This document shows, one piece after another, positions 1 through 64,000 of a DNA stretch of 64,000 nucleotides (positions are counted from its first letter, which is position 1; every line of letters starts with the position of its first letter). This stretch comes from an uncultured Acidobacteriota bacterium (GTDB lineage Bacteria > Acidobacteriota > JAQAZP01): assembly GCA_963836075.1 (NCBI GenBank), contig CAWIIB010000001.1, positions 768,001-832,000 on the forward strand, written 5' to 3'. The position numbers and the translations under genes were made by a program. The notes under the pieces were generated by a model. It saw only the letters and a list, made by a program, of their open reading frames with translations, ran no database searches and was not told the origin of the DNA.

Positions 1-200
1 GCCGTTCAGAACAAGAATCAGAATCGATCAGAAAATGAAAACCATTGCCATTACAAGATATATATACACTACTGGATCCATTTGAAACAACAATGAAACG
101 TTTGTTTCATCAAAACACATATTCCCCTGATACACTTGTGTATTGCTATGAATTAAACAGTTGGAACAATTTGGAACAAGGCAGGTGAAACAGGTTGGAA

Positions 201-917
201 TCAGCGGATGGTGAAACGGTACTCCAGCGGCTGGTCACCGCTGTCCGAAGCACCGGATTCAGGCTTCAACCGCAGGAGATAGTCGCCGCCCTCGGCCAGC
301 AGCGGAGCCGGCAGGAAGAGCCCGGCCCACTCCCCCGTCTCCGGCTGGCAGAGGAGCCGTCCCCGGAGCACTGTCCTCCCGGACGGCCCGTCCAGGTCAA
401 AGGTCAGCACGGTTTCACAGGAATAGTCGATGCCGTTCAATTCGACGTAGAGGCCGGTGCCGGGAGTAATTCCCCCCGCGGGTCCCGCCGTCCTGGCGGC
501 CGCCGGGAAGAGTGAGATCAGCCGGGCCGGGGCGCCGGTTTCGGCGCCGTCCGTCTGCAGCAGGCGCACCGTAGCGGCTCCCAGAACCAGGCCGATGAGC
601 AGCAGCGACGCTCCGGCCATGGCCGGGACCAGCCGCCCGGCGCCGAGCAGCGAATCGAGAAAACTGCTGATCCTCTCCACGAGACCCGGGCCGGACAAAT
701 CCGGAACCGCGACGGGCCCGGTTGTCCTGCCGGCGGCCGTAGACCGCGCCGTCTGGGCCTGGGCCATGACCGAACGCAGCAGTTCCTCGGCCTCCGGAGA
801 CGCCGAGGCGCGGCGCAGGACATCCGCACGCCCCTCCTCGTCCAGCAGGCCGGCGGCGAAATCGATGCACAGGTCAGGGGTCAGTTCCTCGCTGCGGTCT
901 TGTCGCTGGTCAGCCAT
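201..917 (-). CDS. Putative transmembrane anti-sigma factor (degenerate zf-HC2/ZAS-like N-terminus, one TM helix, extracytoplasmic domain)
   Basis: ATG at 917 preceded by GAGGAGGAG. Overlaps the end of the ECF sigma gene. N-terminal DFAAGLLDEEGRADV resembles the anti-sigma helix pattern, followed by the hydrophobic segment ASLLLIGLVLGAATV. Confidence 0.65.
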   Translation of the reverse strand: MADQRQDRSEELTPDLCIDFAAGLLDEEGRADVLRRASASPEAEELLRSVMAQAQTARSTAAGRTTGPVAVPDLSGPGLVERISSFLDSLLGAGRLVPAMAGASLLLIGLVLGAATVRLLQTDGAETGAPARLISLFPAAARTAGPAGGITPGTGLYVELNGIDYSCETVLTFDLDGPSGRTVLRGRLLCQPETGEWAGLFLPAPLLAEGGDYLLRLKPESGASDSGDQPLEYRFTIR

Positions 918-1632
918 GGACGTCTCCTCCTCGGGCGGCAGGTTCCCACAGACGCAGGAAGGCGGCAAAGGTGCCCGGCGGAAACCGGACCGGAGCCTCA
1001 TCCCCTGCAGTGAGAATGGTCCGCAGGTCCTTGCGCAGGCGGTCCCAGACCGTGTCCACGTTGGTTGGACTGGTGTTCACCGCCGGGTGCTCGGCAATCT
1101 CCAGGGTGCGCATCTGGTAGAAGGCTTTCATGACGAATATCCGGGCGTGGTCCGCACGGCAGGTGCCCAGCCAGCTGACCAGCCTGGCGGCGGTCTCCTC
1201 CCCGGCCGCCTGCTGTTCGGGGTCGGCCTGACCGGTCTGCGGAACGTTGTCCAACGTCTCCGCCAGCTCTTCGCCGCCCCGTTCCCGGTAGTATTTCTTC
1301 CAGAAGGCCCGGGCGGTGTTGTGCGCCACCTGTTTGACGTATCCCCGTATCTTCATTTCGTTTTCCTCGGCCGGCTTCCAGCCGCCGCGCCGGATCTGCT
1401 CCACCAGCTGCGCGGTTTTTTCCGCCGCCAGCCCGGCGAGCTCATCCCGCCGGATCTCGGGGTTTCGGATCTCATAGGCCAGGTAGCCCCCGAGGGCCGT
1501 CTGGATCAATACCCACAATGCCGACTCTGCACTATCAGTGTCCGTCCCGGCGGGAAATCGCACGGGTACCGCCAGAAAATCGGCGGCCAGCTGTCGGAGT
1601 TGTTGGGGCCAGGCTGCTCTGCTGCCCATCAT
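910..1632 (-). CDS. ECF-type sigma-70 family RNA polymerase sigma factor (divergent)
   Basis: Region-2-like IRGYVKQVAHNTARAFWKK and region-4-like RIFVMKAFYQMRTLEIAE...NVDTVWDRLRKDL. Start chosen at the MM codons and is uncertain. Confidence 0.7.
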   Translation of the reverse strand: MMGSRAAWPQQLRQLAADFLAVPVRFPAGTDTDSAESALWVLIQTALGGYLAYEIRNPEIRRDELAGLAAEKTAQLVEQIRRGGWKPAEENEMKIRGYVKQVAHNTARAFWKKYYRERGGEELAETLDNVPQTGQADPEQQAAGEETAARLVSWLGTCRADHARIFVMKAFYQMRTLEIAEHPAVNTSPTNVDTVWDRLRKDLRTILTAGDEAPVRFPPGTFAAFLRLWEPAARGGDVHG

Positions 1633-1786
1633 CGAACCCGTGCACCGCGTCGATCGGTAACGCACGCAGCCGGCGGGCGGCATCGGCCGGCTGCACTGAC
1701 CGGGGAATGCGTTATCTTGATCGACGGTGAATGGGGAGTCAAGCGGCCCGCCCGCGGTTGGGCGGACGGGCCGGGAGGGGATCGGA

Positions 1787-4525
1787 TCAGGGAGCACTAC
1801 CGGTGACCGTGCAACTGTCGGACGCGGTGTCACCGGCAGGGGCAAAGGGCGGCTGGTTGTAGGGGACCGGGGTGACGTCCTGGCCCACCAGGTTGAACTG
1901 GTTGTCGCCCACCAGCGAACCCAGCGCCGGCAGGTTCTGGTTCCAGACCGCATTGTAGGTCTCGTAGGGCGCCAGATTGGTCCAGCCGGCCCGGAAACTG
2001 CCGAAGAAGCTGCCCGAGGCAATCTGCAGCTGCAGCCTGGCGGCGGCCCGCCGGTTCTCGTCGCTGAGGTTGGTCAGCCCGCAATTGATCTGAAAGGCAA
2101 AGGGCAGGGTTCCACTGCCCGGCACGCAGGTCAACACCGTGTCGATGGTATCCACCGGCGGGGTCTGCCCCACGCCGAAGAAGCTGAGGATCCCGGCCAG
2201 CAGTTCCTCCCTGGTGCTGGGGGAGGCCCCGTCATCCAGCCCGCCGAACTCGAAGGCGAACCCCACGGTGAGGTAGCTGCCGCCGTCGTAGGAGATGCCG
2301 TTGTCATAGACCGGACTGCCGTTGGTGAACAGGGTGACCGCACCCGCTCCGGGTGAAATGTGGTCCATGTAGGCATTGCTGCCGCTGTAGGTGAAGGACA
2401 TGCCCTCGGTGAGGGTGCCGGCCACGCCGTTCACCGGTCCGCAGTCGCCGGTGCCGTCAGCGTCGCCGGTGATGTGGAAGTAGGGGTGCACCGCGGTGGC
2501 GGTGTCGTAGGCCCAGGTGTCGCCCCCCTCCATGTAGAGCCGGCCGCCCCCGTCGAGGTAGGCGGCCAGAATGCTGCCTTCGCCGCTGGTCAGCACGTGG
2601 TTGCCGGAGTAGATACCCAGACAGGCGAAGATCGCCTCGTAGAGCGCGGGATCGGCCGGCAGGGATGACCCGTTGTCATAGCCCAGGCCCAGACCGTCCA
2701 GGGCTGAGGTCAACGCCGCTTCGGAAATGCTCCCCGAGGGGTTCCAGACGTAGACCGGGATGGAGGAGACGATGCTGAAGCCGTGATACCCGGCAGCCGG
2801 ATGCCAGGTGGTGTTCAAATCACCCGAAGCGTCCACCGCGCGAATCCGGTATTCCACCAGGTCACCGTCGCTCACCGCGGCGACAAAATCGCCTGCCCAG
2901 GTATAGCCGCCGGTGTTGGTCATCGGCACCTCGGCCTGGGGCGCGCCATTGACGCTGTATTCCAGCACCACTTCGCTGAGACCGCTGGCATCGGTCACCG
3001 TGGCGGTCACCGTGGCCGGCCAGCCGCCCAGGGACTGGTCCCCCAGCGGGGTGTGGGTGATCACCGGCCAGTCGCCGGTGCTGGAAACCAGGAACCGGTG
3101 CGCGCCGGCGGATCCGATGTAGGGGTGATTCTCCGCCCGGCCCGAGTCGTCCTCGGCGTGGATGTAGTAACGGACCGAGGTGCCGTCAGCCTGGGCCGGG
3201 ATGGTGCCCTGCCAGCTGTCGCCGCCGGTGCTGGTCATGGTGACGCTGGTGAAGAAACCGCCGTCGATGCTGTATCGCAGCTGGGGGAATCCGCTGCTCA
3301 GCGGCTGACCGCTGTAGGGGTGGATTTCGGCGGTCACCAGGTAATCGCCGCCGGCGCCCTGGGGATCGATCAGCGGGGTGTGATCGATGTAGAGCATGTA
3401 ACGGTCCATGATCCCCTTGGCCCGGCAGTGGATCGCGTCGTCGGAGAGCCAGGAGCCGTCGAAGCCGATGATCTCGTAGCCCGGCATGGCGTCCTGGTAG
3501 ATCTGCAGCGCCACCGCGTCATGGGAGGTGCCGAAGGTGGGTACCAGCACCTTGGTGTTCAGGATCAGCGAGTTGGTGTAGGCCTCGGTGTAGCCGGTGC
3601 CCACCGGCACCCGGATGATCTCGTACGGCGTGCCCCAGGAACTGGTCAGGGTCTGGAGGAAGGCCACGTTGGCCTCCAGTTCCGGGTCGGCGGGAGTCTT
3701 CTCCTCCACCAGGATGGTGTCCACGTCGAGAAACTTCTTGGTGCAGTCGATATGATGGATGCCGCCCGACTCGGTGTAGGGCAACGGGTAGTAGTCGGTG
3801 ATGCCGCAGTAGTCGAGGAGGATCTGGTCCACCTGGGCCCCGGTCATCCCCGGGTTCTCGTCGAGGATCAGACGGGTGCTCATTCCCACGCCGCGGCCGT
3901 CACACATCCAGTTGCCGCCGGTGGCCACCAGGTCCATGCCGTAGACCGGGATGCCGAGGTAGTCGCCGAACTCCTGGGGGATCTCGTCATCGTTGGGCCG
4001 CGGGCGGTTGTAGATGTGGTCGACGATACCCTGCTCGTCGTTGCCGGTGTAGACATACCAGGGCCCGTAGTCCCGGGTCCAGTAGGAGTCGGTGCCGGCG
4101 ATGAAGAAGTGGCAGTTGGCCATGTTCACGCCGCTGGAACTGTAGGCGCTTTCCGCCGAGGTCTGCTGTGAAGCGCTGCCGACGATAGTCCAGACCTCCA
4201 CGTCTTCGGACATCTCGGCAATCAGGTCGTAGGGGATGCCCAGGGGCCAGCGGATCAGCACGCCGGTCACCGGCTCGAACTCGCCGGCCATGCGCACCGG
4301 CACCGGAGGCGCCGCCGTGCCGCGGAAGTTGATGCCGATCTCATCCTTGCGCGCTTCCTCCTCCGGGGTCATCCAGATGGGGAGGCTGTGCGGGTTCTCA
4401 TCCAGCCACTTCTGCTGCTCGGCGGTGAGCGGCCGTCCAGCGGGATCGGCAACGGCCTGAATGGTTCCACAGAACAGAGCACAGATCAGCAGCAGGCGCA
4501 GGATCGACACTGGGGAGATGGACAT
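1787..4525 (-). CDS. Secreted agmatine/peptidyl-arginine deiminase family protein with Ig-like modules and the shared PYNQPP C-terminal domain
   Basis: Signal peptide; deiminase motifs WTRDYGP, GGN, HHID, AIHC; two repeated HTPL...Y.I.A.D modules; GAGGAG RBS. Confidence 0.85.
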   Translation of the reverse strand: MSISPVSILRLLLICALFCGTIQAVADPAGRPLTAEQQKWLDENPHSLPIWMTPEEEARKDEIGINFRGTAAPPVPVRMAGEFEPVTGVLIRWPLGIPYDLIAEMSEDVEVWTIVGSASQQTSAESAYSSSGVNMANCHFFIAGTDSYWTRDYGPWYVYTGNDEQGIVDHIYNRPRPNDDEIPQEFGDYLGIPVYGMDLVATGGNWMCDGRGVGMSTRLILDENPGMTGAQVDQILLDYCGITDYYPLPYTESGGIHHIDCTKKFLDVDTILVEEKTPADPELEANVAFLQTLTSSWGTPYEIIRVPVGTGYTEAYTNSLILNTKVLVPTFGTSHDAVALQIYQDAMPGYEIIGFDGSWLSDDAIHCRAKGIMDRYMLYIDHTPLIDPQGAGGDYLVTAEIHPYSGQPLSSGFPQLRYSIDGGFFTSVTMTSTGGDSWQGTIPAQADGTSVRYYIHAEDDSGRAENHPYIGSAGAHRFLVSSTGDWPVITHTPLGDQSLGGWPATVTATVTDASGLSEVVLEYSVNGAPQAEVPMTNTGGYTWAGDFVAAVSDGDLVEYRIRAVDASGDLNTTWHPAAGYHGFSIVSSIPVYVWNPSGSISEAALTSALDGLGLGYDNGSSLPADPALYEAIFACLGIYSGNHVLTSGEGSILAAYLDGGGRLYMEGGDTWAYDTATAVHPYFHITGDADGTGDCGPVNGVAGTLTEGMSFTYSGSNAYMDHISPGAGAVTLFTNGSPVYDNGISYDGGSYLTVGFAFEFGGLDDGASPSTREELLAGILSFFGVGQTPPVDTIDTVLTCVPGSGTLPFAFQINCGLTNLSDENRRAAARLQLQIASGSFFGSFRAGWTNLAPYETYNAVWNQNLPALGSLVGDNQFNLVGQDVTPVPYNQPPFAPAGDTASDSCTVTGSAP

Positions 4526-4699
4526 GACTTCAGACTCTCCTCTGACGTGAGAAATGTTCGGTTCGGGGGGTGGCGAACTCCGCTGCGAACCGACAATCGT
4601 GGATGTATAACCGCATCAGCAACAAGCTGGATTCCGGTTTTTCACATGCCGAAGGTGGTGTGGCGCAATTGAGTACTACACGCACCACGGCGGGGCAAG

Positions 4700-4728
4700 G
4701 CACCTGTTCAATATAAGTCAATCGGGAT
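4700..4728 (-). promoter_or_regulatory. Possible sigma70 promoter region for the deiminase gene
   Basis: Minus strand reads TTGCAT-N17-TATATT across about 4700-4738; the -35 is weak. Confidence 0.35.
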
Positions 4729-4781
4729 GCAAATGCAAGAAACGAAACTGGTAAACATCACCGGCGGCGACAATCGAAAGG

Positions 4782-6407
4782 TCAGGTGGCCAGCAGACGT
4801 TTCACTTTGCGGTCGATTTCATTGAGTGAGAACGGCTTGTGGATCACCCCCAGGACTCCCTCATCGTCCGCTCCCTCCTCCCCGGCGAAACCACGGGCGT
4901 GGCCGGTAATGTAAAGAATCTTCGCTTGAGGGTCAATTTTGAGGATCTTGCGGCTGGCCTCCACCCCGTTCATCCGCGGCATCACCACATCCATCAGGAT
5001 CAGGTCCACTTCATCCCCGCGCTTCTCGTAGAGTTTCACCGCCTCCACTCCGTCCACCGCCTCCAGCACCCGGTAGCCCATTTCACGGAGATACTCGCCG
5101 ATGACACCACGGGCGCCATCTTCGTCATCGGTGATCATGACGGTCTGCATCAGCGGGCTCGGCCCGGAGGAGTCTATCCCCGGCTCGTGGATCGGCGAGG
5201 TGGCCTCCACCGCCCCGGTTAATCCGTCAGCCCTTCCCGGGGTAACCATTCCCGACCGCACCGGAAGCAGAATCTTGAAGGTGGAGCCCATCCCCGGCGC
5301 ACTGGTCACCAGCAGGTGGCCCTTGTGCTTGCGGATGATGGAAAAGGCCACCGAGAGTCCCAGGCCCGTTCCTTCCCCCGGCTCCCGGGTGGTGAAGAAA
5401 GGCTCGAAGATTCGTGACTGGATCTCTTCGCCCATCCCGTTGCCGTTGTCCTCGATGACGATCAGCACATAGCTCCCCGGTTCCGCCGGATGGTAGGGCC
5501 AGCTGTCGCCCTCGTCGCAATCCACTCGGGAGGTGGAGACCTGCAGCATCCCGGGGTCCTCGAGGTCCTCCCTGTTTTTGAGGGCCATGGCGCCGTTGAG
5601 GCAGATGTTCATCAGCACCTGGTCGATCTGGACCCGATCGGCCATCACCAGCGGCAGTTGCCACTCCAGCTCGGTGCGCAGTTGAATCTTCTTGTCCAGC
5701 GAGCGCGACAGCAGCTCGATGGCACTGTTCACGCAGTCATTGGCATCCAGCGGCTCCATGCGCGGGGCTTCCCGGCGGCTGTAGAGGAGCATCTGCTGAA
5801 CCAGACTGCGGGCCCGTTCACCGGCCTGGTTGATCCGCTGGGCGTATCGTGACTTGGGGTCGTCCCTGGGCAGGTTCATCAGCAACATCTCCGAATAGCC
5901 GAGGATGGCCATCAGGAGATTGTTGAAATCGTGGGCGATGCCGCCGACCAGCGTCCCCACCGACTCCAGTTTCTGGGACTGCAGCAGCTGGTCCTCGATC
6001 AGCCGCCGTTCGGTGAGGTCACGGGCCACCACGATTGCCGAACAGATTCCACTCTCGGCACGCACCGGGGAAGCCGTGGCGTGGTAGACCCGCAGGCTTC
6101 CGGCTGCGCCGTTGAGCTTCCCCTGGTCCTGCGGGCTCCGTTCCGGCAGTTCGAACTCGAATCCGATGGGCGATCCGCTTTGAATGGTCTGCTTCACGGC
6201 CCGGGCCACTGCGCTGCCCGCCTCGCCGGGGAAGATGTCCGGGGCGGTCATTCCCGCCGGTGCCGCGGGCAGGTCAACCGTTTCAAGCAGACCGGCGAAC
6301 CACGCCTCGGTGCAGCGGCCGTCCCGGTCAAATACCGCCACCAGGTCGGTCATCGCGGAGAGGAGTTCGTGGTAACGGTTCTCGCTCCCGGTGGATCTGT
6401 TGGTCAT
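4782..6407 (-). CDS. Cytoplasmic hybrid sensor histidine kinase (PAS-HisKA-HATPase-REC)
   Basis: H-box [11 protein letters not shown]-box [22 protein letters not shown] and GTGLGL boxes; C-terminal receiver ITDDED...LMDVVMP...KP. Confidence 0.93.
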
Positions 6408-6636
6408 CTGCAACTCTGCCCCCGGCCTTCCCGGGTCAAGGGGAAGGCCCGTCGATTTAACCGGCGGTCCCCGGCGCCGGATCTTGCCGACACCATTGCC
6501 GGCCGTTCCGTACCGCGTCAGGTGCGCAGTGCAAAACGGTGCACAGACCCGTGAGAACCTCTCTTGTTGTTATCGGTATACATGGTGCCGAGTTAAGCCC
6601 CCGGGGCACTAAATCCGCCGGCCAGCGGGACGGAGA

Positions 6637-8538
6637 TCACGGGCGCCAGGCGACGACCGTGCACATGTCGCTGGCCATGCTGCCCGATGCGGGGTATGGC
6701 GGCTGGTTGTAGGGCGCCGGAGTGACGTCCTGTACCACCAGCTGGAACAGGGTCGACCCGTCCAGCGTGGGCAGATCGGGGAACCACTGGCTCCAGCAGT
6801 AATGATACGTTTCCGCCGGGGAGAGATTGGTGAACCCGCGGCGGTAGTTGGGGAAATACTGCCCGCCGGGCAGCGCGACGTTCAGTATGCCGACAGCGCT
6901 GCGGGGATAGCCGGAGACGTTGATCACATCCCCGCACATCATACTGGAGAACGGCAGGGCGCTGGAGTCAGGCGTGGCGGAAAGCGCGGCGTCAACCGTC
7001 TGGTCCCCCGAGTACCCCATGTCGGTCCTGATGACAAACGCATCACAGTCGCCGTTGTGCGACTGGTCGAACCCCGTGCCGGACAGCTGAAAATTGTCGC
7101 TGAAAGTGTAGCCGGCCACCACCGCGGTGAGGCCGCTGCTGTCCAGGGCCAGCTCGTAGGCCTGGTCACAGTTGATCCCCCCCATGTATGACGCGTAGAT
7201 CAGGGTGGACAGGTCGCCGCTGACCCGGGCTACGAACCCCTCCATGGCGCCGTTGTACGTCTGGTCCGTGGCGTCGGGGGTTGCCGGGAAATCGATGGAG
7301 TGGCTGCCACCGCAGATCACCAGATCACCGGCGGCATCCAGCTCCACCGAGTAGATCTCGTCCATGTGCCGGCCGCCCATGTAGCTGGAGTGGATCAGGC
7401 TGCTCAGGTCGGGGCTCATCACCGCCAGAAAACCGTCGTAGGCCTGGGCCGTACCGTCGTTGAACTGGGGGTCGAAGGTGCCGAGGGTGATGGGAAAGTC
7501 GTGGGAGTGGGTGGTTCCCACCACCACCAGGTTGCCCTGGGTATCGAATACCAGGCCGTTGGCCTCGTCGCAACCGCCTTCATGGTCGCCGCCATGAAAA
7601 GGCTCGCCCCAGTCGTGGCCGCCAAGGTAGGTGCAGGCATGGAGGCTGCTGAAATCGGCGGAGAAGAGGGCGATATACACGTCGCGCGAACCGCCGTTGT
7701 GATCCAGGTCGAACGCACCGGCGGTGGTGGGCAGGTTTTCGGAGTTCGCCCAGCCGGTGAGATAGTAGCGGCCGCTGCCGTCCCGAAGGATGGCCCGGTT
7801 GTAGTCGTCCAGGTCCCCGCCCAGATAGGTGCCGGCGGAGACCGCCGAGAGGTCCTGGGAGAAGCGGATGAGAAAGATATCCCGGGTGCCCCCGTTGTAC
7901 GTGGTGTCAAAGGCCCCGGCCGTGACCGGGAACCCCTGGGACCGGGTGTCCCCCCCCACCACCACCGCCCCCGAGGGCTCGACCCAGACCGTCCGGGAGA
8001 AATCCTTGTGTTCGCCGCCGAACAGCGTGGAGTGCAGCAGGGTGGACATGTCGGAGGAAAGCCGGAGCAGGAAGGCATCCTCGTGAACCGTGTTGTGCGC
8101 GGTGTCGAACGCCCCGGGCGTGGTGGGAAAATCGAGCGAGAGGGTGGAACCGCCCAGCAGGATGTTCCCCGCGGCATCGAGGGCCATGCACGGCCCGGGA
8201 TTGTCCATCTGGAAGTAGGGATCGAACTCGAAGTCGAGACCATCGTGCTCCGAACCGCCGATGAAGGTCGAGGCGATCAGCGTGCCCAGGTCGGCGGAGA
8301 GCCGCAGGACGAACAGGTCGCTGTCCCCGCCGGCAAAAGATCCGCCATACAGACCGGCGGTCACCGGAAAATCGTCCGATCCGGTGAGGCCGGCCACCAG
8401 GACGTCACCCTGATCATCGATCACTACGCTGTAGGCGGCATCCCGCTGGCCGCCCCCCAGAAAGGTGGAATAGTCCACCGCCGTGGCGGAGGTTGCAAAC
8501 AACAGCATGATCGACAGAATCCCGATGAATCTGGGCAT
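6637..8538 (-). CDS. Secreted SBBP-like beta-propeller repeat protein with the shared PYNQPP C-terminal domain
   Basis: Signal peptide MPRFIGILSIMLLFATSATA; about seven repeats of STxxGG...SxDFPxTxGxxDxxxNG..DxF; GGAG RBS. Confidence 0.8.
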   Translation of the reverse strand: MPRFIGILSIMLLFATSATAVDYSTFLGGGQRDAAYSVVIDDQGDVLVAGLTGSDDFPVTAGLYGGSFAGGDSDLFVLRLSADLGTLIASTFIGGSEHDGLDFEFDPYFQMDNPGPCMALDAAGNILLGGSTLSLDFPTTPGAFDTAHNTVHEDAFLLRLSSDMSTLLHSTLFGGEHKDFSRTVWVEPSGAVVVGGDTRSQGFPVTAGAFDTTYNGGTRDIFLIRFSQDLSAVSAGTYLGGDLDDYNRAILRDGSGRYYLTGWANSENLPTTAGAFDLDHNGGSRDVYIALFSADFSSLHACTYLGGHDWGEPFHGGDHEGGCDEANGLVFDTQGNLVVVGTTHSHDFPITLGTFDPQFNDGTAQAYDGFLAVMSPDLSSLIHSSYMGGRHMDEIYSVELDAAGDLVICGGSHSIDFPATPDATDQTYNGAMEGFVARVSGDLSTLIYASYMGGINCDQAYELALDSSGLTAVVAGYTFSDNFQLSGTGFDQSHNGDCDAFVIRTDMGYSGDQTVDAALSATPDSSALPFSSMMCGDVINVSGYPRSAVGILNVALPGGQYFPNYRRGFTNLSPAETYHYCWSQWFPDLPTLDGSTLFQLVVQDVTPAPYNQPPYPASGSMASDMCTVVAWRP

Positions 8539-8677
8539 GGCCTGCTCCAAGGTTTTTCAGCCGTCGACAAACCCCCGGATGCGGATGCACCGCCGGCGTC
8601 AACGCAACAGTATAATCATAGTGACTTTTCACCCGTATCGGCAAGTCCGGCCGGGCAGATCAGGACGGACAGTGGAG

Positions 8678-8708
8678 AAAAAAAATGCGGGGGATTCTGG
8701 TCCCCCGC
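8678..8708 (-). terminator. Intrinsic terminator
   Basis: 8-bp stem GCGGGGGA/TCCCCCGC with a 6-nt loop, followed on the minus strand by an 8-T tract. Confidence 0.75.
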
Positions 8709-8830
8709 CAAGCCGATGATGACATTTTCTGTTCCCTCCGGGTTCGCGAACCGGACTCCACTTCACCACTCCAGCCCACAAACCCGAAGTCATGCCGGAA
8801 AGAAAACAGAGGTCGATCGCAAAATGTCGT

Positions 8831-8923
8831 TCAAATAGTGCCCGTGGCGGGCAGCAAAGCCACAAACAGAGTCAGCAGGGCAATCCAGAACATGATCTCC
8901 ACCAACCGTTTTACCTGAGTCAT
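8831..8923 (-). CDS. Small hydrophobic protein, 30 aa (MTQVKRLVEIMFWIALLTLFVALLPATGTI)
   Basis: Translated by hand (below the ORF-track cutoff). AGGAGG lies 6 nt before the ATG; single TM-like helix; downstream terminator. Confidence 0.6.
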   Translation of the reverse strand: MTQVKRLVEIMFWIALLTLFVALLPATGTI

Positions 8924-9223
8924 GACCAACCTCCTGGATTTCAACCACCACTTCTCATCGCCTGGTTGTTACTTCAAGTCCTATGCCAACCAGAGGCGAT
9001 CCTCCGGACATTGCGGCCACAAGAGGCATCGAAAGCAGTTAATCGTTGACGTGAATAAAGTTACTTACGAGGGCAGGCCGGCACGAAAAAGCGTCAACAG
9101 TGCCGGATCAGGTGAGGCGAGGGGTGGGATTCGTATCATGGGAAAAAAATGCACACCCGCAGAGGGTAAAGAATTACCACCTTCACGACGAGTGTGCACT
9201 TTATTACCACTCAAAGCTAACAA

Positions 9224-10507
9224 TCAGAACATGCCGCTGGTCAAATTCCAGGTGATGTGGTCAGCAGGGATGGCGACCAGCAGGGACCGTTTGAAGGCTC
9301 CATCCTGGTATACATAGCACCGCACCTCGTGCTGGTCGTCAGCCGCCACATAGATCTCCAGTTGCCCGTCCCCGTCGAGGTCGGTGAGATAGGTGGTGTG
9401 CTCGAATCCGGAAGAGTCGGCGTCCACCTGTTCGGCGGTGAAACCGCCGTCTTCACCCTGCCAGAAGACCCAGAGGCCCGACTTCATCGCCGCGGCCACC
9501 AGGTCGGACCGACCGTCACCATTGACGTCGCCGGCGCAAAGAAACCGGCACTGGCGGTCCTGCAGTGACGCCACCACCTCGGAAGTGATCTCCCCGTTGT
9601 CGGCAAAATGGTAGCGCTTGATCTGCACCGGCACCACCACCGCCGCATCCTTGCCCTTCTTCTCGGTTTCGGCCTCCATCACGCTGAACAGCTCGGAGAT
9701 GCCGTCACCGTCCATGTCGGCAGCCAGGATCTCCTTGGCGTGGCTCCCCTCGAACTCGTCCACCACGGTCTGCTGGAACCCGGTTCCGTCCCACTTGTAC
9801 ATGTGCACGTGACCCGGCTGGGAGTGGCCCGACGCCCGGTTCGGCTCCGAGGGGGTGGTGAAGAATTCGTTCAGGCCGTCCCCGTCCACATCGCCGATCT
9901 CCACCTCGTGGACAAAGGTGGAGGGGGTGCGGCTCATCTCCTCGATCTTCCAGCCGCCATCGGAACGCATGGCCACGGCAATCACCCCCTGGTCGTGGGT
10001 GGCGATGACCATCTCGTCCACGCCATCGCCGGTCACGTCACCGATTTCGATATCCCGCAGACGGTCCCACTTGCCGCCGAAAACCGGGTTCCAGAGCATG
10101 GTCTCCTGCCACCCGGCCCCGGCGGTGTAGCGCCAGATCTTCAGCGCCGCCTGGTTGGCGCCGATGGTCAGGATCCCCGGCTGCTCCCCTTCCAGCTGGT
10201 AGGGCAGGGCTTTGTGGAAGACGTTGCTCATCGGGTCTTCCAGCACCACTTCCTCCCAGCCGGCATCCGTCTTGCGGATGATCACCAGCTTGGCCGGACC
10301 CGGTTTCGGGCTGCTCTTGCCGTCCGGCCCCACCTCGTCGACGAACTGCGCCTGGGTCATCAGCAGTGCGGGCCATGGTCCGCCGGTGAGGCTCTCCCGG
10401 ACCACCTGCCGCTCTGCCGGGGTCGCCACCTGAGGTTCTCCGCCACAGCCGATAAAAAGGCCGGCGGTCAAGACCAGCAGACATGCCAGAACAGATACAC
10501 GTTTCAT
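9224..10507 (-). CDS. FG-GAP/VCBS repeat lipoprotein
   Basis: Lipobox-like LFIG-C; repeated GDVTGDG, GDVDGDG, ADMDGDG, GDVNGDG and TDLDGDG loops. Confidence 0.85.
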   Translation of the reverse strand: MKRVSVLACLLVLTAGLFIGCGGEPQVATPAERQVVRESLTGGPWPALLMTQAQFVDEVGPDGKSSPKPGPAKLVIIRKTDAGWEEVVLEDPMSNVFHKALPYQLEGEQPGILTIGANQAALKIWRYTAGAGWQETMLWNPVFGGKWDRLRDIEIGDVTGDGVDEMVIATHDQGVIAVAMRSDGGWKIEEMSRTPSTFVHEVEIGDVDGDGLNEFFTTPSEPNRASGHSQPGHVHMYKWDGTGFQQTVVDEFEGSHAKEILAADMDGDGISELFSVMEAETEKKGKDAAVVVPVQIKRYHFADNGEITSEVVASLQDRQCRFLCAGDVNGDGRSDLVAAAMKSGLWVFWQGEDGGFTAEQVDADSSGFEHTTYLTDLDGDGQLEIYVAADDQHEVRCYVYQDGAFKRSLLVAIPADHITWNLTSGMF

Positions 10508-10663
10508 CGCTTCGCACCTCATCGTTATTTTACGGATTTACCGTCCCTTCGATCATCGAAAACGGCGAACTGCCCTGCCGGTGGCCGGCGGTCCGCCAGC
10601 AAAGGCCAAATATATACCACGCCGGGCGACGATTGTTAACCCATAACCAGACAGCACCAATCC

Positions 10664-10691
10664 TTGACATTCCTTGCCGCCGACCTAGAAT
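10664..10691 (+). promoter_or_regulatory. Sigma70-type promoter
   Basis: TTGACA-N16-TAGAAT just upstream of the CDS at 10717. Confidence 0.6.
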
Positions 10692-10716
10692 AAAATCAAC
10701 CGAGAGGACTTGAGCA

Positions 10717-11679
10717 ATGCCCACGGGGAGCCCGCTGGACCAGCCACGCACTCTGACCAACCAGCACAAGCGGCTGGATGTGTTCCGCTGCATCCACGAT
10801 GCCCACCAGCGGTTCGACTCCCGGGTCTCGGTCTACCACGTGCTCAAGGCGCGGCAGTGCTACCCCGAAGGATGTGTCTACTTCCGCTGGCACTGCCAGA
10901 AACTGGAACGCGGCCAGGATTGCCCCAGGTCGTTCAACTACGTCGGCCGGCTGTGCAACGGCTGCACGCACTTCGTCGACGAGAAGATGAGCAACCACCT
11001 CGAACAGCTGCTTGACGAAAAGGAGAAACTACGGTTCCAGCGCCAGTTGGGGGACTATGAATTCTGGTTGGAGGGTCTCCGCGGCCGCGAGGTCACCTTT
11101 TACGGCGAGGCCTTCTCGGTGAAGCCGAAAGTGGTGCGCATCGTCCACCCCTCCGGCGCCACCGAGAACCGCCTGGACGGATTTCTGGCCGGCTTTCTCG
11201 ACGGCTATATCGGCTACACCCATTTCCAGGACCCGGTATACCTCGCGCTCGACCTGCCGCAGCAGCGGCGGCTGCGTCTGTCGGCCGGTGACACCTTCCA
11301 GTGCCAGGCCCGGCTGAACACCGACCGCGGCCGGTTGCTGTTGCGACGGCCGCGAGGCTTCGAGTTCGACACCCGGGCCCACGGGCAGACCATGAACGAG
11401 GGGGAAGCGCGGGTGGCCGTGCGCACCGCCCGCTATCGCCGCCTGCAACCGGAGAAATGCTTCGCCTGCCCCCACGGGGTGCTGGCCGACGTGCGGGACC
11501 GCAGCGGCCCGCGGGAGAAAAACTACCGGCGGATGGCCTGCCTGCGGGGGGTGGAATCACCCCTGGAATGCGTCATCCCGACCCTGGAATCGATCGAAAA
11601 CGAAGTCTGCCTCGAACACCTGGAGGCCGGGCGATCCGGCACCCCGGGACGAAACGGAGGTGGCCAGTGGTCCAGATGA
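10717..11679 (+). CDS. Cys-rich hypothetical protein (likely metal-binding)
   Basis: 320-aa ORF with promoter and RBS; motifs CYPEGC, CNGC, CFACPHG; ATGA overlap with the next gene. Confidence 0.7.
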   Translation: MPTGSPLDQPRTLTNQHKRLDVFRCIHDAHQRFDSRVSVYHVLKARQCYPEGCVYFRWHCQKLERGQDCPRSFNYVGRLCNGCTHFVDEKMSNHLEQLLDEKEKLRFQRQLGDYEFWLEGLRGREVTFYGEAFSVKPKVVRIVHPSGATENRLDGFLAGFLDGYIGYTHFQDPVYLALDLPQQRRLRLSAGDTFQCQARLNTDRGRLLLRRPRGFEFDTRAHGQTMNEGEARVAVRTARYRRLQPEKCFACPHGVLADVRDRSGPREKNYRRMACLRGVESPLECVIPTLESIENEVCLEHLEAGRSGTPGRNGGGQWSR

Positions 11680-12749
11680 ACTCCGGCCCGGCGACCCAGA
11701 TCATCAGCACCCTGGGGCCGTCCCTGGCCAACCAGCAGACCCTTCGCTCGGTGATCCGCGCCGGATCGCTGATCTTCCGTCAGAACATTTTCTACGAGAG
11801 CACCGAAGAGATCGCTCTGCGGGCCGATGCCCTGCGTGAGGCGGGGCGCGCGGAGGGCTGTCCGGTGGAGTTGATGATGGATTTCAGCGGCGGCCGGCCC
11901 CGCATGGGTGATTTTGAGAAACCGGTGAACCTGCGTCCCGGTGAAACGCTCGCCTTTGCCCGGGTGGACAGCCACTCCCCCGCCGGCAGTGAATCGACCA
12001 TCCCGCTGCGCATCGACCAGGAAACCTGGGAAGCGATCAACGAGGGAGAGCGGGTGATCATCGCCGACGGGCGGATCCTGCTGCGCATTCTCTCCAGGGA
12101 ACCGGGGTTGATCCGCTGCCGCATCGACCGGGCAGCCGCGCCGCTGCGGCCGTTTCGCGGGGTGAACCTCCCGGACACCGCCACGGCCTTTCCCCCGCTG
12201 ACCCCCGAGGAGATCGCCCGTCTGGAAGAGCTGGCCCGGGTGGGGTTCGACTATTTCTCCCTCTCCTTCGCCAGCAAGGCAGAACACCTGCACCAGATCC
12301 GTTCCTTGCTGGAGAGCCTCTGTCCCGAAAAGTCGATCCGCATCCTGGCCAAGATCGAAGACCGGCGGGGGATAGCCAACCTGGACCAGTTGATCGAGGC
12401 TTCCGACGGAATCCTGGTGGGACGCGGCGACCTGGCGGTGCAGACATCCTTTGCCGAACTGCCCGAACTGCAGGAGGAGATCTTGCTTCGCTGCCGGAGG
12501 AAGAAAGCCTGGGTAGCGGTGGCCACCCAGTTCATGGAAACCATGATGCGCAGCCCGATCCCCAACCGCGCCGAAGTGATGGACGTGGCCCTGGCGGTGC
12601 GCCAGGGGGCCTCGGCGATCCTGCTCTCCGGCGAGACCGCCCGGGGCCGCTACCCGGTGGAAACGGTGGCCATGGTGCAGGAGGTTGCCCAGCGGGCCGC
12701 GGAGCGGGAGAGGACCGCCCCCCGGGACCGCGGCCTCCGTCAGGACTGA
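11676..12749 (+). CDS. pyk: Pyruvate kinase-like protein (short, lacking the C-terminal domain)
   Basis: IISTLGP, GVNLP, AKIE, GRGDL, ATQ, RAEVMDV, LSGETARGRYP; ends about 30 aa after that motif. Confidence 0.8.
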   Translation: MNSGPATQIISTLGPSLANQQTLRSVIRAGSLIFRQNIFYESTEEIALRADALREAGRAEGCPVELMMDFSGGRPRMGDFEKPVNLRPGETLAFARVDSHSPAGSESTIPLRIDQETWEAINEGERVIIADGRILLRILSREPGLIRCRIDRAAAPLRPFRGVNLPDTATAFPPLTPEEIARLEELARVGFDYFSLSFASKAEHLHQIRSLLESLCPEKSIRILAKIEDRRGIANLDQLIEASDGILVGRGDLAVQTSFAELPELQEEILLRCRRKKAWVAVATQFMETMMRSPIPNRAEVMDVALAVRQGASAILLSGETARGRYPVETVAMVQEVAQRAAERERTAPRDRGLRQD

Positions 12750-13207
12750 ACCTGGTTCGGCGACACCGACCAGGACATCTGCCAACCCGCCTTTTTCGCT
12801 TTCTCCAGGCAGGCCACGGTGCCGGTGGTGAAAATCACCGGCTGCTGGCCCGGTTCCAGCTCCACCAGGCGGTAGAGCAGGTTGCCCAGGAAGGGCAAGT
12901 GGCTCACCAGCAACAGGTCGCACTTGTAGCGCGGGATTTCGCGGGCCGCAGCCTCGCAGGGATCCAGCGGGTCCATTCCGGACATCGACTCGGGGACGCA
13001 GTCCGGGGCGATGGCCCGGCCGAGGATCTCCGCCGTTTCCGCCGCCCGGGGTTTGCCGCTGTGAAAGATCCGCTCCACCGTGGCGCCCTTGTCCTTGAGG
13101 ATTTCCGCGATCTTCGCCACTTCGGCACGGCCCTCGTCACTGAGCGGGCAGCTGGGGTCGGTCTGTTTGTCCACGGCGTGGCCGTGACGGGCCAGTAACA
13201 GTCTCAT
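12740..13207 (-). CDS. sixA: Phosphohistidine phosphatase SixA
   Basis: RHG motif, HSGKPRAAETA, LVSHLP. Confidence 0.85.
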   Translation of the reverse strand: MRLLLARHGHAVDKQTDPSCPLSDEGRAEVAKIAEILKDKGATVERIFHSGKPRAAETAEILGRAIAPDCVPESMSGMDPLDPCEAAAREIPRYKCDLLLVSHLPFLGNLLYRLVELEPGQQPVIFTTGTVACLEKAKKAGWQMSWSVSPNQVQS

Positions 13208-13359
13208 GGTCGTCATCTCCTTGTAATCAGTCCTGGGGCGCCGGGCGCCGCGTGCAAGCGCCCATTCTACGACCACCCGTCCGGCAAGACAATAGCCGGC
13301 AAAACCGTTATAATTCCGGATTCCTTTTCAGCCCGCAATCTGAGTCGATGGAGAACGAG

Positions 13360-15368
13360 ATGGACAACCCGGACCGCCGCCAACGAAAATCGGGCCTGAG
13401 CCCCCTGGCTTACGAGAGGGTGCCAAAGGGTCAGAAATACGAGCCATACATCCCGGTGAACTCGATCATGGCCGAGTTCACCATCAGCGCCTGTGTCCTT
13501 GGCGGGCTGTTCGGCATCATCTTTGGTGCGGCCAACGCCTACCTCGGCCTCAAGGTGGGCCTGACCATCTCCACCTCGGTGCCCATCGCGGTGATCACCG
13601 TGGCGGTCTACAAGGCGATCGAAAAGCTGATCCGTAAGAAAGCCACCATCCTCGAAGCCAACATCGCCAAGACCGCCGGATCGGCCTCCTCTTCGCTGGC
13701 TTCGGGCATCATTTTCACCATCCCGGCCCTCTATCTCTGGGGCCAGGGAGCCCAGCTGCTCCAGGTCACCGCCCTGGCCCTTTGCGGCGGGACCCTCGGG
13801 GTGCTGTTCATGATCCCGCTGCGCCGCTTCCTCATCGTGGAAGAGCACGGCAACCTGCCCTACCCCGAAGGTACGGCCGGCGCCGAGGTGCTGGTGGCTG
13901 CCGAGGAGGGCGGCTCGGCGGCCAAGCAGGTGTTCTACGGCATGGGCTTCGCCGCACTGTTCAAACTTGGCATGGCGGCGTTCAAACTCTGGAAGGACGA
14001 GATCGAGTTCAAGATCCCGCTGCTGAAGAAGGGTGTGATCGGCGTCGATCTCACCCCCGCCCTGCTGGGCGTGGGCTACATCCTCGGCTACCGGGTGGCG
14101 GCGATCATGGTGGCCGGCGGCCTGCTGGCCTGGCTGGGAATCATCCCGCTGATCGCTTTCCTCGGCGAATCGATCTCAATCCCGGTCTTTCCCGAAACGG
14201 CGAAGACCATCTCCCAGATGGACGCCCACGAGCTGTGGAACGGCTACATCCGGTATGTGGGAGCCGGCGCCGTGGCGTCTGCCGGGATCATCACCCTGAT
14301 CCGTTCCATCCCCACCATGATCCGCAGTTTCCGCATCGCGCTCAAACAGCTGAAAGCCGGAGCGCAGAAGGTTTCCGAAACCTGCCGCGCACCGACCGCG
14401 ACCTCTCGCTGCTCTGGGTGGTTCTGGGCGCGCTGGTGGTGGTGATCATCCTCGGCCTGACCCCCGACGTCTTCGGCGGTCAGCTGCCGCTGGCCGGCAA
14501 GTGGCTGGCCGCGGTGCTGGTGGCGGTGTTCGCCTTCTTCTTCGTCACCGTCAGTTCGCGGATCGTGGGGCTGGTGGGGGTCACCTCCAACCCCACGTCG
14601 GGGATGATCATCGCCACCCTCATCGGCACCTCCTCGATCTTCCTCCTCCTCGGCTGGACCGGCATGGAGGGCAAGATCGCCGCTTTGACCATCGGCACGG
14701 TGGTGGGTATCGCCGCCTCGGTGGCCGGTGACACCTCCCAGGACCTGAAGAGCGGCTTCCTGCTGGGGGCCACCCCCTGGCGTCAACAGGTGGCCGAGAT
14801 CCTGGGCGTGGCGGCCACCGCCGGGGTGATCGCCTGGACGGTGATGGTGCTGGCCCAGACCTACGGCTTCGAATACAGCGCGGCCACCCCCACGCCGCTG
14901 GCTGCCCCCCAGGCCAACATGATGAAACTGGTGATCGACGGTGTGCTGGACCAGTCGATCCCCTGGGGCCTGGTGCTCTTCGGGGTGGTGATCACCATCT
15001 TCTGTGAAGTGGTAAAGATCCCCTCCCTGCCCTTTGCCGTGGGCGTCTACCTGCCCCTCTCGGCCATGAGCCCGGTCTACATCGGCGGGGTGATCCGCAA
15101 GGTGATCGAAAAACGGTGCGGCGGAGACGAGAAAAAGATCCAGGAGCGCCGCGAGCGGGGCATCCTCTTCGGCTCGGGAATGGTGGGCGGAGACGGGATC
15201 ATCGGCGTGGCCATCGCCGCCTATGCGCTGTATACCAAGAAGAAGCCCGGGGGATTCGGTTCGGCCTGGGCCGGCGGCGACATCGGCCAGACCCTGTTGG
15301 CCCTGGTGCCCTATGTCCTGCTGATCATCCTGCTGATCCGGGCCACGCGGTTGAAGAAAGCCGCCTGA
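13360..15368 (+). CDS. OPT family oligopeptide transporter (one apparent frameshift near 14380)
   Basis: AYLGLKVG and LPYPEG in the first frame; SNPTSG, QDLKSG and APQA in the second frame. One missing A in GAAACC would join them. Confidence 0.85.
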
Positions 15369-15386
15369 GGGTTCGAGGAATTCCCC

Positions 15387-18854
<3,468 letters not shown>

Positions 18855-18867
18855 TGCGAGGAGAGCC

Positions 18868-19029
18868 ATGGACACCCATTGGGTCTGTGTCAACTGCGGC
18901 TACGTCTACCGTGTGGAAGAGGGGGACCCGTCCCAGGGAATCGAACCGGGTACGCCCTTCGAAGCGCTGCCCGACCAGTGGCGTTGCCCCATCTGCTACG
19001 TGGGCAAGGACGAGTTCGACCCGGAATAG
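18868..19029 (+). CDS. Rubredoxin
   Basis: 53 aa with CVNCGYVY...GDP..GI.PGT.FE.LP..W.CPIC; GAGGAG RBS. Confidence 0.92.
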
Positions 19030-19120
19030 CGGGACTCGGGAGCAGCCGGCTACTCGCATTGACAGGAGAGGGGGCTACACTCGGCTCCTCGCGATGACAA
19101 TCAGGGCTCTGCCCTGATTG

Positions 19121-19646
19121 TCACTTGTACTGCTTGTGGCAGCTCTTCTCCGCCGCGGCCAGGGCGGCCACTCCCCGGCGCACGGCCTCCAGGTCCCCGG
19201 CCCGCACCGCCGCGGTAAACTCGGCCGAGATCCGGCGAAAGGCCTCGATAGCTGCGGCCTCGCCCTTCTTCGGGTAGTGGGCCATCAGCTCGGCATCCTC
19301 GCCGAACAGCAGGGCCAGCTCCACATCGGGAACTCGTTCTTCCTTCAGCTGGGCCCGGATCTGCTTGAAGGTGGCGCTGATCCGCTTCTTGATGCTCTTG
19401 TAGGGCGGGATCCCGTCCGCCGGGACCTTTGCATCACCGGCCTCGTCGTACCTTCCACTGCAGCTTCAGCGACAGGCTCGCCGAACCATCCTTCGACTTG
19501 CCGCTGACCTTGAGCTTGATCTTTCCTTCCGGGACGGCACCCTGGTCACCAACTTCCAGCGACCCCTTCTCCAGTTGGTCAGCCAGCTGGCGCATCAGAC
19601 CGGCGGCCTCCGCCGGGGTCAGGGATGTGCTTTTCTTTGATTCCAC
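19121..19646 (-). CDS. Amphi-Trp plus XXXCH-domain protein (GAK-system type), apparent frameshift at about 19451
   Basis: N-terminal EAAGLMRQLADQLEKG...LSLKLQW. After removing one base the frame continues YKSIKKRISATFK...YP...KSCHKQYK. Confidence 0.7.
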
Positions 19647-19656
19647 CCAACGTCTC

Positions 19657-20426
19657 CTATGAACAGAACAGTTTCACTGCAAAAATAATAACCGCAGCCA
19701 CCAGGATGCGGTAGACCCAGACCTCTCCCTTTTTCACCTGCCAGCGGACGCCGGCCCAGCCGCCGATCATGGTTCCCGCGGCCAGGGTCAGCCCCCAGAC
19801 CCAGTGCACGCTGCCCAGGGTGGCAAAAATCGACAGGGCGATGACCTGGATCATCATGATGGTCATCACCTTGATGCCGTTGGAGCGGATCAACCCCAGG
19901 CCGCCGAAGCTGCTGAGCGCGGCAATGATCACAAAGCCCACACCGGCCTGAATAAACCCGGAATGAAACCCGACAAAGAAGAAACTGGCATACAGGGCCA
20001 GGGGGCGACGCTCCCCGCCAGTCCGGCAGGCGACGGTCCGGGACCGGGCGACCGGCGACGCCGGATGATGGAGACCAGCACCAGCAGCATCACGGCGCCC
20101 AGCACCCAGCGGAACAGCCGGTCGTCCACGTCCACGGCCACCAGGGCGCCCAGTGCGGCACCGGGCGCCGCGGCAAGCATCAATCGCAACCCCAGGCCGG
20201 CCTCCAGCAGCCCCTGCCTGCGGAAAGTGGACGTGGCCACCACGTTCTGCAGCAGGATGCCCACCCGGTTGGTGGCGTTGGCCGTGGCGGCGGGCAGACC
20301 GAGGAACAGCAGCACCGGCAGGGTGAGCAGCGACCCGCCACCGGCCACCACGTTGATGAACCCGGCCGCGAGGCCGGAAAAGAAAACCAACGCGGTGAGC
20401 GTCATGTCAGAGTTCAACAGGTCCAT
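19657..20426 (-). CDS. TSUP/TauE-SafE family membrane protein (apparent frameshift at about 20010-20060)
   Basis: AGFINVVAGGGSLLTLP and ANATNR in frame 1; GFHSGFIQAGVG continues in frame 2. Confidence 0.8.
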
Positions 20427-20543
20427 CCGGTCATGCTAGATCAACCACCGGGTGGTGACAAGCCGGAACAGCGGTGTCCGCATCCCGAAGGGCGGGTCCG
20501 GATGACGGCCGAGCACCTCAGGCAGGCGGAAGACACCTCGGCA

Positions 20544-22076
20544 TCAGGGATTCTCGCCCGGTTCCCAGGGGGAGATGATTGGTGCCGGGCCGAGGATGGC
20601 GGCGCTGAGATCGGGCAGGGGGCCCACCTGTCGCGGATCCCCCCCCTGAGGGGTGCCGGTCTGCCGCAGACACCGGAGCAGTTCCCCGGGGGACATGGGA
20701 ACTCCGGTCCGGGCCAGGTAGCAGCCCTGGAGCGCGCAGACGGCGCCGGCGGTCATGGCTCCGGCGCCTGACGTGCCGCCGAATCCGTCGGTGTAGGTGG
20801 CGTTGGGCCCACCGTTGTACAGCAGCCCGTACCCCGCGGTGACGATCCCGCTGCCGTGGGCGTGCAGGTCCACGCGGCTGCCATAGTTGGTCCAGCAGGC
20901 CGGCTTCCCGCTGCCGGGAACTCCAGCCCCCACCAGGATCGCCCCGGAATCACGAAGGTGACGGTGGAAGGCGCCCTGATAGCGCGGGTGGTCGAGGTCC
21001 ATGGAACCATTGCCGGCGATCTCCACGCAGAGGACCTGGTTGGCCGTGGTGGTGGAGATGGCGTCGAAGTTCGCCTGCCAGTATTCCAGGGGCAGATACT
21101 CGAACGACTGGCAGGAGCACTGGCAGGTCTCACCGGATTCCGGACCCGGGGCGTGGTATTCGATGAGCATCACGTCACCGGCGCGGAGCAGTGTTTTCAG
21201 CTCGATGATCGCGTCGGCGATCACCGGATACGGCGGCTCGGTTTCAAAGAGCGAGACGTGCAACTGGGCCTCCGGCGCCACCCCCATCACCCCGAACCCG
21301 TTGTGCATGCCGAGAATCTCGCCGAGCACGGCCGTGCCGTGGTCCAGCACCGTTTGTTTTCCGGCCCAGGTCTCCGGTTGGGGCAGGTCCTCGTGGTCCG
21401 GGTTGAGCCCCCGCTCCACCAGGCCGATCCGCACCCCCTCGCCCCGGCCACCGGGCCATTCCCAGGCAAAACAGGCATCCAGCCCCAGGGGAGCCGGTTC
21501 GAGATACTGCTGCAGGCCGGAAAAATCGGGGGTCCCGCTGCCGTTGCCCTCCCCGGCCGGGTCCTCAGGAACGGACAGGTGTATCGCCCCACGCTCGGCC
21601 AGCGGCTCGAAATAGGCCAGTTCCACCACCTCGAGACTGTTCAGGTCGTCCAGCAGCAGCGAGGGGTTGGCGCCGGGCACAGGTGTGAGGAGGAAGTAGA
21701 GGTTCAGGTCGGCCAGTTCCCGTCCGGAAAGCAGCTGTCCGGAGAGCCGGTCCTGGTCCAGCGCCCACTCGGACCGCGAAAAGAGGCTTCGGACCGCAGG
21801 GTGGCCATGATTCCCCAGCACCTGCTGCAGCCCCTGGAGCGGCGTCCCGTTGAGGCTCACCAGCTCGCCGTTCCGCAGGCGCACCCTGCTCCCCTCGGCG
21901 CACTTGAGAACCACCAGTTCCTGGTGCCGGCCCTCCCGCCACGGGCTGTGCAACGGTTTGGGCCTCACCAGGCGGGGAACCAGATCCTCCCCTGCCCCGG
22001 CAACGGCCGGAGCCACCGCGCAGACCACGGCCGTGAGCAGCGAGAGTATGAATGTTCCTCTACAGCAGGTGCGCAT
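20544..22076 (-). CDS. Secreted S8 (subtilase) family serine peptidase
   Basis: Signal peptide, prodomain, DHGTAVLG, AGNG, NYGSRVD, GGTSGA. Confidence 0.85.
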   Translation of the reverse strand: MRTCCRGTFILSLLTAVVCAVAPAVAGAGEDLVPRLVRPKPLHSPWREGRHQELVVLKCAEGSRVRLRNGELVSLNGTPLQGLQQVLGNHGHPAVRSLFSRSEWALDQDRLSGQLLSGRELADLNLYFLLTPVPGANPSLLLDDLNSLEVVELAYFEPLAERGAIHLSVPEDPAGEGNGSGTPDFSGLQQYLEPAPLGLDACFAWEWPGGRGEGVRIGLVERGLNPDHEDLPQPETWAGKQTVLDHGTAVLGEILGMHNGFGVMGVAPEAQLHVSLFETEPPYPVIADAIIELKTLLRAGDVMLIEYHAPGPESGETCQCSCQSFEYLPLEYWQANFDAISTTTANQVLCVEIAGNGSMDLDHPRYQGAFHRHLRDSGAILVGAGVPGSGKPACWTNYGSRVDLHAHGSGIVTAGYGLLYNGGPNATYTDGFGGTSGAGAMTAGAVCALQGCYLARTGVPMSPGELLRCLRQTGTPQGGDPRQVGPLPDLSAAILGPAPIISPWEPGENP

Positions 22077-22238
22077 CTCCAACCCCGCAAAGAAGGCCGA
22101 AAAAGCGTCGAGCCCCAAGAAACAACAACCAGGTTACATTCGGTCAGTGAGACTGTGCGGGATTGTCGCGGAAGATGACGGGCACCACCGGGACAACCGC
22201 TTCCTTAAAAATAAATATAGGTTTCCCAGGAGGTGCCG

Positions 22239-23285
22239 TCAATGGGAAAATAGCGGGGAAAGCTCTTCGGCCAGTTGCCGCGAGAAGACACGGGCGCCGG
22301 TCTCGGTGGGGTGGCACCACCAGTCGGCAAACTGCTCGTCCGCTCCGGCCCTCAGCCAGGGGCCGACCCAGCGGAGATCGTCCCGTGCGGAAATGGTCTT
22401 CTCCCAGAAAGTGCGGACCTGCCGGTTATACCCCCGTGACAAATTGTGGTTGAACAGGCTCAGCGGCTGGGGGGTGGCAAAGAGATAGAGCGGAATCCCC
22501 CTGGATGAGCAGAGTTCGGCCAGGCGGTCCAGCTGTACCGCCCGTTCCGGCAGGACGCCAAAGCTGGCGTTCCAGTAGGCGCTCTCCCGCCGCACGCGGC
22601 GGCCCAGGCTGCCCTGCACGAAGGGCACGTATCCCGACTCCTCCTCCAGGCGGGCCCATAAATCGCCCGGGGTGCGGAGGATCAGTCCCTCCTTGTCCCC
22701 GGTGGCCGGGTAGCGGAAACTGCCGCTCTGCAGCCCCTGACGCAGGTAGGCCAGGCGCGCCCGCGACGGCACGCGACCCTCGATCCAGTCCAGCCACGGA
22801 TCGAGACCGGCGCTCCTGCCCAGCGCGGCCACATCGGAAAAACGATAGAGCGAACGCACCTCGAACCCTCCGGCCAGCGGTTTCCGCGGCCCGAGGAAAA
22901 GCGGGACCACCGAGGCCAGGACCGCTTTGGGCGGCGGGTGGTGCCGCAGATACTCGTCGAGAATGATCACCAGGGTCTCCACCGGGCAACCGTTGATCGC
23001 CAGGTTGACGCAGTGCAGGTCACCGCCCCAGACATCCTCCATCTCCCGGGGCGCCAGCCCGTGCACCACCCGGCTGGCCCCCAGCAACAGCACGTCGGCG
23101 TCAGGCGCCACGCGGCCCAGCTGTTCCATCTTCCAGCGCAGGACGCACTCCTCATAGCCCAGCAGCTTTTCGTTGCTCAGCCAGAAAGCGGCCTCGCCGC
23201 CCAGCACCAGGACCAGGGCCAGGGCCAGGGCTATCCAGCGGCCCTGGGCCGGATCAGAACTGGAAGTAGATGAACGGTTGGGCAT
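22239..23285 (-). CDS. Membrane-anchored SGNH-like partner of the MBOAT (AlgJ/DltD-like)
   Basis: N-terminal TM; LGASR, NLAING, DxxxH-like FADWWCH; overlaps the MBOAT gene. Confidence 0.65.
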   Translation of the reverse strand: MPNRSSTSSSDPAQGRWIALALALVLVLGGEAAFWLSNEKLLGYEECVLRWKMEQLGRVAPDADVLLLGASRVVHGLAPREMEDVWGGDLHCVNLAINGCPVETLVIILDEYLRHHPPPKAVLASVVPLFLGPRKPLAGGFEVRSLYRFSDVAALGRSAGLDPWLDWIEGRVPSRARLAYLRQGLQSGSFRYPATGDKEGLILRTPGDLWARLEEESGYVPFVQGSLGRRVRRESAYWNASFGVLPERAVQLDRLAELCSSRGIPLYLFATPQPLSLFNHNLSRGYNRQVRTFWEKTISARDDLRWVGPWLRAGADEQFADWWCHPTETGARVFSRQLAEELSPLFSH

Positions 23286-24717
23286 CGGGAGTCCCCAGGA
23301 TAATGATCGAGAAATAGAACAGGGCGTACAGGCCGCCGCGGACCATGGCCGGCAACCGGAAAACCACGAACTCGTCGTTGGTGCGATACTGCCAGACCTC
23401 CAGCGCCGTGGTCAGCGGGAAGAGCAGCAGCAACACGGTCTGCTGGCTGGCCAGCAACTCCATGGTGCGGGGAAGATTGACACCGAGGTCCATGGCCGAC
23501 TGTGCGGCCCGGACGATGAAGCCCGGTGTCGGCGCGCGGAAGAGCACCCAGCTGCCGCAGACCAGGACGAACATCAGCAGCACGCCGAACATCCGGAACG
23601 CGGCCCGCGGCAGCGGCCCGGCCGCGGCCAGCCGCGACACCGCCGCACTGCGGGCCATCAGCGCCCGCCAGGCGGTACCGGCCAGTCGGTAGGCCACCAG
23701 CAGCAAGCCATGGTAGAGCCCCCAGAGGACGAAGAGCCAGGAGGCGCCGTGCCACAGCCCGCCCAGCAGCATGGTGACCATCAGGTTGATCCAGGTGCGG
23801 GCCCTGCCCCGCCGGTTTCCCCCCAGCGGGATGTAGAGGTAGTCGCGAAGCCAGCTGGAGAGCGAGATGTGCCAGCGATTCCAGAACTCGCTGGGATCGG
23901 CGGAGAGGTAAGGGATGTCGAAGTTGCGCATCAGACGAAAACCCATCAGCCGGGCCAGCCCGCGGGCGATATCGGAGTAGCCCGAGAAGTCACAATAGAT
24001 CTGGAAGGCAAAGGCGACCACGCCCACCACCAGTTCCCCGCCGGCCGGAGCCTGGTGACCGGCAAAGACCCTGTTGGCCAGCAGTCCCAGGTTGTCGGCG
24101 ATCACCATTTTCTTGAACAGGCCCCAGAGGCAGAGCCAGGCCCCGGCCCTCAGATCTTCAGCATCGGTTGTCCGCGGCCGTTCGATCTGGGGCAGCAGGC
24201 GCCCGGCCCGTTCGATGGGCCCGGCCACCAGCTGGGGAAAGAAGGCGACGTAGAGGGCCAGGTCGGGGAGGCTCCGGCGGGCTTTGATGGTTCCGCGGTA
24301 GACCTCGATGGTGTAACTCATGGTCTGGAAGGTATAGAAGGAAATGCCCACCGGCAGGACGATGTTCAGCGTCACCTCATCCACCCGGAACCCCGCCATG
24401 TGCATCAACTGGGCCAGGGAGGAGGCGAAGAAATTGAAATACTTGAACAGGCCCAGCAGCCCGAGGTTGCTGACCACACTGGCGATCAGCCAGCCCCGGC
24501 GGCGGTTGGCCGAGGAACCGGCCTCGATCATTCTGGCGCTGACATAGTCGACGATGGTGGAGAGCCAGATCAAGCCGAGGAACCGCCAGTCCCACCAGCC
24601 GTAAAAGACGTAGCTGGCCAGCAGGAGCAGTCCGTTCTGCCGGCGGTGCGGCAGGAAATGGTAAAGCGAGAAGACCAGGGCGAAGAAGAGCCAGAAAACA
24701 AGGGTGTTGAAAAGCAA
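23254..24717 (-). CDS. MBOAT family O-acyltransferase (AlgI/DltB-like)
   Basis: PVGISFYTFQ, FPQLVAGPI, DFSGYSD, FWNRWHISLS, GLWHGA, FIYFQF; TTG start after GGGAG. Confidence 0.93.
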   Translation of the reverse strand: MLFNTLVFWLFFALVFSLYHFLPHRRQNGLLLLASYVFYGWWDWRFLGLIWLSTIVDYVSARMIEAGSSANRRRGWLIASVVSNLGLLGLFKYFNFFASSLAQLMHMAGFRVDEVTLNIVLPVGISFYTFQTMSYTIEVYRGTIKARRSLPDLALYVAFFPQLVAGPIERAGRLLPQIERPRTTDAEDLRAGAWLCLWGLFKKMVIADNLGLLANRVFAGHQAPAGGELVVGVVAFAFQIYCDFSGYSDIARGLARLMGFRLMRNFDIPYLSADPSEFWNRWHISLSSWLRDYLYIPLGGNRRGRARTWINLMVTMLLGGLWHGASWLFVLWGLYHGLLLVAYRLAGTAWRALMARSAAVSRLAAAGPLPRAAFRMFGVLLMFVLVCGSWVLFRAPTPGFIVRAAQSAMDLGVNLPRTMELLASQQTVLLLLFPLTTALEVWQYRTNDEFVVFRLPAMVRGGLYALFYFSIIILGTPDAQPFIYFQF

Positions 24718-24751
24718 AGCGTCTCCCGGAAGTGCGCTCGAACCATCCTGA

Positions 24752-26458
24752 TCAGCGGAACTTCTTATGCTCCGCCGTCTGATACTCACGGGTCAAACGG
24801 ACCACCACCTTGCGCAGGGCAACGATGGCAAACAGGTTGGGCAGGGCCATCAGCCCCAGCGCCGCGTCGCCGAAGGCCCAGACCACCTCCAGGGAGAGTA
24901 TCGCCCCGATGAAGTGCACCACCACAAAGACAATCCGGTAGGGCACGATGGCCCGCCGTCCCAGGAGATACTCGATGGACCGGTCGCCGTAGTACGACCA
25001 GGAGATGGCGGTGGAGATGGCGAAGAGGAAGACGCCGAAGGTGACGATGAAGTTGCCGCCGGGAAAGAGGAAGGCCAGCCCCCGCTGGAAACCCCAGGCG
25101 GTGAGCGGCGAGGAGTTGAGCATCGCCCGGCCACGCAGCCGCACGTTCTCCGCCGGCCGGCCCCGGTCGTCGAAGAACTGCGGGCGGTCCTCCGCTTCGG
25201 GCACCAGCAGCGTCCCGGTGAACAGTTCCCCGTGATGGAGCAGTACCGCATCCTCCATCAGCGAGTGGCTCTTGATCAGCGCCAGCCCCTGGGGAACCCC
25301 GTTGACCACCGCTGCACGACCGCTGAACAGGCTTTCCCCGGACAGTTCACCGGTGACCAGGACAGTGCTGCCCTGATGGACAAAGACGATCTCCTCCTCG
25401 GCGGTGAAGCGCAGGGTGACCTCTTTTTTGTCCTTCCACACGCCGGTGGTGACAATCACCAGGCCGGTGATGGTGCAGATCACCAGGGTGTCCACAAAAG
25501 GTTCTATCAGCGCCACCACCCCCTCGCGCACCGGCTCCTTGGTCTTGGCCGCGGCGTGGGCGATGGGGGCGCTGCCCTGACCCGCCTCGTTGGAGAAGAG
25601 CCCCCGCTTGACGCCCCAGACCAGGGTGAACATGAACACCGACCCGGCAAATCCGCCCACCTGGGCCGGAGGATCGAACGCGCCGGAGATGATCTCCCAG
25701 AAGGCGGCCGGGATCTGGTCGTAGCGATTGAGCAGGATCAGCAGCCCCCCGGTGGTGTAGATGGCGGCCATGAAAGGCGCCAGCTTCGAGGTGACCGCAC
25801 CGATCCGGCGGATCCCGCCGAGGATTACGGCGCCCACCAGCACTGCGGAGAAGAGGCCGGTGATCCAGGTGGGGATCAGAAAGTCGGCCTTCATCGAGTC
25901 GGCCATGGTGAAGGCCTGGATGGCGTTTCCCGTGCCAAAGGAACAGATCACGGCCAGGATGGCGAAGCAGATGGCCAGCCAGCGCCAGCCGGGGCCCAGG
26001 CCTTTTTCGATGTAGTACATCGGGCCGCCGGAGGCGGAGCCGTCGGGATTGATGTTGCGGTAGTGGTGGGCCAGGGTGCATTCCACATACTTGAGGGTCA
26101 TGCCGAAGAAGGCGGTGAGCCACATCCAGAACAGGGACCCCGGACCGCCGTAATGGATGGCGATGGCCACCCCGGCAATATTGCCGATGCCCACCGTGGC
26201 CGAGAGCGCCGCGGACAGGGCCTGGAAATGGCTGATATCGCCCTCGTCGTCCGGGTCGTCGTAATCGCCGCGGATGACCCGCAGAGCGTGGCGGAACTGT
26301 CTCAGCTGTATGAAGGAGAGCCGCAGGGTGTAAAAGACACCGGTGCCCAGCAGGGCGATGACCAGGATCGGCATCGCCGCAGGGAAACCCCAGATGGTGT
26401 CACGGGCGAAAAAGACGGCGCTGCGCAGCAGGTCGAGCAGAAAGTGGACGGCCTCCAT
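24752..26458 (-). CDS. Sodium:alanine/glycine symporter (AGCS family)
   Basis: ATVGIGNIAGVA, GGPG, GGPMYYI, FSNEAGQGS, DTLVICT, WSYYG. Confidence 0.93.
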   Translation of the reverse strand: MEAVHFLLDLLRSAVFFARDTIWGFPAAMPILVIALLGTGVFYTLRLSFIQLRQFRHALRVIRGDYDDPDDEGDISHFQALSAALSATVGIGNIAGVAIAIHYGGPGSLFWMWLTAFFGMTLKYVECTLAHHYRNINPDGSASGGPMYYIEKGLGPGWRWLAICFAILAVICSFGTGNAIQAFTMADSMKADFLIPTWITGLFSAVLVGAVILGGIRRIGAVTSKLAPFMAAIYTTGGLLILLNRYDQIPAAFWEIISGAFDPPAQVGGFAGSVFMFTLVWGVKRGLFSNEAGQGSAPIAHAAAKTKEPVREGVVALIEPFVDTLVICTITGLVIVTTGVWKDKKEVTLRFTAEEEIVFVHQGSTVLVTGELSGESLFSGRAAVVNGVPQGLALIKSHSLMEDAVLLHHGELFTGTLLVPEAEDRPQFFDDRGRPAENVRLRGRAMLNSSPLTAWGFQRGLAFLFPGGNFIVTFGVFLFAISTAISWSYYGDRSIEYLLGRRAIVPYRIVFVVVHFIGAILSLEVVWAFGDAALGLMALPNLFAIVALRKVVVRLTREYQTAEHKKFR

Positions 26459-26600
26459 GGGTGAACCTCCGGAAAAGAACTGTGTCGGCAGAGGCGATAC
26501 GTGGGAGAAATTCTAGCCGGGTGCCGACAGGGTGTCAACGAACCGGCCGGGGACCCTGCCTTTCGCCGGCGCAACGGTTGGCGACAATTCCAACAATAGC

Positions 26601-26782
26601 TGTGGAAAACCTTGTGGAAAAATGAGCCGCAGGTTCTGCAAGTCAAAGCGGGACAAGGACTTTGCTTGAAATGACCGAAATGTGTAATTGCGCATTTCAC
26701 TGAAAACATTAGGGTTACGAGCAGGATTATTCCTCCGTGCCTCAGTCATCCCCGATTCTGGTCCCAACCCACTTTTTCCACA
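26601..26782. promoter_or_regulatory. Cluster of three DnaA-box-like 9-mers
   Basis: TGTGGAAAA at 26601 and 26613 and TTTTCCACA at 26774, each one mismatch from TTATCCACA, in a 600-bp AT-richer intergenic region. Confidence 0.5.
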
Positions 26783-26925
26783 CGCCCAAGAGCAATAAAA
26801 ACCGCCATTTAGTCAAAAACAGCTCACTAATTTTGCCTGCCCGGCGTGTATCCTGCACACCTGTCATGGCGGAATTGGTGGGCAGACCGGTAGTGGCTGG
26901 TCGCGCAGTCCACAGAGGCCCGTTC

Positions 26926-26953
26926 TTGACTATCCCGTATATTTTCCTATATT
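26926..26953 (+). promoter_or_regulatory. Sigma70-type promoter
   Basis: TTGACT-N16-TATATT upstream of 27063. Confidence 0.5.
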
Positions 26954-27062
26954 TAACAGTACAAGGCCGTGGTCATTCCTTTATCCGGATTTTCAATACC
27001 TACTAAAATCAGGATTATCAGGAGACCCGCGGGGTATTCTTCAGGTCTAAAGGAGGCACAGA

Positions 27063-28856
27063 ATGTCACGACGAATCTTCAACGCACTCATAATGGTCAG
27101 CCTGCTCGCACTCATCGCTACGGCGGCCTCGGCGGAGTATCCGATCGACGTACCAGGAGTGTATCACCACCGGGATACTCCCGGTCTGGATCGCAGTGTC
27201 TGCGTGCTCGAACGGGTTGACGGCGGTTTTGACCAGCGGGTCCTTTCTTCCGGCGGACCGCCGGCACCGGGCACCCGGGTGGCCGGAGAGATGTGGCGCG
27301 TGGAGGACTGGGACGGCGCGTACGGCGCCATCGCCGAGGACGTGCAGATCTCCGGCAACGGCCAGCGGATTCTCACCGCCTGGAACCTGAACTACGAACG
27401 GTTCAGCCTCTTCCCCATCGACAACGACACACCGCTCTGGGAGTACGCCCTGGCCGATGGCTCCACCCAGGTGGGCGGCTACGTCAGGGCGGCCATCGCC
27501 GATGACGGGATGAGCATGGTGGGCGGCGCCAGCCGCATGGACACCATCCCGGCCAGCGGCGAATACTCGCGGGTCTTCCGTTTCAGCACCAGCGCGACCC
27601 CCGACTGGACCTTCGACCTGCCCACCGACCCGGAGATCTGGCACCTGCAGGACGTGGCCCTTTCCGGCGACGGGAGCACGGTCGGGGTGCTGGCCATCGA
27701 TAACAGCGCCACCACCGGCCGGGTCTACGTTCTCGACGGCATTTCAGGCACCGAACTCCACCAGTGGGACTTCGACTACACGGTTTCCAGTTCGCTGTAC
27801 AACATCGATTTCAGCGGCGACGCCTCCCGGCTGGTGGTGGGCTGCCGCAAACTGATCCATGTCTATGACATCCCCGGCGGGCTGCTCCAGACCATCACCC
27901 TGGCCTACGACTGCCAGTGCCCGGCCCGGATCACGCCCGATGCCGGCTACATCGCCGTGGGCAATCTCCGCGGCCGGCTCACCGTCTACACCCTCGCCAC
28001 AGCGGACGGCACACCGGACCTCTACACGGAATACTGGACCTATACCATCCCGCCCGACTACTACTACCCCTGGATCCAGACCGTGGCGGTGGCCGCCGAC
28101 AGCAGCCGGGTGCTGGTGGGCTCGTACCAGCCGAACGCGACCAGCAGCCATGGCTACCTCTACTTCTTCGACATGGACGGAACCGAACCGCAGTGGTCTT
28201 CCGAGGACTCGGGCGGACTGGTGGAGGAGGTGGCCTGCAGCGCCAACGGCACGGTGGCCTGCGCCGGCTCGTGGGGCGATCTCGACGGGGCCATGGGCTG
28301 GTGCTGTCTGATCGCCACGGACAATGGCGCACGGTACACCCTGACCAGCATGGACTACGGCGGATCGCTCTTCTCTGCCGACATCGATGACGCCGGGTAT
28401 TTCGCCACCGGCGGGAGCAAGCGGGTCCACGCCTACGAGTTCGGCAGCGGCGGCCACACCTTTGCCATGTTCTCAGGGATCAAGGTGGAGACCTTCCTCC
28501 TCGACATCGAGTTGACGCCGAGCACCGGCACTCTGCCCTTCTTCGGCACCACCACCCTCACCCTGACCAACCTGACCAACGGGCCGCGCACCTCCGCGGG
28601 CCGCGTGGACGTCATCGTGGCCAGCGGGGCCAGACTGAACAATGTCCGTGGGGGGTACGCCAACGTCCCTGCCGGAGATGTAGTACAGTTCTCCTACCCA
28701 CAGAAATTCCTCGAACGGCAGTACCTGGTGGGCGAAAACACCTTCATCCTCACCGGACAGGATGTGACCAACGCCCCGTACAACCAGCCGCCGTACTATC
28801 CGGCGGGCGACAAGGATATGGACAGCTTCGTGGTCACCTGCACCTGGCAGCCGTGA
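27063..28856 (+). CDS. Secreted WD40/PQQ-like beta-propeller protein with the shared PYNQPP C-terminal domain
   Basis: AGGAGG RBS; signal peptide ending ATAASA; repeated V.IS.DG...W blades. Confidence 0.8.
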   Translation: MSRRIFNALIMVSLLALIATAASAEYPIDVPGVYHHRDTPGLDRSVCVLERVDGGFDQRVLSSGGPPAPGTRVAGEMWRVEDWDGAYGAIAEDVQISGNGQRILTAWNLNYERFSLFPIDNDTPLWEYALADGSTQVGGYVRAAIADDGMSMVGGASRMDTIPASGEYSRVFRFSTSATPDWTFDLPTDPEIWHLQDVALSGDGSTVGVLAIDNSATTGRVYVLDGISGTELHQWDFDYTVSSSLYNIDFSGDASRLVVGCRKLIHVYDIPGGLLQTITLAYDCQCPARITPDAGYIAVGNLRGRLTVYTLATADGTPDLYTEYWTYTIPPDYYYPWIQTVAVAADSSRVLVGSYQPNATSSHGYLYFFDMDGTEPQWSSEDSGGLVEEVACSANGTVACAGSWGDLDGAMGWCCLIATDNGARYTLTSMDYGGSLFSADIDDAGYFATGGSKRVHAYEFGSGGHTFAMFSGIKVETFLLDIELTPSTGTLPFFGTTTLTLTNLTNGPRTSAGRVDVIVASGARLNNVRGGYANVPAGDVVQFSYPQKFLERQYLVGENTFILTGQDVTNAPYNQPPYYPAGDKDMDSFVVTCTWQP

Positions 28857-28896
28857 TCAGCAGGCTTTGAAGAACGGGAAGAGCCCTGGACGGCGA

Positions 28897-29448
28897 TCAG
28901 CGCCGTTTCCAGGGCCTTTCCTCTGCACCCTCGCGGAGGTTGGCCAGCCGGGCGAGGGTGAACAGGGCGTCGGAGAGCCGGTTGACATAGGCCAGCGGGA
29001 GCGGGCCGGGCACTTCGTGGCCCAGTTCCACCAGCAGGGTGAGCCGGCGTTCCGCACGGCGGCACACGGTCCGGGCGTGGTGCAGCGTGGCGGCCGATGG
29101 TGAACCGCCGGGAAGGATGAAGCCGGTGAGCGGCGCCAGTTCCTCGTCGGCGGAGTCGATCACCCGTTCCAGGTCCTCCACCATCTCCGCCGTAATCCGC
29201 GGCCGTTCGTCGCCGCCCCTGCCGCCGGGGTCGGCCAGTTCGGCCCCCAGCACCAGCAGGCGCCCCTGGATCGTCTCCAGCAGGTCGGCCAGCTGCCGGT
29301 CACGGCAGTGGGCGGCTGCCAGCCCCACCACCGTGTTCAACTCGTCGACGGTTCCATAGGCATCGGGACGCGGGTCATGCTTTTTCACCCGCCGGCCGTC
29401 AAAGAGGGAGGTCTCGCCCGCATCACCCGTTCTGGTATAGATTTTCAT
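28897..29448 (-). CDS. Cob(I)alamin adenosyltransferase, PduO type
   Basis: KIYTRTGDAGET, AYGTVDELN, FILPGG, RTVCRRAER, NRLSD. Confidence 0.93.
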   Translation of the reverse strand: MKIYTRTGDAGETSLFDGRRVKKHDPRPDAYGTVDELNTVVGLAAAHCRDRQLADLLETIQGRLLVLGAELADPGGRGGDERPRITAEMVEDLERVIDSADEELAPLTGFILPGGSPSAATLHHARTVCRRAERRLTLLVELGHEVPGPLPLAYVNRLSDALFTLARLANLREGAEERPWKRR

Positions 29449-29452
29449 CGAT

Positions 29453-29776
29453 TCAGGCCACGGTACGGCGGAGGATCACCTTCTGGCGGTGCAACTGGCG
29501 CCGCACCTTTCTCAAGGCGTCGCCGTCCTTCGACTCCAGGGCCTTTGCCCGCTGGGCCTTGAGTTCCTTGATCGTTTTCTTGATCGCGCCCTTGCCCTTC
29601 TGTTTCTTTTTTCCCGGCTTCGGTTTTACCTCGTCCCGGGCAATGCCCAGCTTCTCGCACAGTGCATCCAGCAGCTGGTCCTTCTTCATACCCGACACCC
29701 CGGTGAGCTCGGAATGTTCCGCAGCCATCTCCCTCAACTGCAAAACCGTCTTCTTCTTCAGTTCAGCAAATTCCAT
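29453..29776 (-). CDS. Small basic protein with a Rho N-terminal-like domain
   Basis: ELKKKTVLQLREMA...GVSGMKKDQL followed by Lys/Arg-rich helices. Confidence 0.7.
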   Translation of the reverse strand: MEFAELKKKTVLQLREMAAEHSELTGVSGMKKDQLLDALCEKLGIARDEVKPKPGKKKQKGKGAIKKTIKELKAQRAKALESKDGDALRKVRRQLHRQKVILRRTVA

Positions 29777-29979
29777 GGTTCACGTTCCTTTGTCTGCACC
29801 CGCGGCCCAGGTTGGCCGCCGGCTGGTGATCTGGTAGGAAGAAAAAATAGCAAACGTGAAAGTTGCTGTCAATTCTCCGACCCGGAACAAAAGATTCCCC
29901 GCGGATGTACCGATCAGGGGGACAGGAAGTTGTGTCAAGTGAACAGGCTGCCAGAGGCTCGCCCGCACCAATAGAGAGG

Positions 29980-32900
29980 ATGCGCACGGTGACAAAGGTC
30001 CGTTTCCAGCTGCTGTCCGTGCTCCTCGTGGTCCTTTTCTCCTGGCCGGCCGCGGCAGATGCCGATGCCCCCGCCCCCACCCAGCGGTTCCATCGCCTCT
30101 CCATAGCAGACGGCCTGTCGCAAAGTTCGGTGCGCTGCATCCTCCAGGATCGGCGCGGGTTCATCTGGCTGGGTACTGAGGACGGGCTCAACCGGTATGA
30201 CGGACGACGGTTCAAGACCTATGGCCAGAAGCCTGACGGCAGCGGCGAGCTGCGCAGCGGCATCATCTGGGCCCTGCACGAGGATCGTGCCGGCACGATC
30301 TGGGTGGGGACCGACGGCGGAGGGCTGGAGCGCTACGACCGGGACCATGACCGCTTCACCAACCTGGCCCACCACCCCGGGCAACCGAACAGCCTGAGCC
30401 ACAACGCGGTACGGGCCATCGCCGAGGAGGCCTCTGGAATACTCTGGATCGGGACCGCGGGCGGGGGCTTGAACCGCCTCGATCCCGTAACCGGCATATT
30501 CACCCCCTTCCGCCACCTCGACGGCCAGACCAACAGCCTGGGCTGCGACGTGGTACGCGGGCTGCACTTCGACAGCGAGGGGCTGCTCTGGATCGCCACC
30601 TTTGGCGGCGGTCTGGATCGCCTCGACCCGCGTACCGGCCGGTTCACCCATTTCCGGCATGACCCGCAAAACCCCCGGTCGCTGGCCAGCGATTATCTCC
30701 GCACCGTGTTCGTCGACCGGACCGGGGCCGTCTGGGTGGGCACCGCGGAAGACGGACTGGACCGTCTGTTCATCGGAAAAGAGTTTTTCGAACACCACCG
30801 GACCAGCGAGGATTCCTCCTCGATCAGCAACAATGCCATCTGGTGCATCGCCGAAGACCACCTGGGCACCCTCTGGGTGGGCACCAACGATGGTCTCTGT
30901 GAACTGGTCAGCACCGGGCCTCCCGGCCAGGACCACAGGGACTTGTTCGTCCGGCACCGGCCGGACCACAACGACCCCTACAGCCTGAGCCAGGGCCGCA
31001 TCCGTTGCGTTGCCGAGGACCGCAGCGACGTGCTCTGGGTCGGCACCTACAACGGCGGTCTCAACCTCACCGAACGGCGGGAAGGGACCTTCCACCACCT
31101 GCGGCACCACCCGACCGTGAGCGGAGCGCTCAGCGACAACGAGGTACGGGCCTTCTGCGAGGCGGACAACGGGAACATCTGGGTCGGCACCTATGGCGGC
31201 GGCCTGGACCTCTTTAACCGCCACACGATGAGTTTCAGTAATCTCGGCCAACAGACCGGCCTGGCCGAGCTGGGCGAGACCGCCGTGATGGCCCTGGCCC
31301 GGGAGTCGTCGGGCATCCTCTGGATCGGCACTGAAAAGGATGGGCTGATCCGTCTGGATCCGGGCAGCAACACTCTGACCAGGCACCTGCTGCCCACCGG
31401 CGCCGCGGGGGACCAGGGCCGGGACCTGGTGCGCACCCTGCTGGTGGACCGCGACGGAAGGCTCTGGGCCGGCACCTACGGCGGCGGCATCTTCCATTTC
31501 GACGTTGGCCTGAAGAGTTTTCAGCGTTACCATCACGACCCGGACGATCCCCGCAGCCTGAGCAACAATGAAATCTGGGCCCTGTACCAGGACGCATCCG
31601 GCACCATCTGGGCCGGCACCAATGGCGGTCTGAACCGGTTCCACCGGGCCACCGGTGATTTCACCAGGTACCGGCAGCAGGCCGGCAACCTGTGGAGCCT
31701 CGGATCGGACCGGGTGCGGTCGATCCACGAGGATGCCACGGGAACGCTCTGGGTGGGGACCTATGGCGGAGGCCTTAACCGTTTCGATCCCCTGACCAGC
31801 ACCTTCACCCGGTTCGATGCGGAAAAAGGATTGCCGGGCAATGTGGTCTTCGGAATCACCGAGGACCGGCTGGGCCGTCTCTGGCTGAGCACCAACCAGG
31901 GTCTGACCCGGTTCGACCCGGTCACGGAAGCTCTCCGTACCTATCACCACATCGACGGTCTGCAAAGCGACGAGTTCAACGCCGGGGCCAGCCTGCGGGC
32001 GTCCAACGGGGAAATGTACTTCGGCGGCATTGCGGGCTTCAATCTCTTTCTCCCCGAGCAGATCGAGGACAACCCGCACCCGCCGCCGGTGGCCTTCACC
32101 GATTTCCGGGTCTTCAACCGTTCGGTGGATCCCGGCCCGAACACCGCAGGGCGCACTATTCTCGATCGTCAGATCACCGAGGCAAAATCGATCACCCTGA
32201 CCCACCGGGACTACGTCTTCTCCTTCGAGTTCGCCGCGCTGCATTTCGCTGCCCCGGAGATGAACCAGTACGCCTATCGCATGGACGGGTTCGAGGAGCA
32301 GTGGAACCGGGTGGGGGGCCGCGGCTATGCCACGTACACCAACCTGCCGCCCGGGCGCTACACCTTCCGGGTGATCGCCTCCAACAAGGACGGCCTGTGG
32401 AACCGTGACGGTGCATCCTTGGGGATCACCGTGCTGCCGCCTTTCTGGAGCACCGGCTGGTTCCGGCTGCTGGTGCTGGCCGCCCTGGTCCTCGGTGTCC
32501 TCTCGGTGCACACCCTGCGAACCCACGGCATCCGCACCCGCAACCGGGCGCTGGAGGAGATCAACACCGAGCTCAACCGGCAGATTGCCGAACGGGTCCT
32601 TGCCGAAAAGGCGCGTCACGAAAGCGAACAGCGATACCGGATCCTGTTCGAAGACTCGCCGCTGGGCGTCTTCCACTTCGATCAGCAGGGCGTGCTCCTC
32701 GACTGCAACAAGAAATTTGTCGAGATCGTCGGCCGCAGCCGCAGGCAACTGATCGGTCAGACGCTGCTGGAGGTGGCCCGGGACCGCAGGATCCGCGCCG
32801 CCATCGACGACGCCCTCCATTTTGACCGCATCGGATTCTATGAGGGAGCGATCCAGTCCGCCGGTTCGGGACGCACCACCCAGGTACGGGCGATGTTCAA

Positions 32901-34134
32901 GAAGATCACTCTACAAACAGGCGATTTTCTCGGGGCCATGGGGGTGGTGGAGGACATCACCGAAGGCAAGCGCCTGGAGTCGCAACTCCGCCAGTCGCAG
33001 AAGATGGAGGCGGTGGGCCGTCTGGCCGGAGGCGTGGCCCACGACTTCAACAATCTGCTCACCGTGATCCTCGGCTATTCGGAGCTGTTGCTGTCCAGTC
33101 TGGGCACCGGCGACCCGGCACACCGGCAGGTGGCCCTCATCGACTCCGCCGGCCGCCGGGCCGCCTCGTTGACCAGCCAGCTGCTGGCCTTCAGCCGGCG
33201 ACAGATTCTCAAGCCCAAGGTGCTGCAGCTGAACAGCCTGATCAGCGACATGGAAAAGATGCTGCGGCCGCTGCTGGGTGAATCGGTCCAGCTGGTGACC
33301 AGGTTCCACTCCGGTCTCTGGACCATGGAGGCCGACCCGGGCCAGATCGAGCAGGTGGTGATGAACCTGATCATCAACGCCCGGGATGCCATGCCGGAAG
33401 GCGGCGTGCTGGACATCAGCACCGAAAACATCACCTTCGACGAACCGGACCTCCACGGCCAGTTCGCCATCGGCCCCGGCGATCATGTGGTGCTCCAGGT
33501 GGCCGACAGCGGCACCGGCATGGACCGCACCACCCGCCGGCAGATCTTCGAACCTTTTTTCACCACCAAGGAAAAGGGCAAGGGAACCGGCCTGGGCCTG
33601 GCCACGGTCTACGGGATCGTCAAACAGAGCGGCGGATTTATCCTGGTGGACAGCGAACCGGGTGCAGGGACCTCGTTCCGCATGTATTTCCCGCGTACCG
33701 CAAAACAGGGTGACCACGAGGATCAGGCGGCAACCGGTCCGGACGAAGAGCAGGGCACGGAAACGATCCTGCTGGTGGAAGACGAGGAGGCGGTGCGGCG
33801 GCTGCTGGTGGAGACCCTGGAGAACCACGGCTACCGCATCGTGGAGGCCGAGCACGGGGAAGCCGCGCTGGCGGCGGCGGAGCGCATGTCGGGCCCCCTG
33901 CACCTGATCCTCACCGATGTGGTCATGCCCGGGATCAGCGGCCCGGAACTGGTGGAACGGTTGCAGCCGCGCTTCCCGGGAACGGCGGTGCTCTTCATGT
34001 CGGGCTACACCGACGACGTGATCGTGCACCACGGAATCCTGGACGAAGGGGTGGACCTGCTGAACAAGCCGCTCACCGTGCAGGAACTGCTCCGCGGCGT
34101 CCGCCGCGCGCTGGGCGAACGGGCCGTGGTCTAG
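29980..34134 (+). CDS. Hybrid sensor kinase (periplasmic Reg_prop propellers, Y_Y_Y, TM, PAS, HisKA, HATPase, REC)
   Basis: Many D..G.lW.GT..GGL repeats; [11 protein letters not shown]; AHDFNNLL; GTGLGL; LTDVVMP. Confidence 0.93.
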
Positions 34135-35231
34135 CCGCTGAAGAGATCCAGCAGCTCCCGGGCCGCCGCCGTGGCGGTGATTTCCCCCGCCATCACCGAG
34201 GCTTCCAGCTGCGGCAACCTGTCCCCCACCGCCTGGTGGGCCAGGAACCGCTCCCGCAGCTGCTGGCTGAGCAGGGCGTGCATCCAGTCCCGTTCCTGGT
34301 GGCGTCGTCGCTGCTGAAAGACACCGGAGTCCGAGGTTGAGCGGACAAAGGTCTCGATCATCTGCCAGAGGTCCGCAACACCGGCGGCGGTGAGGGCCGA
34401 TGCGGTGACCGCCCTGGTGGTCCAGCCCTCGGTGGCCGGCCGGATGTAGTGCAGTGCCTGCTGGTACTCGGCGCGGGTCAGCTCCGCGGCCCGCCGGTTG
34501 TCCCCGTCGGCCTTGTTCACCAGCACCGTATCGGCAAGTTCCATCACCCCCCGCTTGAGCCCCTGCAGTTCGTCCCCGGCCCCGGCCACCAGCACCAGCA
34601 GGAAAAAGTCGACCATCGAACGGACGGTGATCTCGGACTGGCCCACCCCGATGGTTTCCACCAGCACAACATCATAACCAGCAGCCTCGAAAAGCAGGAT
34701 CGTCTCCCGGGTCTTGCGGGAGACCCCGCCCAGGGTGCCGCCGGAGGGTGAGGGACGGATAAAGGCATGGCCGTTGACGGCCAGCCGTTCCATCCGTGTC
34801 TTGTCGCCGAGGATCGAGCCGCCGCTGCGGCTGCTGGAGGGGTCCACGGCGGTGACCGCCACCTGGTGCCCCCGGCCGGTGAGTTCCGCACCGAGGGTTT
34901 CGATGAGTGTGCTCTTCCCCGCTCCCGGCACACCGGTGATCCCCACCCGCACCGACCCGCCGGTGTGGGGCAGCAGACGTTTGAGCAACTCCTGACCTTG
35001 CTGGAAGTGCTCGGGGGCGTTGGATTCCACCAGGGTGATGGCCCGGGCCAGCCGGCCGCGGTCACCGGAAATGACGCCCTCGGCCAGGTCCGTCACGCTG
35101 ACCTCCGGCCGCCGGGCCGCGTCAGAGCCCGTTGCCGGCGGTCGGTTGCCGGGCAACCCCTCGTGCCCACCCCGCACACCCTGCACCACGTTCAGGGCCG
35201 ACTTCTTCTTTTTGAGTGGTCTTTTACTCAA
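34131..35231 (-). CDS. meaB: Methylmalonyl-CoA mutase-associated GTPase
   Basis: [34 protein letters not shown]; follows the mutase genes. Confidence 0.94.
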
Positions 35232-37380
35232 GCGAATACCCCAGGCGTCGGTTCAGTTCCTCCAGCAGCAGACCGGCCGCGTGGTGGATCACCGTGCCCG
35301 GGCCGAAGATGGCCGCGGCTCCGGCCCGGCGCAGTTCGTCGTAGTCCTGCGCCGGGATCACCCCGCCCACCACCACCATGATGTCCCCGCGGCCCAGGTC
35401 CTCCAGGGCACTGGTCAGCTTGGGGAGCAGGGTCTTGTGCCCGGCGGCCAGGGAGCTGAATCCCACCATGTGCACATCGTTCTCCACCGCCTGACGGGCG
35501 GCTTCCTCCGGCGTCTGGAACAGCGGCCCCACATCCACGTCGAACCCCAGGTCGGCCAGGGCGGTGGCCACCACCTTGGCCCCGCGGTCGTGTCCGTCCT
35601 GGCCCATCTTGGCCACCAGTATGCGCGGGCGGCGCCCCTCCTGCTGCTCAAAGGCCTTGATCAACTGTGCAAAGTTCTCGATCTCTTCTCCCCCGCCGTA
35701 TTCTCCGGAGTAGACACCGGAGATTGTCCGGATCTCTGCCTTGTGCCGGCCCCAGACACCCTCCAGGGCTCCCGAGATCTCACCGAGGCTGGCCCGGGCC
35801 CGGGCCGCTTGCACCGACAGCTCCAAAAGGTTGCCCTCGCCAGTGCGGGCGCAGCGGGCCAGAGCGGCCAGCGCCTGGTCCACCGCCCCATTATCCCTTT
35901 CCCGGCGGAGTTTTTCCAGACGGTGTACCTGCTGCCGGCGCACCTCGCTGTTGTCCACCTCGAGGATGTCGATGGGATCCTCGTGTTCCAGCCGGTAGCG
36001 GTTGACCCCGACGATGGTCTCCTGGCCCGAGTCGATATGAGCCTGGCGCCGGGCCGCCGATTCCTCGATGCGCATCTTGGGCAGGCCGCTCTCCACCGCC
36101 TTGACCATGCCCCCCAGTTCCTCCACCTCCCGGATGTGACCCCAGGCCCGGTGCGCCAGCTGGTGGGTCAGCGATTCGAGATAGTACGAACCGCCCCAGG
36201 GGTCCACCACCCGGCAGATCCCGGTCTCCTCCTGGAGGTAGAGCTGGGTATTGCGGGCGATGCGTGCGGAAAAGTCGGTGGGCAGGGCGATGGCCTCGTC
36301 CAGGGCATTGGTGTGCATCGACTGGGTTCCACCCAGGGCGGCGGCCATCCCCTCGATGCAGGTGCGCACCACGTTGTTGTACGGGTCCTGCTCGGCCAGG
36401 CTCCAGCCGGAGGTCTGGGAGTGGGTGCGCAGGGCCATGGACCTGGGGTCCCGGGGATCGAACTGCTTGACGATCCGGGCCCAGATCAGGCGCGCCGCAC
36501 GCATCTTGGCCACCTCCATGAAGTGGTTCATCCCCTGGCCCCAGAAGAAGGAAAGCCGTGGCGCGAAGTGATCGATGTCCAGGCCGGCGACGATCCCGGT
36601 GCGCAGGTATTCCAGACCGTCGGCCAGGGTGTAAGCCAGTTCCAGGTCGGCGGTGGCCCCGGCCTCCTGCATGTGGTAACCGGAGATGGAGATGCTGTTG
36701 AACTTCGGCATGCTGGCCGCGGTGAAGGAAAAAATGTCGGCAATGATGCGCATCGACTCCGCTGGGGGGTAGATGTAGGTGTTGCGCACCATGTATTCCT
36801 TGAGGATGTCGTTCTGGATCGTGCCGGCCAGCTCGTCCAGCCGCGCCCCCTGCTCCAGCGCGGCGACGATGTAGAACGCCAGCACCGGCAGTACCGCGCC
36901 GTTCATGGTCATGGAGACCGACATGCGGTTGAGCGGGATGTTGTCGAAGAGGATCTTCATGTCCAGCACCGAGTCGATGGCCACGCCGGCCATCCCCACG
37001 TCCCCCTCAACCCGGGGGTGGTCCGAGTCATACCCCCGGTGGGTGGCCAGATCGAAGGCCACGGAGAGCCCCTTTTGCCCGGCGGCCAGGTTGCGGCGGT
37101 AAAAGGCGTTGGACTCTTCGGCGGTGGAGAAGCCGGCGTATTGCCGCACCGTCCAGGGCCGGGTGACATACATGGTGGCGTAAGGCCCGCGAAGGAAGGG
37201 CGGCAGGCCGGCGAGGTGGTCGAGGTGCTCCAGGCCCGCCATGTCGGCCGCCGTGTAGAGCGGTCTGACGCCGATGCGCTCGTTGGTCATCCAGCGGTCC
37301 GGGCTGCCGGAGGCGGTACTGCCGCCGGTGGAATAGGCATGATCCAGGGAAACGTTGGAAAAATCGGGTATGCGGCTCAT
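35224..37380 (-). CDS. scpA: Methylmalonyl-CoA mutase, large (B12-binding) subunit
   Basis: [25 protein letters not shown]12 motif GQDGHDRG. Confidence 0.96.
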
Positions 37381-39230
37381 GACAACACCCCCGCCTGTTC
37401 GGCCAGTTCGCAGAGGATCTGCAGGACATCCGAGCGGAGGGTGATCCTCCGGCGGATCCCGGCCTCCCGGAATCGCTCCTCCTTCTCCGCCGGCCCGCCG
37501 GCCAGGTGCAGCACGAGGTCCGGATCCACGGCCAGCAACCGGGCAGCCAGACGGGGCACCAGTTCGTCGTGACGGTCGTCACGGGAGACGATACAGACCG
37601 CGGCCGGGCGGTGCTCCAGCAGTGCGGCCGCCACCTCTTCCTCCGTGTGGAATTCCAGGTCCCCCAGCACCCGGAACCCGCCCACCTGGTAGAAGCTGCG
37701 GATGAACTCCAGCCGGGCCATGTACCCGGCCGGCGGTCCCATGGCCGCCAGCAACACCCGGGGCGGGCCGCTTTTCGACACCCGGATGCGCAACTGCTCG
37801 AAGGGCGAGCCGCCGCGGAGGGGTATTGGCGCCCATACCATATTTTCCGGCAGCGCCTCGCCGGCGAGCGGGTACCGGTTGGTGCCCACCAGCACGTCCG
37901 TTCTGACGGCCAGCCGTTCCCGGCGCCTCGCCGCGGTGGCGGCCGCCATCTGCTGGGGCCGGCCGTCGCGCAGAGCCTGCGCCATCCCCCCGCCGGACTC
38001 GATCTCCTGGAACAGTTCCCAGGCCCGGCCGGCCAACTGGTCGGTGAGCGTTTCCACATACCACGATCCGCCAGCCGGGTCGGCCACCCGGTCGAAGTGG
38101 GACTCCTCGCGGAGGATCAGCTGGGTGTTGCGGGCCAGACGCCGCGAAAGCTCACCGGGGGGGCCGCAGCGCTCGTCAAAGGGCGCGAGGTGCAGGCTGC
38201 CGCAACCGCCGGCGATGGCGGCAAAGGCCTCGGTGGTAGTGCGCAGGATGTTGGTGTGCGGGTCCAGGAGCGTGCTGCTCCAGCCCGACGAGCGGGCGTG
38301 AAAAATCAGCTTCGCCGCCGAACCGTTGCCGCCGCAGGCCTCGACGATTCTTGACCAGACCAGGCGAGCGGCACGGAACTTGGCGATCTCGGTGAAAAAG
38401 TCGGTTCCCACGGCGAAACAGAACCAGCAGCTGCCGGCGGCCTGTTCCGGATCCAGCTGCCGCTTCTCCAGTTCCCGCAGCGCCTGAACCGCCGAGGCCA
38501 TGGCCAGCGCCAGCTCTTCCGCCGCACCAGCCCCGGCATCGTGCCAGGCACTGCCCTGGATCACGGTTGTCCGCAACCGGGGAGCGAATTCCGCGGCCCA
38601 GCGGGTAACCATCGCCTGGCCGTCCCAGACCTGCTCCAGGCTCACCGGCAGTTCGCCGTGCCGGGCCATCGGGTCGAATCCCAGGGCCCCGGTCAACCGG
38701 CTGACGTCAACATCGCGCCCGGCACAGAGGGCCCGGAGAAGTTCCGCAAATCCCGGGGCCGCCGGACCGGTATCGACGTAGAGCGGCGTCTGTTCCAGGT
38801 CCACCCCCTCCAGGGCCGTTTCCAGATCGGCGAGGGTGTCGATGGAAGTGCTGTCGAGCACCAGGTTCACCGCGGTCTGCCCCCGTTCCAGGTCGCGGCG
38901 CAGCAGGCGGTTGAATTCGGCTGGATCGGCAAATGGCAGTTCCTGGGCCACCTCCCAGCGGATCGCGGGCTGCCCCGGAGCCTCGGTGCCGCGGATGAAC
39001 GGCGGCAGCCCGGGGGACACGTGTTGATGCTCCAGCCCCGCCGTATCGGCGGCGGTATAGATCGGCCGCAGCCGAATCCCTTCGACGGTGGTGGTGAACA
39101 TCCGTTTTTCAAAGGACGCCCCCTTGAGCAGGCGGACCACCTCCTCCTGCCACTGGTCCAGGCCCGGCACCGGAAATCCCTCCAGCAATCGCTCTTCAGC
39201 CCCTGCCCCGTTCTCGCCGCTGCTCTTCAT
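37377..39230 (-). CDS. mutA: Methylmalonyl-CoA mutase, small subunit
   Basis: [39 protein letters not shown]; lacks the DxHxxG motif. Confidence 0.9.
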
Positions 39231-39328
39231 CGTCTCTCCCCCCTACTCCCGGCCGGTTTCATGCCCGGCCGGCACCGATGAGGAGCGTAATACAAAGCCC
39301 CTCCTCCATCAAGACGGAAATGCCGGAA

Positions 39329-39449
39329 CGGGGACCCCTACCTGTTGATGGAATAGCTGAAGAAAGACCCACAATCACTGTGGTAACTGTCCCCGCCTTT
39401 TTCAAACAATTGATAAATGGAGGGATAGACAAGGTGGTAGCTGTCCCCG
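39329..39449. repeat. Three copies of a GGTA(A/G)CTGTCCCCG-like motif (one inverted), REP-like
   Basis: GTGGTAACTGTCCCCG at 39380, GTGGTAGCTGTCCCCG at 39434, inverted CGGGGACCCCTACC at 39329. Confidence 0.55.
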
Positions 39450-39507
39450 TCTTGTTGTATGGTATTTGGGAGCGCAAACCCGGGAAACATCAGGAGGAGG
39501 TGGGATC

Positions 39508-39897
39508 ATGTTCTGCCCCAAGTGCGGTGGGGAGTATGTCGACGGCATCACCAGCTGTCCCGAGTGCACTGTTGACCTGATCCATGAACCGCCGGCCGAA
39601 CCGGCGATTGACGAGGAAGACGCCCTGGTGGCGGTGCTGCGCACCGGAGACCCGCTGGTGGTGGCCCTGGCCAAGTCGCTCCTTGACGGGGCCGGCATCG
39701 ACTTCTTTGTCAAGGGCGAAGGGCTCCAGGACCTCTTCGCCTTTGGACGGGTGGGCACCGGCTTCAGCCCGATCACCGGGCCGGCCGAGTTCCAGGTCCG
39801 CCGCTACAAGGAGGCTGAGGCCCGGGCCGTGCTGGCCGATGTCTACCTGGACCAGGACGAGAACGAGGGCAAAGACAGGGACGAAGACGAGGATTAA
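39508..39897 (+). CDS. Zinc-ribbon plus DUF2007-like protein
   Basis: CPKC..EY.....CPEC, then LAKSLLDGAGI; AGGAGG RBS. Confidence 0.8.
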   Translation: MFCPKCGGEYVDGITSCPECTVDLIHEPPAEPAIDEEDALVAVLRTGDPLVVALAKSLLDGAGIDFFVKGEGLQDLFAFGRVGTGFSPITGPAEFQVRRYKEAEARAVLADVYLDQDENEGKDRDEDED

Positions 39898-40078
39898 CGG
39901 GTGCCGGCCGCCGTCAACCACCGGGTGGCAGAATTGACAACCCGTTGATTTTCATAGTACATTCGCCCGTACATTCCCGGATCGGGGCACACGGTGAAGC
40001 GCGGTGGGCGAACGCCGCACCCACGCCCGCCAGACGCAGTTTTGCCCTGCCAGATACATTTTGAAAGGATTCCCGCTG

Positions 40079-41338
40079 ATGAAAGAGACGGTTCTTGACC
40101 GCTTCCTGCGCTACGTGAAAATCGACACCCAGTCGGCTGAAGGCGTGGAGGACTTCCCCAGCACCGCCAAGCAGTTCGACCTGCTGAAGCTGCTCCGTGA
40201 CGAACTGACCGACCTCGGCCTGGAGGATGTGGAGCTGGACAAGCACGGCTACGTCACCGCCACCCTGCCGGCAAACTTGCCACCGGACCACCCGGCCCCG
40301 GACAAGGTCCCCGCGGTGGCCTTCCTGGCCCACGTGGACACCTCGCCCGATGTCACGGGCAAGGACGTCAAGCCGCAGATTCACCAGAACTACCAGGGCG
40401 GCGACATCCAGCTTCCCGGCGACCCGGAACAGGTGATCCGCGCTGCGGATAACCCGCAACTGAAGACAGCCGTGGGCTGCGACATCGTCACCACCGACGG
40501 CACCACCCTGCTGGGCGCCGACGACAAGGCCGGCATCGCCGAAATCATGACCGCCCTAGACCGTTTCATCTCCGACCCGAGCCTTCACCACGGCCCGATC
40601 AAGATCGGCTTCACCCCCGACGAGGAGGTGGGCCGGGGCGTGGACTTCTTCGACGTGGAAAAGTTCGGTGCCGATATCGCCTACACCCTTGACGGCAGCG
40701 TGCTGGGCGAGATCGAGGACGAGACATTCAACGCCAGCGGCGCGCTGTTCAAGATCCAGGGCATCAACGTCCACCCCGGATATGCCAAGGGCAAGATGGT
40801 CAATGCCCTGCGCGTGGCCGCCGACATCGTCTCACGGCTGCCCTTCAACATGTCTCCCGAGACCACTGAAAAACGGGAAGGGTACCTGCACCCTCACGGG
40901 ATCGAGGGGGGCACCGACCAGGCAATGCTCAAGGTGCTGATCCGCGACTTCGACCTGGAGGGCATGGAGGAGAAGGGCAAACAGCTGGGTCTGATCCGCG
41001 ACGAAGTGGCCGCGGCCTGGCCCGGAGCCAAGATCGACCTGGAGATCAAGGAATCGTACCGCAACATGCGGCTCAAACTGGACGAGGACCCGCGGGCGGT
41101 GGAGTATGCCATGGAGGCCATCCGCCGCGCCGGGTACGAACCGCACAAGGAACTGATCCGCGGCGGCACCGACGGTGCCCGGCTCTGCTACATGGGACTG
41201 CTCACCCCCAATCTCTTTGCCGGCGGGGTGAACTTCCACAGCAAGCTGGAATGGGTGCCGGTGCAGTGGATGGAGGCGGCGGTGGAGACCATCGTAAAGC
41301 TGGCCGGGGTCTGGCTGGAGAAGAGCGCTGACGCATAA
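40079..41338 (+). CDS. pepT: Peptidase T
   Basis: RFLRYVKIDTQS, AHVDTS, LLGADDKAG, TPDEEVGRG, IRGGTDG, NFHS. Confidence 0.95.
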   Translation: MKETVLDRFLRYVKIDTQSAEGVEDFPSTAKQFDLLKLLRDELTDLGLEDVELDKHGYVTATLPANLPPDHPAPDKVPAVAFLAHVDTSPDVTGKDVKPQIHQNYQGGDIQLPGDPEQVIRAADNPQLKTAVGCDIVTTDGTTLLGADDKAGIAEIMTALDRFISDPSLHHGPIKIGFTPDEEVGRGVDFFDVEKFGADIAYTLDGSVLGEIEDETFNASGALFKIQGINVHPGYAKGKMVNALRVAADIVSRLPFNMSPETTEKREGYLHPHGIEGGTDQAMLKVLIRDFDLEGMEEKGKQLGLIRDEVAAAWPGAKIDLEIKESYRNMRLKLDEDPRAVEYAMEAIRRAGYEPHKELIRGGTDGARLCYMGLLTPNLFAGGVNFHSKLEWVPVQWMEAAVETIVKLAGVWLEKSADA

Positions 41339-41353
41339 ACCCGAGGAGGAACC

Positions 41354-43381
41354 ATGGATCACTCCGGAAACCAGAATTTGAGTCTGCCGGAAAATGCTTA
41401 CCGCAAGCTCAAGGAGGGGGAGGAATATCTCCCCGTGGTGCCCAACGATAACCCCCTGCCCGAACTGACGCCCTACTCGCTGCTCTTCGGGCTGTTCTAT
41501 GCCGTGCTCTTCTCGGCAGCTGCGGCCTACCTCGGGTTGAAGATCGGTCAGGTCTTCGAGGCGGCGATCCCCATCGCCATCCTGGCCGTGGGCATGTCGG
41601 TGCTGATCAACAAGAAGCACAGCCTTTCCCAGAACGTGATCATCCAGTCCATCGGCGCCTCCTCGGGTGTGGTGGTGGCCGGCGCCATCTTCACCATCCC
41701 CGGGCTCTACATCCTGAACATCGAAGCCAGCTTCATGCAGGTCTTCCTCGCCTCGCTGCTGGGCGGTTTTCTGGGCATCCTTTTCCTGATCCCCTTCCGC
41801 CGCTACTTTGTCAAGGACATGCACGGCGAGTTCCCCTTCCCCGAAGCCACCGCCACCACCGAGGTGCTGGTGGCCGGCGAGGCCGGCGGCGACCAGGCCA
41901 AGATCCTGGTCATCGGCGCCGCGGTGGGCGGCCTCTACGACTTCCTGGTTTCCGGTGTCGGCGCCTGGAAGGAAGTGGTCTCCACTGCGGTGTTCCAGAC
42001 CACCACCTGGGGCAACTTCGTCTATGACAAGCTGAAACTGGAGTTCCGCCTCAATGTCGGCGCGGCGGTGATGGGCCTGGGCTACATCGTCGGCCTCAAA
42101 TACGCCGCGATCATCGCCGCCGGTTCGTTCCTCGCCTGGTGGGTGCTGATCCCGCTGGTCTACATGATCGGCGCCCAGGTGCCCGAACCGTTCATGACCC
42201 AGACCGGCCTGACCATCAGCCAGATGACCCCCATCGACATCTTCTACGAGTACGTCCGGCACGTGGGCATCGGCGGCATCGCCGCCGCCGGGATCATCGG
42301 CATCATCAAGTCCCGCTCGATCATCTACGGCGCCTTCAAGCTGGCGGGCAGCGAGATCTTCGGCGCCGGCCGCAGCGGCGGACCGGTCTCCGAGGAGCGG
42401 GTGCAGACCGACATCCGGATGAAGTGGGTGGTAACCATGATGGTGGCCACCCTGCTGGGCGTCTTCCTCTTCTTCTACGTCGGGGTGGTGGATTTCAGCC
42501 TGTGGCACGCCGTCGTCGGCCTGCTGATCGTCACCGTCATCGCCTTCCTCTTCACCACCGTGGCCGCCCGGGCCATCGCCATCGTCGGCACCAACCCGGT
42601 CTCCGGCATGACCCTGATGACCCTGATTCTCAGCTCGGTGATCCTGGTCAAGGTTGGACTCACCGGCGAGAAGGGCATTCTGGCCGCGCTGCTCATCGGC
42701 GGGGTGGTCTGCACCGCCCTCTCCATGGCCGGCGGCTTTATCACCGACCTGAAGATCGGCTACTGGCTGGGCACCACGCCGCGGACCCAGGAACGGTGGA
42801 AGTTTCTGGGCACCATTGTCTCCGCCGCATCGGTGGGCGTGGTGATCCTGATGCTGCACCAGACGTACGGGTTCGGTCCCGGCGGTCTGGAAGCGCCCCA
42901 GGCTTCGGCCATGGCGGCGGTGATCGAACCGCTGATGACCGGTCAACCGGCGCCCTGGCTGGCCTACCTGGCCGGCATCTTCATGGCCATCGTACTGGAG
43001 ATGATCGGCGTGCCGCCGCTGGCCTTCGCCCTGGGCATGTATCTGCCGATCCATCTCAACGCGCCGATCCTGGCCGGCGGGATCATCGCCCACATCGTCT
43101 CCACCGGCTCAAAGGACGAGAAGCTGAACCTGGCCCGCAAGGAGAAGGGAACACTGATCGCCTCCGGCTTCATTGCCGGCGGCGCGATCATGGGTGTGCT
43201 CGCAGCGGCGATAAACTTCTTCGGCATGAAGTTAAATGGTGAAGGCTGGTCGCTGATGAACATGCTGCACCTCGAGCACTGGGCCGAGGAGTCCATGGGC
43301 GGTGAACTGCTGGGCTTCGTGATGTTCCTCTGCCTCTGCGCCTACATGATCTGGTTCTCCAAGCGGGTGAAGCCGGAATAA
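41354..43381 (+). CDS. OPT family oligopeptide transporter (second paralogue)
   Basis: AYLGLKIG, FPFPEA, TNPVSG, TDLKIG, APQA. Confidence 0.93.
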   Translation: MDHSGNQNLSLPENAYRKLKEGEEYLPVVPNDNPLPELTPYSLLFGLFYAVLFSAAAAYLGLKIGQVFEAAIPIAILAVGMSVLINKKHSLSQNVIIQSIGASSGVVVAGAIFTIPGLYILNIEASFMQVFLASLLGGFLGILFLIPFRRYFVKDMHGEFPFPEATATTEVLVAGEAGGDQAKILVIGAAVGGLYDFLVSGVGAWKEVVSTAVFQTTTWGNFVYDKLKLEFRLNVGAAVMGLGYIVGLKYAAIIAAGSFLAWWVLIPLVYMIGAQVPEPFMTQTGLTISQMTPIDIFYEYVRHVGIGGIAAAGIIGIIKSRSIIYGAFKLAGSEIFGAGRSGGPVSEERVQTDIRMKWVVTMMVATLLGVFLFFYVGVVDFSLWHAVVGLLIVTVIAFLFTTVAARAIAIVGTNPVSGMTLMTLILSSVILVKVGLTGEKGILAALLIGGVVCTALSMAGGFITDLKIGYWLGTTPRTQERWKFLGTIVSAASVGVVILMLHQTYGFGPGGLEAPQASAMAAVIEPLMTGQPAPWLAYLAGIFMAIVLEMIGVPPLAFALGMYLPIHLNAPILAGGIIAHIVSTGSKDEKLNLARKEKGTLIASGFIAGGAIMGVLAAAINFFGMKLNGEGWSLMNMLHLEHWAEESMGGELLGFVMFLCLCAYMIWFSKRVKPE

Positions 43382-43388
43382 CGCTCCG

Positions 43389-43727
43389 ATGAAACCGATC
43401 CACATCCAGACGGCGGCCCTGGCCGCGGCAACAGCCGCGGCCGTGGGCCTGCTGCTCTGGCTTACCGCAGGCAGCGGCCGGATGCCGATCCTCCCCGTAC
43501 ATCAGGCCCGGCCCCTGGAGCTTACCGAACCGGGGACCCCATTGATCCTGCAGTGGGACCCCGTTGACGGCGCTGAGGGCTACGAGGTGGAAATCCTCGA
43601 GGCCGCCACCGGCCTGCCCGCTCTGAGCGGCCGGACAGATGAAACAACGTGGTCGCCCGGCGAAGCGGGCGATCTGCTGGACCGTGAGAAGCAATGGCTC
43701 TGGAGAGTGACAGCGGAATCTCGGTGA
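43389..43727 (+). CDS. Small exported protein with an FN3-like pattern
   Basis: N-terminal hydrophobic helix; W.PVDGA.GY.V.I...WRVTA. Overlaps the next gene by 34 nt. Confidence 0.5.
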   Translation: MKPIHIQTAALAAATAAAVGLLLWLTAGSGRMPILPVHQARPLELTEPGTPLILQWDPVDGAEGYEVEILEAATGLPALSGRTDETTWSPGEAGDLLDREKQWLWRVTAESR

Positions 43728-44416
43728 TCATCCCCGCACGTGACGAGGAGCAGACCATCGGCCTGGTGGTGGGCGACTGTCTCCGGGTGCTGGGGGAGAT
43801 GGGCCTGGACCACGAAGTCATCGTGGTGGACGACGGATCATCGGACGGCACGGCCCGCGCGGTGGAAGGCCTGGACTGCACGCTGCTTGGCATTGACGGG
43901 CCGGCCCACGGCAAGGGCGTTGCCTTGCGGAAGGGCTTTGCCGCGGCCCGGCACCAGACCTTCCTGATGCTCGACGCCGACTATTCCCACCGCGCCGAGG
44001 ATATCCCGCTGCTCTGGGAGGAGTTCCGCAAGGGCTATGGCCTGGTGGTGGCCGACCGGCTGATCGGCGGCAGTGACGAGTACACCTTTTCCCGCTGCTA
44101 CGGCAACCTTTTCCTCACCACCGTCTTCTCCACCCTCTTCGGCGTCCAGCTCAACGACTCGCTCAACGGGTTCAAGATCTTTGACCGCACGGTCTTCGAC
44201 AGTTTCACTTACACCGCCGAGGACTTCTCCATCGAGATCGAGCTGCTGTCCAACACCAAGCGCCTCGGCCTGAGCATCGGCCAGATCCGCTCCCACGAGC
44301 GGGCCCGCCAGGGCGGCCGGGCCAAGAGCTTCGCCTTCCGCCACGGCTTCTCCTTCCTCTTCCGCATCCTCCACGAACGCTGGCGAAAACCGGAAAAACG
44401 AAACCCGGGCCCCTAG
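43694..44416 (+). CDS. GT2 glycosyltransferase (DPM/polyprenol-P-sugar synthase-like)
   Basis: VIIPARDEE, VVDDGSSDGT, GKGVA, LDADYSH, F.IEIE. Confidence 0.9.
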   Translation: MALESDSGISVIIPARDEEQTIGLVVGDCLRVLGEMGLDHEVIVVDDGSSDGTARAVEGLDCTLLGIDGPAHGKGVALRKGFAAARHQTFLMLDADYSHRAEDIPLLWEEFRKGYGLVVADRLIGGSDEYTFSRCYGNLFLTTVFSTLFGVQLNDSLNGFKIFDRTVFDSFTYTAEDFSIEIELLSNTKRLGLSIGQIRSHERARQGGRAKSFAFRHGFSFLFRILHERWRKPEKRNPGP

Positions 44417-44452
44417 TCCATCCTGTCGTCCCAACCGTGGAGCCCCTATCGG

Positions 44453-44863
44453 CTACTCTTCCCCGCTCTCGCCAACGACCTGCCTCTGGTAGTCGGCTTC
44501 ATCGAAATGCCCCAGGGACACTGCGATCAGGCCTTCATCGCCGAAGGTCCATTCCTCGTACCCGCTGATCCGCACGGCCCTGCCGGAGCCTCCAGGACCG
44601 GTGTTCGTGCCGGTCAGGGTCCAGCGATACACACAGTGGTCATCAGCCACGCTGATGTCGTCCATGGCCACAATCATGTCCGGAAAAGCGGTCATGAAGT
44701 CCTGTGCCGCGGCGGAGATCGCCGCGCGCCCAACCGACGGGCTCCCCTCATTGATCTTCAGCGAACCGCTCTCGGAATAAAATGAAGCGACACGAGCGGC
44801 ATCCTGACTGCACCAGGCCGACGTGTAGTTCGACGCGAACGCTTTCAGCTTTTCGGAATCCAT
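44453..44863 (-). CDS. SnoaL/NTF2-like protein (ester cyclase family)
   Basis: Y.SAWCSQD, AFPD, RWTLTGTNTGPGG.GR; GGAGG RBS. In frame with the upstream hydrolase tail. Confidence 0.8.
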   Translation of the reverse strand: MDSEKLKAFASNYTSAWCSQDAARVASFYSESGSLKINEGSPSVGRAAISAAAQDFMTAFPDMIVAMDDISVADDHCVYRWTLTGTNTGPGGSGRAVRISGYEEWTFGDEGLIAVSLGHFDEADYQRQVVGESGEE

Positions 44864-45965
44864 CGGCATTCCTCCCGGTGCGCATTCAAAACTCTCGAAG
44901 AACCGTATCAGTTTGACGGCATTTTCCTCCGAGACCTCGATCCCCCACATATCGCAAAACGTACGGAACGTTTCCAGGTTGACATCGTGGTTGTAGGAAC
45001 CGAAGGAGCGGTCGATTCTCCCCTCCAGACCGACGTTGACGTCCAGCATCAACAGCGGCGCCTCGCAGGAGAGGTCGAAGCTGCTCAGCGAGAGGCGCCG
45101 GACAGCGGGACCGGCCACGGTGCGAAAGTGGACTTCCCGCCTGGCGATGTCGAAGACCACGTTCCATCTGGTGTACAGGTTCGCCGAACCAGTCGCTCCA
45201 CCAGCTCCTGGGGGCCACCACCGTTTTGGTCAACACCTGAAGCGAGTAGTCCACCGGTGAGACGCCTTTTTCGGGGTTGAAGCGCTGAATACTGTCCGCC
45301 GCGGCGGCAACACGCTGGACAGACCGACCCGGATTGTCCGCCGGAATAACGCCCCTTTCAATAAATGCAACTCCGGCATCATAAGGCGCATTGGCCAGGG
45401 CCCTGACCGGCAGGTTCTCGCCGGTGTGATAGACGAACCGGCCGTCCAGAAATTCGAGTGTTGCGCACTCCCCGTTTTCGTCCACCACCATGTAGTGACT
45501 GGAGCACTCGTGCTGGGTCAGCCTCACCGGTGAAACGGCCTCGAAGACCTCCTCGACGCTGCGGCAGGTGTCCAGCACATACTGGACCAGCAGGGCTTCG
45601 CTGAGCGGCGGCCGCTCATCGGGGTCCGGGCACCTCGAGGCCATGAGCTGCATCGTGCTCATGGCCAGGCCGGCCTCGTTCATCCCGCTCCACGGCAGTT
45701 CGCGCCCCACCAGGTTGAACGTCACACTTCCGTACCTGGAGACCCATTTCGCGGTTTCGCCAGATGTGCCGGTGAAGTAGCCTTCCTTGGCGATGCCGCG
45801 CCGGTTGATGAAAAGGTGACCCTCGCCGGTGGTCAAATCAAGGTTTGCCGCGAGAAACGGACCGTGGGAAGTGTCGAGGGAAAAGGATGTGCATGCGCGA
45901 GGCGGGGCAGACAGTGAACTGGTCAGCAACAGGCAACCGATTGTAACCGTGATTAGAACGCGCAT
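44864..45965 (-). CDS. Secreted linear amide C-N hydrolase (penicillin V acylase/choloylglycine hydrolase family), apparent frameshift at about 45178
   Basis: Signal peptide then CTSF (N-terminal Cys nucleophile), NLD, SGMNEAGL; TRWNVVFD continues in the shifted frame. Confidence 0.8.
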
Positions 45966-46106
45966 CTTTGGCCAATTGACGGGCGCTCGGTATATGAAAA
46001 GCATGTGACCGGGCCCGTGAGGTTTTCGATCCGCTGTGTGAGCCGGGATCGGTCGATACATGTGACAGCTCTCCTCTGAATCGACGTCACACCTCAACCT
46101 GAAGAA

Positions 46107-47300
46107 CTACCTGCTATAAGGCACCAGCCAGATCTCCGTCTGGCGCGGGGAGAGCCAGCGGCAGCCGTCAGCGGTGAGCACCACGATCTCCTCGATGGTG
46201 GCCACCCCGTGGCCGGCGATGGGCAGCCGCGGTTCCAGGGTGTAGACCTGTCCCTCCTCCACCTTCAGGTAGGGCAGCTGGCCGTAGCGCTCCCACTTTG
46301 GACAGAGCAGGCCGCCGCCGTCGTGGGCCACCCGGCCCACCTGGTGACCCAGGGCATGGGGGTATTCCTCGTACCCGGCAGTGGTGATGTGGCTGCGGGC
46401 CTTGTCATCCACCTCCCAGCCCATGACTCCCGGCCGGAGGAACTCCGCGGCCAGGGTCACCGAGTCGAGGATCGTCTGGAAACCGCGCAGCACCTCCTCC
46501 GGGGCCGTTGTCTCCCCTTCCCGAAGAAAATACCAGGTGCGCTGGAGGTCCGAGCAGTAGCCGCCCTTGCGCACCCCGAAGTCGATGTTCAGCACGTGGC
46601 CCGGTTCGGCCGTGCGGCTGGTGGGCCCGGCGTGAGCCCCGGCCGAGTCGGGGCCGGTGAAGATGGCCGGGCAGTGCTCCTCGTCCCAGGCCGGCGGCAG
46701 CCCTGTTTTCTCCCGCTCGGCGATGACAAAGGCCGCGGCCTCCTTCTCGGTCACCCCGGGGCGGAGCCAGCCGCCCAGTTTATCGAAGATGCCGATGGTC
46801 TCGGCGATGGCGCCCTCGATCAGGCTCAGTTCACTCTCCGATTTGCGGCCGCGCAGGGCGGCGATCACCGGCTCGGCCGATACCAGGCGGTCGGCATACG
46901 GTGTGCCTTCGAGATACTCGAGGAGCTTGATATACATGCCGTGGGTCAGGCCGTCGGCCACCGGTGTGTCGGTGGAATAGTTGATGGCGATTTTTTGCGG
47001 ATCGAGACGCTGCAACACCTTGAGCAGTTCCTCGTCGATCCCCTTGACGTAGCCGGTGAGCTCCCGGAAGAGCCCGGTTGTCTCGATGTTCGCCCTGTCC
47101 AGGCTGCCCACCAGGGCGATGGTCTCGCCGCCGGCAGTGACCATGAAGGCCGACTGCCAGGTGCAGCCGGTGCCCAGGATCATGTCCAGCGAGGGGTCGC
47201 GGGTCACTTCGGTTTCGCGGACAAAGGTGAGCCAGAGGTCGATGTCCAGCTGCCGCAGGATCTCGGCGGCCTGGGTCAGTTTTTCCTGTTCCAGATTCAT
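46107..47300 (-). CDS. Xaa-Pro aminopeptidase (M24 family)
   Basis: IDFG, YCSDLQRT, HALGHQVG..AHD, TLEP, IEE. Confidence 0.92.
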   Translation of the reverse strand: MNLEQEKLTQAAEILRQLDIDLWLTFVRETEVTRDPSLDMILGTGCTWQSAFMVTAGGETIALVGSLDRANIETTGLFRELTGYVKGIDEELLKVLQRLDPQKIAINYSTDTPVADGLTHGMYIKLLEYLEGTPYADRLVSAEPVIAALRGRKSESELSLIEGAIAETIGIFDKLGGWLRPGVTEKEAAAFVIAEREKTGLPPAWDEEHCPAIFTGPDSAGAHAGPTSRTAEPGHVLNIDFGVRKGGYCSDLQRTWYFLREGETTAPEEVLRGFQTILDSVTLAAEFLRPGVMGWEVDDKARSHITTAGYEEYPHALGHQVGRVAHDGGGLLCPKWERYGQLPYLKVEEGQVYTLEPRLPIAGHGVATIEEIVVLTADGCRWLSPRQTEIWLVPYSR

Positions 47301-47373
47301 GAGCAGACTCCTTGGGATTGTATGGGACGACGTCAGTCAGTATGCCACAGAATGAGCCGGGATGACGACCGTC

Positions 47374-49353
47374 TCAGCGCTCGGTCTCCCAGCCGAGGGC
47401 GATGCGGTCGAGGAGGTGTTTTTCATAGGCATCGCAACGGCCGTCCTCGTGGAAGAAAAGGCGGGCGGTCTCGAAGAGGACCATGGCCTGCCGCTCGTCG
47501 GCGCCCAGGTCCTCGGCCACGTGGCGGTAATGGGTGAACAGCTCCAGCCCGGACACGGCGTCCGACAGCTGGGGCACCGCGGCCACCAGCCGGGCATGGT
47601 CCCAGACGTCGCCGGCCCACAGCCGGCCGGCCAGAGGAACGGTGGTCCCGCCGGGGGCGGCGTTGGTCAGGGTCTTCAGGCCGCCCAGACGGGGCAGCAT
47701 CCGGCCCGGTCCCTTGATCTGCGCCGAACGCCAGAACCAGCGGTTCCACTCCCAGGAGCGTCCCCCCTCGGCCCGCAGGGCCCAGATGGGCAGGTCCGGC
47801 TCCATGGGCGAATAGTAGGTGCCGAGGCGGAGATAACGGCCCTCGGGGTCGTGCCAGAGGAAGAGGGTCTCCTCCACGGGATGCTGGGGATCCTCCGGCC
47901 GCCGCCACCCCTCCACCAGCCGCCAACCGCCGGGAACCCGGCCGGCAAAGGTGACAAAACCATCGGCTCTCGATTCAACGGCCCGCACCAGCCCCTCACC
48001 CCAGTGTGCGCTGCGCCGCAACAGACCTGGTTTACGGACCGCCCCCAACACCGTGTCGGGCCAGCAATTGAACAACAACTGCAGGGCCGTCAGCCCGAGC
48101 AGTGTTGCAGAGGCAAACCGGCGGAGACCGCGCTTGCCAGTCGCTGCGGTCCCGCCGGACCGGATCAGCCCGTCCCAGGCCGCGCCCAGCAGCGGGGAGA
48201 GGGCCAGGCAGAGGCCGAACAGCGGTTCCACTGCGTATCGGCCGGCAAATGCGCCATAGACCAGGATGGGCAGCCCGGCCGCGGCGGACCAGGCCAGCCC
48301 CACGGTTACTGTCCGACCGCCGCTGAGAAAGGCAACGGCCAGGAGCACAGCCAGCAGGGTCACGTGAAAAATCCCCCCGGGAAGGAACAGCAGAAGCAGT
48401 GCCGCCAGGGCCAGGACCGTCATTCCGGCGCGGCCGCCGGCCACGGACAGCCCTTTCCCTTCCGGCGCCGGGCGGAGCAGTGCCAGGGGCAGCAGCAGGA
48501 ACCAGGCCAGGCTTTTCAGCACAGTTCCGGCCTGGACGAGGAAGGTGATCCAAACCAGCTGGAAAGTGAGCGACAGGTCGGCGAGGGCGACCCCGCCACC
48601 GGAGCGGGCCCGGAAGGACGGGATGGCCCAGAGGAGCACAGAGAGTCCGAGGTAAAAGAGCGCCGGACCGAAACGCTCCCAACGGCCGCGTCGCGGCCCG
48701 CCCCCCGCAGCCGCCGCGGCCAGCACCACGGGAATGACAAAAAGCTCGGTTTCCCTGGTGAACAGCGCGGCCAGCAGCAGGGGGAAACCGAGGAACAGGC
48801 CTGCCCGTTTCCCGTCGATCATGAACCAGAAGGTCAGCCGCAGGCCAGCAGCAGCCAGCAGCAGGCCCAGGGCCAGGTTGAGATGGCTGGTCCAGGCCAA
48901 CAGGCCGGCCACCGGCGGGCAGGAGATGAAGAGCAGCGCAGAAAGGGCACCGCCGATGGTACTTCCGGAAAGATAGCCGGCCAGTTCGGCCAGCAGGGCG
49001 GCCAGCAGCACCAGCAACAGCAGGAGAACGGTCTGGTATGCTGCCGGATTCTCCCCCAGACCAACATAGAGCAGAACACGGAAGAGGTTGGTCACCGGTC
49101 TGCCGGGATGAACGTGGGAAAAATGATCTCCTGGGGAAACCGCAGCGAGAACCAGACGGCCGGGAAAACCCGCCCCGGACCCGTCAGGCGCCTCGGATGC
49201 CGTCTGCACCACGTGACGGCAGAAAGCCAGGTGTCCGAAATCGTCAACGCGAAAATAGATCTCGTCGGGCCTGACCGCACTGAGCAGGAAGAATGCCGCC
49301 AGAGCCGTAATGATCACTGCCGCTGCCCTGGACCGCCACATGCCTCTGTTCAT
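47374..49353 (-). CDS. Polytopic membrane protein, GT-C-like
   Basis: TM1 followed by a DD loop (RVDDFGHL), H..RP motif, about ten hydrophobic segments, TRE motif, soluble C-terminus. Confidence 0.55.
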   Translation of the reverse strand: MNRGMWRSRAAAVIITALAAFFLLSAVRPDEIYFRVDDFGHLAFCRHVVQTASEAPDGSGAGFPGRLVLAAVSPGDHFSHVHPGRPVTNLFRVLLYVGLGENPAAYQTVLLLLLVLLAALLAELAGYLSGSTIGGALSALLFISCPPVAGLLAWTSHLNLALGLLLAAAGLRLTFWFMIDGKRAGLFLGFPLLLAALFTRETELFVIPVVLAAAAAGGGPRRGRWERFGPALFYLGLSVLLWAIPSFRARSGGGVALADLSLTFQLVWITFLVQAGTVLKSLAWFLLLPLALLRPAPEGKGLSVAGGRAGMTVLALAALLLLFLPGGIFHVTLLAVLLAVAFLSGGRTVTVGLAWSAAAGLPILVYGAFAGRYAVEPLFGLCLALSPLLGAAWDGLIRSGGTAATGKRGLRRFASATLLGLTALQLLFNCWPDTVLGAVRKPGLLRRSAHWGEGLVRAVESRADGFVTFAGRVPGGWRLVEGWRRPEDPQHPVEETLFLWHDPEGRYLRLGTYYSPMEPDLPIWALRAEGGRSWEWNRWFWRSAQIKGPGRMLPRLGGLKTLTNAAPGGTTVPLAGRLWAGDVWDHARLVAAVPQLSDAVSGLELFTHYRHVAEDLGADERQAMVLFETARLFFHEDGRCDAYEKHLLDRIALGWETER

Positions 49354-49420
49354 CTACCGTTCACCATTGGTGAAAAGTCTATTTTGGCAACCCGGGCAGC
49401 GGGCCGTCCAGACCCGTGCC

Positions 49421-49449
49421 TTGACAATAACTATTGTGTAATCTATATT
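49421..49449 (+). promoter_or_regulatory. Sigma70 promoter with overlapping palindrome
   Basis: TTGACA-N17-TATATT; inverted repeat ACAATA-AC-TATTGT overlaps the -35 and spacer. Confidence 0.7.
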
Positions 49450-49854
49450 TAGTGTAACCGTAAATAGTGTTCAGGGCAACGGTACGCGTTGAAATTCTCC
49501 GGAGTCACCAATGGTGAGTCCGGAATGTGCGGATTAACGGTCCCGTCGGCTTCGGGTTATAGATTATGACAATCTTCCGAGTCCAGACGGCCCTATCCCG
49601 GCTGCGGAACCGCCAGATGATGCCCAGTTATTGGTATCCCGCCCGTTCATGATCGATACCCGAGACAGGGATCCCGGGTATCCGGGATCGTATTGACGAT
49701 CCACTCGATCGGGCGATACATCACAACATTTTCAGATCCACACCATCCTGGAAGAGGATTCCTTATCCCGGGGGGTGAAATCGACAATTTAAATCGATCA
49801 ACTGCCGGTCTTCATGGATCATGAGACCCTGATCATTTACGTAAAAAGACCCTC

Positions 49855-51006
49855 ATGAGCACAAAATATATCGCCAGTCTCGCGGCAGTTCAGCATCTCG
49901 GCGAAGAGGAAAAACGCGTTCTGCAACAAGTGGTGAACCGGTTCTCGTTCCAGGCCAGTGAACATTACCTCTCGCTGATCGACTGGGATGACCCGGACGA
50001 CCCCATCCGACGGCTGATCGTGCCCGATCTCCATGAACTTCACGCGTGGGGCCGTCTGGATGCCTCCAACGAACAGGACCACACGGTCATCCCCGGCCTG
50101 CAGCACAAATACAATTCCACTGCCCTGCTGCTGGCCAGCAACACCTGCGGCGGGAAATGCCGATACTGTTTCCGCAAGCGGATCTTTCTCGACAGCCGCA
50201 AGGACCAGCTGCGCGATCTCACCGGCGCAGTGGACTATCTGCGGCGTCACCGGGAGATCACCAATGTGCTGATCACCGGAGGCGATCCGCTGACCCTGCC
50301 CCCGTCCCGGCTTGAATCGATAATCGGCCGGCTGATGGACATCGACCACATCCGGATCATCCGCATCGGGACCAAGATGCTCGCTTTCGACCCGTTCCGC
50401 GTGGTGGAAGATCCTTCCCTGCCGGAACTGATCCGGCAGGTGATCATCCGGGGGAAACAGATCTACATCATGAATCACTTCGACCATCCGCGGGAAGTTA
50501 CCGAGCCGTCGGTGGAAGGAATCAGGATGCTGAGCCAGGCCGGTGCGGTGCTGCTCAATCAGACCCCGCTGATCCGGGGGATCAACGATTCCCCGACAGT
50601 GCTGGCCGACCTGTTCAGCGGTCTGGCCGCGTTGGGTGTCAGTCCATACTACGTTTTCCAGTGCCGCCCGGCCCTGGGCAACAAGCCGTATTCGGTTCCC
50701 GTGGAAGAGGGCTACCGGATTTTCGATGCCGCCAAGTCGATGGTCTCCGGCCTGGCCAAACAGGCACGTCTCGTCATGTCCCATGCCGAGGGCAAGATCG
50801 AAGTGGTGGGGAAGACTGACCGTCACATCTTCTTCAAGTTCCACCGTGCTGCCGTTGATCTGGACAGCGGGCAATTCATGATTCGCCGCTGCAATCCCCA
50901 CGCCCACTGGTTCGATGACTATGAGCGGCCTGGATTGCCGGCCCCGGCCCCGGGCCGCTACCTGGAAGGCGGCTATGCTCACCGGGCCCAGGCCAGCCTG
51001 GCCTGA
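49855..51006 (+). CDS. KamA family radical SAM/PLP aminomutase-like protein
   Basis: GLQHKY, CGGKCRYCFRKR, ITGGDPL, RIGTK, HFDHPRE, NQTPLIRGIND, candidate PLP Lys in HAEGK. Confidence 0.92.
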   Translation: MSTKYIASLAAVQHLGEEEKRVLQQVVNRFSFQASEHYLSLIDWDDPDDPIRRLIVPDLHELHAWGRLDASNEQDHTVIPGLQHKYNSTALLLASNTCGGKCRYCFRKRIFLDSRKDQLRDLTGAVDYLRRHREITNVLITGGDPLTLPPSRLESIIGRLMDIDHIRIIRIGTKMLAFDPFRVVEDPSLPELIRQVIIRGKQIYIMNHFDHPREVTEPSVEGIRMLSQAGAVLLNQTPLIRGINDSPTVLADLFSGLAALGVSPYYVFQCRPALGNKPYSVPVEEGYRIFDAAKSMVSGLAKQARLVMSHAEGKIEVVGKTDRHIFFKFHRAAVDLDSGQFMIRRCNPHAHWFDDYERPGLPAPAPGRYLEGGYAHRAQASLA

Positions 51007-51130
51007 CCACCCCCGCCGGGAAAGTTGATTCGCCGCCACTGATGTGGTAGATTCTGGCTCGCGTCAAAAGTCCTTTGTTTTGAACAATCAACATTGACCA
51101 GCACCCGCTGTCGGCCCTAAAGGCACCATT

Positions 51131-52168
51131 GTGACCGATTCGTCCGACCACACTCCGCGGCTATCGGTGATCATCGCCGTGTACAACGGGGAGCACATCA
51201 TCCAGCAGACCCTGGAGGCCCTGGGCACCTCCGGCTTCACCGATTTCGAAACGGTGGTGGTGGACGATGCCAGCACCGACCGCTCGGCGGAGCTGATCGC
51301 CCGGTTCCCGGTGCGGCTGGTGCGGTTGGACCGGAACCGCGGCGCCGGGTTCGCCCGGAACGAGGGTGCGCGGCAGGCCCGCGGCGACATCCTGTTCATC
51401 ACCGACCAGGACTGCCTGGTGGAGCCGGAGACCCTGGGCCGGGCCGTTGAAGCGGCAACCGGCCGCCCCCGGCGGATTGTGGGCGGGACCTACACCACCA
51501 TCCCGGCGGACCGCCATCTTTTTGCCAGTTCCTTCCAGTCGCTCCACGTCCACTACTTCGAGACAAAGCTCGCACGCCCCGACTATGTGGCGGCCCATGC
51601 CATGGTGCTCCCCAGAAAGCTCTTCCTCGACCATGGCGGGTTCCCCGAGGAGCCGATCATGGGCAAACTGGACGGGCTGGCCGCCGACGTGCACCTCTGC
51701 CGCGAGATGCGGGGAGACGGCGTGGAGGTGGTGGCCGACCCCACCATCCTGGTGCGCCACGACTTTGGATTCACCGTGTGGAAATCACTGGAAAACGCGG
51801 CCCGCAAGAGCTACACCTGGACCCGCTATGCCCTGGACCAGAGTGCGCTGTTCACCGATTCGGGCAGCGCCTCCACCGAGATGAAGCTGGGGGGAATTTT
51901 TTCCGGTCTGTTCACCGCCGGCCTGCTGCCGGCGCTCCTCACCGGTTCGCTGCCGCTCTGGCTGCTGACCCTGCTGTCGCTGGCCGCGGCCATCTGGGTC
52001 AACCGGCGGTTCTACGGCTTTATCCAACGCGAGCGGGGGACCCTGTTCATGCTGCGGTCCGTGCTCTTTTATACGGTGATGCTCGACCTGATCCTCGTTG
52101 CCTCGGCTCTGGCCACTGCCCGCCACCTGCTGGCCGGGAGGGGGCCGGACAGGGGGACCGGACGATGA
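51131..52168 (+). CDS. GT2 glycosyltransferase with C-terminal TM helices
   Basis: SVIIAVYN, VVDDASTD, ARNEGA, TDQD. Confidence 0.88.
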   Translation: MTDSSDHTPRLSVIIAVYNGEHIIQQTLEALGTSGFTDFETVVVDDASTDRSAELIARFPVRLVRLDRNRGAGFARNEGARQARGDILFITDQDCLVEPETLGRAVEAATGRPRRIVGGTYTTIPADRHLFASSFQSLHVHYFETKLARPDYVAAHAMVLPRKLFLDHGGFPEEPIMGKLDGLAADVHLCREMRGDGVEVVADPTILVRHDFGFTVWKSLENAARKSYTWTRYALDQSALFTDSGSASTEMKLGGIFSGLFTAGLLPALLTGSLPLWLLTLLSLAAAIWVNRRFYGFIQRERGTLFMLRSVLFYTVMLDLILVASALATARHLLAGRGPDRGTGR

Positions 52169-53685
52169 CCCGGACGGCGGCAGCGGCCGCGTATCGCTGG
52201 GGGTTTCCCCTGCTGCTGGCCCTGTTGCTGCTGGGGCTGAAGTGGCCCTCCCTCTCCCTGCCGGTGTGGGGCGACGGTCAGGCCTACGTGGTGCCCAACG
52301 GCCTGCTGCTGCTGGAGGAACCGGGGCAGCTCTTCATTCCCGACGAGGTCCACCCGCCCTTCTACTTCCGTTTGCTGGCCGAAGCCTACCGCCTCTTCGG
52401 CACCAGCCTGGCGGTGTCCCATGGACTGATCCTCTTCTTCGCCTTTTTGGCACTGCTCTATACCTGGCGGCTGGGTGAGGCCTTTTTCGGCCGCGGCACC
52501 GGGGCCGCCGCCTCGCTGTTACTGCTCTTTTGCCCGCTCTTCTTCTGCCAGGCAGGGCTGGTCCGCCTGGCCATCCCGCTCACCGCCTTTACAGTGATGA
52601 CGCTCTTCTACGGCCTCTCCGCCCGGCCGCTGCCCCTGGCCCTGTTTGGCGCGGCCCTGGTGCTGACCAAGCACCCCGGCATCTTCATCATCGCCGGCCT
52701 GCTGGCCGCGCTGCTGCTGCCGCTGCTGCGACCGGGCACCGGGAAGCTCCCCGGCGGGAAATCGATCCGATGGCCATTGTTGCTGGCTGCCGGCCTGCCC
52801 GTGGGCGTCTTCCTCCTCTGGGCCCTCTCCTGCCGCCTGCACTATGGCTGGATGTTTCACCCGGAGAACACCGCCGACCTGGGCCTGACAGCCGGGCCGT
52901 TGCTGGCCCGGGTGGGATACTGGCTGCGCCAGTTGTTGCTGCTGAAGTGGATGTGGGTCCCGGCCCTGTTCATCATCGGGGGAGCCAGTGTCCTGCTGCG
53001 ATCCGCAGCGCCCGGCCACCAGGCCCGGCCCGGGCCGCGGGGTTGGGAGCTGGCAACGGCGCTGGGATTGCCATATGTCTTCTTCATCGGTTTCTTCTCC
53101 TGTTATGCCTATGATTTCCCCCGTTACCTGCTGCCGCTCTATCCCTCGTTCTTCCTGCTTGCCGCGGCCGGGGCGCGAAAACTGGCCGGGCAACGGCCGA
53201 TGGCCGGCCTGACCCTGCTGCTGGCGCTGTCGCTCCCCCTGTTCACCTCCGGCTGGTTCCGCGACTACACCCTCCCCCGCCCCCGGGAATACTACGAGAG
53301 CGACCTGGCCTATGAGGAAGTGCTGGCCGCCAAGCGGGCCGCGGCAGCCCACCTCGAACAGCACCACCCGGGGAAAACCGTGCTCACCGGCAAACCGGCG
53401 CTGGACCTCCGGGAACCGGCCTTTGGTTACGTCAGCCACCCCATGGCCGTGATCCACCTGCCGCGGCGCAAGGGCCTGGACCTCGACCTGTTCCGCAAGG
53501 CCGACCTCTTCTACCTCTTCTCCGCCACCAGCCCCGAGGTGGAGGGCGAGAACGGGAAGCAGCTGATCAGGGCCGGGATCCGGCCGGTGCGGGAGGCCGA
53601 CTTCTCCATCCCGGCCATCCCGCTCAAGATCTACCGGCTGGAGGCGGTCCCTCCCGCCACCGGCACCGGGGAGGGGCGGCGATGA
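52165..53685 (+). CDS. GT-C (PMT_2/ArnT-like) membrane glycosyltransferase
   Basis: W.D loop, HPP motif, LTK, PRYLLPLYP, many TM segments; ATGA overlap. Confidence 0.75.
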   Translation: MTRTAAAAAYRWGFPLLLALLLLGLKWPSLSLPVWGDGQAYVVPNGLLLLEEPGQLFIPDEVHPPFYFRLLAEAYRLFGTSLAVSHGLILFFAFLALLYTWRLGEAFFGRGTGAAASLLLLFCPLFFCQAGLVRLAIPLTAFTVMTLFYGLSARPLPLALFGAALVLTKHPGIFIIAGLLAALLLPLLRPGTGKLPGGKSIRWPLLLAAGLPVGVFLLWALSCRLHYGWMFHPENTADLGLTAGPLLARVGYWLRQLLLLKWMWVPALFIIGGASVLLRSAAPGHQARPGPRGWELATALGLPYVFFIGFFSCYAYDFPRYLLPLYPSFFLLAAAGARKLAGQRPMAGLTLLLALSLPLFTSGWFRDYTLPRPREYYESDLAYEEVLAAKRAAAAHLEQHHPGKTVLTGKPALDLREPAFGYVSHPMAVIHLPRRKGLDLDLFRKADLFYLFSATSPEVEGENGKQLIRAGIRPVREADFSIPAIPLKIYRLEAVPPATGTGEGRR

Positions 53686-55415
53686 ACGGCGGGTGGCGCT
53701 GGTGGTGTAGGCCGGGCCTGATCATCCTGCTGTTCCTGCTGGGTGCACACGGCTTCCTCGGCCTGCAGAGCATGGCACGGAAGTCGGCCACCTTCGACGA
53801 ATACAAGCACCTGCGCAACGGCTACATCTACCTGCGGCCCGGGGTCTACACCAGGATTCCGGAACCGGACGAGCTGATCAACCCGCCGCTGGTCAACGTT
53901 CTCACCGCCCTGCCCCTCACCGGTCTGGAACTCACCGGGACCGAAACCACCGGCGGCCCGACCGGGGACACCGCCCCGCGGACAAAAACCGGGACCTGGA
54001 AACAGACCTTCCCCTTTGACACCGGGCGCCACCCGGACGTCCTGCTGGCCCGCGGCCGGGCCGCCGCCCTGGCGATCTCCCTGCTCACCGGCCTGCTGCT
54101 CTTTGCCTGGGCCCAGCGGCTCTACGGTGAGGCCGGGGGCCTCTGCGCCCTGGCGCTCTACGCGCTTAGCCCCAACATCCTGGCCCATGCCCGGCTGGTC
54201 ACCGTCGACATCGGGTTTGCCGCCTTTGCCCTGCTGGCGGCCCATGCGAGCTGGCGCTGCGCCGCGGCGCCGGGTCGCCGGCGCGCTGTCTGGATGGGCC
54301 TGGCCGCGGGTCTGGCCCTGCTGAGCAAACACAGCGCCCTGGTCTTGCTGCCGCCGCTGATCGTGGCCTTCGTGATCCGCCGGCTGGTCCTGCGGCGGGA
54401 ACTTCCCCAGGACGATCCGAACCGCTCTTTGACTCGCATCGCGGAACACCTGGCCCTGGCCGCTGTCTGCGCCCTGGCCGTGGTCTGGACCGGCTGCCGC
54501 CTCTTTCTGGTCCCCGCCTTCAGCGCCTCCACCGGGGCCGCCGCCTCCTCCGGGTTGTGGGGGTTCCTCGCCGACCCGCTGCGACTCTGGCTCCATGGCG
54601 TCTTCATCGTCAAAGACGCCCGGATGAACGCCTTTCTCTTCGGCAAACTCTCGCTCACCGGCTGGTGGTACTACTTTCCGGCGGCAGTCCTGATCAAGAG
54701 CACCATCCCGGCGCTGCTGCTGGCCGGCAGCGCAACTGTTGGAGCCCTGACCGCCGCCATACGGTTCCGGCGACGGCCGGGCGCCGCGGCCGACGAGCTG
54801 TTTCTCTGGCTCCCGGCCCTTTTCTTCCTCGGGGTGAGCATGGCCGGAGGGATCAACGTGGGGCTGCGCCACGTGCTGGTGATCTACCCCCTGCTCTTCC
54901 TGCTCTGCGGCCGTCTCTGGCCCTGGTCGCGCGAGAGCCGTTCGCTGCGCGCCGCAGTGGTCGTTCTGCTGGTGTTCCATGCCGCAGCGTGCCTGGCGAT
55001 CCACCCGCACCACCTGGCCCACTTCAACCGGCTGTCCGGCGGGCCGGAAAACGGCTACCGGATGATGGTGGACTGCAACCTCGACTGGGGCCAGGACCTG
55101 AAACTTCTGGCGGAATACCTGGAGGGAGCCGGGGATCACGAGGAACTGCGTCTGGCATATTTCGGGCCCACGCCCCCCGAGGTTTACGGGATCAGCAACT
55201 TCCGCGCGGTCAGCCCGGAGAACCAGCTGCACCCCGAGGCGGGTTTTTACGCGGTGAGCGCCACCCGCCTGCAGAACCTCTACGGTTTCCAGCGCACCCC
55301 GGGGCGGTTCCGCTGGCTGCGGGACCGCCCCCCGGACCACCAGCTGGGATATTCAATCCTCCTCTACCGCATCACCCCGGAGGAAGCGTCTCGCCTTGCG
55401 CAGGGTCAAAGCTGA
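53682..55415 (+). CDS. GT-C (PMT_2/ArnT-like) membrane glycosyltransferase
   Basis: TFDE..HL..GY, NPPL, SPNILAH.RLVT.D, SKHS, NVGLRH, D.NLDWGQDL. Confidence 0.82.
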   Translation: MNGGWRWWCRPGLIILLFLLGAHGFLGLQSMARKSATFDEYKHLRNGYIYLRPGVYTRIPEPDELINPPLVNVLTALPLTGLELTGTETTGGPTGDTAPRTKTGTWKQTFPFDTGRHPDVLLARGRAAALAISLLTGLLLFAWAQRLYGEAGGLCALALYALSPNILAHARLVTVDIGFAAFALLAAHASWRCAAAPGRRRAVWMGLAAGLALLSKHSALVLLPPLIVAFVIRRLVLRRELPQDDPNRSLTRIAEHLALAAVCALAVVWTGCRLFLVPAFSASTGAAASSGLWGFLADPLRLWLHGVFIVKDARMNAFLFGKLSLTGWWYYFPAAVLIKSTIPALLLAGSATVGALTAAIRFRRRPGAAADELFLWLPALFFLGVSMAGGINVGLRHVLVIYPLLFLLCGRLWPWSRESRSLRAAVVVLLVFHAAACLAIHPHHLAHFNRLSGGPENGYRMMVDCNLDWGQDLKLLAEYLEGAGDHEELRLAYFGPTPPEVYGISNFRAVSPENQLHPEAGFYAVSATRLQNLYGFQRTPGRFRWLRDRPPDHQLGYSILLYRITPEEASRLAQGQS

Positions 55416-55455
55416 GGGCTAAAATCGGGTGTGAGCGAACAGAGCGGAGAACCTC

Positions 55456-57104
55456 ATGGAGCCGGAACTGCCGGAAAACCGGGAAGCGGAAGAGAACGAC
55501 ATCTACCAGGGGGAATGGCCCCCGACCGCTGGAGGGCCGGCGGGCAGGGGGTTCGCCTCCTCGGCCACGGCCCTGACGCTGGTGCTGGTCCTGATCATTG
55601 CCGCGGGAGCCGGGCTGCGTCTCTTCCGCCTGGGACAGAAAAGTCTCTGGGTGGACGAGGCGATCAGTTGCGCGCTGGCCTCCACCGGCCACGATCCGGT
55701 GGAACTCCCCCCGCTCTATTTCCGGTTGCTGGGACTGACCATGGAGCTGGCGGGCAGCGAGGAGGAGTGGGCGCTGCGTCTGCTCTCGGCCCTCTGCGGT
55801 ATCGCCGCCATTCCACTGGTCTTCCTGCTGGGCCGCGAGGCCGATGACCGCTGGACCGGTGCCGCGGCCGCCCTCATTCTGGCCCTCTCCCCCTACCACG
55901 TCCAGATCTCCCAGGAAGCGAGGAATTACGCCCTGCTTTCCCTGCTGGCGCTGCTATTCTTCCTGCTTCAAACAGTGGCCCGCCGGCGGCGGGGCGCCAT
56001 CTCCGTGCTGGCCTGGGCCGCTTCCGCGCCGGGTACTGGCCGCGGCCCTCTACACCCACCACCTGGCCGTGCTGCTGATCCCGGCCACTCTCCTGCCCCT
56101 GCTGGCCGGGGATCCGTCCCGCCGCCGCCGGGCCCTGGCGTCCTGGGCCGCCGCCCTGGCCCTGGGAACGCTGATCTACCTGCCCCAGTTGCCGCGCACC
56201 ATTGAACAGGTGCGGTTCCACGCCCGGGTGGGCCGGATGGTGGAGGGCCAGCAGCCGGAGGCCGCCCGGTTGGCGCCGCCCGGTCCGGCGGCACGGGTCA
56301 AACCGGCACTGCGCAAGGCCGCCGGCTCCCTCTACTACATGGGAGCCGGCTACCGCTACACCGACCTCTCCGGCGACGGTCTGCGGGAAGCCATGGGCCG
56401 CTACCCCGACCGGCTGCTTTTGCCGGCCTATGTCCTGCTGCCCCTGGGGGCGGCGCTGCTGGGGCTTTTGCTGCTCTGGCGGGACGATCGGCGGGGCATG
56501 GCGGCCCTGCTGGGCGGCACCCTGCTCATCGTGGTCGCTTTCGGTGCGCTGGAGGGGTCACCGGCGAACCACCTGGCCCAGGCCTTCCCCTGCCTGGTGG
56601 TGCTGATGGCCGCCGGTATTCGCGGCCGCGGATCCCTGGCCGTTCCCGCCGTGGCCCTGCTGCTCCTCTCGGGGCTCTACCTCCTGGCCCTGGTGGGATA
56701 CTTCCGCGAGGATACCTACCTGATGCACCGCGAGAACTGGCGGGAGGCCGGAGCTTATCTGGCGCGGGAAGCGGGCCCCGACGACGCCGTGTTCGTCCAC
56801 GGCGGGCGGAACGGCTATTTTGCCGCCAGCTACTACTACCACGGCCCGGCGCCGGTGAGCTGTTACCTCGACGCAGGACCAGCTCTTCTCCCCGTTCTTC
56901 AAAGAAGAGCTGGCCCCGTTTCACATTCCGGACCACATCCGCTCGCTGGCGGCCAGCCACCGGCGGGTCTGGTTCCTCTACCCTGACTGGGGATCGGTGC
57001 AGCGGCAGGGTGAGCTGACCGGCTTGAACCGCGAACTGCTGGTCAAGGCCAGGAATTTCGGCGAGGACCTCTATCTCTACCAGTATCAGTCCCCCACCCC
57101 GTAA
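55456..57104 (+). CDS. GT-C (GT39/PMT_2-like) glycosyltransferase, two apparent frameshifts (about 56030 and 56872)
   Basis: SLWVDE, PPLY, SQEARNYA; ALYTH and ENWREA in frame 2; RVWFLY...YQY in frame 3. Confidence 0.72.
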
Positions 57105-57112
57105 CCGGCCGC

Positions 57113-57778
57113 TCAATCTTCGAAAAGGTTTTTCTGGCGCCGCCGTTCCAGCGCGTTGCGGCAGAAGCCGGCCCGGTGCACCTCCGTGGGGCCCAGACGC
57201 TCCAGGGTCTCCAGGTGGGCTTCCGAACCGTAACCCTTGTTCCGCCGGAAGCCGTATTCCGGGTAGCGGTCATGATAGTCGTCCATGATCCGGTCCCGGA
57301 AGACCTTGGCCACGATGGAGGCCGCGGCGATGGAAACGGACCGGGCATCCCCGCCGACCAGCGCCCTCGAGGGCCCGGGCCACTGGTCCGGAGTGCGGTT
57401 GCCGTCCACCAGCACGAACTGGGGCCGGACAACCAGCCGTTCCAGCGCACCGGCCATGGCCTTCATGGTTGCCTGGAGGATGTTCAGCCGCTCGATCTCC
57501 TCCGGCTCCACCCGGCAGATGCCGATGGCCCGGGCGTGCTCCTCGATCAGCGGCACCAGCTGCTCCCGGCGGGCAGTGGTCAGCCGCTTGGAGTCGTCGA
57601 CCCCGGAGAGCGCGGCAGCCAGCCGGGGTGACCAGGGTGGAAGGACCACTGCCGCCGCCACCACCGGGCCGGCCAGGGGACCGCGACCCGCCTCGTCCAC
57701 TCCGGCCACCTGCCGGAATCCACGGCGGGCCAACCGGATTTCCTCGGCATACATCGGATGTTCTGCACCGTCGTCCAT
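57113..57778 (-). CDS. rnhB: Ribonuclease HII
   Basis: GVDEAGRGPLAGPV, DDSK, LVDGN, IAAASIVAK, KGY. Confidence 0.96.
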   Translation of the reverse strand: MDDGAEHPMYAEEIRLARRGFRQVAGVDEAGRGPLAGPVVAAAVVLPPWSPRLAAALSGVDDSKRLTTARREQLVPLIEEHARAIGICRVEPEEIERLNILQATMKAMAGALERLVVRPQFVLVDGNRTPDQWPGPSRALVGGDARSVSIAAASIVAKVFRDRIMDDYHDRYPEYGFRRNKGYGSEAHLETLERLGPTEVHRAGFCRNALERRRQKNLFED

Positions 57779-57997
57779 TGTCCTTCCCCGAAATACCGGG
57801 CGCCGGCAGTCCCGGCGCTGCAGCGCATCATAGACCATCGGCGCCGGCCCGCACCACCCCGGATTGAGAAGGTCCGGATCATATGCTAGGATTCTGGTTT
57901 CAGACAGTTACATGGTCCGGAGACGGCTCCGTTTCCGGCGCAGATTCGCCACGTTCCCGCCCGGCGGGAAATAAAACTGTGGAAAGGTGCTCCATCG

Positions 57998-58732
57998 ATG
58001 TTCATTACCAGACACATACCGCGTACGGCCCTGGTGGCCCTGGCCATCTCCGCCCTTCTCCTGGCCATCTGCCCCGGCGACCTCCAGGCCCAGCAGGCCC
58101 ACTCCGCCGGCGATGCGTCAAAACGGCCACCCAAGGGCCTGGACGACCCCGAATTCGTCGGCAAGTGGGATTTCCAGGTTCCCGGTGATTTCGGTTCCTG
58201 GAAGCCGCTCCAGGCCAGCATCTTTGACATTCGCGATGGACTGGTTTTTGTCAACGCCAAGTCCAAACGCCCCTGCCTCGATTTGGCCGGCCCCTACAGC
58301 GCCGAGCAGATCGCCACCATCGAGGTGCGGATGCGCGGCATCGAGGTAAAACGCGAGACACCCCCCTCCGGCTCGGCGGGCGGTGCCATGGGGGGAGCCA
58401 GCCAGCGGATGCGTGTCCTGCCCCAACTCTACCAGGGCACACGCATCTACTTCACCCGCTCGGCCAAGCAGAAATACGACCCGGAAAACTCCATCGAATT
58501 TCAATTGCCCCTCGACGGTAAGTTTCACGTCCTGACCATCACCCCCGGCGACCACCCTTCCTGGAAGGGATCGATTCAGAAAATTCGCTTTGACCTCGGT
58601 GATTTCCCCCATCAATACGAACTTGACTACATCTATTTCCACCGCGCACAAACCGGCAAAAAGAAGGGTGAAACCAAGGGAGACAAGAACGCGAACAGGG
58701 TCGGAGCCATTACCACGGAGCCAGCAAAGTGA
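57998..58732 (+). CDS. Exported hypothetical protein (possible carbohydrate-binding-like beta-sandwich)
   Basis: Signal peptide; WDF...W.G.I..IRFD...D.I pattern. Confidence 0.6.
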   Translation: MFITRHIPRTALVALAISALLLAICPGDLQAQQAHSAGDASKRPPKGLDDPEFVGKWDFQVPGDFGSWKPLQASIFDIRDGLVFVNAKSKRPCLDLAGPYSAEQIATIEVRMRGIEVKRETPPSGSAGGAMGGASQRMRVLPQLYQGTRIYFTRSAKQKYDPENSIEFQLPLDGKFHVLTITPGDHPSWKGSIQKIRFDLGDFPHQYELDYIYFHRAQTGKKKGETKGDKNANRVGAITTEPAK

Positions 58733-59841
58733 TGATTCACAATCCCCGGACTGAACTCATTGCCGCCGCAGACCGGCCCCGCTCCACCGGGTGGTGTGCG
58801 GCACTGATCCTGCTGACCTTTTGCTTCAGCATCATCACCAGCTCCGCCTGGGCGGTAAACGTGCGGATCAAGGGCAAAGTGGTGGACGGTGAGCAGAACC
58901 CTGTCGAGGGCGTGGCCGTCACGCTCACCGGCAGCCGGATCAAGGGAAAACCGCTCACCGGCACCACCTCCAAAAAAGGTCTCTTCACTTTTATCGTGGA
59001 GACGGGGAGTTTTGACATCCTGCTGGAAAAGGACGGCTACCTGCCGCAGATTATCAAGCTGGACGCCCGGGAGAGCGGGGTCAAGCAGCTGAAGGTGGTC
59101 CTCGAATCGGTGGCACCCACACCGGCAGCCGTGGTTGACGGTTCCGCCCTGCCCGAAGGGATGGGCAGTCTCACCGGCGAGGATGCAAGCCAGCTGAAGA
59201 AGGGGATCAAAGCCCTGGAGCAGGGAGACACGGCAGGCGCGGAGGCCGTCTTCGCCGCACTGGCCCAGTCTTCCCCGGACAAGGCCGAACCCCACTTCTA
59301 CCTCGGTCTGGCCCTGGCCGAGGCCGGAAAACAGGAAGAGGCCGCCGCCAGTTTCCGCCGGGCCATCGAGATCAACCCCGAGCTGGGACAGGCCTACTTC
59401 AACCTCGGCCGAAGTCTGGTGGAACTGGAGGACCATGACGGGGCCGCCGTCGCCTTCGACCAGGCCGTCACCTCCGGCGCCATGGACGGGGTCCACTGCT
59501 ACCAGCTGGCGGCGAACATCTACATCAACCGCAACGACTACACCCGCATCGCCTACTACCTGGAAAAATACTGCCAGCTGAAAACCGGGGAAGCGGAGAT
59601 GCTCTTCCGCCTGGGATCGGCGTACTTCAACATCGGTGAGATGGACAAGTCGGTGGCCGCCCTGGAGCAGGCGGTGGCCGCCGATCCGGAAATGGTGGGG
59701 GCCCACTACCAGCTTGGTCTCACCTACCTCAACCAGGGGATGACCGAGCAGGCGGTGAACTCGTTCAAAATGGTGGTGGAGAAGGCGCCAGACAGCGCCC
59801 TGGCCGCCGAAGCGGGCAACTGGGTGGCCACCCTGCAGTAG
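58729..59841 (+). CDS. Carboxypeptidase-regulatory-like domain plus TPR repeat exported protein
   Basis: IKGKVVD...PVEGV.V, KDGY, followed by several TPRs (HFYLGLA, AYFNLG, AHYQLG). Confidence 0.85.
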   Translation: MMIHNPRTELIAAADRPRSTGWCAALILLTFCFSIITSSAWAVNVRIKGKVVDGEQNPVEGVAVTLTGSRIKGKPLTGTTSKKGLFTFIVETGSFDILLEKDGYLPQIIKLDARESGVKQLKVVLESVAPTPAAVVDGSALPEGMGSLTGEDASQLKKGIKALEQGDTAGAEAVFAALAQSSPDKAEPHFYLGLALAEAGKQEEAAASFRRAIEINPELGQAYFNLGRSLVELEDHDGAAVAFDQAVTSGAMDGVHCYQLAANIYINRNDYTRIAYYLEKYCQLKTGEAEMLFRLGSAYFNIGEMDKSVAALEQAVAADPEMVGAHYQLGLTYLNQGMTEQAVNSFKMVVEKAPDSALAAEAGNWVATLQ

Positions 59842-59874
59842 CTTCCGGCGTCAGCGGTGAAACGGTACATGACG

Positions 59875-59898
59875 AGGGCCGCGGCAGTCCGCGGCCCT
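59875..59898. terminator. GC hairpin between convergent genes
   Basis: Perfect 10-bp stem AGGGCCGCGG/CCGCGGCCCT with a 4-nt loop; no U tract. Confidence 0.55.
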
Positions 59899-59921
59899 CA
59901 ACTCTGTACGCTCGCCGGCGG

Positions 59922-60938
59922 TCACTTCGCCGCTGTCTTGGCTTCCGGCGGGGTGGCCAGCCCCTCGATCACCGCCGCGGCCAGCAGCGGGATCATCAGC
60001 TCGTGGTGCCCCACGATGCCGAAACTGTCGGCCCCCACATTGCGCGGCCGGGACAGCACGTTGGTCTCCGGGCGGTAGTGGCGGTTGAAATCAAATGTGG
60101 CGGTGAGAAACGGCGCCAGCACGGCACCAAAGTTGCGGGCCAGGGCCAGGGCCTTGAGAAAGACCTCGGGCAGGATCACCGCCGACCCCACGTTGAGGTA
60201 AGCGCCTCCGCGGATCCGGTTCACCGCGGTGCAGAACCGTTTGAAGTCGAGGTGGCTGGCCTGGCCGATATCGGCCCCCGAAGCTCCGGGGTGCATATGG
60301 ATGATGTCGGTCCCGATGGCCACGTGGACCGTGGCCGGGATGCCGAGGCGCCGGGCCGTGGCCAGGATGCTCCGTTCGGCATGCGGCGCATCGAGGTCGA
60401 TGATCTTCTGCCCCACCGCCGCCCCGAGGCCCAGTCCCTGGGCCACCCCCTCGGAGATCGCCTCGTTGATCAGTGTACCGGTGTCGCGGGCCATCCCGAA
60501 GGTCCCTTCCTCCAGTGCCTTGGGCACGTCCTCGGAGGTCTTCCCCGCATAGGCTATCTCAAAGTCGTGGATCACCGCCCCACCGTTCAGCGCCACCAAC
60601 GAAATCACCCCCCGCTCCATCAGGTCGATGTAAATCGGGGAGAGACCGCACTTGATGTTGTGCGCGCCAAGGCCGAAGATCACCATCCGTTTTTCACGGA
60701 CCGCGGTGACCAACCGGGCGACCACGGTCTTCAGGTCCCGGGCGGCCAGCACGTCGGGCAGGCTGTCGAGAAAGCAGGTGATGGTGGCCCCCGCCTCCAG
60801 CGGGCGGGCCTGGCCCTTGAGCTGCACCAGCCGGCCGGCCCTGCTCAACGAATGGGTCTTCACCCGCTCCAGATCCAACGGCTCCAGATCGTCCAGTTCT
60901 GGGCGGGTATCCTTATCATTTCCGGGTAGTTCGTCCAA
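59922..60938 (-). CDS. Deoxyhypusine-synthase-like conserved protein
   Basis: GAHNIKCGLSP, HDFEIA, TSEDV, HVAIGTDI.H, GSAVILPEVFLKAL; TTG start inferred from AAGGA. Confidence 0.7.
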   Translation of the reverse strand: MDELPGNDKDTRPELDDLEPLDLERVKTHSLSRAGRLVQLKGQARPLEAGATITCFLDSLPDVLAARDLKTVVARLVTAVREKRMVIFGLGAHNIKCGLSPIYIDLMERGVISLVALNGGAVIHDFEIAYAGKTSEDVPKALEEGTFGMARDTGTLINEAISEGVAQGLGLGAAVGQKIIDLDAPHAERSILATARRLGIPATVHVAIGTDIIHMHPGASGADIGQASHLDFKRFCTAVNRIRGGAYLNVGSAVILPEVFLKALALARNFGAVLAPFLTATFDFNRHYRPETNVLSRPRNVGADSFGIVGHHELMIPLLAAAVIEGLATPPEAKTAAK

Positions 60939-61084
60939 CGGTCCTTCTCTTTCATAAAGGTCCCCGCATGAGGCGCGCCTGGGGGCGGCACGCAGCCGGG
61001 GGAATAACAAACCTGATCAGGTGAGAGACTGCAGGCGGCAAATCTTAGCAAATGGCCGGCGCGGGGGTCAAATAACACCTGTAC

Positions 61085-61240
61085 AAAAAAAGGGATTGAA
61101 TCATATTTATTTGGTGGGGGCCATGGTTTATGGAATGTTTATGTAGATGAGCCTGTCAGCGGGAAATGGGTAATCAACCAATTAAGGAAGTGACGTGTTA
61201 ACATTTGGAATATGCCTCAATCCCTGAAACAAATTTGATT
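61085..61240 (-). ncRNA. Candidate small RNA
   Basis: 17-bp terminal inverted repeat (15/17) with a U tract, directly downstream of a sigma54 promoter; no convincing ORF. Confidence 0.45.
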
Positions 61241-61249
61241 CAAATACAA

Positions 61250-61265
61250 TGCAATGACCGTGCCG
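61250..61265 (-). promoter_or_regulatory. Sigma54 (-24/-12) promoter
   Basis: CGGCACG-GTCA-TTGCA versus consensus TGGCACG-N4-TTGCW. Confidence 0.65.
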
Positions 61266-61545
61266 GATTTCCGGCGAAGGCGGGAACCCTCGCGGGGCAC
61301 TCTCTGGACCCCAGAGACTATTGGCAGAATCGGGTATCTGCCGTTTTACCTGCGGCATGCCGGCGACCAACCGCCGGCGGGAAAGATAGAAAATGTTTTC
61401 ATACTTAAGGGACTTTGCTTCGTACCTCCCCCGATAAATTACTGTGAACAAAGAAAATCGTCCTGAATATCGCCATACCGGACCTTTGACGAAAAGCCCC
61501 ATTACTAACCAATTACACGATTCAGGGGAGGTGATCAGACCGCGG

Positions 61546-62202
61546 CTATTTGCGGATCTCGTAGGTCAGACAGCACATCAGCCGGCCGCAGATCCCTGAT
61601 ATCTTGGAGGGATTGAGGCTCAGGTTCTGTTTCTTGGCCATGCGGATGGAGACCGGCTCGAACTCGCGAAGGAAGGTGGCGCAGCAGAGCGGCTTGCCGC
61701 AGCTGCCGAACCCGCCGAGGAGCTTGGCTTCGTCCCGCACCCCGATCTGCCGCATTTCGATGCGGGTATGGAACTCGTGCGCCAGGTCCCGCACCAGTTC
61801 CCGGAAGTCCACCCGGCCCTCGGCGGTGAAGTAGAAAACCGCTTTCTTGCCGTCAAAGGTGTAGTCCACGGCCACCAGTTTCATCGGCAGCTGGAACTGT
61901 TTGGTCTTGGTCTGGCAGACGGTGTAGGCGTATCGCTCCCGTTCCTTCTTCTTGCGGTAGCGCTCGTCGTCCTCGTGGGTCGCCTTGCGCAGGGCGCGGC
62001 GGAGTGGCCGGCGCTGATCAACAGTGCCGATCATCGACGGCTCGACGGCAACGAACCCGTATTCCAGCCCCCGCTCGGTCTCCACTATGCAGGGGTCGTG
62101 CACCTGCAGGTCCAGTTCCCCGGCGTTGAAATGATAGAGTTTTCCGCTGCGCCGGAACTTGATCCCCACCACTCTCGGTTTTGTTGCCGTCTCGGTCATC
62201 AT
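61546..62202 (-). CDS. PSP1 domain protein (RicT/YaaT family)
   Basis: VETERG.EYG, RVDFRELV, RQIGVRDEA, CG..LCC, KISGICGRLMCCL.YE. Confidence 0.93.
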   Translation of the reverse strand: MMTETATKPRVVGIKFRRSGKLYHFNAGELDLQVHDPCIVETERGLEYGFVAVEPSMIGTVDQRRPLRRALRKATHEDDERYRKKKERERYAYTVCQTKTKQFQLPMKLVAVDYTFDGKKAVFYFTAEGRVDFRELVRDLAHEFHTRIEMRQIGVRDEAKLLGGFGSCGKPLCCATFLREFEPVSIRMAKKQNLSLNPSKISGICGRLMCCLTYEIRK

Positions 62203-62315
62203 CCCTCCGCCAGATGGCTTTCTGTCTGGTGACAGCGCCGGGTTGGTGCCATGCCAATTATGCCACCAAGCGCGGATAAGATCAAGGATATCTTCACTTT
62301 TGAGCGATCCAGACC

Positions 62316-62344
62316 TTGACACCCTCGTGTGCTTGCACTATATT
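62316..62344 (+). promoter_or_regulatory. Sigma70 promoter of smpB
   Basis: TTGACA-N17-TATATT. Confidence 0.7.
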
Positions 62345-62375
62345 CGCTGTTCTTCAAAGGGAGAAGGAGCGCATC

Positions 62376-62864
62376 ATGGCCCCACGAAAAGCGCCCGCCG
62401 CGGCGGAGAAGCCGCTGGCCACCAACCGCAAGGCCCGCCACGAGTATCACATCCTGGAAACAATGGAGGCCGGCATCGTTCTCCAGGGTACGGAAGTGAA
62501 ATCGCTCCGTGAGGGCAAGGCAAATCTCAAGGAGAGCTACGCCCGGGTGCAGGAGGGCGAGGTCTTCCTGGTCAACTGCCATATCAGCCCTTACTCCCAC
62601 GGCAACCTGCAGAACCACGACCCGTTGCGCAAACGCAAACTCCTGCTCAACAAGCGTGAGATCACGCGGCTGCAGACGAAGCTCAACGAGCGGGGATTCA
62701 CCCTGGTGGCACTCAAGTTCTACCTCTCCCGGGGGAAGATCAAGGTTCAGCTGGGGCTGGCCAAGGGAAAGAAGCTCTACGACAAGCGGGAGTCCAAGCG
62801 CAAGAAAGACATGGACCGGGACGCCAGGGCTGAGCTGAAGTCGGGATACCGGGACGCCTACTGA
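62376..62864 (+). CDS. smpB: SsrA-binding protein
   Basis: [37 protein letters not shown]. Confidence 0.97.
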
Positions 62865-62876
62865 CCGGCCACGGAT

Positions 62877-63140
62877 TCAGCTCTCATCGGCCGGCGTAAA
62901 CTCGCCGGTCTCCACCCGGCGAATCATTTCCCGGTGGTGCTCAACCATGATCCGGCGCAACTGGTCCCGGCCGTTCATCCCCTCGGGCATGCCCCCGTAC
63001 GGGAAGCTGTTGGTTGCCAGGATTGCACCGTCGAGGTAGACCAGCGTCTCGAACCGGCCGCTTACGTCACCCTTGTCCTCGGTCTGGACGTGGTACATTC
63101 GCCCGTTGCAGTTGACGTTGGAATTGAAACCGCCCACCAT
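62877..63140 (-). CDS. Small conserved-looking hypothetical protein
   Basis: AGGAGG RBS; GFNSNV...YHVQTED.G...ETLVY..GAI. Confidence 0.7.
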   Translation of the reverse strand: MVGGFNSNVNCNGRMYHVQTEDKGDVSGRFETLVYLDGAILATNSFPYGGMPEGMNGRDQLRRIMVEHHREMIRRVETGEFTPADES

Positions 63141-63225
63141 TGTCAGCCTCCTTGCATCGCCGGCGGGCCGCCGGCATTTGACATGAGACTAGCACTCCCG
63201 TCAGCGGTTGTAAACGGCGATCAGG

Positions 63226-63999
63226 TCAGTCCAGAATGGTGGCCAGGTAGCGCCCGGTATGGGAGTGCGCGGAGTTGGCCACCTGCTCCGGAGATCCCTC
63301 GGCCACTACGGTTCCACCCCTCTCCCCGCCCTCCGGGCCAAGGTCGATGACGTGGTCGGCGCACTTGATCACGTCGAGGTTGTGCTCGATGATCACCACC
63401 GTGTTCCCACCCTCGGTGAGGCTCTCCACCACCCGCAGCAGCTTGCGGATGTCGTCGAAGTGCAGGCCGGTGGTGGGCTCGTCGAGAATGTAGAGCGTCC
63501 GGCCGGTGGCCCGCTTGCTCAGCTCGCGGGACAGCTTGACCCGCTGCGCCTCCCCGCCGGAGAGGGTGGTGGCCGACTGGCCCAGCTTGATGTAGCCCAG
63601 GCCCACGCTGATCATCGTCTGCAGCCGGTTGCGCACCGCGGGGATGTTCTCGAAGAACCGCGCCGCCTGGTTGATGGTCATCTCCAGGACCTGGGCGATG
63701 GATTTGCCCCGGTAGAGCACGTCCAGTGTCTCCCGGTTGTAGCGCCGCCCCTTGCACGACCCGCAGGTGACATAGACGTCGGGCAGGAAGTGCATCTCGA
63801 TCTTGATGATCCCGTCCCCGGCGCACTCCTCGCAACGCCCGCCCTTGACGTTGAAGCTGAAGCGGCCCGGCCCGTACCCCCGGACCCGGGACTCGGGCAC
63901 GGTGGCAAAGAGCTGCCGGACGTGGGTCATCAGACCGGTGTAGGTGGCCGGGTTGGAACGGGGGGTTCGGCCGATGGGGCTCTGGTCGATGTCGATCAC
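63226..63999 (-). CDS. uvrA: Excinuclease ABC subunit A (C-terminal part; gene runs off the window)
   Basis: [44 protein letters not shown]. Confidence 0.97.
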
Positions 64000-64000
64000 C

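Follow-up and report, generated by a model that had tools for sequence, protein, structure and literature searches.

A C-terminal domain common to about 200 exported proteins of an uncultured Acidobacteriota genus: a candidate docking module

Bacteria address whole secretomes via common C-terminal modules, and to our knowledge every newly found module of this kind has brought with it another machine or anchoring chemistry; T9SS, sortases, exosortases and cellulosomes are examples. A stretch of 64,000 nucleotides from an uncultured Acidobacteriota bacterium (here called the window) encodes three exported proteins with different bodies and what looks like one and the same tail. The locus thereby raises two questions, namely whether the tails constitute a domain in their own right, and what such a domain might do for the proteins that carry it.

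Three unrelated exported proteins with a common tail

The three genes encode a deiminase, an SBBP beta-propeller protein and a propeller-like protein (Table 1), and exactly three copies of the tail are found in the window. A first interpretation, made from the sequence alone (the sequence-only reading), held that the bodies are unrelated, and the Pfam searches agree. It left unsaid that the first two genes are on the minus strand. The deiminase body matches PAD_porph (E 8.3e-33) and CBM_56, the SBBP protein matches SBBP (E 3.6e-13), and the propeller-like body belongs to no significant Pfam family (Beta-prop_ACSF4 appears at E 0.0076, far below its cut-off). In NCBIfam, agmatine deiminase models match the deiminase weakly and far below cut-off. 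A 598-aa public relative (P0042), retrieved in the tail search, carries PF13360.

Table 1. Genes, signal peptide and tail domains in the 64-kb window
Feature	Position	Strand	Extent	Basis	Remarks
Exported deiminase gene	1787..4525	(-)	912 aa	ORF, translation, Pfam	Signal peptide, PAD_porph, CBM_56-like and Ig-like modules, then C-terminal tail domain
Deiminase probable Sec signal peptide	4457..4525	(-)		By-eye reading of translation	MSISPVSILRLLLICALFCGTIQA, followed by VA; cleavage site inferred from the AXA rule
Deiminase tail domain	1790..2182	(-)	residues 782-912	Profile envelope, alignment, AlphaFold2 model	QDVTPVPYNQPP loop at 1847-1882; Cys pair at residues 800 and 905; terminus ...GSAP
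Exported SBBP beta-propeller gene	6637..8550	(-)	637 aa counted from TTG	ORF, Pfam	TTG opens the frame; ATG four codons further is the likely start
SBBP-protein tail domain	6640..7035	(-)	residues 506-637	Alignment, profile	QDVTPAPYNQPP loop at 6697-6732; terminus ...AWRP
Exported propeller-like protein gene	27063..28856	(+)	597 aa	ORF, translation	Signal peptide MSRRIFNALIMVSLLALIATAASA, followed by EY
Propeller-like protein tail domain	28452..28850	(+)	residues 464-596	Alignment, profile	QDVTNAPYNQPP loop at 28758-28793; usual Cys pair absent; terminus ...TWQP

The N-termini, judged by eye, bear out the Sec-type signal peptide proposed for all three proteins, and direct inspection of the C-termini likewise revealed no transmembrane helix or basic end on the tails. 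The tails had been described as aligning without gaps and with about 29 identical positions. Their homology stands, with 31 invariant columns over the last ~127 residues, but the alignment is not gap-free, since the third sequence has a single one-residue indel close to its end. The domain is ~125 residues long and the motif QDVTxxPYNQPP is among the 31 invariant positions. The other two tails are 43% and 39% identical to that of the deiminase, and a profile derived from the genome recovers the three with E values of 4.9e-57, 5e-47 and 5.1e-43. The remark that the motif codons differ synonymously also holds: the tail DNA is 52-57% identical, and for each pair 15-24 of the 36-49 identical residues use other codons. 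The common C-terminal domain on three unrelated exported proteins is real.

Copy number, position and distribution of the domain

The expectation of many more copies elsewhere in the genome was confirmed, with 216 open frames carrying the tail domain (counted in six-frame stop-to-stop frames instead of gene calls, several genes being split by frameshifts in the assembly). As predicted, the tail is nearly always found at the extreme C-terminus, both in the genome (197 of 216 frames, ending within 10 residues after the domain) and among public proteins (218/221), and it nearly always occurs once per protein. Frequent internal or tandem copies, which the sequence-only reading had named as evidence against itself, were not seen; internal copies mostly belong to frameshifted genes, and two tails were present in 7 of the 221 public proteins. 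The end of the domain is also fixed, the last residue being Pro in 169/196 copies and the distance from NQPP to the end exactly 19 residues in 154/172.

Single-linkage clustering divides the bodies into 44 unrelated groups. The tail behaves as a module: in 119/170 cases the closest tail is attached to an unrelated body. Pairwise identity between tails has a median of 47%, and in 18 columns conservation extends to 90% or more of the copies, figures that overstate the constraint in that the paralogues are not independent. These columns cluster in the long loop, which, rather than the core strands, is the most conserved part of the tail. Such strong conservation among paralogues suggests one common partner.

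Tail proteins had also been expected to carry signal peptides. A first heuristic applied to raw frames was too unspecific (137/216 versus 223/600 controls) and was replaced by a stricter rule on called proteins, which identified a signal peptide in 141 of 162 public proteins of at least 400 aa and in 0/161 control segments. There are also small public proteins that consist of the tail only; all 13 of those inspected start without a recognisable signal peptide, and we read them as gene fragments. The cargo consists mainly of hydrolases, with C25, S8, M14 and M28 peptidases and sialidase-like proteins among the families, and also takes in propellers as well as proteins that have no enzyme domain.

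Carriage of the tail is all-or-none by lineage. Three of the 401 genomes sampled from the phylum, and one of 227 genera, carry it, and it occurs in 501 of 1.84 billion protein representatives. The domain is lineage-restricted, occurring in one uncultured genus.

Known families and predicted fold

The search for an existing family found no Pfam or NCBIfam match to the three window tails with E values as high as 1, nor any Pfam match to a set of 30 tails when the limit was E 10, CARDB (PF07705) and the T9SS CTD included. Profile comparison with the T9SS CTD, FlgD_ig, dockerin and PKD tails was negative. When 187 tails were aligned with 14 T9SS tails (PF18962 / TIGR04183) in hhalign, the probability was 14% locally and 0.8% globally, and against dockerin it was 0.7%. 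A look-up in the protein Atlas returned scores of at most 0.85 and a weak lead to CARDB clusters. Literature searches on the tail motif, on T9SS or C-terminal domains in Acidobacteriota, and on secretins with a cohesin domain retrieved nothing relevant.

The Ig-like character suspected from the start of the domain is supported by an AlphaFold2 model of the deiminase tail (pLDDT 93.6), an all-beta Ig-like sandwich, and by structure comparison, which agrees with it. The model resembles sandwiches of adhesion and binding proteins, namely RbmA (4be5, Z 12.5), CARDB (3idu, Z 10.5, rmsd 2.7 over 101 residues) and PKD (4xed, Z 10.0), and neither the Foldseek nor the VIA-align listing contains a T9SS CTD. 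As far as the predicted model goes, these matches are generic Ig-like sandwiches and are uninformative on function. The members of the Cys pair covary: both are present in 128 copies, neither in 27, and one alone in 24 and 17 (odds ratio 8.5, a statistic likewise inflated by the non-independence of paralogues). Complex prediction with two tail copies as a homodimer scored 0.01, against a mark of 0.42, and weighs neither way on self-association.

Several known systems resemble the tail in part. The CTDs of T9SS (PF18962 / TIGR04183) and FlgD_ig (PF13860) are likewise folded Ig-like domains that form the extreme C-terminus of hydrolases and propellers exported by Sec, with a large cargo set per genome; the tail differs in being longer, with a 16-residue conserved loop and the Cys pair. 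Type I dockerin (PF00404), like the tail, occurs once and C-terminally on a wide range of unrelated secreted enzymes, with highly similar paralogues. Dockerin is a ~60-residue pair of calcium-binding helical segments, whereas the tail is a predicted all-beta sandwich of ~125 residues with unrelated sequence. CARDB (PF07705), the FnIII-like RbmA and PKD have their fold class in common with the tail and gave no Pfam match; CARDB and PKD domains are found at internal positions and in tandem arrays, whereas the tail is terminal and single. PEP-CTERM/exosortase, LPXTG/sortase and GlyGly-CTERM are also C-terminal tags common to many exported proteins of one lineage, but these are short sorting signals and the tail is a folded domain, without a transmembrane helix or basic end. 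The tails close with ...TVTGxAP and lack both a hydrophobic stretch and the features of PEP-CTERM, and Exosortase_EpsH was not found in the genome in a search whose control matched.

Docking, export or substrate targeting

Among 120 listed homologues of the deiminase, Dockerin_1 was found on 37, PKD on 16, the T9SS CTD on 14 and FlgD_ig on 12, and these modules are C-terminal in the homologues whose sequences were inspected. The genome itself encodes eight proteins with canonical dockerins. None of them carries the tail, and in six the body is homologous to tail-bearing bodies (E down to 7e-71). The position is thus one at which the tail, dockerins and T9SS tails replace one another.

The tail probably docks or sorts about 200 exported proteins at the cell envelope. 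More specifically, we tentatively favour a docking or anchoring module that resembles dockerin or SLH, is homologous to neither, and has a putative ligand. We lean towards docking rather than a T9SS-type export signal because the tails have a median identity of 47%, because tandem copies occur, and because dockerins are found on homologous bodies. Binding by the tail, its ligand and the passage of the cargo across the outer membrane are all matters that we infer. The cargo would be exported by Sec. Once in the oxidising periplasm, the tail would adopt its Ig-like sandwich of eight strands, clamped in most copies by a disulphide from the first strand to the last. The three conserved loops (NL[TS]xENRR, TNLxPGE and DVTPAPYNQPPYxPxGDTD) make up the end of the sandwich that adjoins the linker, and this end would then bind a single common partner, most likely a ligand of the cell envelope or matrix, either protein or polysaccharide. 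Some 200 hydrolases and propeller proteins could thereby be kept at one place. Against docking, the fixed C-terminal end and the single copy are equally expected of an export signal.

The main rival is that the tail is a signal for export across the outer membrane, following the logic of the T9SS CTD. A putative translocon, such as a type II-like secretin system, would read the folded tail in the periplasm, and the tail might be removed afterwards. The strictly C-terminal location, single copy and fixed last residue of the tail would suit such a signal, as would a cargo set (C25, S8, M14, M28, sialidase-like proteins, propellers) typical of T9SS and the T9SS CTD or FlgD_ig at the same position on homologous deiminases. 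The genome also contains a type II/type IV-pilus-like secretin cluster, with secretins and a T2SS-E ATPase. On the other hand, the T9SS core search, which took in PorV, SprA and GldM, found PorV in 0/41 relatives, the three carriers included, with a control that matched, and neither SprA (TIGR04189, SprA_N) nor GldM_1st gave a match, their controls being silent or weak. No SprA-like or unannotated giant was present in the 20 largest scanned tail-less frames (of 29 of at least 1300 aa), all of which contain other Pfam families. The tail-bearing C25 peptidases reach 30-72 bits with the PorU model NF033707, the cut-off of which is 420, and the profile comparison with T9SS tails is 14% at best. 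T9SS CTDs have far lower mutual identity than the tails, and tandem tails are unexpected for a signal. On balance we consider an export signal somewhat unlikely. A broader form of the idea, in which the tail is a transferable recognition domain of a non-T9SS pathway for outer-membrane export or surface attachment (for example a type II-like secretin that reads a folded C-terminal signal) and ~3-4% of the genes are cargo, appears unlikely.

The searches described here revealed no partner or translocon for the tail in the genome. A C25 peptidase acting as lineage-specific sortase was rejected, as the family is present in 24/41 relatives and the tail-bearing copies lie far below the PorU cut-off. 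Slam/DUF560 (PF04575) gave no match in the genome, and its control matched nowhere either. Within 4 kb of the tail genes the only recurrent neighbours are response regulators, a Ser/Thr kinase-like family and ABC transporters, none of them a candidate partner. Half-against-half local alignment detected no repeat-rich scaffold; a UvrA-like protein and a multihaem cytochrome headed the tail-less matches with internal repeats, and neither is a scaffold. A fused TamB-POTRA-Omp85 protein was also rejected, since other families in the phylum have such fusions too, and these are therefore not specific to carriers. The genome has two cohesin-like domains, one at the C-terminal end of a secretin (G000:C1:2169994-2172495) and one in a small lipoprotein (G000:C1:1016987-1017820). 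Cohesin is found in 24/41 relatives and canonical dockerins are the likely partners, so these domains do not track the tail; a secretin with a C-terminal cohesin is accordingly unsupported as its receptor, and the genome yielded no cohesin-like receptor with specificity for the tail.

A substrate-targeting module, similar to a CBM or PKD/PPC domain and directed at an external insoluble substrate (prey cell walls, detritus or polysaccharide) instead of the cell's own envelope, strikes us as distinctly improbable. The fold resembles CARDB, PKD, CBM and RbmA-type sandwiches, hydrolases dominate the cargo, PKD occupies the same position on 16 of the 120 deiminase homologues, and tandem copies exist, all of which would fit. 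However, propellers and proteins without enzyme domains are among the cargo, the at least 44 unrelated body groups are broader than expected for a substrate-specific CBM, and the end of the tail is fixed to the residue, whereas CBMs are not known to be limited to the last residues of a protein. Least likely is a passive, partnerless cap, a disulphide-clamped Ig domain that would protect or solubilise cargo in a protease-rich secretome: the sandwich fold is generic, and a terminal Pro would resist carboxypeptidases in an organism that secretes many peptidases, but conservation peaks in the long loop and not in the core strands, carriage is all-or-none by lineage (3/401 genomes), dockerins alternate with the tail on homologous bodies, and a spacer need not stay at the extreme C-terminus as in 197/216 frames.

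The tail is noteworthy in that it belongs to no catalogued family and yet marks ~200 hydrolases and propellers per genome, in one uncultured genus of a phylum that yielded no PorV (0/41 relatives), and in that related enzymes carry either the tail or a canonical dockerin. Its profile would let annotators flag the cargo set in metagenomes. If a non-T9SS pathway does read the tail, this would constitute a new protein-sorting system. The partner, once found, would reveal the organisation of this lineage's very large extracellular arsenal of proteases and glycosidases, and display work would gain a compact disulphide-stabilised tag whose partner is defined.

The tail domain in the window and its spread

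The exported proteins of the window that carry the PYNQPP-containing C-terminal domain, here called the tail, have mutually unrelated bodies in a Pfam scan, and a Sec signal peptide could be read at the N-terminus of all three. Over their last ~127 residues the three align at 39-43% identity, with 31 columns invariant, bearing out the sequence-only reading of a ~120-residue domain shared by exported proteins with unrelated bodies. When compared with a profile of the genome-wide copies they gave E values from 4.9e-57 to 5.1e-43, and exactly three copies lie in the 64-kb window. No hydrophobic or basic end was found in the three translations, in line with the proposed lack of a TM helix or basic tail. 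The DNA identity among the tails is 52-57%, and 15-24 of the 36-49 residues identical in each pair are encoded by different codons. As had also been suggested, the tails are therefore old copies kept by selection at the protein level and not a recent DNA duplication.

Coordinates of tail proteins and other features in the window and the source genome (G000)
Feature	Position	Strand	Description
Tail ORF 1 (deiminase)	window 1787-4525	minus	912 aa; PAD_porph + CBM_56 (Pfam)
Tail ORF 2	window 6637-8550	minus	637 aa; SBBP repeats (Pfam)
Tail ORF 3	window 27063-28856	plus	597 aa; propeller-like, no significant Pfam family
Transport and peptidase genes	window 13252-14445, 24752-26458, 40004-43381, 46107-47300		two OPT oligopeptide transporters, sodium:alanine symporter, M20 and M24 peptidases
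B12-dependent set	window 15387-18854 and 28897-29448 to 34131-39230		MetH, cobalamin adenosyltransferase, MeaB, two methylmalonyl-CoA mutase subunits
Divergent variant frames	C9 1122467, C1 587828, C1 1909419, C9 1048599, C9 664447 (script coordinates)		at least five
Frame with internal tail	C9 694374-697463 (script coordinates)	reverse	1029 aa
Split genes (examples)	C1:1790650-1792861, C9:398055-400344, C1:1628349-1630557		divided between frames
Secretin P0342	C1:2169994-2172495 (L109:9994-12495)	minus	834 aa
Lipoprotein P0343	C1:1016987-1017820 (L116:6987-7820)	minus	small; cohesin-like domain
TamB-POTRA-Omp85 fusions	C9:1011951-1018484 (L118), C9:2267510-2274076 (L117)		two frames, ~2180 aa

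The source assembly comprises 6.23 Mb in 10 contigs (64% G+C, 94.7% complete; the window is G000:C1:768001-832000). With a profile made from the three sequences, 150 of 281 candidate matches in the genome were scored, every one with E <= 3.8e-34. A census by profile search of 37,094 stop-to-stop frames of at least 80 aa revealed the domain in 216 frames, to be read as frames and not genes since several genes are frameshift-split in the assembly, so the anticipated abundance of further copies was confirmed. The stop follows no more than 10 residues after the end of the domain in 197 of the 216. The split genes are many, tail-bearing C25 peptidase genes among them, and point to assembly indel errors or pseudogenes.

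Twelve non-terminal or weak cases were examined, of which five carry a frameshift in the domain or immediately behind it, five belong to a divergent C-terminal variant without the PYNQPP loop, one is weak, and one is the only frame of the 216 with two copies. The variant, in which four of the five frames have extra Cys (CNCD; an end like TTxC), may represent either an earlier form of the module or a parallel one. One further frame carries the tail between two duplicated bodies; it runs from a signal peptide through body and tail to a second body copy and a different Cys-rich end, and looks like two tandem paralogues merged through stop loss.

The tail family is small and sharply bounded. A pattern scan with one genome per species found only two other assemblies with the tail, titled Acidobacteriota bacterium and uncultured bacterium. 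By profile search it occurs in 3 of 41 relatives, the non-carriers being related at phylum level only, and in 3 of 401 phylum genomes (at most 10 candidates per genome scored), all three in one genus of 227; one of the genomes without the tail carries an unpublished flag. Thresholds of E 0.001, 1e-10 and 1e-30 gave 501, 464 and 375 matches, respectively, among 1.84 billion protein representatives. The domain is C-terminal in 218 of 221 public tail proteins, agreeing with the extreme C-terminal position originally claimed; internal (3) and tandem (7 with two tails) occurrences are rare, and one protein has two separated copies.

Cargo bodies, anatomy and predicted fold

Single-linkage clustering of 183 bodies of at least 60 aa gave 44 groups, with 34 singletons. 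The body families of public relatives include C25 peptidases with propeptide, S8, M14, M28 and M23 peptidases, BNR, sialidase-like and beta-helix lyase-like domains, and FG-GAP, SBBP and PQQ-like propellers; in none of these relatives does the tail have a Pfam family or source name. A strict signal-peptide rule was passed by 156 of 200 Met-started public tail proteins, and by 141 of 162 with at least 400 aa as against 0 of 161 internal Met-started control segments, so the domain does co-occur with signal peptides as supposed. In only 51 of 170 cases does the nearest tail belong to a protein with a related body (chance expectation 6.7%), and tails are about equally alike on related (48%) and unrelated (46.8%) bodies; the module has therefore moved from one body family to another.

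The transport and peptidase genes of the window fit a peptide-scavenging lifestyle, matching the protease-rich cargo set. Among the B12-dependent genes is one for a hybrid sensor kinase of 1423 aa that carries Reg_prop and Y_Y_Y domains.

The last residue is Pro in 169 of 196 full terminal copies, preceded by Ala in 117, and exactly 19 residues follow NQPP in 154 of the 172 copies that have it. The loop motif is PYNQPP in 133 copies and PFNQPP in 29. Conservation reaches at least 90% in 18 columns, most densely in DVTPAPYNQPPYxPxGD, and the median pairwise identity between tails is 47% (5-95% range 31-60%). Cys residues in the first and last strands occur together in 128 copies, singly in 24 and 17, and not at all in 27 (odds ratio 8.5, the paralogues being non-independent); this pairing fits a disulphide and hence an oxidising compartment.

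For 30 tails, AlphaFold2 predicted an eight-strand sandwich (pLDDT 93.6, pTM 0.82) in which the last two strands flank the conserved loop (residues 103 to 118). Judging from how the strands are ordered, the three loops with the strongest conservation would lie at the same end as the body linker. Fold searches returned generic Ig-like sandwiches, with VIA-align Z scores of 12.5 for RbmA, 11.4 for the Ig-like domain of AlkC, 11.2 for a transglutaminase barrel, 10.5 for CARDB and 10.0 for PKD, and a best Foldseek match at E 4.7e-5 (TM <= 0.66). The protein Atlas score was at most 0.85. Neither Pfam nor NCBIfam matched the tails, 30 tails searched alone against Pfam at E up to 10 gave chance matches in one to three members only, and the motif had no match in the literature searched.

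Other C-terminal modules and candidate machinery

Homologues of the deiminase body in other lineages are 50-58% identical, and 120 listed homologues include Dockerin_1 in 37, PKD in 16, T9SS CTD in 14 and FlgD_ig in 12, two of the latter also with a T9SS CTD; these modules sit C-terminally where sequences were examined. Alignment by hhalign of 187 tails with these C-terminal stretches gave probabilities of 14% local and 0.8% global for T9SS CTD, 3.9% for FlgD_ig, 0.7% for dockerin and 0.1% for PKD, upholding the view that the tail is unlike T9SS CTD or dockerin in sequence. Canonical dockerins occur in eight proteins of the source genome, C-terminally in seven and never with a tail. In six of the eight, the body is homologous to bodies that bear the tail (27-42% identity, E down to 7e-71), so that within one cell related enzymes end in either the tail or a dockerin.

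Three secretin matches were found in the genome. One lies in a PilMNPQ pilus cluster; the second, P0342, adjoins PilM-like and PilN-like proteins, a T2SS-E/MshEN ATPase and pseudopilins, and consists of a lipobox, TPR, FecR_C, Secretin_N and Secretin, followed after a long acidic linker by Cohesin at the C-terminus (33.5 bits, cut-off 24.1). No report combining a secretin with a cohesin domain and type II secretion appeared in the literature searched. This cohesin was an attractive candidate receptor, but nothing ties it to the tail, because it recurs in 24 of 41 relatives (for the most part in frames 750-970 aa long) and the genome also encodes canonical dockerins. The lipoprotein P0343, with a lipobox, a Pro-rich linker and a cohesin-like domain (24.2 bits, cut-off 24.1), adjoins a 794-aa exported protein without Pfam family.

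PorV went undetected in the genome and in all 41 relatives, its positive control being detected. SprA, GldM_1st and Por_Secre_tail were not found, with controls silent or weak, so that these negatives are inconclusive on their own; no SprA-like protein was seen among the 20 largest of 29 tail-less frames of at least 1300 aa, all 20 having other Pfam families. Tail-bearing C25 proteins scored 30-72 bits against the PorU model (cut-off 420). C25 itself occurs in 24 of 41 relatives and is expanded in the carriers (25, 15 and 15 matches versus 0-7 elsewhere). Neither exosortase (control detected) nor Slam (control silent) was found in the genome. Genes for housekeeping, sensing and transport are found in the window but none for secretion, consistent with the earlier failure to see a dedicated translocon there.

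The genes flanking tail genes include no recurrent family that looks like a partner. In a Ser/Thr kinase-like family, 22 of 35 members lie no more than 4 kb from a tail gene, compared with ~19% of all coding-like frames, an excess biased upward by seeding from tail neighbours. Frames about as long as the TamB-POTRA-Omp85 fusions are also present in a number of other families in the phylum.

Possible functions of the tail

The architecture of the tail is that of an address module. An export signal would suit the fixed C-terminus equally well, and we regard this as a somewhat unlikely function; T9SS CTDs are usually far less alike than the tails. That the tail binds substrate seems improbable, and that it is a passive cap still more so. 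Our tentative preference, for which the case is not strong, is for a docking or anchoring module over an export signal, given the likeness of the tails, the tandem tails, the strongest conservation on the loop face, and the alternation with dockerins.
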